64,000 nucleotides of DNA, taken from positions 69,318,001 through 69,382,000 of the forward strand of contig NW_024704742.1 of the NCBI RefSeq assembly GCF_018977255.1, written 5' to 3'. Below, one piece after another: positions 1-64,000 of the stretch. Made by a program: the position numbers and the translations under genes. Under the pieces are notes generated by a model, which was not told where the DNA came from, ran no database searches, and worked only from the letters and a program-made list of their open reading frames with translations. Source of the DNA: Callorhinchus milii. Taxonomy: Eukaryota. Position 1 is the first letter of the stretch. Each line of letters begins with the position of its first letter.

Positions 1-566
1 CCCTGGTGAGAGCACACCTGTGTGTGCAGTTTTGGTCTCCTTATTTAAGAAAGGACGTACTTGCCTTGGAGGAGTTACAATGTAGATTCATTAGGTTGGT
101 ACCAGGGATGAGGTCGATGAGTTATGAGGATAGGTTGAGTAATTTAGGCCTATATTCTCTGGAATATAGAAGAATGAGAGGTGATCTTATAGAAACCTAT
201 AAGATTATTAAGGTGCATGACAGAATAGATAGTGGGAGACTTTTTCCCTGGTTGGAGAAACTATAACCCGGGTCCACAGTCTTAAAATTCGGGGTAAGCC
301 CTTTCGCACTGACTTGAGGAAAAACTTCTTCACTCAGAGGGTAGTGCATTTATGGAATTCTCTACCCCAAAGGGCTGTAGATTCTCAGTCCTTGAACGTA
401 TTCAAGACTGAGATTGATAGATTTCTTCTGGATAAAAAGATTAAGCGATATGGGGATAAGGCGGGTGGGTGGAGTTAGAATAGATCAGCCATGATCTTAT
501 TGAAAGGCGGGGCAGGCTAGAGGGGCCGAATGGTCTACTCCTGCTGCTAATTCTTATGTTCTTATG
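1..566 (+). mobile_element. CR1 LINE 3' fragment in intron 1 of copy 1
   Basis: CVQFWSPYLRKD...LYSLEYRRMRGDLIETYKI motif; TTCTTATG tandem tail. Confidence 0.9.
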
Positions 567-2481
567 ATATACTGTAAAGTGAAGTGACTGTGTGTTTTTG
601 TGGGTGAATGTGGCAGACAATTTGCACTCAGCAACATCCCACAAAGAGCCATGAAGTGAGTAATCAATTATATTTGCGGGATTGTCGGTCAGGACCCCAG
701 GAGAGAGAAACTCCTTTCTCTTTTTGGTTAGTGCCATGGGACCATTAACATCCACCTGAACAGGCAAAGGGGACCTTGGTTTAACATCTCATTTGAAGGA
801 TGGAACCCCAGCATTCCATTTGAGTTTCAGGCTAGGCTATATGGGTTTCAAGTCCTAATGTAGGACTTCAAGCCACAACCTTCTGACTGAAAGTAGATAG
901 TGCTACCAATTGAGCCAGGCTGATGCTTCAGAAGGGATTGATAGTGCTTTGCTGGAGCACCACAAAACAGCCAAACAGGGCAACAAATATCCTTCAGTTT
1001 GGTGGTGGGCAGCTGGTGGGGGCACAGTTGCAAGATTGCTGATATGCTGGATTGTCAGATGAAATGTTAAACAAAGATCCATCTATTCCTGTTCAAATCC
1101 CTTCATGCTCTGGCACCTTCCTACCTCTCCAACCTGCTTACTCCTGAACCCACTACCCGTTGCTTCCACTCGACTGGCTCTGGCCTCCTGCTTGACCATC
1201 GGTGGCTGTACTTTCAGCCACTTTGCCCCGTCCTTCCCCATCTTCAGGTTCCGCCTGAAGACTCTTAGACTCTTCAGCTGTGCCTAGGGTCACCTGCCCA
1301 TGAGCTCAGTGTCATGCTTTACCACTGTCAAGTGCTCTGGGATGCTATATAAATGCAAATTGTTATTGTTAATGGTAAGGATCCCATGGTGCTATTCGTA
1401 AAGAGAAGGTGCAAACAATCCCCAGATAAAATTGATTACTCACTCCATGGCTGTTTGCGAAACCGGGAGGTAAAGACTTGTGTTGTTTGGATGGGTTGGG
1501 TTGTTTTGCCCTTCTCTGGGCTGGATTTGGTTCTGTTTGGTTGGTTCCTGGTCTAGATTTCATAACACTGGGTTGGGTTACTGCCCCCCCCCAACCCGCC
1601 TCACCCACAAACACACCCCAACACACACACATACTATTTTTACTAATTTGCCCACTGTATAATTCATTGCACACGACGTATCTGTTCTGCAATATCCAAT
1701 GCATATATCTACGTTAGTCTCACATTTTTAAATATAGCAGTTGCTCTGTGTATGTTCTTAAACTCAGATCAACAATGATCCAGGATAGATTGAATGCCAT
1801 CGCAATCCTATCTATTGCGCACGGTTTGACACATTCATTAAGTTTTGATCAAACCCTGGGTTTGCTGATTCCTAACGGGTAGTGTGGTCCCAGCTGGACA
1901 AGCAGCGGTAAAGCTTGCCAGACAGTTCTCTCAATGGCAAGCTGTGCAGCTTTAACTGGTTAAACTTCAGCAGGTACCCCATCACACGCTTTTGGGTCCT
2001 CAAGCCTTGGATCTTGTCAGAGGATGCCTGGTACTCTTCGGAATTAGATAAGCGGCATTCAGCTCTCCAAGGAAATAGTGTACATTCCATTCTAATACAT
2101 GAGAATTTCCACGTGTAGAAGGGATGCATGGAATATTGCTACGTATTTTATAGTTGAGCATAAGTAGCCAATTTGCGCACAACAATGTCCCACAAACAGC
2201 CGTGAAATGAAGTGTCACATCAAACGTTTCAGTGCTCCCCCCTCCCCCCCAACACTGCAGCCACTACACCCTGAAATTCTGGAACACTCTCTCTCAATCC
2301 TTCCACCTTGTCCCCTCCTTCCCCATCTTCAAGTTGCGCCTGATGACCTTCCTCTTCGACCTAGGGTCAACCCCCCTTTCCCCCGGCTCGGTGTTGTGCT
2401 CCACCACTGTCAAGCGCTCTGGGACCCTGCATGAGGGGAGCTATATAAATGCAAGTTGTTTTCGTCAGCCCAGACACTCAC

Positions 2482-2548
2482 CAATAGCTCTCATAAATGG
2501 TTCAAAGTTCTCCTGACTCTCCAGTTCATACTGCCCAGTGAAGGCCAT
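2482..2548 (-). CDS. fabp1: FABP1-like gene copy 1, coding exon 1 only (rest lies left of the window)
   Basis: Minus strand ATG at 2548 encodes MAFTGQYELESQENFEPFMRAI-G; 67 nt followed by a GTGAGT donor. One synonymous change versus copy 2. Confidence 0.9.
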
Positions 2549-2720
2549 GACTATGGTTCTCTTCTCTGTCTCTCTCTAATGGAGCAGAAGGTCCTTTGTC
2601 AAATCGTTGCTTTCCTTTGAGGGGATTGAGGCTTTGCTGTACGTACATTGATAACCCAGTGGTTTGATTGTGACTCACGTTCGATTGTTATTTCATTGTC
2701 TTGTTTTATTACTGACACAG
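2549..2720 (-). promoter_or_regulatory. 5' UTR/proximal promoter of array genes (repeated at ~23681-23852, 42305-42476, 59469-59632)
   Basis: Aligns to the plus-strand paralog promoter (AATC..AAAGGAAA, TGCTCCATT, CATAGTnATGG). AP-1 TGACTCA 2671-2677, TGATAA 2649-2654, CDX-like GTAATAAAA (minus) ~2704-2712; no TATAAA. Confidence 0.55.
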
Positions 2721-3232
2721 CAATGCTCTTGTAGCCCTCCTCCTCCCTCACCCACCATCCTCCTGCCTTCAGATTTGCCTCCTGTCCTGAAGGCAAGTCT
2801 GCTAACCTCAGTTCTCTCTGTCTTTGGCCAAGCTGCACATGTTTAGGGTACCTACCTTCAGAGACATCTTATGCTGTTTTTACCAGTTACCTTGATTGTG
2901 ACGCTCCAACTCCAGACTCCCCCGCCCCCACTCACGATTGGGTACTTAATGGGCGGATGGGGTTGGGGTTTGGCAAGCAGTCTGTCAATTTCTGCCTTGG
3001 TCATGAGCATCCTTTTCAACTCCAGCTACTTCCCCTTTATCGGGTCCTTCATCTTCTTCATTTTCTTGTTTTTTTTGTGGTCTCTTGTCAGCCACGATCC
3101 ACTGTCTATCTTCTTTGGGGCTCTGGATTAGCATAAGGAGGGGAGATGTCTATGCTCCCCCTGTGAATCCCAATGTTGAAGTGTTAGGAGAGTTGGATCA
3201 AGTTCCCCTAGCTGTCCCAGTGGAGGCCGTAA

Positions 3233-5340
3233 TCATGGTCGAAGAGGAAGGTTTTCAGGGGGTTTTGAAATAAAGTGGAGAGAGGGGTCAAGACGGAGGG
3301 ATTGAGTGAGAGTGGTCCAGAGTTTTGGGGCGTAGTGGCTGAAAGCGGAACTTCAGATGGTGGGGTTGGAGGGTGCAAGGGACAAACAGGAGGCCAGTGC
3401 TAGTCGAGCGGAGGCGCCGGTTGGGGGATTGGGGAGTGAAGAGGTTGGGCGTCTCTTTGACCGTGCCTTCAGCTCCCCTCTCGACTCTCTACCCCCTCCT
3501 CGCTCCCTCCCTTCCCTCCCCTCACCCTGACCATTTCCCCCTTGCTCGGGTCCTGACCCAACTGTACAGCGCCTTGGGACGTCCTCCCGACGTGAAAGGC
3601 GCTCAATAAATGGAATCTTGTTGTTGTTGTTGAAGAGGTAGGGAGGTGCCAGAGAGTGAAGGGATTTGAACACGAGTTTGAGGATCTTGAAGTCGATCCG
3701 TTCGGTAATGGGGAGCCAGTGGAGGCTGACCAGAACTGGTGAGATGGGGTTACGGAGCTTGGTTCAGGTCATTATGTGGGCGGCAGAGTTCTGAATGAGC
3801 TGGATCTTTTAGATAGTGGAGCTGGGGAGACCGGCGAGTAGGTAGTTTGAGCAATCCAGGCAGGAGGTGACAAATGCATGCATGAGAGTTTGGGCTGCAT
3901 TTGGGGTAAGGTATGGTCGGAGGCAGGCAATGCGGTGGAGGTGGAAGAACGCGGTCCTGGATGTGGGGAGGAAGGACAGCTGGGTGTCAAACCAGATGCC
4001 TAGATTGTGCATTGGCTTGGTGAGTCTGAGGCAGAGCCCAGGGAAGTTGAGGAGTTCAGATCCGCAGGAGTGAAGACGTTGACGGAAGCCAAGGAGTATG
4101 GCTTCCGACTTGTCCACATTCAGCTGCAGGAAGTTTACACTGATCCAGATCCTGATGTCTGTCAGACACACTGATAGAACGTCGGCAGATCTGGAGTTGG
4201 TACTGGAGGAGGCAAAGTAGATTTGTGTATCATCCGCATACATGACACCGAAACAGTCACTACACTTCACAACAATTTCCCATAAAGTGTTTCAATGTCA
4301 GGATCATTATTATTTGGCAGCTTGGCTCAGTCAGTAGCACTTTTGCTTGAGAGTCAGAAGTTCGTGGGGTCCAAGCTTTACATTGAGGCTCTGAACTCAC
4401 TGTCTACACCTTCACTTCAGTGCAGTGCTGGGGGGAGCGCTCCGTTGTTGAAGATGCCGTATTTTGGATGAGAAATTAAGCTGAAGTCCCCTCTGTGCCT
4501 GTTCAGATGGACATTAAAGATCCCGCAACACAACTTGAAAAGAAAACAGCAACGAGAACAACTTACACTTATATAGCGACCTCCACACAGGATAGCATCT
4601 CAGAGCACTTAACAGTGGCGGAGTCTGACTCTTGGCTGGGGGGAGATGGTGGCCATGAGCACGGTTGAACAGGAAAGTTTTCAGGCAGAACTTGAAACAG
4701 GGGGAGAGAGGGTGCAAGGCGGAGGGATTGAGGGAGAGTGTTTCAGAGGTTTGGGGCATAGTGGCTGAAAGCACAACCTTCAATGGTGGGTGGAGGGTGT
4801 GAGGGATGAGCTGGAACCGGTGCCAATCGAGCAGAGGCGCTGGATGGTGGATTGGGAAGTGAGGAAGTCGGAGAGGTAGAGTGGTGCCAGGGAGTGAATG
4901 GATTTGAGTGTGAGGATTTTGAAGTCTATCCATTCGGTGATGGGGAGCCAGTGGAGCCAAGCCAGAACTGGTGAGATGTGGGTACAGAGTTTGGTCCAGG
5001 TCACTATGCAGGCAGCAGAGTTTTGATTGAACTTAATCTTGTGAAAGGTGGAGCTGGGGAGATCGGAGAGGAGTGCGTTGGAGGTGACAAACTCATGTGC
5101 GAGGGTTTCGGCAGCATTTGGGGTAATGTAAAGTCGGAGATGGGCAATACGGCGGAGATGGAAGAAGGATGTCCCGGGCAGGGACCAGATGTGATGGGGG
5201 GTGTGGAAGGACAGTTGGGGATCGAACTGGATGCCGAGGTTGCGAACTGGTTCAGTGAGTTTGAGGAAGAGCCCAGGGAGATTGAGCTGTTTAGATCCGT
5301 AGGAGAAAAGGAAGTTTCTATCCCCTCCCCCTCCCTGCTG
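3233..5340 (-). mobile_element. Block of two decayed L2 3' fragments with an intervening SINE; young plus-strand L2 tip nested at ~3450-3632
   Basis: YADDTQIY, LQLNVDKSE, HISPVLAWLHWLPI motifs; repeated at ~24365-26490 and ~43225-44660, inverted at ~60490-62050. Confidence 0.85.
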
Positions 5341-5889
5341 GAAAATTTCAAGACAGATGTCCGGCTGAATCAATAGAACATTTAAAAAGGAACTGGTTAG
5401 CAGAAAGCAAAGAGTAGTGGTGAACAATTGCTTTTCTGACAAGAGGGAAGTGTGCACCTCCTGCTAAACCTGCAAGCCAAAGCCCTAAACAGTAGCATGG
5501 TCCAAGCTGGACAACCGGTGAGAAGCTTGCCAGGCAGTGCTCTCAATGGTAAACTGTATTAACCAGTTAAACTCCAGCTGTTACACCCACAAACACACAT
5601 CTAGGGCTTTTTGCCAATCTGAGGCTAATAATTTCTGGGATTGGATGCTTGCCTTTGGTGGGAGAGAAAATGCATTCCATTACAAAATAAAATACTGTAA
5701 ACTCCTAATAACTCGACCCTCACTCTAACTTGTCACGACAAGTTAAACTAAGCCAGGGTCAATCTCCTGGCCTCATTTATTATGTACTTATATATATGCC
5801 TAACTTGTCGCTCCTGATGACTTGTCACTGAGCTATTTTTCCTTAGAGTGACCAGTTATCCTGGAATGAGTCGTTGCTTCCCAGTTTAG

Positions 5890-7532
5890 GTTTTTCCTCT
5901 CCCACCACTTGCTCCTTGAACCACTCCATTTGGTTTCCGTCCTATCTCTTGTAAAGAGACAGCCTTGGTCAAAGTTACAAATGACATTGTGTCCATTTGT
6001 GATTAGGGCTCTCTCTGTCTTCTCATTCTTTTTGATCTCTCAGCTGCCTTTCACCACTCTATTCTTCTTTATCAACTCACCTCTCAGCTCCACCTTCATG
6101 GTTCTTTCTCTGCCTGGTTTTGTTCTTACAACAACAACAAAATAACATTAATAGAGCGCCTTTCACTTTGGGAGGACGTCCTCCCGACGCAAAAGGCACT
6201 CTATAAATGTTATTTTGTTGTTGTTGTTTTTACCTTTCCCATCGACTCCCCTTTACATCTATCAATGGCTTCTCCTCCAGCCCTCGCACCATTATATACA
6301 GCATTCCCCAGGGCTCTGTCCTTGGTCTTATCCTTTCTACATGCTCCCTCTTGGTGACACCATCCGCAGACGTGGGGTCAACTTCCACATGTATCGCTCT
6401 GCCTCCACCCTCGACTCCAGGACCACTGCTGTCCTGACAGACTGTCTGCCAGACATCAAGTCCTGGATGAGAGCTCCCCATCCCCCAGAGGACCGAGTTC
6501 AAGATCCTTCTCCTCATTCTTAAAGCCCTCCATGGTCTTGCTCCTCCCTACCTCTGTGACCTGTGAAATCTTTACTAATGTGTCCGCACCCTCCACATGG
6601 TTGGCACTCACTTGCTTCACAACACCTGCCCTGCCTGCTCCACCATCGTTGGTCGGGACTTTAGTCTTTCTGCTCTCACCTCCCCATCGCAGAGCCACTC
6701 CACCTCACCCACTCGCTTTCCTCCTTTGTGGCCCATCTCAAGGTCTTCATGCCTCTTGATTCCATCCCCAGCTCGGGCAAATCCTTCACTGTTCAACACC
6801 TTGGGACATCCTCCCGATGTGAATGGTGCTTATATAAATGGAATTTGTTGTTCGTTGTTGTTGACCCCTGTCCACCTCATCATCAGAGACCAAGCCTTTA
6901 ACCACTGCCTGGTTAAACCGCACCTTAACCAAAATGCAGCTGAAACCCTGGTGTATGCCGTTGTCACTTCCCACTTGGATTACTCAAACTGACTCCTAGC
7001 CGTTCTCCTCAGCTCCACTTTTCAAAAGATCCACCTCATTCAGAACTCTGCTGCCCACATACTTACCCGGACTAAACTCTGTACCCACATGTCACCAGTT
7101 CTGCCAGGCTCCACTGGCTCCCTCACCGAATGGATCGACTTCAAGATCTTCACACTCTTGTTCAAATCCATTCACTCCCTGGTACCTCCCTACCTCTCTG
7201 ACATCCTCACACCCCAATCCATCACCTGACATCTCCGCTCGACTGGCACGAGCCTCCTGCTTGTCCTTGCACCCTCCACCCCACCATTGGAGGTTGCGCT
7301 TTCAGCCACTACACCCCGAAGCTCTGGAACACACTCCCTCAATCCTTTCGCCTTGCCCCTATCTCCTCTTATTCAAGTCCCACCTGAAAACCTTCCTTTT
7401 CGACCGTGCTTACGGCCACCTTCTCCCCATCCCCAACCACCGGCTCGGATTCAGACTCCGCCTGCCACTGTTAAGATTCTGAGATGCTACCCTGTGTGGA
7501 GGACTCTATATAAGTGCAAGTTGTTGTTGTTA
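5890..7532 (+). mobile_element. Decayed L2 fragments (also ~27040-29100 and ~45100-46640)
   Basis: IPQGSVLG, AAETLVYAVVTSHLDYSN, LHWLP motifs; TGT tail. Confidence 0.8.
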
Positions 7533-8116
7533 TCCTGCATGAAGTTTAGGGGGCAAATTCAGGTAGTGGTAGTTTTATTTTTACACACAACACTGCAATA
7601 ATCGCGCAGCGCCCTTTGCTTTTTGTACAGCTGATCCCTCTGCTGACGCTTCTATACATGAGTGGTCCGATTTTCCTTATCTGGAATGAGATAATTTTCA
7701 TTATCTGGAATGATACCAAACATTTACTGAGCATTAATAATAACATAATAATCCTTTCATTTGATATAGTGCCTGATCATGTCCTCGAGAGAGCACAACA
7801 TATATTAAAAAAGATATTGTTTATTTTCTGGGCAAAATGTGGCAGCCAATTGCACACAGTCGTGTCCCACAAACAGTCATGGATTGAGTGAACACATCAT
7901 AATTTTTTAAATTTATTTTACACTTCACTCACGACACTTTACAGTGAATCCTGCAAAGAGCTTTGAGACAGTTGCCATATCAAACACACACTTAAGAGAC
8001 TTTTAAGTACAGAGACAGGTTTCCTGTCGCATGTCGCATACCGGTGGGATGGAAAGAAAAAAGATTAGATGGAATTTCAGGCCTGCTCAGTGCCCCCCAT
8101 CAGACGATTATCTTTT

Positions 8117-8453
8117 GGAGTCCTGTAGCTCAATTGTTAGAGCGCTCACCTCATAAGTGAGAGGACCTGGGTTCGATTCCCAGGCAGAGTGAAACGTTGG
8201 GCAGGTTTCCTTACTCCACGTGCCTCTGTTTATCCAGTAGTAAGTAGGAACCAAGTTGTTAGTCATAATCCCTTAAAAAAGAAACTTGGTCACTTCAAAC
8301 CACGACTGTTTGTTGGCCACTGCTGGGCCCAATTGGCTGCCGCGTTTCACCCACGAAATATGCAGTCAATTTACTTTACAGTATATTCGGTGAAATGCTT
8401 TGAGACGCCTCGAAGATGTGATAAGCTGCCATATCAAATGCAAGGATTATTAT
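8117..8453 (+). mobile_element. tRNA-derived SINE (also 29687-30023, 47227-47563)
   Basis: GGAGTCCTGTAGCTCA A box, GGTTCGATTCC B box, L2-like 3' end, (ATT)n tail, ATTATCTT duplicated at the flanks. Confidence 0.85.
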
Positions 8454-8532
8454 CTTTCTAGCGTTTGAGTGCTGGCTCAATGTGCTGACTCGGCATCTCA
8501 CGCGCTGACAATCAGCCACCAGGAACTGAGCA

Positions 8533-8706
8533 ATAAGAACATAAGAACATAAGAATTAGGAGCAGGAGTAGGCCATTCGGCCCCTCGAGCCTGCCCCACC
8601 ATTCAATAAGATCATGGCTGATCTTCAGACTTAACTCTAATTACCTGCCCTATCCACATATCCGCTATTCACTCTGTTTTTTAAAAATCTTTCAGTCTCA
8701 GCCTTC
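8533..8706 (-). mobile_element. CR1 3' tip inserted in the FABP relic (related tips at 63485-63554 and 63820-64000)
   Basis: (CATAAGAA)n tail followed by GGAGCAGGAGTAGGCCATTCGGCCCCTCGAGCCTG. Confidence 0.85.
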
Positions 8707-10010
8707 AGACTGATAGATTTTTAAAAAATAGAGGGATGACGCTCAGCAGTCAGTGGGTGACCTTGGTCAGAGGATAAAGGTTAAGTCTGAATCACAAGGA
8801 GTGCTCCTGTTACTTGGGTAAGGAATAAAGTGCTCACTCAGTCATTGAAATCTTCAAACAGAAAGTAGTAGTAGACCACTTAGTTGGTTCCCACATTTTG
8901 CTACTTTGAGACAGATCTTTTCCTGATCACCCACCTACCCCCGGCTCCAACCCCCAGCTCGGGTGCAGCGTCAAACAACAACAACTTACATATACAAAAC
9001 GCCCTTCACATTGGCTATCGTCCCGGAGAGCTTAAACGCTTTGGGATATCCTCCCGACATGAAAAGCGTTATATCAAATGCAAGATTATTATTAATGTGT
9101 TGTAATTTATGCTGTTTAACTACAAAACCCACAGTCACTGCACTTTATCTGTCCTGGTCAACAATCCTCCCAGATAATAATAATAATTCTTGCATTTGAT
9201 ACAGTGCCTTATCGTTTTGCTGAGACACTTCAAAGCGCTTCACAGGATATACCCTAAAGTGGATTGACTGTGGGTGAAACGAAGGTGAGGACCTTGAAGT
9301 TGATCCACTGAGACAGGAAGACAGTAAAGCTTGGCCACTCTCTCACCACTTTCCCTCATGTGACCATTCCCTCAGTCACTACACCTTGTGGGAAGAGGCT
9401 TCAATATACCAGAGGCTTCAATATACCTGAGCCAGAACTTCCTAGCTCAATCGTTTTGCCTCGACCCTCTTTATTCCTCCAGCACAGTGATTCTTTGGAA
9501 CGTCCTCCCGGCATGAAAACCGCTACATAAATATAAATTGTCCGACCTGAAGACCTACCTTTCCGACCGTGATTACGGCCATCTTCCCCATCTGCCTTGC
9601 TTGGCGTCCAACCACACCAGCGTGCAACTCTCTGAGACGCTGTCCTGCATGAAGGGCAAGGTGTTGTTGCTTGTCCTCAAGCCTCTGATGCTAAACTGCC
9701 CTTTTCAATGTATTCTCTGGGATTAGGTAAGCAGGATGCGAACCTCCATGGGAGAGAGAGCGCACTCCACTGCTAGACCCGGGAAAATTTACACGTGCAT
9801 GTGGAACTCTCGTAGTTTGGTCGATCTTAAGCACGGTGAAGGGTTTCCATATGGTTCAGACGCCCATCTGACCAACAAAACGATTTGATGATTTTGTAAT
9901 CATTTTTATTTGATGTTGAATATGCATCGCAATACATAAGCAAAGAGACAAAAGCCATTTGCAGTAGAATTAATCTCCAACCAACGCAAAACTCAGCTGC
10001 TTATGTTCGT

Positions 10011-10325
10011 GGAGTCCTGCAGCTCAGTAGTTAGAGCACTCGCCTTGCAAGCGAGATACTTGGGTTCAATTCCAGGCAGAGCGAAACCTTGGGCAAGTTT
10101 CCTTACTCCACATACCTAATAACAATCCCTCCAAAAAACAAAACAATAATAAATTGGTCATTTTCAATGCACGACTGTTTGTGGGATACGGCTGTGCGCA
10201 ATTGACTGCCGTGTTTCGTCCACAAATAACAGTCAATTCACTTTACAGCATATTCTGTGAAGCGCTTTGAGACGTCTAGAAGATGTGAAAAAGCTCTATG
10301 TCAAATGCAAGGATTATTAGTATTA
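10011..10325 (+). mobile_element. tRNA-derived SINE (also ~31583-31897, ~48329-48655)
   Basis: Same head and tail as above; TGC anticodon-like loop. Confidence 0.85.
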
Positions 10326-10769
10326 TCATCAAACTCTGCTGCCTCATCACCCAGTCCTGCCAAGCTTTGCTGGCTCCATGTTTCCCCACTGATTGACTTC
10401 AAGGTCCTCACGTCACCCTCACCAGATCTCCTCCAGCCCTATTCCTCTGCTCGTTCCCCTCTGCTCAGCTAACTCAGGGTCCCCTGTGCTTCTCACCCAC
10501 CCCAGTTTAACGTCTCATCTAAAGGACGGCACCTCCGACAATGCAACACCCGAGTGTCCAGCACTGCATTGGAATGCCATCTTAGACTGTGCGATTCCAA
10601 GACCTCATGTGGGGTTTGTACCCACAACCTTCTGAGTCAGAGGCGAGAGTTGTGCTAAACTGAGGTACCATCTACCAGCGGATGTTAAAGATTCCAGGGC
10701 ACACTATAGGAAAAGAGAATCATCAAATTTTTCTACCATTGGCAGATGAATGAACCATAAGCAACTATG

Positions 10770-13700
10770 CCCTGAACTCCTGAACTCCGTCCCTCTTCCC
10801 CTTTGTCCGGACCACCCGCCCTACTCTAATCCCACTTGAAAATCTACCTCGTCGACCTGCCTACATCACCTCCCCTTGATCCTTCCCCTTTGGTCTGCCC
10901 ACTATCTCTGTGAAGTGCTCAGAGAGGTTAATTTGAATTTCTCATCTTGAACTCACTGGGACTATAAGATTGTGCCACTCTCCCCACGATAACCCACGCC
11001 AGTGGGTTAACCATGCCTCGCTGCCCCCCTCCCCACCCATTCGCTCTTGGTCTTGGTGTACAAATTTTCACTGCTGCCAGTGACTCAAGCAGCTTCCCCA
11101 AAATGCTCTACCCTGCATTACTTCTGCGGTCCTCTCCCACCGCCCTCCCCAACTCCTATCCCTGCTCGATTGTCCGCAGCCTCCCTCTGCTCCACCCTGC
11201 GAATCCTCCATTGGGCCCACCGTGGCAGATGCTGCTGGCTGTCTAACACCAAACACTCTGACTGCCCTATGCCCCAGTCTCGCCGCAAAGGCCATCGGGC
11301 CCTGATCCCCGGGGCCAACCTCTCCTCCCTCATCCACAGCCCCACCCACCCTGTCAGTCCTTCCCCTCCCCCCCTTGACCCCACATTCTGCCACCAACTG
11401 TCCCCTCTGCATCGGCCAACAAAATGTCTGCTCCCTCTCCAATAAAACACTCACCATCCAAGATCTCATTGTCGACAATAACATCGACATTTTCGCCATC
11501 ACCGAAAATGGGATCACTCCAGGCGACACCTTCCCCTGATAGAGACCAAACCACACAGCTACATCTTCCATCATACCCCACATCTTCTCTCTCCCTTCTG
11601 CTCTGAACATGTCCTCATCTTAGGCGAATTAAACCTTCATTTCAACCCCTCCTGCTATACCTCTGCTGAATTCTCCTCCCTTATCTCCTCCCTCAACTTC
11701 TCCTCCACATCCACTCTGCAACCCATGTCCACAGTCACCCCCTCAACCTGCCTTGGAGTCATCTGAACCTCTGGGCTTCCTCCTGCAATGACCTATCCTC
11801 CTTGGTCACTCTTCTCCACAACTCTTTCTCCACCCCTCTCGATTCCCTTGCCCCCCTTACTTCCCAAACCATCTCCTATTCACAAAAGTCATTATGGTAC
11901 ATCAGCCACCTCCACTCCCTGAAAGCACAGGTGCATGCCGCTGAATGCATCTGGCTTGAATCAAGCTTAATGGTGCATCAGCAGATCTGGCTGGATGTTA
12001 TCATCTCTTATCGCTCCTCCTTTAAATCGTCGTTCTAACTCCAAAACAATCTTGGAGGCCAAGGACAAGCCCAGGCTCCTCTTCTCCATCTCCAACCGAA
12101 TCCTATGCCCACACTCTCACGTTTCACCAATCCTCATCTCCATTGCCAACTGAGAGGCGATGCTGGACTTCCTTGAATCCAAAGTTGAGGGATCCACTCA
12201 GCTGCCTTGTCCTTCTGTCTACTACCACCTCACATTTCCCCCTCCCACTCTGGCCCCTACCCATCCCTCCCTCCACACCTTTGAAACTGTTTCCCACTCC
12301 TCTCTCACCACCAATATAACCTGCATGAAACCAACCACTTGCTATCTCGACCCCATCCCTACCCCTCTCCTTACCTTCCAGCTCCACCTCCTTGACTCTA
12401 CTCATAGACATCATAAACCTCTCCAAGTCCACTGGCACTATTCCCAGTCCTTTAAAAACGGCCATCATCACTCCTATCCTTAAAAAACCTTGACTGGACC
12501 CAACCCTGCTCTCAAACTACAGTCCCATCTCCAACCTCCCTCTCCTTTTCCAAGGTCCTAGAGGCAGTCGTTGCTTCCCAGCTTCGCTCCTTCCTCTCCT
12601 GCCACTCCCTTCTTGAACCCCTCCAATCGGGTTTCCTTGCCGTCCATAGCACAGAAACAGCCCTGGTCTAAGTGACAAATGACATTCTGTCCATCTGCAA
12701 CCAGGGCTCCCTCTGCCTGCTTCTCCTCATTGACCTCGCTGCTGCCTTCAACACCGTTGACTACTCTATCCTCATCTACCACCTCACATCTCACCTCAAC
12801 CTTCATGGCTCTGTCCTTGACTGGTTCAGACCACACCTCTCACATTGCCTCCATTTCATCTCCATAAACAATTTCTCCTCCAAGCCACTGCACAGTCTTG
12901 TGCAGCGTTCCTCAGGCTCCGTCCTTGGTCTGTCTTGCCCTGTCACTCTTCAATATCTATATGCTCCCTCTTGGTGACATCATCCGTAGATACGGGGTCA
13001 AATTCCACATGTATGCAAATGACACCCAACTCTACCTCTCCCCCTCACTCTTGACTCCAGGACCACTGCTGTCCTGACAGAATGTCTGTCAGACATCAAG
13101 TCCTGGATGAGAGTGAACTTTCTTCTGTTGAACGTCAACAAGACCGAGGCTCTCCTGATTGGCTGCTGTCAGAGCCTCCGCATTTCAGGCGCTGATAGCA
13201 TCACCATCCAAGGATGCACACTCCACCTTGCTAAGCCAGTCCGGGACCTTGGCGTCTTGTTTGACCCTCAACTATCCTTTCTCTCCCACATCCAAGCCAT
13301 GACCCGCTCTGCCTTTCCTCACCTCTTCAACATCGCCTGGCTCCACCGCAGGACGCTGAAACCCTCACACATGCATTCAGAACATCCAGGCTTTACTATG
13401 CAAACTCACTGCTTATTGGCCTCCCCAACTCCTCCCTCCATAGGCTGCAGGTCATCCAGAACTCTGAAGCCGGTGTCCTCTCCCGTACCAGGCTCTGTGA
13501 CCTTATCACCCCCATCCTTGCTTGACTCCGCTGGCTTCCCATCACTCAGAGGATACAATTCAAATTCCTGGTCCTCACCTTCAAACCCTTATATGGCCTT
13601 GCATCACCCTACCTCTGCAACCTCCTGAGCCCCTACAATCCTTCCAGCTCCCTCCGCTCAGCGGGCTCTGGCCTTCTTCACATCCCCTGCCCACCTTTGG

Positions 13701-14795
13701 CAGGCGGGCCTTCAGCCACTCTGCCTCCACCCTCAGGAACTCCATCCAACAGTCCCTCCTCCTCACCCCCATCCTTACCTCCTTGAAGACAACAACAACA
13801 ACAACAAGATTCCATTTATTGAGCGCCTTTCACTTCGGGAAGATGTCCCAAGGTGCTGTACAGTTGGGTCAGGACCCAAGCAAGGGGGAAACGGTCAGGG
13901 TGAGGGGAGGGAAGGGAGGGAGCGAGGAGGGGGTAGAGAGTCGAGAGGGGAGCTGAAGGTACAGTCAAAGAGAAAGGTCTTGAGACCGGCCTTGAAGGAG
14001 GAAAGGGAGGAGGCGGCGAAGGCACTGGGGGACAGAGTTCCAGAGTCTTGGGGCTGAGAGGCTGAAGGCCCGACCACCGATGGTAGGGCGGTTGGGGCGG
14101 GGGATGTGGAGCAGACCGGAGCCAGAGGAACGGAGGGTACGGGCAGGTAAGTAGGGGATAGTAGGTCGGAGAGGTAGGAGGGAGCAAGGCCGTGAATGGC
14201 CTTGTAGGTGAGGATGAGGATCTTGAATTCGATCCTCTGGGGGATGGGGAGCCAGTGGAGGCGAGCGAGGGTGGGAGTGATGTGGTCCCGAAGCCTGGTG
14301 CGGGACAGTGCACGAGCTGCAGAGTTCTGAATGACCTGCAGCTTGTGGAGGGAGGGAGGTGGCGGGAAGGCCGGCGAGGAGAGAGTTCCCATAGTCCAGC
14401 CTTGAGGTGATAAAGGCGTGGACCAGAGTTTCAGCAGCGTGAGGGGTGAGGTAGTGCCGTAGTCTGGCGACATTCCGGAGGTGATGGAAGGCGGTGCCAG
14501 TTGTGGCGCGGATATGAGGGAGAAAGGACAGCTCAGGGTCGAACAGAACCCCGAGGTTCCTGACCGGCTTTGAGAGGTTGAGAGTGCAGCCTTGGATGCT
14601 GATGCTGTCAGCGCCTGACCAAGACCTATCTTAAGACCCTCCTCTTCGATGGTGCTTTCAATCATCCTGCTTCCCCCCCGCCCTCCAACCTCCCCAATCC
14701 CGACCCCCAGCTCGGGTCCGAAATACTGACTGTCCAGCCCTTTGGGATGTCCTCCCGATGTGAAAAGCGCGATACAAATGTAATTTTGTTGTTCT
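10770..14795 (+). mobile_element. Long degenerate L2 LINE (endonuclease and RT remnants), unit A; counterparts ~32350-35200 and ~48900-51575
   Basis: EN motif NVRSLSNKTLTIQDLIVDNNIDIFALTE (clearest in unit C); RT motifs [13 protein letters not shown] and YADDTQLY; L2 3' end. Confidence 0.88.
13791..14618 (-). mobile_element. Young 5'-truncated L2 insertion, only in unit A
   Basis: (CAA)n tail; AAGAC duplicated at 13786-13790 and 14621-14625; empty site in units B and C. Confidence 0.9.
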
Positions 14796-14892
14796 TTTTG
14801 TTAATCTGACGTAACGTTGTACTATACTGAAGTAGAATTGGTAGTTTTATTTTAACAGAAAGTGTTGTGCAATTAATTACACAATGTCCCTT

Positions 14893-14946
14893 TCACTTGA
14901 CCTTTTTGCTGACAGACTTGTAGACGATATCTCCATCAGTCATTGT
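14893..14946 (-). CDS. fabp1: copy 2 exon 4 (coding part)
   Basis: TTCCAG acceptor, TMTDGDIVYKSVSKKVK then TGA, AATAAA ~40 nt downstream. Confidence 0.92.
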   Translation of the reverse strand, partial: TMTDGDIVYKSVSKKVK

Positions 14947-17900
14947 CTGGAACGAGATGATAAAATAACAACAACTTGGATTTATATAACGCCCTCAACG
15001 CCAGACGGCGTCTCAGAGAGCTTCACAATAACAGATCCCGGGGCCGAGCCAGTGGGAGGGGGAGGAAGGTGACCAAAATATTATGAAGTAGTAACTGTGT
15101 ACTGTGTAGGGGAACATGACAGCCAGCTTTCATGCAGTAATGCCCCGCAAATAGTCATAAAGTCTGTGGTTTCCTGTAGCTCAGTGGTTAGAGCACTTGT
15201 TTTGCAAGCGAGAGACCTGGGTTTGATTCCCAGCAGAGTGAAACCTTGGGGAAGTTTCCTTGCTCCATTACTTATTCTGCCTGATAATAATCCCTCAAGA
15301 AAAAAAAACAATAATAGAAGACGTGAAAAGCGCTATATCAAATGCAAGAATTATTATTATTATTATAAAGTCAATGACCGATTTTATCTGGGGCATTGTG
15401 GGCCATGACAGCAGGAGAGAGAAACTCTCTTCTCTTTTCCAATAATGCCATAGGATCTTTAACATCCACCGGTAGGTGGGACCTCAGTTTAGTGTCAGCC
15501 TGGCTCAGTGGTAACACTCTCACCTCAATTTTCTTTGGTGGGAAGGGATTATTACTTTCGGAAAGCGATACGACTAACAACGGGGTCCCTAATTACTGTG
15601 AGGTAAACAGAAGCATGTAGGGTATGGAAACTTGCCTAAGTTTTCGCCCTACCCAGGAATCAAACACAGGTCCTCTCGGTTGCGAGGCGAGTGTGTTACC
15701 CATTACACTATGGGATTTCAGAATTTCTTGGAGATGTCCTTCTGATGTGATAAGGCGCTATACCAAACGCAAGGATTATTATTAACGTATCATTAGAAAG
15801 ACAGCGACTCTGACAATGTAGTACTGCCCCCAGCACTGGACTGGAGCATCAGCCTAGACTGGCAGCTCAAAGTCCCAAAAGTGCAACTTGAACCCACAAC
15901 CTTCTGACTCAACAACGACAACAAATAACACTGCATATCGGAAAGACATCCCAGGATGCTGGAAAGAAAGAGTGCTGCTGCCTTTCACATTGGCAGCATG
16001 TCCCAAAGCACTTGTGACTGGGCACCCAAGACAGGAGTAGGAGACAAGCTCGGGTGGGTGGAGGTGTGGGGGTGGGTGGGCGGGATGGGGCGGTGTATGA
16101 GTCCGAAAGCACAGTTCAATAGGAAAGACGGCTTCAAAAAGTAAAGCTGATTTTAAAATACTAACAAATTTGGGACGCTGTGAAATGTCAAAAATATCAG
16201 AGGAAATCTAGACCCAGGAGGATTCCCCACCACCCCACCCGTACTCTCCCCCCTCCCCCACCCTATGGGCTATAAGACTGAGACGACGTGGAATTTCAGG
16301 CCATGACTCAGCTCCCGAAGTGCCTCCCATTGGAACCTAATCTTTCCAATGTTTGAGGGCTGATGTATTCCACAGACTTGGCATTGCACACACTGACAAT
16401 CAGCCACGAGGAGCTGAGCAAAGGCTCACCAGGAGTCCTGCTCCCCAACCTCATCCACGTCCATCCAACTTTCCCCAGCCATTCCTCTCAACAGCAACTT
16501 ACACTAATCAATTTGTTCCCTTTCAGCTCGGTGACAGTCTTCACGTTGTCCATTTGTCCGATCAGTCTAGTGGGTCCATCAGAGTTGACCGTTACCTTGG
16601 TGAGGAATATAGAGCTCAGTCATTCATGTGTTCATATGGCTTCAGGAGAGGCCACTTCAATACACTGAGGAAGATCTATTTTGGTTGACTGCCTGACCAG
16701 TGGTAGCGCTCTCGCCTCTGGGTCAGGAGGTTGTGGGTTCAAGCATATCGGGACCACTTTACACTGCGAAGCGCTTTGAGACGTCTCGATGATGTGCTAA
16801 GGCACTATATCAAATGCAAGGATTATTATAAAATACACAGTCACAACACTTTACCAGTCCTGGACATTGAGCTACAGGACTCCACGAGTTCCAATGCACT
16901 TTTCTCCCAGTGTCCTTGTCAACAAATCCCAAATAAAATTGGTCATTTACTTCATGGCTGTTTGTGGGACACTGTTGTGCACAAACTGGCTGCAGCGTTT
17001 CGCCCACAAAATATACAGTCAAAACCACTTTACACTGCGAAGCGCTTTGACACGTCTCGATGATGTGCTAATGCACTGTATTAAAAGCAAGGATTATTAC
17101 AAAGTACACAGACATTACACTTTACCTGTCCTGGACAATAATCCTGACCCATAAAATTCATCGTTAACTTGTGGGACATTGCTGTGGGCACATTGAATGC
17201 AACTACACTTTCCAGTAACAGTACAGTTGAAGCGCTTTGAGAGGACTTGATGACTTGGAATTGTTCAACATCAAATATAAGGAATATTATTTATTATTTG
17301 TATTATTTATCCCCACTTCCCCATCCACCTTGGTACAGATCTGTTTGAGGTCTATAAGTTCACCTGGTCTCAGCCTTAACACAACTATGCAACGCTTCAT
17401 CATTTTGTTTCGTTACAATAACATTTCATAATGTTTCTCAGGTGTCAATCTGGCTCAGTCGATTGCGCTCTCGCCCCTGATTCAGAAGGTTGTGGGCTCA
17501 AGTCCCAAACTAGCTCCATTTGGAACTCCTGTAGTTTAGGCTAACACTCCAATGCAGTGCTGGGGGAAAGCTGCATTAACAGAGGTGCCGTCATTCGGAT
17601 GAGACAAGGTACCCTCTGCCTGTTCAGGCGGATGTTAAAGATCCCGTGGCACTACTGAAAAAGAGAAGAGAGTTTCTCACAATGTCCTGATCGACAATCC
17701 TCCAGTTAAATCAGTCAGTCAATTGTTTGTGGGAAATTGCTATGTGCAAAACTGGCTGCCACTTTCGCCTGCAAAATACACAGTGACAGTAAAATCCTTT
17801 GAAGCACTTTGAGATGTCTTGATGACAGGATAAAGTGCTGAATCAAATGCAACAACAACAACAAGATTCCATTTATAAAGCGCCTTTCACGTCAGGAGGA

Positions 17901-20900
17901 CGTCCCAAGGCGCTGCACAGTTGGGTCATGACCCGAGCAGGGGGGAAATGGTCAGGGTGAGGGGAGGGAAGGGAGGGAGCGAGGAGGGGGGAAATGGTCA
18001 GGGTGAGGGGAGGGAAGGGAGGGGGCGAGGAGGGGGGAAATGGTCAGGGTGAGGGGAGGGAAGGGAGGGAGCGAGGAGGGGGAAGAGAGTCGAGAGGGGA
18101 GCTGAAGGCTCGGTCAAAGAGAAAGGTTTTGAGACCGGCCTTGAAGGAGGAAAGGGAGGAGGCGGCGAAGGCACTGGGGATAGAGTTCCAGAGCCTCGGG
18201 GCTGAGAGGCTGAAGGCCCGACCACCGATGGTAGGGCGGTTGGGGCGGGGGACGTGGAGCAGACCGGAGCCAGAGGAACGGAGGGTACGGGCAGGTAGGT
18301 AGGGGATAGTAGGTCAGAGAGGTAGGAGGGAGCGAGGCCGTGAATGGCCTTGTAGGTGAGGATGAGGATCTTGAAATCAATCCTCTGGAGGATGGGGAGC
18401 CAGTGGAGGCGAGCGAGGGTGGGAGTGATGTGGTCCCGAAGCCTGGTGCGGGACAGTACACGAGCTGCAGAGTTCTGAATGACCTGCAGCTTGTGGAGGG
18501 AGTGGCGGGAAGGCCGGCGAGGAGAGAGTTCCCATAGTCCAGCCTTGAGGTGACAAAGGCGTGAACCAGGGTTTCAGCAGCGTGAGGGGTGAGGTAGTGC
18601 CGTAGTCTGGCGATATTCCGGAGGTGATGGAAGGCGGTGCCAGTTGTGGTGCGGATGTGAGGGAGAAAGGACAGCTCAGGGTCGAACAAAACGCCGAGGT
18701 TCCTGACTGGCTTTGAGAGGTGGAGAGTGCAGCCTTGGATGCTGATGGTGTCAGCGCCTGAGGTGCAAGGATTATTATTAACCAAAACGGGGTGACATGA
18801 AGCTGACATGTAGATTTGGTTCTATGATTTTTAAGGATTACTCTGAATAAGACCAGAGAGAAACCTTATAACAACACAACAGGATATATTTAGTGCCTTC
18901 ATACAGAGTAGCTCGGAACGTTTAACAGTGGTGGAGCCTAACACCGAGGCAGGTGAGAGAGGAGGTGACTGTAAGTATGGTTAAACAAGAGCCCATCCTA
19001 ACAAATAACATAGAGAGGGTTACAGAGAGCGAGAAGTGAGAGAGACGTGACAAAGACTTCAGGAAGGAAAGGGAGTTTGATTACAGAAAAAAGATAATAA
19101 AAACTATGCGTAGTCCTGTGATTTTTTTAAAAGATTGCGTGCAGAAGTGATGTCAGTAAACCCACACTAACTCAGTAGGCCCTTCACATTTTTCCTCGCC
19201 ACTGGCTCCCTGTCATAGAACAAATCGATTTCCAGATCCTCTCACTCATCTACAAATCCCTTCACACTCTGAGACCTCCTTACCTTTATGATTTGCTTTC
19301 TCTCCACTAGCTCTGGCCTCCTGCTCATCCTTCGTCCCCTCTGCTCCACCATCAGCAGCCGTGCTTTCAGCCACTGCACACCAAAGCTTTGGAACTCTAT
19401 CCCGCAATCCCTCCACCTTGCCCCCTCTTTCTCCTCTTTTAGATCATGACTGAAGACTTTCCTCTTTGACTGAGTTTAAGGTCACCACCTCCCTCCCCCC
19501 GGCTCAATGTCATGCTCCGCCATTGTTTAAGCGCTCTGAGACATTGCCCTGTGTGAAGAGCGCTGTGTAAATTCAAGTTCTTGTCATGCATTTAATTTTT
19601 AGCTGTTGGTATGGGAGGAGATTTTGAAATGCCATCTCCATACCTCGCCTCTCACTAGCCAAATGACTATCTTCTGTGCTGTGAATATCTATGGCTGTAT
19701 GAAGCATGGCGTGCCCTGGCATCAAGTCTCAGATGAATGTTTGGAGTCACGTGATTGAGGTAAGTTACCTTGAACTTTTTTCCAGTGAAGGTATGAATCA
19801 TTGCCTCTTTCCCCAGAGTAAACTCGTTGACGTGTTGCGTATTGCTTAATGAGGTGATCATTTTGAAATGGTCGCCTTCTTGGATGATATTGGTCACCCA
19901 GCCAATGGCCTTAGTTTGCTCAATGTCTTCATTTGTGAGACCTAGAAATAAACAGATCATCATTTCAAATGGTCAATTGTACCTATTTACCTAAGTCCAT
20001 ATTAACCTGTCTGCTTCCTCCCACCATCGGCGGTGAGGCCAACTGCGTCTCTGCCCCCACCCTTTGGAACTCCTCCCCAAGGTCCCTTCACCTCACTCCC
20101 TCCCTTGCCTCCTTCAAGGCAAGTTTCAAGATCTTCTTCGACCCCGCCTTCAGTCACCCTCCTGCCCGACCCTCCCTACCTTCCAACCGTCCTGATCCCA
20201 ACTCCCTGCTCAGGTCCAAAACCTTGACTAACCAGCGCCTTAGAATGCCCTCTTGACGTGAAAGGTGCTATAAAAATGTAATTTGTTGTTATTGTATTTA
20301 TTTGTGGATTTCTTAACACAACAATTAAGGACTTTTTCCAATGGAGCAGAATAAATATTATTACATTTACATATTTACGTTTAAATATTACATTTGATAC
20401 AGCGCCTTTTCACGTTGTTACAAAATCTCAAAATACTAAATAATAATTCTTGCATTTGATGTAGCATCTTAGCATGTCGTTGAGATGTCTCAAAGTGCTT
20501 TACAGGAAATCCACAAGATTAGGGCCCATGGAATTAAGGGGAATATATTAACATGGATTGAAGAATGGCTGACGGGAAGAAACCAAAGAGTATGGATAAA
20601 TGGATCCTTCTGAGATTGGCGGGATGTGACTAGTGGAATGCCACAAGGATCAGTGCTTGGGCCTCAACTATTTACAATCCACATCAACGATCTAGATGAG
20701 GACATCGAACTTAATATATCTAAATTCGCGGATGACACTAAACTAGCAGGGAGACTAAACACCGAGGATGACATTAGAAAAAGGCAACGAGATATAGATA
20801 GGTTAGGTGAGTGGGCAAATAGGTGGCAGATGAAGTATAATGTAGGGAAGTGTGAATTCATCCACCTCGGTGAGAAAAACAGAAGAGCAGATTATTTTTT

Positions 20901-23680
20901 AGAAGGGGAGTGACGAGATAGTGTTAGCGTTCAGAGGGACTTGGGTGTCCTTGTACACCAGTCACAAAAGTTATTTTACAGGTATAGCAAGCAATCAGGA
21001 AGGCTAACAGTATGTTGGCATTTGTTACAAAAGGGTTAGAATATAAGATTAGGGTAGTTTTGCTGCAACTGTACAAGGCCCTGGTGAGAGCACACCTGTG
21101 TGTGCAGTTTTGGTCTCCTTATTTAAGAAAGGACGTACTTGCCTTGGAGGAGTTACAATGTAGATTCATTAGGTTGGTACCAGGGATGAGGTCGATGAGT
21201 TATGAGGATAGGTTGAGTAATTTAGGCCTATATTCTCTGGAATATAGAAGAATGAGAGGTGATCTTATAGAAACCTATAAGATTATTAAGGTGCATGACA
21301 GAATAGATAGTGGGAGACTTTTTCCCTGGTTGGAGAAACTATAACAGACTGTGAAGGTATGAATCATTGCCTCTTTCCCCAGAGTAAACTCGTTGACGTG
21401 TTGCGTCACAGTCTTAAAATTCGGGGTAAGCCCTTTCGCACTGACTTGAGGAAAAACTTCTTCACTCAGAGGGTAGTGCATTTATGGAATTCTCTACCCC
21501 AAAGGGCTGTAGATTCTCAGTCCTTGAACGTATTCAAGACTGAGATTGATAGATTTCTTCTGGATAAAAAGATTAAGCGATATGGGGATAAGGCGGGTGG
21601 GTGGAGTTAGAATAGATCAGCCATGATCTTATTGAAAGGCGGGGCAGGCTAGAGGGGCCGAATGGTCTACTCCTGCTGCTAATTCTTATGTTCTTATGAT
21701 ATACTGTAAAGTGAAGTGACTGTGTGTTTTTGTGGGTGAATGTGGCAGACAATTTGCACTCAGCAACATCCCACAAAGAGCCATGAAGTGAGTAATCAAT
21801 TATATTTGCGGGATTGTCGGTCAGGACCCCAGGAGAGAGAAACTCCTTTCTCTTTTTGGTTAGTGCCATGGGACCATTAACATCCACCTGAACAGGCAAA
21901 GGGGACCTTGGTTTAACATCTCATTTGAAGGATGGAACCCCAGCATTCCATTTGAGTTTCAGGCTAGGCTATATGGGTTTCAAGTCCTAATGTAGGACTT
22001 CAAGCCACAACCTTCTGACTGAAAGTAGATAGTGCTACCAATTGAGCCAGGCTGATGCTTCAGAAGGGATTGATAGTGCTTTGCTGGAGCACCACAAAAC
22101 TGCCAAACAGGGCAACAAATATCCTTCAGTTTGGTGGTGGGCAGCTGGTGGGGGCACAGTTGCAAGATTGCTGATATGCTGGATTGTCAGATGAAATGTT
22201 AAACAAAGATCCATCTATTCCTGTTCAAATCCCTTCATGCTCTGGCACCTTCCTACCTCTCCAACCTGCTTACTCCTGAACCCACTACCCGTTGCTTCCA
22301 CTCGACTGGCTCTGGCCTCCTGCTTGACCATCGGTGGCTGTACTTTCAGCCACTTTGCCCCGTCCTTCCCCATCTTCAGGTTCCGCCTGAAGACTCTTAG
22401 ACTCTTCAGCTGTGCCTAGGGTCACCTGCCCATGAGCTCAGTGTCATGCTTTACCACTGTCAAGTGCTCTGGGATGCTATATAAATGCAAATTGTTATTG
22501 TTAATGGTAAGGATCCCATGGTGCTATTCGTAAAGAGAAGGTGCAAACAATCCCCAGATAAAATTGATTACTCACTCCATGGCTGTTTGCGAAACCGGGA
22601 GGTAAAGACTTGTGTTGTTTGGATGGGTTGGGTTGTTTTGCCCTTCTCTGGGCTGGATTTGGTTCTGTTTGGTTGGTTCCTGGTCTAGATTTCATAACAC
22701 TGGGTTGGGTTACTGCCCCCCCCCAACCCGCCTCACCCACAAACACACCCCAACACACACACATACTATTTTTACTAATTTGCCCACTGTATAATTCATT
22801 GCACACGACGTATCTGTTCTGCAATATCCAATGCATATATCTACGTTAGTCTCACATTTTTAAATATAGCAGTTGCTCTGTGTATGTTCTTAAACTCAGA
22901 TCAACAATGATCCAGGATAGATTGAATGCCATCGCAATCCTATCTATTGCGCACGGTTTGACACATTCATTAAGTTTTGATCAAACCCTGGGTTTGCTGA
23001 TTCCTAACGGGTAGTGTGGTCCCAGCTGGACAAGCAGCGGTAAAGCTTGCCAGACAGTTCTCTCAATGGCAAGCTGTGCAGCTTTAACTGGTTAAACTTC
23101 AGCAGGTACCCCATCACACGCTCTTGGGTCCTCAAGCCTTGGATCTTGTCAGAGGATGCCTGGTACTCTTCGGAATTAGATAAGCGGCATTCAGCTCTCC
23201 AAGGAAATAGTGTACATTCCATTCTAATACATGAGAATTTCCACGTGTAGAAGGGATGCATGGAATATTGCTATGTATTTTATAGTTGAGCATAAGTAGC
23301 CAATTTGCGCACAACAATGTCCCACAAACAGCCGTGAAATGAAGTGTCACATCAAACGTTGCAGTGCTCCCCCCTCCCCCCCAACACTGCAGCCAATACA
23401 CCCTGAAATTCTGGAACACTCTCTCTCAATCCTTCCACCTTGTCCCCTCCTTCCCCATCTTCAAGTTGCGCCTGATGACCTTCCTCTTCGACCTAGGGTC
23501 AACCCCCCTTTCCCCCGGCTCGGTGTTGTGCTCCACCACTGTCAAGCGCTCTGGGACCCTGCATGAGGGGAGCTATATAAATGCAAGTTGTTGTCGTCAG
23601 CCCAGACACTCACCAATAGCTCTCATAAATGGTTCAAAGTTCTCCTGACTCTCTAGTTCATACTGCCCAGTGAAGGCCAT
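14893..23680 (-). CDS. fabp1: FABP1-like fatty acid-binding protein, copy 2, 4 exons, 128 aa, intact
   Basis: Exons 23680-23614, 19941-19769, 16595-16503, 14946-14893 (67/173/93/54 nt), all GT-AG. Protein MAFTGQYELESQENFEPFMRAIGLTNEDIEQTKAIGWVTNIIQEGDHFKMITSLSNTQHVNEFTLGKEAMIHTFTGKKFKVTVNSDGPTRLIGQMDNVKTVTELKGNKLISTMTDGDIVYKSVSKKVK. Gap-free against recalled human FABP1. AATAAA at 14846-14851 (minus). Confidence 0.93.
15168..15367 (+). mobile_element. Internally deleted tRNA-derived SINE in intron 3 (also ~35582-35768, ~51944-52146)
   Basis: A/B boxes and (ATT)n tail. Confidence 0.8.
16503..16595 (-). CDS. fabp1: copy 2 exon 3
   Basis: CCAAG acceptor, GTAAGT donor, 93 nt, VTVNSDGPTRLIGQMDNVKTVTELKGNKLIS. 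Confidence 0.92.
17448..17850 (+). mobile_element. Older DeuSINE/AmnSINE-like SINE (related copies e.g. 570-925 minus, 4315-4530, 54588-55000)
   Basis: TGGCTCAGT..CTCTCGCC..TCAGAAGGTTGTGGG head and CCTGTTCAGGYGGATGTTAAAGATCCC core; family name recalled, not searched. Confidence 0.65.
17853..18761 (-). mobile_element. Young 5'-truncated L2 insertion in intron 2 of copy 2
   Basis: (CAA)n tail; TGCAA duplicated; empty site at ~54987 in copy 4; RLDYGNSLLAGLP motif. Confidence 0.9.
17941..18083. repeat. Three tandem copies of a ~45-bp G-rich unit in the L2 3' UTR
   Basis: GGGGAAATGGTCAGGGTGAGGGGAGGGAAGGGAGGG.GCGAGGA x3; single copy in the sister element at ~13885-13930. Confidence 0.85.
19769..19941 (-). 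CDS. fabp1: copy 2 exon 2
   Basis: TTTCTAG acceptor, GTAACT donor, 173 nt, encodes ...NEFTLGKE...TFTGKKFK. Confidence 0.93.
20505..21698 (+). mobile_element. CR1 LINE, 5'-truncated and degenerate, intron 1 of copy 2
   Basis: RT motifs SGMPQGSVLGP and KFADDTKL; stops and frameshifts; TTCTTATG tail. Confidence 0.92.
23614..23680 (-). CDS. fabp1: copy 2 exon 1
   Basis: ATG to phase-1 G, GTGAGT donor, 67 nt. Confidence 0.93.
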
Positions 23681-26600
23681 GACTATGGTTCTCTTCTCTG
23701 TCTCTCTCTAATGGAGCAGAAGGTCCTTTGTCAAATCGTTGCTTTCCTTTGAGGGGATTGAGGCTTTGCTGTACGTACATTGATAACCCAGTGGTTTGAT
23801 TGTGACTCACGTTCGATTGTTATTTCATTGTCTTGTTTTATTACTGACACAGCAATGCTCTTGTAGCCCTCCTCCTCCCTCACCCACCATCCTCCTGCCT
23901 TCAGATTTGCCTCCTGTCCTGAAGGCAAGTCTGCTAACCTCAGTTCTCTCTGTCTTTGGCCAAGCTGCACATGTTTAGGGTACCTACCTTCAGAGACATC
24001 TTATGCTGTTTTTACCAGTTACCTTGATTGTGACGCTCCAACTCCAGACTCCCCCGCCCCCACTCACGATTGGGTACTTAATGGGCGGATGGGGTTGGGG
24101 TTTGGCAAGCAGTCTGTCAATTTCTGCCTTGGTCATGAGCATCCTTTTCAACTCCAGCTACTTCCCCTTTATCGGGTCCTTCATCTTCTTCATTTTCTTG
24201 TTTTTTTTGTGGTCTCTTGTCAGCCACGATCCACTGTCTATCTTCTTTGGGGCTCTGGATTAGCATAAGGAGGGGAGATGTCTATGCTCCCCCTGTGAAT
24301 CCCAATGTTGAAGTGTTAGGAGAGTTGGATCAAGTTCCCCTAGCTGTCCCAGTGGAGGCCGTAATCATGGTCGAAGAGGAAGGTTTTCAGGGGGTTTTGA
24401 AATAAAGTGGAGAGAGGGGTCAAGACGGAGGGATTGAGTGAGAGTGGTCCAGAGTTTTGGGGCGTAGTGGCTGAAAGCGGAACTTCAGATGGTGGGGTTG
24501 GAGGGTGCAAGGGACAAACAGGAGGCCAGTGCTAGTCGAGCGGAGGCGCCGGTTGGGGGATTGGGGAGTGAAGAGGTTGGGCGTCTCTTTGACCGTGCCT
24601 TCAGCTCCCCTCTCGACTCTCTACCCCCTCCTCGCTCCCTCCCTTCCCTCCCCTCACCCTGACCATTTCCCCCTTGCTCGGGTCCTGACCCAACTGTACA
24701 GCGCCTTGGGACGTCCTCCCGACGTGAAAGGCGCTCAATAAATGGAATCTTGTTGTTGTTGTTGTTGTTGAAGAGGTAGGGAGGTGCCAGAGAGTGAAGG
24801 GATTTGAACACGAGTTTGAGGATCTTGAAGTCGATCCGTTCGGTAATGGGGAGCCAGTGGAGGCTGACCAGAACTGGTGAGATGGGGTTACGGAGCTTGG
24901 TTCAGGTCATTATGTGGGCGGCAGAGTTCTGAATGAGCTGGATCTTTTAGATAGTGGAGCTGGGGAGACCGGCGAGTAGGTAGTTTGAGCAATCCAGGCA
25001 GGAGGTGACAAATGCATGCATGAGAGTTTGGGCTGCATTTGGGGTAAGGTATGGTCGGAGGCAGGCAATGCGGTGGAGGTGGAAGAACGCGGTCCTGTCA
25101 GGGGCTGGATGTGGGGAGGAAGGACATCTGGGTGTCAAACCAGATGCCTAGATTGTGCATTGGCTTGGTGAGTCTGAGGCAGAGCCCAGGGAAGTTGAGG
25201 AGTTCAGATCCGCAGGAGTGAAGACGTTGACGGAAGCCAAGGAGTATGGCTTCCGACTTGTCCACATTCAGCTGCAGGAAGTTTACACTGATCCAGATCC
25301 TGATGTCTGTCAGACACACTGATAGAACGTCGGCAGATCTGGAGTTGGTACTGGAGGAGGCAAAGTAGATTTGTGTATCATCCGCATACATGACACCGAA
25401 ACAGTCACTACACTTCACAACAATTTCCCATAAAGTGTTTCAATGTCAGGATCATTATTATTTGGCAGCTTGGCTCAGTCAGTAGCACTTTTGCTTGAGA
25501 GTCAGAAGTTCGTGGGGTCCAAGCTTTACATTGAGGCTCTGAACTCACTGTCTACACCTTCACTTCAGTGCAGTGCTGGGGGGAGCGCTCCGTTGTTGAA
25601 GATGCCGTATTTTGGATGAGAAATTAAGCTGAAGTCCCCTCTGTGCCTGTTCAGATGGACATTAAAGATCCCGCAACACAACTTGAAAAGAAAACAGCAA
25701 CGAGAACAACTTACACTTATATAGCGACCTCCACACAGGATAGCATCTCAGAGCACTTAACAGTGGCGGAGTCTGACTCTTGGCTGGGGGGAGATGGTGG
25801 CCATGAGCACGGTTGAACAGGAAAGTTTTCAGGCAGAACTTGAAACAGGGGGAGAGAGGGTGCAAGGCGGAGGGATTGAGGGAGAGTGTTTCAGAGGTTT
25901 GGGGCATAGTGGCTGAAAGCACAACCTTCAATGGTGGGTGGAGGGTGTGAGGGATGAGCTGGAACCGGTGCCAATCGAGCAGAGGCGCTGGATGGTGGAT
26001 TGGGAAGTGAGGAAGTCGGAGAGGTAGAGTGGTGCCAGGGAGTGAATGGATTTGAGTGTGAGGATTTTGAAGTCTATCCATTCGGTGATGGGGAGCCAGT
26101 GGAGCCAAGCCAGAACTGGTGAGATGTGGGTACAGAGTTTGGTCCAGGTCACTATGCAGGCAGCAGAGTTTTGATTGAACTTGATCTTGTGAAAGGTGGA
26201 GCTGGGGAGATCGGAGAGGAGTGCGTTGGAGGTGACAAACTCATGTGCGAGGGTTTCGGCAGCATTTGGGGTAATGTAAAGTCGGAGATGGGCAATACGG
26301 CGGAGATGGAAGAAGGATGTCCCGGGCAGGGACCAGATGTGATGGGGGGTGTGGAAGGACAGTTGGGGATTGAACTGGATGCCGAGGTTGCGAACTGGTT
26401 CAGTGAGTTTGAGGAAGAGCCCAGGGAGATTGAGCTGTTTAGATCCGTAGGAGAAAAGGAAGTTTCTATCCCCTCCCCCTCCCTGCTGGAAAATTTCAAG
26501 ACCGACGTCCGGCTGAATCAATAGAACATTTAAAAAGGAACTGGTTAGCAGAAAGCAAAGAGTAGTGGTGAACAATTGCTTTTCTGACTAGAGGGAAGTG

Positions 26601-29115
26601 TGCACCTCCTGCTAAACCTGCAAGCCAAAGCCCTAAACGGTAGCATGGTCCAAGCTGGACAACCGGTGAGAAGCTTGCCAGGCAGTGCTCTCAATGATAA
26701 ACTGTATTAACCAGTTAAACTCCAGCTGTCACACCCACAAACACACATCTAGGGCTTTTTGCCAATCTGAGGCTAATAATTTCTGGGATTGGATGCTTGC
26801 CTTTGGTGGGAGAGAAAATGCATTCCATTACAAAATAAAATACTGTAAACTCCTAATAACTCGACCCTCACTCTAACTTGTCACGACAAGTTAAACTAAG
26901 CCAGGGTCAATCTCCTGGCCTCATTTATTATGTACTTATATATATGCCTAACTTGTCGCTCCTGATGACTTGTCACTGAGCTCTTTTTCCTTAGAGTGAC
27001 CAGTTATCCTGGAATGAGTCGTTGCTTCCCAGTTTAGGTTTTTCCTCTCCCACCACTTGCTCCTTGAACCACTCCATTTGGTTTCCGTCCTGTCTCTTGT
27101 AAAGAGACAGCCTTGGTCAAAGTTACAAATGACAATGTGTCCATTTGTGATTAGGGCTCTCTCTGTCTTCTCATTCTTTTTGATCTCTCAGCTGCCTTTC
27201 ACCACTCTATTCTTCTTTATCAACTCACCTCTCAGCTCCACCTTCATGGTTCTTTCTCTGCCTGGTTTTGTTCTTACAACAACAACAAAATAACATTAAT
27301 AGAGCGCCTTTCACTTTGGGAGGACGTCCTCCCGACGCAAAAGGCACTCTATAAATGTTATTTTGTTGTTGTTGTTTTTACCTTTCCCATCGACTCCCCT
27401 TTACATCTATCAATGGCTTCTCCTCCAGCCCTCGCACCATTATATACAGCATTCCCCAGGGCTCTGTCCTTGGTCTTATCCTTTCTACATGCTCCCTCTT
27501 GGTGACACCATCCGCAGACGTGGGGTCAACTTCCACATGTATCGCTCTGCCTCCACCCTCGACTCCAGGACCACTGCTGTCCTGACAGACTGTCTGCCAG
27601 ACATCAAGTCCTGGATGAGAGCTCCCCATCCCCCAGAGGACCGAGTTCAAGATCCTTCTCCTCATTCTTAAAGCCCTCCATGGTCTTGCTCCTCCCTACC
27701 TCTGTGACCTGTGAAATCTTTACCAATGTGTCCGCACCCTCCACATGGTTGGCACTCACTTGCTTCACAACACCTGCCCTGCCTGCTCCACCATCGTTGG
27801 TCGGGACTTTAGTCTTTCTGCTCTCACCTCCCCATCGCAGAGCCACTCCACCTCACCCTCTCCCTTTCCTCCTTTGTGGCCCATCTCAAGGTCTTCATGC
27901 CTCTTGATTCCATCCCCAGCTCGGGCAAATCCTTCACTGTTCAACACCTTGGGACATCCTCCCGATGTGAATGGTGCTTATATAAATGGAATTTGTTGTT
28001 CGTTGTTGTTGACCCCTGTCCACCTCATCATCAGAGACCAAGCCTTTAACCACTGTACCCCTAACCTCTGGAATTCCCTCCCGCCATCTTCACCCCTCCC
28101 TATCCACTATTAAAACTGCACCTATGGACACCTCCCTCTCCTCCTTTCACTCAAAACCTCAATGCCATCACTGTGCAGTGTTCTGAGATGTTATGACGTT
28201 AATGATTCCAGGTCCGCCGATGTTCTATCAGCTCGTCTGGCAGACATCAGGGCCATCAGACATCAGGATGAGTATAAACTTCCTGCAGCTGAATGTGGAC
28301 AAGGCTCTTTGTCTCCCGTCAACGTCTTCACTCCTGCGGATCTGAACTCCTCAACCTCCCTCAGCCTCATCGAACCAGTGTACAAACTAGGCATCCGGTT
28401 CGATCCACATGTGTCCTTCCTTCCCCACATCTGGTCCCTGACCAGGACCCTCTTCCTCAACCTCTGCAAAATTGCCCATCTCCAACCGCACCTTAACCAA
28501 AATGCAGCTGAAACCCTGGTGTATGCCGTTGTCACTTCCCACTTGGATTACTCAAACTCACTCCTAGCCGTTCTCCTCAGCTCCACTTTTCAAAAGATCC
28601 ACCTCATTCAGAACTCTGCTGCCCACATACTTACCCGGACTAAACTCTGTACCCACATGTCACCAGTTCTGGCCAGGCTCCACTGGCTCCCTCACCGAAT
28701 GGATCGACTTCAAGATCTTCACACTCTTGTTCAAATCCATTCACTCCCTGGTACCTCCCTACCTCTCTGACATCCTCACACCCCAATCCACCACCTGGCA
28801 TCTCCGCTCGACTGGCACGAGCCTCCTGCTTGTTCCTTGCACCCTCCACCCCACCATTGGAGGTTGCGCTTTCAGCCACTACACCCCGAAGCTCTGGAAC
28901 ACACTCCCTCAATCCTTTCGCCTTGCCCCTATCTCCTCTTATTCAAGTCCCACCTGAAAACCTTCCTTTTCGACCGTGCTTACGGCCACCTTCTCCCCAT
29001 CCCCAACCACCGGCTCGGATTCAGACTCCGCCTGCCACTGTTAAGGTTCTGAGATGCTACCCTGTGTGGAGGACTCTATATAAGTGCAAGTTGTTGTTGT
29101 TATCCTGCATGAAGT

Positions 29116-30420
29116 TTAGGGGGCAAATTCAGGTAGTGGTAGTTTTATTTTTACACACAACACTGCAATAATCGCGCAGCGCCCTTTGCTTTTTGTACAG
29201 CTGATCCCTCTGCTGACGCTTCTATACATGAGTGGTCCGATTTTCCTTATCTGGAATGAGATAATTTTCATTATCTGGAATGATACCAAACATTTACTGA
29301 GCATTAATAATAACATAATAATCCTTTCATTTGATATAGTGCCTGATCATGTCCTCGAGAGAGCACAACATATATTAAAAAAGATATTGTTTATTTTCTG
29401 GGCAAAATGTGGCAGCCAATTGCACACAGTCGTGTCCCACAAACAGTCATGGATTGAGTGAACACATCATAATTTTTTTAATTTATTTTACACTTCACTC
29501 ACGACACTTTACAGTGAATCCTGCAAAGAGCTTTGAGACAGTTGCCATATCAAACACACACTTAAGAGACTTTTAAGTACAGAGACAGGTTTCCTGTCGC
29601 ATGTCGCATACCGGTGGGATGGAAAGAAAAAAGATTAGATGGAATTTCAGGCCTGCTCAGTGCCCCCCATCAGACGATTATCTTTTGGAGTCCTGTAGCT
29701 CAATTGTTAGAGCGCTCACCTCATAAGTGAGAGGACCTGGGTTCGATTCCCAGGCAGAGTGAAACGTTGGGCAGGTTTCCTTACTCCACGTGCCTCTGTT
29801 TATCCAGTAGTAAGTAGGAACCAAGTTGTTAGTCATAATCCCTTAAAAAAGAAACTTGGTCACTTCAAACCACGACTGTTTGTTGGCCACTGCTGGGCCC
29901 AATTGGCTGCCGCGTTTCACCCACGAAATATGCAGTCAATTTACTTTACAGTATATTCGGTGAAATGCTTTGAGACGCCTCGAAGATGTGATAAGCTGCC
30001 ATATCAAATGCAAGGATTATTATCTTTCTAGCGTTTGAGTGCCGGCTCAATGTGCTGACTCGGCATCTCACGCGCTGACAATCAGCCACCAGGAACTGAG
30101 CAATAAGAACATAAGAACATAAGAATTAGGAGCAGGAGTAGGCCATTCGGCCCCTCGAGCCTGCCCCACCATTCAATAAGATCATGGCTGATCTTCAGAC
30201 TTAACTCTAATTACCTGCCCTATCCACATATCCGCTATTCACTCTGTTTTTTAAAAATCTTTCAGTCTCAGCCTTCAGACTGATAGATTTTTAAAAAATA
30301 GAGGGATGACGCTCAGCAGTCAGTGGGTGACCTTGGTCAGAGGATAAAGGTTAAGTCTGAATCACAAGGAGTGCTCCTGTTACTTGGGTAAGGAATAAAG
30401 TGCTCACTCAGTCATTGAAA
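29116..30420 (-). pseudogene. Relic FABP 3' half, unit B
   Basis: Near-identical to 7546-8850; exon-4-like start at 29250. Confidence 0.7.
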
Positions 30421-33400
30421 TCTTCAAACAGAAAGTAGTAGTAGACCACTTAGTTGGTTCCCACATTTTGCTACTTTGAGACAGATCTTTTCCTGATCAC
30501 CCACCTACCCCCGGCTCCAACCCCCAGCTCGGGTGCAGCGTCAAACAACAACAACTTACATATACAAAACGCCCTTCACATGGGCTAACGTCCCGGAGAG
30601 CTTAAACGCTTTGGGATATCCTCCCGACATGAAAAGCGTTATATCAAATGCAAGGATTATTATTAATGTGTTGTAATTTATGCTGTTTAACTACAAAACC
30701 CACAGTCACTGCACTTTATCTGTCCTGGTCAACAATCCTCCCAGATAATAATAATAATTCTTGCATTTGATACAGTGCCTTATCGTTTTGCTGAGACACT
30801 TCAAAGCGCTTCACAGGATATACCCTAAAGTGGATTGACTGTGGGTGAAACGAAGGTGAGGACCTTGAAGTTGATCCACTGAGACAGGAAGACAGTAAAG
30901 CTTGGCCACTTCTCACCACTTTCCCTCATGTGATCATTCCCTCAGTCACTACACCTTGTGGGAAGAGGCTTCAATATACCAGAGGCTTCAATATACCTGA
31001 GCCAGAACTTCCTAGCTCAATCGTTTTGCCTCGACCCTCTTTATTCCTCCAGCACAGTGATTCTTTGGAACGTCCTCCCGGCATGAAAACCGCTACATAA
31101 ATATAAATTGTCCGACCTGAAGACCTACCTTTTCGACCGTGATTTCGGCCATCTTCCCCATCTGCCTTGCTTGGTGTCCAACCACACCAGTGTGCAAATC
31201 TCTGAGACGCTGTCCTGCGTGAATGGCAAGTTATTGTTGCTTGCCCTCAAGCCTCTGATGCTAAACTGCCCTTTTCAATGTATTCTCTGGGATTAGGTAA
31301 GCAGGATGCGAACCTCCATGGGAGAGAGCGCGCACTCCACTGCTAGACCCGGGAAAATTTACACGCACATGTGGAACTCTCAGAAGTATGGTCAGTCTTC
31401 AGCACGGTGAAGGGTTTCCACGTGCTTCAGAAGCCCATCTGACAAACCAAAAAGATTTGATGATTTTGTAATCATTTTTATTTGATGTTGAATATGCATC
31501 GCAATACATAAGCAAAGAGACAAAAGCCATGTGCAGCAGAATTAATCTCCAACCGATACAAAACTCATCTGCTTATGGACGTGGAGTCCTGCAGCTCAGT
31601 AGTTAGAGCACTCGCCTTGCAAGAGAGACACCTGGGTCAATTCCAGGCAGGGCAAAACCTTGGGCAAGTTTCCTTACTCCACACTCCTAATAATAATCCC
31701 TCCAAAACACAATACAATAATAAATTGGTCATTTTCAATCCACGACTGTTTGTGGGACACTGCTGTGCGCAATTGGCTGCTGCGTTTCTCCCACAAATGT
31801 ACAGTCAATTCACTTTACAGCATATTCTGTGAATAGCTTTGAGACGTCTAGAAGATGTGAAAAAGCTCTATGTCAAATGCAAGGATTATTAGTATTATCA
31901 TCAAACTCTGCTGCCTCATCACCCAGTCCTGCCAAGCTTTGCTGGCTCCATGTTTCCCCACTGATTGACTTCAAGGTCCTCACGTCACCCTCACCAGATC
32001 TCCTCCAGCCCTATTCCTCTGCTCGTTCCCCTCTGCTCAGCTAACTCAGGGTCCCCTGTGCTTCTCACCCACCCCAGTTTAACGTCTCATCTAAAGGACG
32101 GCACCTCCGACAATGCAACACCCAAGTGTCCAGCACTGCATTGGAATACCATCTTAGACTGTGCGATTCCAAGACCTCATGTGGGGTTTGTACCCACAAC
32201 CTTCTGACTCAGAGGCGAGAGTTGTGCTAAACTGAGGTACCATCTACCAGCGGATGTTAAAGATTCCAGGGCACACTATAGAAAAAGAGAATCATCAAAT
32301 TTTTCTACCATTGGCAGCTGAATGAACCTTCAGCAACTGTGCCCCCGAACTTCTGAACTCCGTCCCTCTTCCCCTTTGTCCGGACCACCCGCCCTTCTCT
32401 AATCCCGCTTGAAAATCTACCTTGTCGACCTGCCTACATCACCTCCCCTTGATCCTTCCCCTTTGGTCTGCCCACTATCTCTGTGAAGTGCTCAGAGAGG
32501 TTAATTTGAATTTCTCAGCCTGGATTCACTGGGACTATAAGATTGTCCCACTCTCCCCACGATGACCCACGCCAGTGGGCTAAACATACCTCGCTGCCCC
32601 CCTCCCCACCCATTCGCTCTTGGTCTTCGCATACAAATTTTCACTGCTGCCACTGACCCAAGCTGCTTCCCCAAAATGCTCTGCCCTCCATTACTTCTGC
32701 GGCCCTCCTCTCCCACCGCCCTCCCCAACTCCTATCCCTCCTCGATTTTCCACAGCCTCCCTCTGCTCCACCCTGCGAATCCTCCATTGGGCCCACCGTG
32801 ACAGATGCTGCTGACTGTCCAACACCAAACACTCTGGCTGCCCTATGCCCCAGTCTCGCCGCAAAGCCCATCGGTCCCTGATGCTCGGGGCCAACCTCTC
32901 CTCCTGCATCCACAGCCCCACCCACCCTGTCAGTCCATCACTTCCCCCCCTTGACCCCACATTCTGCCACCAGCTGTCCCCTCTGGATCGGCCAACAAAA
33001 ATGTCTGCTCCCTCTCCAATAAAACACTCACCATCCAAGATCTCATTGTCGACAATAGCATCGACATTCCCGCCTTCACTGAAAACGGGATCACTCCAGG
33101 GGACAACTTCCACCTGATAGAGACCAAACCACCCAGCTACACCTTCCATTTTACCCAACGACCTAACCACCTTGATGGCGGTGTGGCTCTCATCTCCCGG
33201 TCCCCGCTCAGCCTATTCCCTACTCTGGAACCGTCCCCGCCTTTGAGCACTTTATTCTTTATCACCCCTCCAAACTTTCTCCTTATCTATTGTCCCCACA
33301 AGGCCTCCCCCATCTTCATCCCCGACATCTCCACCCTCCTATCTTCTTTCTCCCTTCTGCTCTGAACACGTCCTCATCTTAGGCGAATGTTTCACCAATC

Positions 33401-34811
33401 ATCATCTCCAATGCCAACTGAGAGGTGATGCCACCTCCAACCTCCCTCTCCTTTTCCAAAGACCTGGAGCCAGTCGTTGCTTCCCAGCTTTGCTCCTTCT
33501 TCTCCTGCCACTCCCTTCTCGAAGCCCTCCAATCGGGTTTCCATGCCGCACATAGCACAGAAAACAGCCCTGGTCAAAGTGACAAATGACATTCTGTCCA
33601 TCTGCGACAAGGGCTCCCTCTGCCCCCTCGTCCTCATTGATTTCTCTGCTGCCTTTGATACCGTTGACTATATTCTCATCTACCACCTCTCCTCTCACCT
33701 CAACCTTCATGGCTCTGTCCTTGACTGGTTCAGACCATACCTCTCACACTGCCTCCATTTCATCTCCGTAAATGGTTTCTCCTCCAAGCCACTGCACAGT
33801 CTTGTGCAGCGTTCCTCAGGCTCTGTCCTTGGTCTGTCTTGCCCTATCACTCTTCAATATCTATATGCTCCCTCTTGGTGACATCATCCATAGACACGGG
33901 GTCGAATTCCACATGTATGCAGATGACACCCAACTCTACCTCTCCCCCTCACTCTTAACTCCAGGACCACTGCTGTCCTGACAGAATGTCTATCAGACAT
34001 CAAGTCCTGGATGAGAGCGAACTTTCTTATGTTGAACGTCAACAAGACCGAGGCTCTCCTGATTGGCTGCTGTCAGAGCCTCCGCATTTCAGGCGCTGAT
34101 AGCATCACCATCCAAGGATGCACACTCCACCTTGCTAAGCCAGTCCGGGACCTTGGCGTCTTGTTTGACCCTCAACTATCCTTTCTCTCCCACGTCCATG
34201 CCATGATGCTCTCTGCCTTCCCTCACCTCTTCAACATCGCCTGGCTCCACCGCAGGACGCTGAAACCCTCACACATGCATTCAGAACATCCAGGCTTTAC
34301 TATGCAAACTCACTGCTTGTTGGCCTCCCCAACTCCTCCCTCCATAGGCTGCAGATCATCCAGAACTCTGAAGCCGGTGTCCTCTCCCGTACCAGGCTCT
34401 GTGACCCTATCACCCCCATCCTTGCTTGACTCCGCTGGCTTCCCATCACTCAGAGGATACAATTCAAATTCCTGGTCCTCACCTTCAAAGCTTTCCATGG
34501 CCTTGCATCACCCTACCTTTGCAACCTCCTGAGCCCCTAACATGCTTCCAGCTCCCTCCGGTCAGCGGGCTCTGGCCTGCTTCACATCCGCTGCCCACCA
34601 TTGGCAGGCAGGCCTTCAGCCATTCTGCCTCCACCCTCTGGAACTCCATCCCACAGACCCTCCTCTTCGCCCCCATCCTTGCCTCCTTGAAGACCCATCT
34701 TAAGACCCCCCTCTTCGACCGTGCTTTCCATCACCCTGTTCCCCCCCCGCCCTCTACCCTCCCCAATCCCGACACCCAGCTCGGGTCCGAAATAATGACT
34801 GTCCTGCGCTT

Positions 34812-35138
34812 TCGGATAATAATAATAATAATAATCCTTGCATTTGATATAGCGCCTTTCACGTCGGGAGGACATCCCAAAGTGCTTCACAGAACACACT
34901 GTAAAGTGAATTGACTGCATATTTGTAGGCGAACGCGGCAGCCAATTGCGCACAGCAATGTCCCACAAACAATCATGGATTGAAAATGACCAATTTATTA
35001 TTGTTTTTGTTTTTTGGAGGGATTATTATTAGGCGTGTGGAGTTAGGAAACTTGCCCAAGGTTTCGCCCTCTGCCTGGAATTGAATTCAGGTCTCTCACT
35101 TGCACAGCGAGTGCTCTAACCACTGAGCGACAGGACTC
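34812..35138 (-). mobile_element. tRNA-derived SINE unique to unit B, just downstream of copy 3
   Basis: Reverse SINE head at ~35138 and (AAT)n tail; absent from units A and C. Confidence 0.85.
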
Positions 35139-35297
35139 TTTTCACATCAGGATGTCCTCCCGATGTGAAAAGAGCTATACAAATGTAATTTTGTTGTTCT
35201 TGTTCTTAATCTGACATAACGTTGTACTATACTGAAGAAGAATTGGTAGTTTTATTTTAACAGAAAGTGTTGTACAATTAATTACACAATGTCCCTT

Positions 35298-35351
35298 TCA
35301 CTTGACCTTTATGCTGACAGACTTGTAGACGATATCTCCATCAGTCATTGT
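35298..35351 (-). CDS. fabp1: copy 3 exon 4 (coding part)
   Basis: 54 nt ending in TGA. Confidence 0.92.
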   Translation of the reverse strand, partial: TMTDGDIVYKSVSIKVK

Positions 35352-38300
35352 CTGGAACGAGATGATAAAATAACAACAACAACTTGGATTTATATAACGC
35401 CCTCCACGCCGGACGGCGTCTCAGAGCGCTTCAAAATAACAGATCCCGGGGCTGAGCCAGTGGGAGGGGGAGGGGGAGGAAGGTGACCAAAATATTGTGA
35501 AGTAGTAACTGTGTACTGTGTAGGGGAACATGGCAGCCATCTTTCATGCAGTAATGCCCCGCAAATAGTCATAAAGTCTGTGGAGTCCTGTAGCTAAGTG
35601 GTTAATGCACTTGCTTTGCAAGCGAGAGACCTTGGCTCGATTCCCAGCAGAGTGAAACCTTGGGGAAGTTTCCTTACTCCACATTCTGATAATAATCCCT
35701 CAAGAAAAAAAACAATAATAGAACACGTAAAAAGCGCCACATCAAATGTAAGAATTATTATTATTATAAAGTCAATGACCGATTTTATCTGGGGCATTGT
35801 GGGCCATGACAGCAGGAGAGAGAAACTCTCATCTCTTTTCCAATAATGCCATAGGATCTTTAACATCCACCGGTAGGTGGGACCTCAGTTTAGTGTCAGC
35901 CTGGCTCAGTGGTTACACTCTCAGCTCAATTTTCTTTGGTGGAATGGGATTATTACTTCCGGAAAGCGATCCGCCAATCGACTAATTACTGTTAGGTAAA
36001 CAGGCATTTAGAGTAAGGAAACTTGCCTCAGGTTATGCCCTGCCCAGGAATCAAACACAGGTTCTCTTGGTTGCGAGGCGAGTGTGCTAACCACTACACT
36101 ATGGGATTTCAGAATTTCTTTGAGATGTCCTTCTGATGTGATAAGGCACTATACCAAATGCAAGGATTATTATTAACATCTCATTAGAAAGACAGCGACT
36201 CTGACAATGTAATGTTTCCCTCAGAACTGGACTGGAGCATCAGCCTAGACTGGGAGCTCAAAGTCCCAAAAGTGCAAATGAAAACCCACAACCTTCTGAC
36301 TCAACAACAACAACAAATAACACTGGATATCGGAAAGACATCCCAGGATGCTGGAAGGAAAGAGTGTTGTGCCTTTCACATCGGAATCATGTCCCAAAGC
36401 ACTTGTGACTGGGCACCCAAGATAGGAGTAGGAGCCAAGCTCGGGTGGGTGGGGTTATGGGGGTGGGTAGGCGGGATGGGGAGGTGTAAGAGGGCTGACG
36501 TATTCCACAGACTCGGCATTGCACACATTGACAATCAGCCATGAAGAGCTGAGCAAAGGCTCACCAGGAGTCCTGCTCCCCAACCCCATCCAAGTCCATC
36601 CAACTTTCCCCAGCCATTCCTCTCAATAGCAACTTACACTAATCAATTTGTTCCCTTTCAGCTCGGTGACAGTCTTTATGTGTTCCATTTTTCCGACCAG
36701 TTTAGTGGGTCCATCAGAGTTGATCGTTACCTTGGTGAGGAACATAGAGTTCAATCATTCATGTGTTCATATGGCTTCAGCAGGAGGCCACTTCAATACA
36801 CTGAGGTAGATCTATTTTGGTTGACTGCCTGGCTCAGTGGTAGAGTTCTCGCCTCTGGGTCAGGAAGTTGTCGGGACTTGGAATCACATAGTCTAAGTGG
36901 ACACTCCAAAGCAGCACTGTGGGTGTGTTGCATTGTCGGAAGTGCCATCCATCAAATGAGACATTAAACCAAGGTCCCATCTGACTGTTCAGGTAGACGT
37001 TAAATAATAATAATAATAATAATTCTTGCTTTTGATATAGCGCTTTTCACGTCTTCTAGATGTTTCAAAGTGCTTCACAGAATATGCTGTAAAGTGAATT
37101 GACCGAATATTTGTGGGCGAAACTCGGCAGCCAATTGTGCACAGCAGTGTCCCACAAACAGTCGTGGATTGAAAATGACCAATTTATTGTTTTTTGTTTT
37201 GGAGGGATTATTATTAGGTGTGTGGAGTAAGGAAACTTGCCCAAGGTTTTGCACTGCCTGGAATTGAAACCAGGTGTCTCGCTTGCAAGGCGAGTGCTCT
37301 AACCATTGAGCTACAGGACTCCACGAGTTCCAATGCACTTTTCTCCCAGTGTCCTTGTCAACAAATCCCAAATAAAATTGGTCATTTACTTCATGGCTGT
37401 TTGTGGGACACTGTTGTGCACAAACTGGCTGCAGCATTTCGCCCACAAAATATACAGTCAAAACCACTTTACACTGCGAAGCGCTTTGACACGTCTCAAT
37501 GATGTGCTAACGCACTGTATTAAAAGCAAGGATTATTACAAAGTACACAGACATTACACTTTACCTGTCCTGGACAATAATCCTGACCCATAAAATTCAT
37601 CGTTAACTTGTGGGACATTGCTGTGGGCACATTGAATGCAACTACACTTTCCAGTAACAGTACAGTTGAAGCGCTTTGAGAGGACTTGATGACTTGGAAT
37701 TGTTCAACATCAAATATAAGGAATATTATTTATTATTTGTATTATTTATCCCCACTTCCCCATCCACCTTGGTACAGATCTGTTTGAGGTCTATAAGTTC
37801 ACCTGGTCTCAGCCTTAACACAACTATGCAACGCTTCATCATTTTGTTTCGTTACAATAACATTTCATAATGTTTCTCAGGTGTCAATCTGGCTCAGTCG
37901 ATTGCGCTCTCGCCCCTGATTCAGAAGGTTGTGGGCTCAAGTCCCAAACTAGCTCCATTTGGAACTCCTGTAGTTTAGGCTAACACTCCAATGCAGTGCT
38001 GGGGGAAAGCTGCATTAACAGAGGTGCCGTCATTCGGATGAGACAAGGTACCCTCTGCCTGTTCAGGTTTGGAAGCTTTGGAACTCTATCCCACAATCCC
38101 TCCACCTTGCCCCCTCTTTCTCCTCTTTTAGATCATGACTGAAGACTTTCCTCTTTGACCATGTTGAAGGTCACCTCCTCTCTCCCCACGGTTCGGTGTC
38201 AGGCTCCGCCACTGTTTAAGCGCTTTGAGACATTGCCCTGTGTGAAGAGCGCTGTGTAAATTCAAGTTGTTGTCATGCATTTAATTTTTGGCTGTTGGTA

Positions 38301-41300
38301 CGGGAGGAGATTTTGAAATGCCATCTCCATACCTCGTCTCTCACTAGCCAAATGACTATCTTCTGTGCTGTGAATATCTATGGCTGTATGAAGCATGGCG
38401 TGCCCTGGCATCAAGTCTCAGATGAATGTTTAGAGTCACCTGGTTGAGGTAAGTTACCTTGAACATTTGTCCAGTATAGGTTTCAATGTTTGCCTCTTTC
38501 CCCAGAGTAAACTCGTTGACGTGTTGTCTGTTGTTAAGTCTGGTCATCATTTTGAAATGGTCGCCTTTTTGGATGATATCGGTCACCCAGCCAATGGCCT
38601 TAGTTTGCTCAATGTCTTCATTTGAGACACCTAGAAATAAACAGATATCATTTAAAAGGGTCAATTGTACCCAATTACCTAACTCCATATTAACCTGTCT
38701 GCTTCCTCCCACCATCGGCGGTCAGGCCTACTGCGTCTCTGCCCCCATCCTTTGGAATTCCTCCCCACGGTCCCTTCCTCACTCCCTCCCTTGCCTCCTT
38801 CAAGGCAAGTTTCAAGATCTTCTTCTTCGACCTGCCTTCAGTCACCCTCCTTTGACTAACCAGCGCCTTAGAATGTCCTCTCGACGTAAAAGGTGCTATA
38901 CAAATGCAATTTGTTGTTCTTGTATTTATTTGTGGATTTCTTAACACAACAATTAAGGACTTTTTCCAATGGAGCAGAATAAATATTATTACATTTACAT
39001 ATTTACATTTAAATATTACATTTGATACAGGGCCTTTTCACGTTGTTGCGACATCTGAAAATACTAAATAATAATTCTTGGATTTGATGTAGCGCCTTAT
39101 CATATCATTGAGATGTCTCAGAGTGCTTTATAGGAAATCCACAAGATTAGAGCTCATGGAATTAAGGGGAATATATTAGCATGGATTGAAGAATGACTGA
39201 CAGGAAGATAACAAAGAGTAGGGCTAAATGGGTCCTTCTGAGATTGGCGGGATGTGACTAGTGGAGTGCCACAAGGATCAGTGCTTGGGCCTCAACTATA
39301 TACAATCTACATCAATGATCTCGACGGGGACATCGAACTTAATATATCTAAATTCGCGGATGACACTAAACTAGGAGGGAGAGTAAACACCGAGGATGAC
39401 ATTAAAAAAAGGCAACGAGATATAGATAGGCTAGGTGAGTGGGCAAATAGGTGGCAGATGAAGTATAATATTGGGAAGTGTGAGGTCATCCACCTTGGTG
39501 GCAAAAACAGAAGAGCAGATTATTTTTTAGAAGGGGAAAGAAGGGCAGGTACAGCAAGCAATCAGGAAGGGGAGAGACAAGATAGTGTTAGTGTTCAGAG
39601 GGACTTGGGCATCCTTGTACACCAGTCACAAAAAGTTAGCTTGCAGGTATAGCAAGGAATCAGGAAACCTAACAGTATGTTGGCATTTGTTACAAAAGGG
39701 TTAGAATATAAGAGTGAAGTCTTGCAGCCACTGCATAGGGCCCTGGTGAGACTGCACCAAGAGTATTGTGTGCAGTTTTGGTCTTCTTGTTTAAGAAAGG
39801 ATGCACTCGCCTTGAAGGGGTACAATGTAGATTCACCAGGGATGAGGGGGATGAGTTATGAGGAGAGGCTGAGTAATTTAGGCCTATATTCTCTGGAATA
39901 TAGAAGAATGAGAGGTGATCGTATAGAAACCTATAAGATTATTAAGGGGCATGACAGAACAGATAGTGGGAGACATTATTCCCTGGTTGGAGAAACTATA
40001 ACCCGGGTACACAGTCTTAAAAAATTTTTCACACTGCCTTGAGGAAAAATGTCTTCACTCAGAGGGTAGTGAATTTATGGAATGCTCTACCCCAAAGGGC
40101 TGTAGATGCTCAGTCCTTGAACATATTCAAGACCGAGGTTGATAGATTTCTTGTGGATAAAGGGATTAAGTGATATGGGGATAAGGCGGGTGGGTGGAGT
40201 TAGAATAGATCAGCTATGATCTTATTGAAAGGCGGGGCAGGCTAGAGGGGCCGAATGGCCTACTCCTGCTGCTAATTCTTATGCTCTTATGATATACTGT
40301 AAAGTGAAGAGACTTGTGTATTTTTGTGGGTGAATGTGGCAGACAATTTGCACTCAGCAACATCCCACAAAGAGCCATGAAGTGAGTAATCAATTATATT
40401 TGAGGGATTGTCGGTCAGGATCCCAGGAGAGAGAAACTCCTTTCTCTTTTCAGTCAGTGCCATGGGACCATTAACATCCACCTGAACAGGCAAAGGGGAC
40501 CTTGGTTTAACATCTCATTTGAAGGATGGAACCCCAGCATTCCATTTGAGTTTCAGGCTAGGCTATATGGGTTTCAAGTCCTAATGTAGGACTTCAAGCC
40601 ACAACCTTCTGACTGAAAGTAGATAGTGCTACCAATTGAGCCAGGCTGATGCTTCAGAAGGGATTGATAGTGCTTTGCTGGAGCACCACAAAACTGCCAA
40701 ACAGGGCAACAAATATCCTTCAGTTTGGTGGTGGGCAGCTGGTGGGGGCACAGTTGCAAGATTGCTGATATGCTGGATTATCAGATGAAATGTTAAACAA
40801 AGGTCCATCTATTCCTGTTCAATTCCTTTCATGCTCTGGCACCTTCCTACCTCTCCAACCTGCTTACTCCTGAACCCACTACCCGTTGCTTCCCCTCGAC
40901 TGGCTCCGGCCTCCTGCTTGACCCCTCCTTCGCCATCTTCAGGTCCTGCCTGAAGGCTCTTAGACTCTTCAGCTGTGCCTAGGGTCACCTACCCCTGAGC
41001 TCAGTGTCATGCTTTACCACTGTCAAGCACTCTGGGATGCTATATAAATGCAAATTGTTATTGTTAATGGTAAGGATCCCATGGTGCTATTCGTAAAGAG
41101 AAGGTGCAAACAATCCCCAGATAAAATTGATTACTCACTCCATGGCTGTTTGCGAAGGCGGGAGGTAAAGACTTGTGTTGTTTGGATGGGTTGGGTTGTT
41201 TTGCCCTTCTCTGGGCTGGATTTGGTTCCGTTTGGTTGGTTCCTTTTCTAGATTTCATAACACTGGGCTGGGTTACTGCACCCCCCAACCCGCCTCACCC

Positions 41301-42304
41301 ACAAACACACCCCAACACACACGCATACTATTTCTACTACTTTCCCACTGTGTAATTCATTGCACACAACGTATCTGTTCTGCCATATTCGGTGCATATA
41401 TCTACGTTAGTCTCACATTTTCAAATGTAACAGTTGCTCTGTGTATGTTCTTAAACTACCAGCAACAGTCTGTGAAGGTGAATGTTTGTTCTCAGAGATG
41501 AGTCGCATCAAAAACTCAGTCACATCAACAATGATCCAGGATAGATTGAATGCCATCGCAATCCTATCTATTGCGCACGGTTTGACACATTCACTAAGTT
41601 TTGATCAAACCCTGGGTTTGCTGATTCCTAACGGGTAGTGTGGTCCCAGCTGGACAAGCAGCGGTAAAGCTTGCCAGACAGTTCTCTCAATGGCAAGCTG
41701 TGCAGCTTTAACTGGTTAAACTTCAGCAGGTACCCCATCACACGCTCTTGGGTCCTCAAGCCTTGGATCTTATCAGAGGATGCCTGGTACTCTTCGGAAT
41801 TAGATAAGCGGCATTCAGCTCTCCAAGGAAATAGTGTACATTCCATTCTAATACATGAGAATTTCCACGTGTAGAAGGGATGCATGGAATATTGCTACGT
41901 ATTTTATAGTTGAGCATAAGTAGCCAATTTGCGCACAACAATGTCCCACAAACAGCCGTGAAATGAAGTGTCACATCAAACGTAGCAGTGCTCCCCCCTC
42001 CCCCCCAACACTGCAGCCACTACACCCTGAAATTCTGGAACACTCTCTCTCAATCCTTCCACCTTGTCCCCTCCTTCCCCATCTTCAAGTTGCGCCTGAT
42101 GACCTTCCTCTTCGACCTAGGGTCAACCCCCCTTTCCCCTGGCTCGGTGTTGTGCTCCACCACTGTCAAGCGCTCTGGGACCCTGCATGAGGGGAGCTAT
42201 ATAAATGCAAATTGTTGTCGTCAGCCCAGACACTCACCAATAGCTCTCATAAATGGTTCAAAGTTCTCCTGACTCTCTAGTTCATACTGCCCAGTGAAGG
42301 CCAT
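35298..42304 (-). CDS. fabp1: FABP1-like fatty acid-binding protein, copy 3, 4 exons, 128 aa, intact
   Basis: Exons 42304-42238, 38630-38458, 36730-36638, 35351-35298. Protein MAFTGQYELESQENFEPFMRAIGVSNEDIEQTKAIGWVTDIIQKGDHFKMMTRLNNRQHVNEFTLGKEANIETYTGQMFKVTINSDGPTKLVGKMEHIKTVTELKGNKLISTMTDGDIVYKSVSIKVK. AATAAA at 35251-35256 (minus). Confidence 0.93.
36638..36730 (-). CDS. fabp1: copy 3 exon 3
   Basis: 93 nt, AG/GT flanks. Confidence 0.92.
37003..37322 (-). mobile_element. tRNA-derived SINE in intron 2 (also 53703-54022)
   Basis: Reverse head GAGCTACAGGACTCC; (AAT)n tail. Confidence 0.85.
38458..38630 (-). CDS. fabp1: copy 3 exon 2
   Basis: 173 nt, AG/GT flanks. Confidence 0.92.
39135..40291 (+). 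mobile_element. CR1 LINE, degenerate, intron 1 of copy 3
   Basis: SGVPQGSVLGP, KFADDTKLGG, CR1 3' tail. Confidence 0.92.
41395..41612 (+). mobile_element. hAT transposase C-terminal dimerisation domain relic in intron 1 (internally deleted versions at ~1705-1855, ~22840-22985, ~58625-58775)
   Basis: FSNVTVALCMFL / LPATVCEGECLFSEMSRIKNSVTSTMIQDRLNAIAILSIAH matches the hATC pattern P.T....ER.FS....IK...RSTM.Q.RLN.LA.LSIE. Confidence 0.8.
42238..42304 (-). CDS. fabp1: copy 3 exon 1
   Basis: 67 nt, GTGAGT donor. Confidence 0.92.
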
Positions 42305-45300
42305 GACTATGGTTCTCTTCTCTGCCTCTCTCTAATGGAGCAGAAGGCCCTTTCTCAAATCGTTGCTTTCCTTTGAGGGGATTGAGGCTTTGCTGTACGT
42401 ACATTGATAACCCAGTGGTTTGATTGTGACTCACGTTCGATTGTTATTTCATTGTCTTGTTTTATTACTGACACAGCAATGCTCTTGTAGCCCTCCTCCT
42501 CCCTCACCCACCATCCTCCTGCCTTCAGATTTGCCTCCTGTCCTGAAGGCAAGTCTGCTAACCTCAGTTCTCTCTGTCTTTGGCCAAGCTGCACATGTTT
42601 AGGGTACCTACCTTCAAAGACATCTTATGCTGTTTTTACCAGTTACCTTGATTGTGACGCTCCAACTCCAGACTCCCCCGCCCCCACTCACGATTGGGTA
42701 CTTAATCCCTCCAAAACCAAGAACAATAATAAATTGGTCATTTTCAGTCTACGACTGTTTGTGGGACATTGTTGTGCGCAATTGGCTGCCGCGTTTGCCC
42801 ACAAATATATAGTTAATTCACTCTACAGTGTGTTCTGTGAAGCGATTTGGGACATCCTCCCGACGTGAAAAGCGCTATATCAAATGCAAGGATTATTATT
42901 ATTACTATTATTATTATTATTATTAATGGGTGGATGGGTTTGGGGGTTGCCAAACAGTCCGTCAATTGTTGCCTTGGCCATGAGCATCCTTTTCAACTCC
43001 AGCTACTTCCCCTTTATCGGGTCCTTCATCTTCTTCTTTTTCTTGTTTTTTTTGTGGCCTCTTGTCAGCCACCATCCACTGTCTGTCTTCTTTGGGGCTT
43101 TATTGCTCCTCATCTGGATTAACATGAGGAGGGGAGATGTCTATGCTCCCCCTGTGAATCCCAATGTTGAAGTGTTGGGAGAGTTGGATCAAGTTCCCCT
43201 AGCTGTCCCAGTGGAGGCTATTAATCATGGTCGAAGAGGAAGGTTTTCAGGGGGGACTTGAAATAAAGGGGAGAGAGGGGTCAAGACGGAGGGATTGAGT
43301 GAGAGTGGTCCAGAGTTTTGGGGCGTAGTGGCTGAAAGTGGAACTTCAGATGGTGGGGTTGGAGGGTGCAATGGACAAACAGGAGGCCAGCGCTAGTCGA
43401 GCGGAGGCGCCAATTAGGGGAGTGGGGAATGAGGAGGTTGAAGAGGTAGGGTGGTTCCAGAGAGTGAAGGGATTTGAACACGAGTGTGAGGATCTTTAAG
43501 TCGATCCTTTCAGTGATGGGGAGCCAGTGGAGGTTGAGGAGTCCTGATAGGGGCTGGTTGTGGGGAGGAAGGACAGCTGGGGGCCAAACCAAATGCCTAG
43601 AATGCGCACTAGGTCGGTGAGTCTGAGGGAGAGCCCAGGGAGGTTGAGGAGTTCAAATCCACAGGAGTGAAGACGTTGATGGGAGCCAAGGAGTATGGCT
43701 TCCGACTTGTCCACATTCAGCTGTAGGAAGTTTACACTGATCCAGACTCTGATGTCTGCCAGACACACTGATAGAACCTCAGCGGATCTAGAGTTGGTAC
43801 TGGAGGATGCAAAGTAGATTTGTGTGTCATCCGCATACATGACACTGAAACAGTCACTACAATTCTCAACAATTTCCCATAAAGTGTTTCAATGTAAGGA
43901 TCATTATTATTTGGCAACTTGGCTCAGTGGGCATCTCAGAGCGTTTAACAGTGGCGGAGCCTGACTCCGGGCTGGGGGGAGATGGTGGCCATGAGCACGG
44001 TTGAACAGGAAAGTTTTCAGGCAGGACGTGAAAAAGGGGGAGAGAGGGTGCAAGGCAGAGGGATTGAGAGAGAGTGTTTCAGAGGCTTGGGGTGCAGTGG
44101 CTGAAAGCACAACCTTCAATGCTAGGTGGAGGGTGTGAGGGATGAGCAGGAAGCTGGTGCCAATCGAGCAGAGGCGCTGGATGGTGGATTGGGAAGTGAG
44201 GAAGTCGGAGAGGTAGAGGAGTGAATGGATTTGAGTTTGAGGATTTTGAAGTCTATCCATTCGGTGATGGGGAGCCAGTGGAGCCAAGCCAGAACTGGTG
44301 AGATGTGGGTACAGAGTTTGGTCCAGGTCAGTATGCAGGCAGCAGAGTTTTGATTGAACTCGATCTTGTGAAGGGTGGAGCTGGGGAGATCGGGGAGGAG
44401 CGCGTTGGAGTAATCCAAGCGGGAGGTGAGAAACTCATGTGCGAGGGTTTCGGCGGCATTTGGGGTAAAGTAATGTCGGAGATGGGCAATATGGCGGAGG
44501 TGGTAGAAGGATGTGATGGGGGGACATGGAAGGACAGTTGGGGGTCAAACTGGATGCCGACGTTGCGCACTGGTTCAGTGAGTTTGAGGAAGAGCCCAGG
44601 GAGATTGAGCAGTTTAGATCCGCAGGAGAAAAGGAAGTTTCTATCCCCTCCCCCTCCCTGCTGGTGTCCTGGCAGACAATCCTCAATAAAAATTAATCAT
44701 TCACTTCATGGCTGTTTGTCGGACTTTGCTGTGTGGAAATTGGCTACAGAATATTAAGCAACAAAGTCAACTCAAGTTCAGGGTTGCAAAGGACAATTTC
44801 AAGACAGACGTCCGGCTGAATCAATAGAACATTTAAAAAGGAACTGGTTAGCAGAAAGCAAAGAGTAGTGGTGAACTATTGCTATTCTGATGAGAGGGAA
44901 GTGTGCAGCTCCTGTTAAACCTGCAAGCCAAAGCCCTAAACGGTAGCGTGGTCCAAGCTGAACAACCGGTGAGAAGCTTGCCAGGCAGTGCTCTCAATGG
45001 CAAGCTGTATTAACCAATTCAACTCCACTGTTAACCCCACAAACACACATCTAGGGCTCTTTGCCAATCTGTGTCTGAACATTTCTGGGATGGGATGCTT
45101 GCAGGACTTCCTCCCAACGTTCAAGGCGCTCTGTAAATGTCATTTTGTTGTTGTTGTTTTTACCTTTCCCATTGACTCCACTTTACATTTACCAATGGCT
45201 TCTCCTCCAGCCCTTGCACCATTACATGCAGCATTCCCCAGGGCTCTGTCCTTGGTCCTATCCTTTTTACCTGCTCCCTCTTGGTGACATCATCCGCAGA

Positions 45301-46655
45301 CATGGGGTCAACTTCCAAATGTATCTCTCTGCCTCCACCCTTGACTCCAGGACCACTGCTGTCCTGACAGACTGTCTGTCAGACATCAAATCTTTCTTCT
45401 GTTGAACGCCAACAAGACCGAGGCTCTCCTGATTGGTGCCCATCACTATTCAAGCAATGACAGTATCACTTTCCATGGATTCATACTCCACCTTACGAAG
45501 CCAGTACAGAAATCTTGTGGCTTGTTTGACCCTCAACTGTCCTTTAAACCTTATATCTGTACCTTGACTCGCTCTGCCTTCCCCCACCTCTGCAACATTG
45601 CCCAACTCCACCAATTCCTCTTCCCTCTGGCTGCCGAGACCTTCGTCCACACTTTCATCACTTCCAAGCTTGAATACGCTAACACCCTGCTCACCAGACT
45701 TCCTAATTCTTTCCTCCAGAACCTGCAGATCATTCAGAACTCTACAGCTCACGTCACCTGCTAAAACTAAGTTCTGTGACCTGATGACCCCCATCCTTCA
45801 CTGGTCACCCCAGAGGTCCGAGTTCAAGATCCTTCTCCTCATTTTTAAAGCCCTCCATCATCTTGCTCCTCCCTACCTCTGTGACCTGCAAAATCTTTAA
45901 CAACGTGTCTGCATTCTCCACATGGTGGGCACTCACATTCTTCACAACCCCTGCCCTGCCCGCTCCACCATCGTTGGTTGGGCCTATAGTCTTTCTGCAC
46001 TCACCTCACCATCGCAGAGCCCCTCCGCCTCGCCCACTCTCTTTCCTCCTTTGTGGCCCATCTCAAGGTTGTCACTTCCCACTTGGATTACTCAAACTCA
46101 CTCCTAGCAGTTCTCCTCAGCTCCACTATTCAAAAGATCCACCTCATTCAGAACTCTGCTGCCCACATACTGACCTGGACCAAACTCCGTACCCACATGT
46201 CACCAGTTCTGCCCAGGCTCCACTGGCTCCCCATCACCGAATGGATCGACTTCAAGATCTTCACACTCTTGTTCAAATCCATTCACTCCCTGGCACCTCC
46301 CTACCTCTCTGACATCCTCACTCCCCAATCCACCACCTGGCATCTCCGCTCGACTGGCACCAGCCTCCTGCTTGTCCCTTGCACCCTCCACCCCACCATT
46401 GGAGGTTGTGCTTTCAGCCACTACACCCCGAAGCTCTGGAACACACTCCCTCAATCCTTCCGCCTTGCCACTCTCTCCCCCTTTTTCAAGTCCCACCTGA
46501 AAACCTTCCTTTTCGACCGTGCTTACGGCCACCTTCTCCCCATCCCCAACCACCGGCTCGGATTCAGGCTCCGCCTGCCACTGTTAAGGCTCTGAGATGC
46601 TACCCTGTGTGGAGGACTCTATATAAGTGCAAATTGTTGTTATACTGCCTGAAGT

Positions 46656-47960
46656 TCAGGGTGTAAATTCAGGTAGTGGTAGTTTTATTTTTACACACAA
46701 CACTGCAATAATCGCGCAGCGCCCTTTGCTTTTTGTACAGCTGATCCCTTTGCTGACGCTTCTATACAGGAGTTGTCCGATTTTCCTTATCTGGAATGAG
46801 ATAATTTTCATTATTTGGAACGATACCAAACATTTACTGAGCATTAATAATAACATAATAATCCTTTCATTTGATATAGTGCCTGATCATGTCCTCGAGA
46901 GAGCACCAAATATATTATAAAATAAACTGTTTACTTTCTGGGTGAAATGTGGCAGCCAATTGCACACAGTCGTGTCCCACAAACAGTCATGGATTGAGTG
47001 AACACATCATAATTTTTTAAATTTATTTTACACTTCACTCATGACACTTTACAGTGAATCCTGCAAAGAGCTTTGAGACAGTTGCCATATCAAACACACA
47101 CTTAAGAGACTTTTAAGTACAGAGACAGGTTTCCTGTCGCATGTCGCATACCGGTGGGATGGAAAGAAAAAAGATTAGATGGAATTTCAGGCCTGCTCAG
47201 TGCCCCCCATCAGACGATTATCTTTTGGAGTCCTGTAGCTCAGTTGTTAGAGCGCTCACCTCATAAGTGAGAGGACCTGGGTTCGATTCCCAGGCAGAGT
47301 GAAACGTTGGGCAGGTTTCCTTACTCCACGTGCCTCTGTTTATCCAGTAGTAAGTAGGAACCAAGTTGTTAGTCATAATCCCTTAAAAAAGAAACTTGGT
47401 CACTTCAAACCACGACTGTTTGTTGGCCACTGCTGGGCCCAATTGGCTGCCGCGTTTCACCCACGAAATATGCAGTCAATTTACTTTACAGTATATTCGG
47501 TGAAATGCTTTGAGACGCCTCGAAGATGTGATAAGCTGCCATATCAAATGCAAGGATTATTATCTTTCTAGCGTTTGAGTGCCGGCTCAATGTGCTGACT
47601 CGGCATCTCACGCGCTGACAATCAGCCACCAGGAACTGAGCAATAAGAACATAAGAACATAAGAATTAGGAGCAGGAGTAGGCCATTCGGCCCCTCGAGC
47701 CTGCCCCACCATTCAATAAGATCATGGCTGATCTTCAGACTTAACTCTAATTACCTGCCCTATCCACATATCCGCTATTCACTCTGTTTTTTAAAAATCT
47801 TTCAGTCTCAGCCTTCAGACTGATAGATTTTTAAAAAATAGAGGGATGACGCTCAGCAGTCAGTGGGTGAACTTGGTCAGAGGATAAAGGTTAAGTCTGA
47901 ATCACAAGGAGTGCTCCTGTTACTTGGGTAAGGAATAAAGTGCTCACTCAGTCATTGAAA
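46656..47960 (-). pseudogene. Relic FABP 3' half, unit C
   Basis: Exon-4-like IRKIGQLLYRSVSKGI from 46790. Confidence 0.7.
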
Positions 47961-50900
47961 TCTTCAAACAGAAAGTAGTAGTAGACCACTTAGTTGGTTC
48001 CCACATTTTGCTACTTTGAGACAGATCTTTTCCTGATCACCCACCTACCCCCGGCTCCAACCCCCAGCTCGGGTGCAGCGTCAAACAGGATGCGAACCTC
48101 CATGGGAGAGAGTGCGCACTCCACTACTAGACACGGGTAAATTTCCACGCACATGTGGAACTCTCAGTAGTATGGTCGGTCTTAAGCACGGTGATAGGTT
48201 TCCACATGATTTGATGATTTTGTAATCATTTTTATTTGATGTTGAATATGCATCACAATACACAAGCAAAGAGACAAAAGCCATGTGCAGCAGAATTAAT
48301 CTCACAAAACTCAGCTGCTTACGTACGTGGAGTCCTGTAGCTCAGTTGTTAGAGCACTCGCCTTGCAAGCGAGACACTTGGGTTCAATTCCAGGCAGGGC
48401 AAAACCTTGGGCAAGTTTCCGTACTCCACACACCTAATAATAATCCCTCCAAAACACAATGCAATAATAAATTGGTCATTTTCAATCCACGACTGTTTGT
48501 GGCACACCGCTGTGCGCAATTGGCTGCGTTTCGCCCACAAATATACAGTCAATTCGCTTTACAGCATATTCTGTGAAGAGCTTTGAGACGTCTGGAAGAC
48601 GTGAAAAAGCACTATATCAAATGCAAGGATTATGATTATTATTATTATTATTATTCTCATCAAACTCTGCTGCCTCATCACCCAGTCCTGCCAAGCTTTG
48701 CTGGCTCCATGTTTCCCCACTGATTGACTTCAAGGTCCTCACTTCACCCTCACTAGATCTCCTCCAGCCCTATTCCTCTGCTTGTTCCCCTCCGCTCAGC
48801 TAACTCGGGGGCCCCTGTGGTTCCCACCCACCCCGGTTTAACGTCTCATCTAAAGGACGGCCCCTCCAATAATGCAACACCCCGAGTGTCCAGCACTGCT
48901 TTCGAATCCCCCAGTCTCGCCGCAAAGGCCATAGGTCCCTGATCCCTGGGGCCAACCTCTCCTCCCTCATCCATAGCTCCACCCACCCTGTCTGTCCTTC
49001 CCCTCCCCCCCTTGACCCCACATTCTGCTACCAACTGTCGCCTCTGCATCAGCCAACAAAATGTCCGCTCCCTCTCCAATAAAACACTCACCATCCAAGA
49101 TCTCATTGTCGACAATAACATCGACATTTTCGCCCTCACTGAAAACAGGATCACTCCAGGGGACACCTTTCCTCTGATAGAGACCAAACCACCCTGCTAC
49201 ACTTTCCATCATAGCCCACAACATAACCACCTTGATGGCGGTGTGGCTCTCATCTCCCGGTCCCCGCTCAGCCTATTTCCTACTCTGGAAACGTCCCCTC
49301 CTTTGAGCACCTTATTCTTTATCCTCCAAACTTTCCCTCAAAATTCTCCTTATCTATTGTCCCCACAAGGCCTCCCCCATCTTCATCCCCGACATTTCCA
49401 CTCTTCTATCATCTCTCTCCCTTCTGCTCTGAACACGTCCTCATCTTAGGGAAATTCAACCTTCACTTCACCCCCTCCTGCTATACCTCTGCTGAATTCT
49501 CCTCCCTTTTCTCCTCCCTCAACTTCTCCTCCACATCCACTCTGCAACCCATGTCCGCAGTCACCCCCTCAACCTGGGGGTGCATCAGCAGATCTGGCTG
49601 GATGTTATCATCTCTTATCGCTCCTCCTTTAAATCGTCGTTCTAACTCCAAAACAATCTTGGAGGCCAAGGACAAGCCCAGGCTCCTCTTCTCCATCTCC
49701 AACCGAATCCTCTGCCCACCCTCTCATGTTTCACCAATCCTCATCTCCAATGCCAACTGAGAGGCGATGCTGGACTTCCTTGAATCCAAAGTTGAGGGAT
49801 CCACTCAGCTGCTTCTGCCCTTCTGTCTACTACCACCTCACATCTTCCCTTCCCACTCTGGCCCCTACCCATCACTCCCTCCACACCTTCGAAGTTGTTT
49901 CCCACTCCTCTCTCCACCAATATAACCTGCATGAAACCAACCACTTGCTACCTCGACCCCATCCCTACCCCTCTCCTTACCTCACAGCTCCACCTCCTTG
50001 ACTCTCTACTCATAGACATCATAAACCTCTCCAAGTCCACTGGCACTATTCCCAGTCCTTTAAAAATGGCCATCATCACTCCTATCCTTCAAAAACCCTG
50101 ACTGGACCCATCCCTGCTCTCAAACTACAGCCCCATCTCCAATCTCCCTTTCCATTTCCAAGATCCTGGAGTGAGTCATTGCTTCCCAGCTTCGCTCCTT
50201 CCTCTCCTGCCACTCCCTTCTCGAACCCCTCCAGTCGGTTTCCATGCTGCACATAGCACAGAAAACAGCCCTGGTCAAAGTGACAAATGACATTCTGTCC
50301 ATCTGCGACCAGGGCTCCCTCTGCCCCCTTGTCCTCATTGACCTCTCTGCTGCCTTCGATACCAGTGACCCCTCTATCCTCATCCACCACCTCCCCTCTC
50401 ACCTCAACCTTCATGGTTCTGTCCTTGACTGGTTCAGACCATTCCTCTCACACTGTCTCCATTTCATCTCCATAAACGGTTTCTCCTCCAAGCCACTGCA
50501 CAGTCTTGTGCAGCGTTCCTCAGGCTCCGTCCTTGGTCTGTCTTGCCCTATCACTCTTCAATATCTATATGCTCCCTCTTGGTGACATCATCCATAGACA
50601 CGGGGTCGAATTCCACATGTATGCAGATGACACCCAACTCTACCTCTCCCCCTCACTCTTGACTCCAGGACCACTGCTGTCCTGACAGAATGTCTGTCAG
50701 ACATCAAGTCCTGGATGAGAGCGAACTTTCTTCTGTTGAACGTCAACAAGACCGAGTCTCTCCTGATTGGCTGCTGTCAGAGCCTCCGCATTTCAGGCGC
50801 TGATAGCATCACCATCCAAGGATGCACACTCCACCTTGCTAAGCCAGTCCGGGACCTTGGCGTCTTGTTTGACCCTCAACTATCCTTTCTCTCCCACATC

Positions 50901-51666
50901 CAAGCCATGACCCTCTCTGCCTTTCCTCACCTCTTCAACATCGCCTGGCTCCACCGCAGGACGCTGAAACCCTCACACATGCATTCAGAACATCCAGGCT
51001 TTACTATGCAAACTCACTGCTTATTGGCCTCACCAACTCCTCCCTCCATAGGCTGCAGGTCATCCAGAACTCTGAAGCCGGTGTCCTCTCCCGTACCAGG
51101 CTCTGTGACCCTATCACCCCCATCCTTGCTTGACTCCGCTGGCTTCCCATCACTCAGAGGATACAATTCAAATTCCTGGTCCTCACCTTCAAAGCCCTCC
51201 ATGGCCTTGCATCACCCTACCTCTGCAACCTCCTGAGCCCCTACAATCCTTCCAGCTCCCTCCGCTCAGCGGGCTCTGGCCTGCTTCACATCCCCTGCCC
51301 ACCTATGGCAGGCGGGCCTTCAGCCACTCTGCCTCCACCCTCTGGAACACCATCCAACAGTCCCTTCTCCTCGCCCCCATCCTTGCCTCCTTGAAGACCC
51401 ATCTTAAGACCCTCCTCTTCGATGGTGCTTTCAATCATCCTGCTCCCCCCCCCGCCCTCCACCCTCCCCAATCCCGACCCCCAGCTCGGATCCGAAATAC
51501 TGACTGTCCAGCGCTTTGGTATGTCCTCCCGATGTGAGAAGCGCGATACAAATGTAATTTTGTTGTTCTTGTTGTTAATCTGACATAACGTTGTACTATA
51601 CTGAAGTAGAATTGGTAGTTTTATTTTGACAGACAGTGTTGTATAATTAACTACACAATGTCCCTT

Positions 51667-51720
51667 TCACTTGACCTTTTTGCTGACAGACTTGTAGACG
51701 ATATCTCCATCAATCATTGT
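51667..51720 (-). CDS. fabp1: copy 4 exon 4 (coding part)
   Basis: 54 nt ending in TGA. Confidence 0.92.
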   Translation of the reverse strand, partial: TMIDGDIVYKSVSKKVK

Positions 51721-54700
51721 CTGGAACGAGATGATAAAATAACAACAACAACTTGGATTTATATAGCGCCCTCCACGCCGGACGGCGTCTCAGAGCGCTT
51801 CACAATAACATGTCCCGGCGCCGAGCCAGGGGAGGGGGAGGAAGGTGACCAAAATACTGTGAAGTAGTAACTGTGCACTGTGTAGGGGAACACAGCAGCC
51901 ATCTTTCATGCAGTAACGCCCCAGAAATAATCATAAAGTCTGTGGTTTCCTGTAGCTCAGTGGTTAGAGCACTTGTTTTGCAAGCGAGAGACCTGGGTTT
52001 GATTCCCGGCAGAGTGAAACCTTGGGGAAGTTTCCTTGCTCCATTACTTATTCTGCCTGATAATAATCCCTCAAGAAAAAAAAACAATAATAGAAGACGT
52101 GAAAAGCGCTATATCAAATTCAAGAATTATTATTATTATTATTATAAAGTCAATGATCGATTTTATCTGGGGCATTGTGGGCCATGACAGCAGGAGAGAG
52201 AAACTCTCTTCTCTTTTTCAATAATGCCATAGGATCTTTAACATCCACCGGTAGGTGGGACCTCAGTTTAGTGTCAGCCTGGCTCAGTGGTTACACTCTC
52301 ACCTCAATTTTCTTTCGTGGGAAGGGATTATTACTTTCGGAAAGCGATATGACTAACAACGGGGTCCCTAATTACTGTGAGGTAAACAGAGGCATGTAGG
52401 GTAAGGAAACTTGCCGAACTTTTCGCCCTACCCAGGAATCAAACACAGGTCCTCTCGGTTGCGAGGCGAGTGTGTTAACCACTACACTGTGGGATTTCAG
52501 AATTTATTTGAGATGTCCTTCTGATGTGATAAGGCGCTATACCAAACGCAAGGATTATTATTAACGTCTCATTAGAAAGACAGCGACGCTGACAGTGTAG
52601 TGCTGCCCTCAGCGCTGGACTGCAGCATCAGCTTAGACTGGCAGCTCAAATTCCCAAAAGGGCAACTTGAACCCACAACCTTCTGACTCAACAACAAATA
52701 ACACTGCATATCGGAAAGACATCCCAGGATGCTGGAAGGAAAGAGTGCTGCTGCCTTTCACATTGGCAGCATGTCCCAAAGCACTTGTGACTGGGCACCC
52801 AAGATAGGAGTAGGAGCCAAGCTCGGGTGGGTGGAGATGTCGGGGTGGGTGGAGATGTGGGGTGAGTGTGCGGGATGGGGAGGTGTATGAGTCCGAAAGC
52901 ACAGTTAAATAGGAAAGACGGCTTTGAAAAGTAAAGCTGATTTTAAAATATTTGGGACGCTGTGAAATGTCAAAAATATCAGAGGAAATCTAGACCCAGG
53001 AGGATTCCCCACCACCCCACCCGTACTCTCCCCCCTCCCCCACCCTATGGGCTATAAGACTGAGATGATGTGGAATTTCAGGCCGTGACTCAGCTCCCGA
53101 AGGGCCCCCCATTAGAGCCTTATCTTTCCAGTGTTTGAGGGCTGATGTATTCCACAGACTCGGCATTGCACACACTGACAATCAGCCACGAGGAGCTGAG
53201 CAAAGGCTCACCAGGAGTCCTGCTCCACAAGCCCATCCAAGTCCATCCAACTTTCCCCAGCCATTCCTCTCCTGACGTGAAAGGCGCTTTATAAATGGAA
53301 TCTTGTTGTTGTTGTTGTTGTTCTCAATAGCAACTTACGCTAATCAATTTGTCCCCTTTCAGCTCGGTGACAGTCCTTATGTGTTGCATTTTTCCAATCA
53401 GTTTAGTGGGTCCATCAGCGTGGATCGTTACCTTGGTGAGGAATACAGAGCTCAGTCATTCATGTGTTCATATGGCTTCAGCAGGAGGCCACTTTAATAC
53501 ATTGAGGCAGATCTATTTTGGTTGACTGCCTGACCAGTGGTAGAGTTCTCGCCTCTGGGTCAGGAAGTTGTCGGGACTTGGAATCACATAGTCTAAGTGG
53601 ACACTCCAAAGCAGCACTGTGGGTGTGTTGCATTGTCGGAAGTGCCATCCATCAAATGAGACATTAAACCGAGGTCCCATCTGACTGTTCAGGTAGACGT
53701 TAAATAATAATAATAATAATAATTCTTGCTTTTGATATTGTGCTTTTCACGTCTTCTAGATGTTTCAAAGTGCTTCACAGAATATGCTGTAAAGTGAATT
53801 GACCGAATATTTGTGGGCGAAACTCGGCAGCCAATTGTGCACAGCAGTGTCCCACAAACAGTCGTGGATTGAAAATGACCAATTTATTATTTTTTGTTTT
53901 GGAGGGATTATTATTAGGTGTGTGGAGTAAGGAAACTTGCCCAAGGTTTTGCACTGCCTGGAATTGAAACCAGGTGTCTCGCTTGCAAGGCGAGTGCTCT
54001 AACCATTGAGCTACAGGACTCCACGAGTTCCAATGCACTTTTCTCCCAGTGTCCTTGTCAACAAATCCCAAATAAAATTGGTCATTTACTTCATGGCTGT
54101 TTGTGGGACATTGTTGTGTACAAACTGGCTGCTGCGTTTTGCCCACAAAATATATAGTCAAAACCACTTTACACTGCGAAGCGCTTTGACACGTCTCAAT
54201 GATGTGCTAACGCACTGTATCAAAAGCAAGGATTATTACAAAGTACACAGACATTACACTTTACCTGTCCTGGACAATAATCCTGACCCATAAAATTCAT
54301 TGTTAACTTGTGGGACATTGCTGTGCGCACATTGACTGCAACTACACTTTCCAGTAACAGTACAGTTGAAGCGCTTTGAGAGGACTTGATGACTTGGAAT
54401 TGTTCAACATCAAATATAACGAATATTATTTATTATTTGTATTATTTATCCCCACTTCTCCATCCACCTTGGTACAGATCTGATTGAGGTCTATAAGTTC
54501 ACCTGGTCTCAGCCTTAACACAACTATGCAACGCTTCATCATTTTGTTTCGTTACAATAACATTTCTTAATGTTTCTCAGGTGTCAATCTGGCTCAGTCG
54601 ATTGCGCTCTCGCCCCTGATTCAGAAGGTTGTGGGCTCAAGTCCCAAACTAGCTCCATTTGGAACTCCTGTAGTTTAGGCTAACACTCCAATGCAGTGCT

Positions 54701-57700
54701 GGGGGAAAGCTGCATTAACAGAGGTGCCGTCATTCGGATGAGACAAGGTACCCTCTGCCTGTTCAGGCGGATGTTAAAGATCCCGTGGCACTACTGAAAA
54801 AGAGAAGAGAGTTTCTCACAATGTCCTGATCGACAATCCTCCAGTTAAATCAGTCAGTCGATTGTTTGTGGGAAATTGCTATGTGCAAAACTGGCTGCCA
54901 CTTTCGCCTGCAAAATACACAGTGACAGTAAAATCCTTTGAAGCACTTTGAGATGTCTTGATGACAGGATAAAGTGCTGAATCAAATGCAAGGATTATTA
55001 TTAACCAAAACGTGGTGACATGATGCTGACATGTAGATTTGGTTCTATGATTTTTAAGGTTTACTCTGAATAAGACCAGAGAGAAACCTTATAACAACAC
55101 AACAGGATTTATTTAGTGCCTTCATACAGAGTAGCTCGGAACGTTTAACAGTGGTGGAGCCTAACACCGAGGCAGGTGAGAGAGGAGGTGACTGTAGGTA
55201 TGGTTAAACAAGAGCCCAGCCTAACAAATAACATAGAGAGGGTTACAGAGAGCGAGAAGTGAGGGAGACGTGACAAAGACTTCAGGAAGGAAAGGGAGTT
55301 TGATTACAGAAAAAAGATAATAAAAACTATGCGTAGTCCTGTGATTTTTTTAAAAGATTGCGTGCAGAAGTGATTTCAGTAAACCCACACTAACTCAGTA
55401 GGCCCTTCACATTTTTCCTCGCCACTGGCTCCCTGTCATAGAACAAATCGATTTCCAGATCCTCTCACTCGTCTACAAATCCCTTCACATTCTGAGACCT
55501 CCCTACCTTTATGATTTGCTTTCTCTCCACTAGCTCTGGCCTCCTGCTCATCCTTCGTCCCCTCTGCTCCATCATCAGCAGCCGTGCTTTCAGCCACTAC
55601 ACACCAAAGCTTTGGAACTCTATCCCGCAATCCCTCCACCTTGCCCCCTCTTTCTCCTCTTTTAGATCATGACTGAAGACTTTCCTCTTTGACTGAGTTT
55701 AAGGTCACCACCTCCCTCCCCCCGGCTCAATGTCATGCTCCGCCATTGTTTAAGCGCTCTGAGACATTGCCCTGTGTGAAGAGCGCTGTGTAAATTCAAG
55801 TTGTTGTCATGCATTTAATTTTTAGCTGTTGGTACGGGAGGAGATTTTGAAATGCCATCTCCATACCTCGCCTCTCACTAGCCAAATGACTATCTTCTGT
55901 GCTGTGAATATCTATGGCTGTATGAAGCATGGCGTGCCCTGGCATCAAGTCTCAGATGAATGTTTGGAGTCACGTGATTGAGGTAAGTTACCTTGAACTT
56001 TTTTCCAGTGAAGGTATGAATCATTGCCTCTTTCCCCAGAGTAAACTCGTTGACGTGTTGCCTGTTGCTTAATGAGGTGATCATTTTGAAATGGTCGCCT
56101 TCTTGGATGATATCGGTCACCCAGCCAATGGCCTTGGTTTGCTCAATGTCTTCATTTGAGAGACCTAGAAATAGACAGATCATAATTTCAAATGGTCAAT
56201 TGTACCTATTTACCTAAGTCCATATTAACCTGTCTGCTTCCTCCCACCATCGGCGGTCAGGCGATGACACTAAACGAGGAGGGATAGTAAACACTGAGGA
56301 TGACATTAAAAAAAGGCAACAAGATATAGCTTGGCTGGGTGAGTGGGCATATAGGTGGCAGATGAAGTATAATGTAGGAAAGTGTGAGGTCATCCACCTC
56401 GGTGGGAAAAACAGTAGAGCAGATTATTTTTTAGAAGGGGAGAGAAGGGCAGGTACAGCAAGCAATCAGGAAAGCTCGCGGTATATTGGCAATTGTTACA
56501 AAAGGGTTAAAATATAAGAGTAGGGAAGTCTTGCTGCAACTAAACAAGTTGTGGAGTCCTGTAGCTCAGTGGTTAGAGCGCTCGCTTTGCAAGTGAGAGA
56601 CCTGAGTTCAATTCCAGGCAGAGGGCGAAACCTTGGGCAAGTTTCCTTACTCCACACAGAGCCTAATAATAATCCCTCCAAAAAACCAAAAACAATAATA
56701 AATTGGTCATTTTCAATCTACAACTGTTTGTGGGACATTGCTGTGCGCAATTGGCTGCCGAGTTCGCCCACAAATATACAGTCAATTCACTTTAAAGTGT
56801 GTTCTGTGAAGCGCTTTGGGACGTCCTCCCGATGTGAAAAGCGCTATATCAAATGCAAGGAATATTATTATTATTATTAAGGCCCTGGTGAGACTGCACC
56901 TAGAGTATTGTGTGCAGTTTTGGTCTCCTTATTTAAGAAAGGACGTACTTGCCTTGGAGGAGTTACAATGTAGATTCATTAGGTTGGTACCAGGGATGAG
57001 GGGGATGAGTTACGAGGACAGGTTGAGTAATTTAGGCCTATATTCTCTGGAATATAGAAGAATGAGAGGTGATCTTATAGAAACCTGTAAGATTATTAAG
57101 GGGCACGACAGAACAGATAGTGGGAGACTTTTTCCCCTGGTTGGAGAAACTATAACCTGGGTTCACAGTCTTAAAATTCAGGGTAAGCCCTTTCGACTGA
57201 GTTGAGGAAAAACTTCTTCACTCAGAGGGCAGTGAATTTATGGAATTCTCTACCCCAAAGGGCTGTAGATGCTCAGTCCTTGAACGTATTCAAGACTGAG
57301 GTTTATAGATTTCTTGTGGATTCAGGGATCAAGGGCTATGGGGATAAGGCGGGTGGGTGGAGTTAGAATAGATCAGCTATGATCTTATTGAAAGGCGGGG
57401 CAGGCTAGAGGGGCCGAATGACCTACTCCTGCTGCTAATTCTTATGTTCTTATGGTATACTGTAAAGTGAAGTGACTGTGTGTTTTTGTGGATGAATGTG
57501 GCAGACCATTTGCACTCAGCAACATCCCACAAAGAGCCATGAAGTGAGTAATCAATTATATTTGAGGGATTGTCGGTCAGGATCCCAGGAGAGAGAAACT
57601 CCTTTCTCTTTTCAGTCAGTGCCATGGGACCATTAACATCCACCTGAACAGGCAAAGGGGACCTTGATTTAACATCTCATTTGAAGGATGGAACCCCAGC

Positions 57701-59468
57701 ATTCCATTTGAGTTTCAGGCTAGGCTATATGGGTTTCAAGTCCTAATGTAGGACTTCAAGCCACAACCTTCTGACTGAAAGTAGATAGTGCTACCAATTG
57801 ATGCTTCAGAAGGGATTGATAGTGCTTTGCTGGAGCACCACAAAACTGCCAAACAGAGCAACAATTATCATTTAGTTTGGTGGTGGTGGGCGGGTGGGGG
57901 CACAGTTGCAAGATTTCTGATATGCTGGATTATCAGATGAAATGTTAAACAAAGGTCCATCTATTCCTGTTCAAATCCCCTCATGCTCTGGTACCTTCTT
58001 ACCTCTCCAACCTGTTTACTCCTGAACCCACTACCCGTTGCTTCCACTCGACTGGCTCTGGTCTCCTGCTTGACCATCGGTGGCAGTACTTTCAGCCACT
58101 TTTCCCCCTCCTTCCCCATCTTCAGGTCACACCAGAAGACTCTTAGACTCTTCAGCTGTGCCTAGGGTCACCTGCCCTAGTGCCTAGGGTCACCTGCCCC
58201 TGTGCCTAGGGTCACCTGCCCCTGAGCTCAGTGTCATGCTTTGCCACTGTCAAGCGCTCTGGGATGCTATATAAATGCAAATTGTTGTTGTTTAATGGTA
58301 AGGATCCCATGGTGCTATTCGTAAAGAGAAGGTGCAAACAATCCCCAGATAAAATTGATTACTCACTCCATGACTGTTTGCGAAGCCGGGAGGTAAAGAC
58401 TTGTGTTGTTTGGATGGGTTGGGTTGTTTTGCCCTTCTCTGGGCTGGATTTGGTTCTGTTTGGTTGGTTCCTGGTCTAGATTTCATAACACTGGGTTGGG
58501 TTACTGCCCCCCCAACCCCCCTCACCCACAAACACACCCCAACACACACACATACTATTTTTACTAATTTGCCCACTGTATAATTCATTGCACACGACGT
58601 ATCTGTTCTGCCATATCCAGTGCATATATCTACGTTAGTCTCACATTTTTAAATATAGCAGTTGCTCTGTGTATGTTCTTAAACTCAGATCAACAATGAT
58701 CCAGGATAGATTGAATGCCATCGCAATCCTATCTATTGCGCATGGTTTGACACATTCACTAAGTTTTGATCAAACCCTGGGTTTGCTGATTCCTAACGGG
58801 TAGTGTGGTCCCAGCTGGACAAGCAGCGGTAAAGCTTGCCAGACAGTTCTCTCAATGGCAAGCTGTGCAGCTTTAACTGGTTAAACTTCAGCAGGTACCC
58901 TATCACATGCTCTTGGGTCCTCAAGCCTTGGATCTTGTCAGAGGATGCCTGGTACTCTTCGGAATTAGATAAGCGGCATTCAGCTCTCCAAGGAAATAGT
59001 GTACATTCCATTCTAATACATGAGAATTTCCACGTGTAGAAGGGATGCATGGAATATTGCTATGTATTTTATAGTTGAGCATAAGTAGCCAATTTGCGCA
59101 CAACAATGTCCCACAAACAGCCGTGAAATGAAGTGTCACATCAAACGTTGCAGTGCTCCCCCCTCCCCCCAACACTGCAGCCACTACACCCTGAAACTCT
59201 GGAACACTCTCTCTCAATCCTTCCACCTTGTCCCCTCCTTCCCTATCTTCAAGTAGCGCCTGATGACCTTCCTCTTCGACCTAGGGTCAACCCCCCTTTC
59301 CCCCGGCTCGGTGTTGTGCTCCACCACTGTCAAGCGCTCTGGGACCCTGCATGAGGGGAGCTATATAAATGCAAGTTGTTGTCGTCAGCCCAGACACTCA
59401 CCAATAGCTCTCATAAATGGTTCAAAGTTCTCCTGACTCTCTAGTTTATACTGCCCAGTGAAGGCCAT
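51667..59468 (-). CDS. fabp1: FABP1-like fatty acid-binding protein, copy 4, 4 exons, 128 aa, intact
   Basis: Exons 59468-59402, 56164-55992, 53431-53339, 51720-51667. Protein MAFTGQYKLESQENFEPFMRAIGLSNEDIEQTKAIGWVTDIIQEGDHFKMITSLSNRQHVNEFTLGKEAMIHTFTGKKFKVTIHADGPTKLIGKMQHIRTVTELKGDKLISTMIDGDIVYKSVSKKVK. AATAAA at 51620-51625 (minus). Confidence 0.93.
53339..53431 (-). CDS. fabp1: copy 4 exon 3
   Basis: 93 nt, AG/GT flanks. Confidence 0.92.
55992..56164 (-). CDS. fabp1: copy 4 exon 2
   Basis: 173 nt, AG/GT flanks. Confidence 0.92.
56262..57454 (+). mobile_element. CR1 LINE, degenerate, intron 1 of copy 4, interrupted by a SINE
   Basis: Same element as the other units, with a left-side deletion and a SINE at 56553-56879. 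Confidence 0.9.
56553..56879 (+). mobile_element. tRNA-derived SINE inserted in CR1, copy 4 only
   Basis: Full head and (ATT)n tail. Confidence 0.85.
58158..58223. repeat. 22-bp tandem triplication, copy 4 only
   Basis: GTGCCTAGGGTCACCTGCCC.. x3; single copy in the other units. Confidence 0.85.
59402..59468 (-). CDS. fabp1: copy 4 exon 1
   Basis: 67 nt, GTGAGT donor. Confidence 0.92.
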
Positions 59469-59759
59469 GACTATGGTTCTCTTCTCTGTCTCTCTCTAAT
59501 GGAGCAGAAGGTCCTTTGTCAAATCGTTGCTTTCCTTTGAGGGATTGAGGCTGTACCTACATTGATAACCCAGTGGTTTGATTGTGACTCACGTTCGATT
59601 GTTATTTCATTGTCTTGTTTTATTACTGACATAGCAATGCTCTTGTAGCCCTCCTCCTCCCTCACCCACCATCCTCCTGCCTTCTGATATGCCTCCTGTC
59701 CTGAAGGCAAGTCTGCTAACCTCAGTTCTCTCTGTCTATGGCTGAGCTGCACATGCTGC

Positions 59760-60350
59760 AGATATACATACACATTATTCTCGCTGAGGCCCAACCAGTG
59801 TTTTATAAAGGTTCATCATAACTTCCTGACTTTTGTATTCTCTGCTCCTATTTATAAAGCCAAGTATCCCATGTGCTTTTTTAACAGCTTTATCTACTTG
59901 TCCTGCACCTTTAAAGATTTACTGATATGAACCCCCCGGTCTCTCTGTTCCTTCTCCGCCTTTAAGATTGTACCATCAACTTATATTGCCTCTCCTCATT
60001 CTTCCTCCCAAAATGCATCACTTTGCATTTCTCAGCATTAAACTTCATTTGCCACGTGTTTGTCCATTTTACCAGTCTGTCTATGTCCTCTTGCAGTGTG
60101 CTACTATCCTCCTCACTGTTTACTACTTTTCCTAGCTCAATATCATCTGCTTACTTGGAAATTGTACTCCCTATGCCCAAGTCTAGGTCATTTACATAGA
60201 TGAAAAATGGCAGTGGTCCCAATACCGACCCCTGGGGGACAGCGCTGCACACTTCCCTCTAGTCTGAAAAATAATCGTTCACCACAACTCTTTGCTTTCT
60301 GCTAACCAGTTCCTTTTTAAATGTTCTATTGATTCAGCCGGGCATCTGTC
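59760..60350 (-). mobile_element. CR1 LINE RT fragment upstream of copy 4
   Basis: Minus strand reads PQGSVLGPLPFFIYVNDL and SKxADD-like RT motifs. Confidence 0.8.
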
Positions 60351-62529
60351 TAGATATTGTCCTTTGCAACCCTGAACTTGAGGTGACTTTCTTGCTTAAT
60401 ATTTTGTAGCCAATTTGCATACAGCAAAGTGCTACAAACAGCCGTGAAGTGAATGATTAATTTTTATTGGGGATTGTCTGCCAGGACACCAGTAGGGAGG
60501 GGGAGGGGATAGAAACTTCCTTTTCTCCTGCGGATCTAAACTGCTCAATCTCCCTGGGCTCTTCCTCAAACTCACTGAACCAGTGCGCAACCTCGGCATC
60601 CAGTTCGATCCCCAATTGTCCTTCCACACCCCCCATCACATCTGGTCCCTGACCAGGACATCCTCCTTCCACCTCCGCCATATTGCCCATCTCCGACTTT
60701 ACTTTACCCCAAATACTGCCGAAACCCTCGCACATGAGTTTGTCACCTCCCGGTTGGATTACTCCAACGGACCCCTCCCCGGTCTCCACAGCTCCACCGT
60801 TCACAAGATCGAGTTCATTCAAAACTCTGCTGCCTGCATAGTGACCCGGACCAAACTCTGTACCCACATCTCACCAGTTCTGGCTTGGCTCCACTGGCTC
60901 CCCATCACCGAATTGATAGACTTTAAAATCCTCACACTCAAATCCATTCACTCCCTGGCACCACTCTACCTCTCCGACTTCCTCACTTCCCAATCCACCA
61001 TCCGGCGCCTCTGCTCGATTGGCACCGGTTCCAGCTCATCCCTCACACCCTCCACCCACCATTGAAGGTTGTGCTTTCAACCACTATGCCCCAAACCTCT
61101 GAAACACTCTCCCTCAATCCCTCCACCTTGTACCCTCTCCCCCCCTTCTTCAAGTCCTGCCTGAAAACTTTCCTGTTCAACCGTGCTCATGGCCACCATC
61201 TCCCCCCAGCCCGGAGTCAGGCTCTGCCACCGTTAAGTGCTCTGAGATGCTATCCTGCGTGGAGGTCGCTATATAAGTGTAAGTTGTTCTTGTCGTTGCT
61301 GTTTTCTTTTCAAATTGTGTTGCGGGATCTTTAATGTCCATCTGAACAGGCACAGAGGGGACCTCAGCTTAATTTCTCATCCAAAATACGGCATCTTCAA
61401 CAGTGGAGCACTCCCCCCCAGCACTGCACTGAAATGAAGGTGTAGACAGTGAGTTCAGAGTCTCAATGTAAATCTTGGACCCCACGAACTTCTGACTCTC
61501 AAGCAAAAGTGCTACCGACTGAGCCAAGCTGCCAAATAATAATGATTCTTATATTGAAACACTTTATGGGAAATTGTTGTGAAGTGTAGTGACTGTTTCG
61601 ATGTCATGTATACGGATGACACACAAATCTACTTTGCCTCCTCCAGTACCAACTCCTAAGCCCCCGACGTTCTATTAGCGTGTCTGACAGACATCAGGAT
61701 CTGGATCAGTGTAAGCTTCCTGCAGCTGAATGTGGACAAGTCAGAAGCCATATTCCTTGGCTCCCGTCAATCAACTTCAAGATCCTCACACTTGTGTTCA
61801 TATCCCTTCACTCTCTGGCACCTCCCTACCTCTTCAACCTCCTCACTCCCCAATCCCCCAACCAGTGCCTCTGCTCGACGAGCACTGGCCTCCTGGTTGT
61901 CCATTGCACCTTCCACCCCCACCATCTGAAGTTCCGCTTTCAGCCACTACACCCTGAAACTCTGGACCCCTCTCACTCAATCCCTCCGTCTTGACCCCTC
62001 TCTCCCTTTTACTTCAAGTTTCCCCTGAAAACCTTCCTCTTCGACCATGCTTACGTGTATATTTTTTGTAGTGTGGTGAACACAGCTGCTCATAATATTC
62101 CACATATGGGACTGATCAGAGCCTTTCAAATCTTCATTTGACTTCTGTTTTCTTAGTATTGTTGAATTGTTTCACATCACCATGTGAACATTAAAGCTGA
62201 TAGCTGTTACCCCCAGATTCCCATTTTTCAGTTTCCCTGCTATTTCATATCTATCGTGTCCCATATTTAAAAAAAAATATTCATTTATACAGCGGATTTC
62301 ATGTTGGGAGGACATCACCTTATGCTTCACGTACCCAAGCTGGGGGTAGGGGAGGAACTGAGGAAAGAGGGGCAAGGTCAAAAGAAAGGTCTTAAGGTGG
62401 ACTTTAATGATCGGGAGAGCAGGTGCGAGGCCGAGGACTTTGAGATTGAGTACCAACAACAACTGCTTGGCATTTATTTAGTGCCCTTCACTCGGGGCAG
62501 CTTACCAATAGCTCAGTGGAGTCCTCAGT

Positions 62530-62845
62530 GGAGTCCTGTAGCTTAGTGGTTAGAGCACTCGCCTCGGAAGCATTAGATCTGGATTCGACTTCCGGCAGGG
62601 TGAAACCTTGGGGAGATTTCCTTACTCCACATGCCTGATAATAATCCCTCAAGAAAAGAAAACAATAATAAAAAAAATTGGTCCACGACTGTTTGTGGGA
62701 CACTGCTGTGCATAATTGGCTGCCCCATTTCGCCCACAAATATATAGTCAATTCACTTTACAGTATATTGTGTGAAGTACTTTGAGATGTCTAGAAGACG
62801 TGAAAAGTGCTATATCAAATGCAAGGATTATTATATATATTATTA
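62530..62845 (+). mobile_element. tRNA-derived SINE
   Basis: GGAGTCCTGTAGC head and shared 3' end. Confidence 0.8.
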
Positions 62846-63054
62846 TATCCCTTAATACCCTGACCTATCAAATATCTATCCACCACAGTCTTAAAAATGT
62901 GAATGGATCCAGCATCAACAGCCTTTTAAGGGAGAGAATTCCAGATTTCCACTACTCTTTGCATGAAGAAAATGCTTCCTGATTTCACTCCTAAATGGCC
63001 TAACTCTAATTTTAAGATGATACCCCACTGTTCTGGATTCTCCACCAGAAGTAA

Positions 63055-63366
63055 TCTATACTAATAAAGAAAAAATATTTGTCTGTGTGTCTGTCCGCCA
63101 ATAACGCAATAACAGATTGACTTAGAGACATGATTTATACCACACCGGAAAGGTCTTGCTTGGCGAAGTGTCAATGCCAGTTTTTTGGGGGTGGGGGTGG
63201 TATCTCCTATCATTGATGAGCTATGACCTAAACAAACTCATCACACATGTATGGCAGTTTTGCTTAAAATCTACACACAGTATTTATGACATGTTAAATG
63301 GTTTGTGAGTTAAATGATTAAATTGGATCCTTTGGTCGCAAGCATAGCTGTAACAGGTACAGCTAG
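63055..63366 (+). mobile_element. Non-autonomous Helitron-like element
   Basis: Starts TC(TATACTAATAAAG), ends CTAG with terminal hairpin TAGCTGTA..TACAGCTA, sits between A and T with no TSD, splits a CR1 fragment. Confidence 0.7.
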
Positions 63367-63459
63367 TAGATAATAACTAAAATCAGGAAATATCGATATC
63401 CACCTTATCAAATCCTTTCATAACCTTAACCACCTCTATTGCATCACCCCTCAATCATC

Positions 63460-63640
63460 AGTTGAGTCACTTAGTCACGTGTACATAAGAACATAAGAAT
63501 TAGGAGCAGGAGTAGGCCATTCGGCCCCTCGAGCCTGCCCCGCCATTCGATAAGAAAAGAGTTAATAATTCAACAAAGTCATAAAACCACGCCAAGCACT
63601 GTATCTTTTCAAGATATGGGAATCTCTATAAAGGAAAAGT
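63460..63640 (+). promoter_or_regulatory. Proximal promoter of the plus-strand FABP gene
   Basis: TATAAA 63627-63632; HNF1-like GTTAATAATTCAAC 63561-63574; HNF4-like CAAAGTCA 63574-63581; CDX-like GTCATAAAA 63578-63586; GATAAG 63549-63554; AP-1 TGAGTCA 63463-63469. Motif matches only. Confidence 0.6.
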
Positions 63641-63696
63641 ACAGTTTGGTTTGCTACCTCTCGTTGCTCCATTGCACGGACCAAACATTCATAGTA

Positions 63697-63763
63697 ATGG
63701 CATTCAATGGGAAATATGAACTGGAAAACCAGGACAACTTTGGACCATTTATGAAAGCTCTTG
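63697..63763 (+). CDS. fabp1: Diverged FABP1-like paralog, coding exon 1 (gene continues beyond the window)
   Basis: ATG 63697 encodes MAFNGKYELENQDNFGPFMKAL-G; 67 nt then GTAAGC donor; TATA box upstream. Subfamily call rests on one exon. Confidence 0.85.
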
Positions 63764-64000
63764 GTAAGCTCATCCCTTTTTTATTCCTGATCAGCCAGGT
63801 ATCAGTAACATTTGTAGAAACATAGGTACTCAGGAACGGGAGTAGGCCATTTGGACCATCAAGCCCGTTGTAGTACTTTCCAAAATCATGGCCGATTTGC
63901 AACTCAATTTCACCTCCACGCCCTCTCTCTGTATCCTTTGATATCTGTCTATCAAGCATAATGACTATTTGCCTTTTAAATTCTTTAATTGACTCTGTCT

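Follow-up and report, generated by a model that had tools for sequence, protein, structure and literature searches.

A tandemly amplified group of FABP1-like genes encoding serine at position 122 in Callorhinchus milii

The window analysed here, the whole of a 64,000 nt stretch of the Callorhinchus milii genome (contig NW_024704742.1, positions 69,318,001 to 69,382,000), contains three complete FABP1-like genes, A, B and C, and the first exon of a fourth, D, all on the minus strand. We consider there to be about an even chance that these form a functional FABP1-derived subfamily of small cytosolic beta-barrel lipid carriers, in which the floor of the cavity is without its only cationic anchor; judged from the sequences, such a subfamily would most likely be altered in its recognition of ligand head groups, and it has so far been seen in C. 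milii only.

Gene A, of 128 codons, runs from 23680 to 14893 (exons 23680-23614, 19941-19769, 16595-16503 and 14946-14893, stop codon included), gene B from 42304 to 35298 (exons 42304-42238, 38630-38458, 36730-36638 and 35351-35298) and gene C from 59468 to 51667 (exons 59468-59402, 56164-55992, 53431-53339 and 51720-51667). The region originally annotated as the amplified family, 14893-59468, is bounded by the stop codon of gene A and the ATG of gene C. Gene D has exon 1 alone inside the window (2482-2548), with exons 2-4 lying 1.1-5.3 kb to its left; taken whole, it is an intact fourth copy of 387 nt. Each gene has exons of 67, 173, 93 and 54 nt, separated by introns that are all GT-AG, and an open frame of 387 nt. 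This is the four-exon organisation, with conserved sizes and phases, that typifies the intracellular lipid-binding proteins (iLBPs), and the neighbouring genes E and G likewise have exons of 67, 173 and 93 nt; exons 2 and 3 are conserved among four-exon FABP genes, according to an excerpt of one survey (PMC7193176). Three minus-strand sites (14912-14934, 35317-35339 and 51686-51708) match a degenerate pattern for GDIVYKSV exactly, against 0.01 expected by chance, and each of them falls within the final exon of one of these genes. An AATAAA sequence lies 42 nt past the stop codon of gene A (14846-14851, minus strand), and is found at the same offset in gene B (35251-35256), gene C (51620-51625) and gene D. 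Intron 1 of gene A also contains a 54 nt fragment identical to part of exon 2 (21351-21404, minus strand), which adjoins the repeat-unit junction at 21406/21407.

The canonical 128-residue A-D protein is given by no database model, all of the existing ones being wrong or partial. Faults in the RefSeq and Ensembl models include the replacement of exon 4 by one situated 7 kb downstream, reading into introns and the splicing of gene C into gene B; hence these proteins are invisible to proteome-based comparisons. Exons 1-3 of gene A are the same as those of the model P0241 (XP_042199647.1), whilst tblastn shows P0001 (XP_007896130.1, C. milii) to be 100% identical to exons 2-4 of gene B. In P0241 and P0101, the canonical exon 4 is replaced by an alternative 3' exon at 7549-7698 (minus strand; tblastn, 94% identity), a second copy of which is found at 29119-29268.

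The products of genes A, B and C align with great-ape FABP1 (P0150) without internal gaps, being identical at 59-60 of 127 positions and having one extra C-terminal residue; with the 387 nt frames and GT-AG introns, this bears out the first-pass annotation's description of three complete, intact copies collinear with FABP1. The nearest solved structures by sequence are those of L-FABP (phmmer against the PDB, 1e-20), as against FABP6 (1e-13) and liver-basic FABP (5e-13), and the database protein for gene B aligns gaplessly with the human L-FABP chains (residues 18-123 against 20-125, E=1e-20). The Pfam family PF14651 (Lipocalin_7), which has a cut-off of 25.4, is matched by P0001 (exons 2-4 of gene B) with 56.3 bits and by P0241 (exons 1-3 of gene A) with 93 bits. 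The AlphaFold2 model of P0001 is a predicted ten-stranded barrel with two helices (pLDDT 79.4), in which strand A is not modelled from the true sequence, P0001 having a spurious N-terminus instead of exon 1. Its best Foldseek match is human L-FABP (TM 0.88, rmsd 1.9 Å), and its top 12 PDB matches are all L-FABP (TM 0.84-0.88). Both the sequence searches and the trees group A-D with FABP1 rather than with FABP6 or FABP10; in the latter, an iLBP phylogeny of the kind suggested by the first-pass annotation, they lie inside FABP1 relative to FABP6 and FABP10 outgroups (support 92-93/94). The idea that the amplified genes stand in for a missing FABP6 was rejected, two FABP6-like genes being present on contig C13. 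Mammalian FABP1, or L-FABP (PDB 3STM, 2LKK and 1LFO), the closest solved relative by sequence, resembles A-D in predicted fold, length, gapless identity (46-47%) and a four-exon layout with 67, 173 and 93 nt exons. However, A-D differ from it at both basic head-group contacts, having Ser122 for Arg and Gln31 for Lys, at 7 of 12 positions in helix alpha-II, and in having Asp28, Asp115, Trp37 and His59.

In intracellular lipid-binding proteins, it is the strand-J arginine that, by the textbook account, determines acid binding. Of 119 other FABP1-type proteins, 118 have Arg and one has Lys at position 122, which is Ser in A-D; position 31, Gln in A-D, is Lys in 119 of 119. All eight of the substitutions originally listed (R122S, K31Q, R126K, L28D, G37W, I59H, T93G and L115D) are present in every copy, gene D included, R126K being trivial, as Lys126 is found in six of the 119 as well as in E and G. 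Asp28 and Asp115 have no acidic counterpart in any of the 119, and position 28 is on the literature list of ligand-contact positions. In human FABP1 structures, according to an excerpt of the report describing them (bioRxiv 10.1101/2024.07.25.605175), Arg122 with Ser39 and Ser124, and also Lys31, contact the ligand head group, in agreement with the roles given in the first-pass annotation. Of the two long-chain fatty acids taken up by each FABP1 molecule, the inner one has its carboxylate anchored by Arg122 with Ser39 and Ser124, whilst the head group of the second is contacted at the portal by Lys31 with Ser56; A-D have Ser122, Thr39 and Ser124 at the first of these sites, and Gln31 and Asn56 at the other. 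Unusual fixed states, defined as those fixed in A-D and seen in no more than two of the 119 others, are enriched at contact positions taken from the literature (8/21, against 17/106 elsewhere; one-sided p=0.026). No member of the 119 has lost both Arg122 and Lys31 or occurs as four copies. The best 120 of 1044 matches included no A-D-type gene outside C. milii, and a word-based search with the gene B protein returned C. milii proteins only (five matches from six candidates).

Genes A-D belong to a cluster of seven FABP1 genes spanning about 95 kb of the C. milii genome, in which the others are E, F and G; two C. milii FABP1 genes are listed in the survey (PMC7193176, in part). Gene E is FABP1-like and divergently transcribed, with exon 1 at 63697-63763 on the plus strand and exons 2-4 to the right of the window, and has a partial database model (V9LHL3, P0017). 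Arg122 is kept by both E (CGG) and G (AGA). Gene F (K4G6D8, NP_001279758.1, 'fatty acid-binding protein, liver-like') is a single copy 15 kb to the right of the window and encodes Ser122, with the codon AGC. Because canonical elasmobranch FABP1 proteins have Arg122 in five cases out of five, Ser122 is not what chondrichthyans ordinarily have, an eventuality which would have undermined the original interpretation.

The four copies form a clade (support 100/100), the stem of which measures 0.55 changes per site, and are sister to F (99/93 and 100/99). Gene F has Ser122, His59, Gly93 and Thr52 in common with them, which places R122S, I59H and T93G before the amplification. It differs in being only 57-60% identical (73-76/127), in having Arg31, Ser39 and Ser56, and in being without Asp28, Asp115 and Trp37. 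The long stem of A-D is where L28D, K31Q, S/G37W and L115D arose, and these changes are specific to A-D, for which 21 such states were fixed before the copies separated. The original account of the remodelling needs correcting to this extent, R122S, I59H and T93G being shared with F. The order of events is inferred to have been that a FABP1 paralogue first exchanged Arg122 for Ser and gained His59, Gly93 and Thr52, a state that F still has; one descendant would then have remodelled helix alpha-II and the portal (D26N, L28D, K31Q, G32T, D34A, K36G and S37W), together with further cavity residues (50M, 54L, S56N and L115D), before a unit of 17-21 kb was duplicated in tandem to give the four copies. 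A bamboo-shark relative of gene G, GCC37019.1, resembles A-D in having lost Arg122, in this case to Gln, implying that this residue has been lost more than once in cartilaginous-fish FABP1 paralogues. Gene G itself appeared in a first tree as the orthologue of canonical elasmobranch FABP1, an assignment withdrawn after this protein was added. The cartilaginous-fish FABP1 repertoire is hence richer than the two surveyed C. milii genes, with seven clustered genes, at least one paralogue type (G) that sharks also have, and Arg122 lost twice independently.

Each of the four genes A-D retains an open frame, none of their 24 splice dinucleotides departs from the canonical form, and an AATAAA follows 42 nt after each stop codon. 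Neutral rates derived from the introns predict about 3.7 indels and about 28 substitutions in the coding sequences, and give probabilities of 0.25 for all frames being open, 0.41 for the splice sites being intact and 0.024 for no indel, the last of which may be too low, as repeats may inflate the intron indel rates. The variable sites are unevenly distributed over exons 1-4 (2, 22, 15 and 2 observed, against 7.1, 18.3, 9.9 and 5.7 expected; p=0.023), and the 5' flanks, like exon 1, are nearly identical among the copies. Exons 2 and 3 combined, a partition picked after seeing the data, are about twofold more diverged than introns between A and B (10.9% against 5.2%, p=2e-4) and between B and C (9.8% against 4.7%, p=5.5e-4), but not significantly so between C and D (p=0.24) or A and D (p=0.084), these pairwise tests being non-independent. 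Gene B is the most divergent copy, having Glu72, Tyr74 and Gln77. Differences between the copies showed no signal of falling at generally variable FABP1 positions (mean entropy 0.77 against 0.69, p=0.16) or of avoiding contact positions (variable at 2/21 contacts and 25/106 others, p=0.24). For A-D compared with F, dN/dS is 0.34-0.40, with dS of 0.73-0.81; among the four copies the Nei-Gojobori ratio is about 1 (0.64-1.46) and never significantly above it, hence it was rejected as proof of positive selection and, taken alone, also fits relaxed constraint. The Ser122 codon is TCT in gene A, as in the other copies, and this belongs to a separate codon family from the AGC of F, all three bases differing, which suggests that the residue may have been kept by selection.

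It is possible, if unlikely, that A-D carry long-chain fatty acids in the ordinary way, much like FABP1, and were amplified only to raise expression, with Thr39, Ser124, His59 and His72 compensating for the loss of Arg122. Such a role would be in keeping with the identity of 19 of the 21 contact positions among the copies, the near-identical 5' flanks and first exons and the retention of Ser124, Thr/Ser39, Thr102, Phe15, Phe63 and Ile41, as well as with a review's statement, in the part available, that the FABP1 mutation R122Q lowers fatty-acid binding only moderately (PMC10197203). However, the second head-group contact has gone too, through the replacement of the otherwise invariant Lys31 by Gln and of Ser56 by Asn; Asp28 and Asp115 are without acidic precedent, the unusual states are enriched at contacts, and exons would not be predicted to diverge faster than introns under amplification for dosage alone.

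The intactness of reading frames, splice sites and poly(A) signals, despite the numbers of indels and substitutions expected, argues against these being young redundant duplicates of an F-like gene that are drifting to pseudogenes, their odd residues representing accumulated damage. Neutral drift would not conserve exons 1 and 4 whilst exons 2 and 3 exceed the intron rate, and the 21 A-D-specific states predate the separation of the copies, with a dN/dS relative to F well below the value of about 1 found among them; although that latter value, the long stem and the aberrant or partial state of every annotated model would all fit decay, we regard it as distinctly unlikely. It is more improbable still that the copy number is partly an assembly artefact, with D and A being two haplotypes, or a repeat collapsed and re-expanded in tandem. 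The introns of D and A differ at just 60/7122 positions (0.84%), positions 275-6907 match 21407-28055 at 99.4% over 6.6 kb, and the older-assembly model P0003 pairs a D/C-type exon 2 with an A-type exon 3, a combination missing from the present assembly. Nevertheless, A and D are distinguished by five amino acids, seven intron indel events, different neighbours and the exon-2 fragment found in intron 1 of A alone; furthermore, a divergence of 4-5% separates B and C from A and D, such that at least three copies are secure.

Under the favoured reading of A-D as a functional subfamily, the proteins would be expressed, fold like FABP1 and take up hydrophobic ligands whilst anchoring carboxylates less firmly, which would mean a shift to bulkier or uncharged head groups. 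The first-pass annotation went further in proposing a non-carboxylate ligand, such as ether lipids, hydrocarbons, bile alcohols or xenobiotics, but the loss of Arg122 is not enough to infer this: according to the same part of the review, R122Q still binds fatty acid and has increased binding of bulkier ligands (PMC10197203), so loss of the arginine need not change the ligand class, and a non-carboxylate ligand for A-D is thus hypothetical. The review also describes the beta-J arginine as conserved in acid-binding iLBPs and replaced by Gln in retinol-binding CRBP1 (PMC10197203, in part). The Gln128 of CRBP1/2, an uncharged polar residue associated with a non-acidic ligand, is a precedent for interpreting R122S as a switch in head-group class, Ser122 being an uncharged polar replacement of the same arginine; the analogy is one of mechanism only, as A-D sit inside FABP1 and CRBP structures appear from rank 44 of the Foldseek matches, at 22% identity. 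Tandem duplication of fabp1, as in A-D, has also produced zebrafish fabp1b.1 and fabp1b.2, as noted in part of the survey (PMC7193176); unlike A-D, the teleost fabp1 proteins examined keep Arg122. A FABP1 lineage without Arg122 and the portal lysine, with two new acidic residues and subsequently amplified, represents a natural experiment on ligand-class change.

Alkylglycerol/ether lipids and bile alcohols are typical of chimaera liver. They would be candidate ligands if F and A-D together constituted a holocephalan FABP1-derived clade that had switched from carboxylate lipids to those with uncharged or bulky head groups, with Ser122 under selection and exons 2 and 3 diversifying, a broader scenario that we advance tentatively and think rather unlikely. 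Were it correct, it would represent a second, independent origin of non-acid carriers in the iLBP family, besides the CRBPs.

No sequencing run found to contain this sequence is catalogued as RNA. Amongst Logan contigs from four runs, dominated by repeats and only guessed to derive from RNA, none of the 15 listed joints (262 in all) over positions 39601-59600 of the window matches an A-D intron. A 203 nt contig of one run covers exon 2 (55990-56158) with gene-A-type letters, its match ending at the exon 2 donor and the other 34 letters being unplaced. A spliced transcript would fit this end at the donor, and contigs extending from exon into intron also occur in the same run and in one other.

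Database proteins that equal the window's exons identify the DNA as Callorhinchus milii (contig C1:69318001-69382000). Self-comparison of the window revealed a tandem array of units 17-21 kb long, with a mutual identity of 89-99%. Searching for GDIVYKSV with a degenerate pattern gave three mismatch-free matches in the window, all on the minus strand, against 0.01 expected by chance; each is the final exon of a gene with four exons. The three complete genes, A (23680 to 14893), B (42304 to 35298) and C (59468 to 51667), all on the minus strand, have exons of 67, 173, 93 and 54 nt, GT-AG introns throughout and an open frame of 387 nt, bearing out the first-pass annotation's claim of three intact copies sharing this peptide. 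Exon 1 of a fourth copy, D, lies in the window (2548-2482, minus strand), with exons 2-4 just to its left; the complete gene is likewise intact. The poly(A) signal AATAAA is found 42 nt past the stop codon in all four copies. A 54 nt piece equal to the middle of exon 2 stands alone within intron 1 of gene A (21351-21404, minus strand), directly abutting the repeat-unit junction at 21406/21407, and may be left over from the duplication behind A and D. Strongly negative GC skew (-0.19 to -0.36) recurs with every repeat unit, on the downstream side of the gene, at 8001-12000, 28001-36000 and 48001-52000. Contigs from public runs are stacked very deeply over several bins within introns and between genes, such as 56276-56942, which suggests high-copy repeats.

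Whole-genome searches and the flanking sequence revealed seven FABP1-like genes within approximately 95 kb, with D, A, B and C on the minus strand followed by E, F and G on the plus strand, whereas one survey, in its accessible part, gives only two fabp1 genes for C. milii (PMC7193176). Exon 2 of the A-D type had four matches in a whole-genome search, and none elsewhere than in A-D. E, F and G are head-to-head with the A-D array (63697-63763, plus strand, and flanking loci L002-L004). Gene E, the exon 1 of which is the segment at 63697-63763, retains Arg122 (human FABP1 numbering) and shares 69% identity with FABP1 of Heptranchias; to the right of the array are F (K4G6D8; NP_001279758.1), which has Ser122, and G (V9LJ13; XP_007896233.1), which has Arg122 and an acidic C-terminal extension. 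Two FABP6 (gastrotropin)-like genes are found in tandem on another contig (C13:7389475-7398923); the table in the accessible part of the same survey has FABP6 absent from this species (PMC7193176).

Database proteins of genes A and B match Pfam PF14651 well over its threshold, and for that of gene B the best sequence match among solved structures is human L-FABP (E=1e-20, residues 18-123 without gaps), followed by gastrotropin (1e-13) and liver-basic FABP (5e-13). An AlphaFold2 model of P0001 (XP_007896130.1), a gene B database protein carrying a spurious alternative first exon in place of the true exon 1, has ten strands and two helices (pLDDT 79.4), and its top Foldseek matches are to human L-FABP (TM 0.88, rmsd 1.9 Å). 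As originally described, A-D align to FABP1 without internal gaps; their identity to a great-ape FABP1 is 46-47%.

Residues were compared with 119 other FABP1-type proteins, the best matches of a homologue search after the two F sequences were excluded. Position 122 is Arg in 118 of these, the exception being a Scyliorhinus paralogue with Lys, and position 31 is Lys in all 119; A-D have Ser and Gln respectively, hence the reported R122S and K31Q are present. The head-group roles ascribed to these residues agree with the contact table in the accessible part of bioRxiv 10.1101/2024.07.25.605175, where the inner oleate carboxylate touches Ser39, Arg122 and Ser124, and the outer one Lys31 and Ser56, in experimental structures. 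Twenty-five states are fixed in A-D and present in at most two of the 119 best matches. Four are common to F and A-D (Thr52, His59, Gly93 and Ser122); the 21 A-D-specific states include seven in helix alpha-II and the following turn (D26N, L28D, K31Q, G32T, D34A, K36G and S37W), as well as L115D, S56N and S100T. Most of the residues first listed, such as L28D, K31Q and L115D, are indeed unusual, but R126K is ordinary among FABP1. The 25 unusual states fall on eight of the 21 contact positions given by the preprint, against 17 of 106 others (odds ratio 3.2, one-sided p=0.026), hence "remodelled pocket" is a fair description.

Ser122 is not the normal state in cartilaginous fishes: canonical FABP1 reads YKR in all five elasmobranchs compared (Heptranchias, Pristiophorus, Pristis, Cetorhinus and Stegostoma), and C. 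milii itself encodes Arg122 as CGG in E and AGA in G. Loss of Arg122 is nevertheless not unique to C. milii, as the predicted bamboo-shark (Chiloscyllium punctatum) protein GCC37019.1, a model without exon 3, has Gln at 122, through an independent loss. This protein is the sister of G (support 99/97), hence the G-type paralogue is older than the shark-chimaera split.

Two maximum-likelihood trees were built from 128 columns with FABP6 and FABP10-like outgroups, one of 33 rows and one of 31, the latter omitting the long rows of Chanos, Rhinatrema and Myxine. Both give A-D as a clade with 100/100 support on a stem of 0.55-0.56 changes per site, with F as its sister (99/93 and 100/99). A-D fall inside FABP1 relative to the outgroups (92-93/94), the branching of F plus A-D among other FABP1 being unresolved. 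The proposed order, residue changes and then amplification, therefore stands for R122S, I59H and T93G, which F already has; the portal changes, missing from F, date to the A-D stem. Between A-D and F, dS is 0.73-0.81 and dN/dS 0.34-0.40. At codon 122, A-D use TCT but F uses AGC, two triplets that differ at all three bases whilst neighbouring codons are almost unchanged. As these codons are not interconvertible by single serine-keeping steps, Ser122 was either regained via an intermediate residue or arose twice, and either origin would argue that serine is under selection at this position.

Among the four copies, 41 nucleotide sites vary, 35 of them in codons with differing amino acids; Nei-Gojobori dN/dS is 0.64-1.46, never significantly above one, which taken alone also fits relaxed constraint. 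However, all frames, splice sites and poly(A) signals are intact in the four copies. In a simulation at intron-derived rates, all four frames stayed open with P=0.25, splice sites stayed intact with P=0.41 and indels were absent with P=0.024, the last figure perhaps too low as the introns are repeat-rich. Variable sites are unevenly spread over exons 1-4 (2, 22, 15 and 2 observed; 7.1, 18.3, 9.9 and 5.7 expected; p=0.023), and the intron divergence rate matches dS. In pairwise, non-independent tests on a partition picked after the data were seen, exons 2 and 3 exceed the introns for A-B (10.9% vs 5.15%, p=2e-4), B-C (9.8% vs 4.7%, p=5.5e-4), B-D (9.0% vs 5.0%, p=0.005) and A-C (7.1% vs 4.1%, p=0.016), but not significantly for C-D (p=0.24) or A-D (p=0.084). 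Intactness, uneven exon variation and fast exons 2 and 3 together argue against decay, and suggest mixed purifying and diversifying selection. Two of the 21 contact positions vary among the copies. The copies are mosaic: in D, exon 2 is of C type, exon 3 of A type and exon 4 of B type. P0003 (A0A4W3IJD8), a model from an older assembly, joins a D/C-type exon 2 to an A-type exon 3 (Gln94), a combination missing from the present assembly, and may point to variation in haplotype or copy number, to gene conversion or to an error in assembly.

The A-D proteins most likely act like FABP1, as soluble carriers that would hold hydrophobic molecules in the beta-barrel. Both basic head-group contacts are gone, leaving a cavity floor that would be uncharged and rich in hydroxyl groups and histidine. 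Any specific ligand is hypothetical; ether lipids and bile alcohols, which would be candidates, are abundant in chimaera liver. The accessible part of PMC10197203 provides a precedent for an uncharged residue at the arginine site with a non-acid ligand: CRBP1, which binds an alcohol, has Gln128 at the equivalent site. In the same source, the FABP1 mutant R122Q shows a moderate drop in fatty-acid binding and binds bulkier ligands better. Altered head-group specificity is the favoured reading for A-D, at about even odds. A literature search covering few subscription journals found no description of the A-D subfamily or Ser122.

Among the sequencing runs listed, none is recorded as RNA. No database model gives the canonical A-D protein. 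P0241 (XP_042199647.1) and P0101 splice exons 1-3 or 2-3 to an intergenic exon on the minus strand at 7698-7549 or 29268-29119, the last exon in the RefSeq models of A and B, skipping exon 4; P0005, annotated "gastrotropin-like", runs from gene C on into gene B, and in one model exon 3 of gene C is joined out of frame to exon 2 of gene B. Such forms may reflect either read-through transcription or faulty annotation of the tandem array. Other models run into introns. Gene F is represented by an NP_ RefSeq record and by three protein records in GenBank, entries of a kind that is based on mRNA. According to the accessible part of its report (PMC3466250), a full-length cDNA project covers six tissues.
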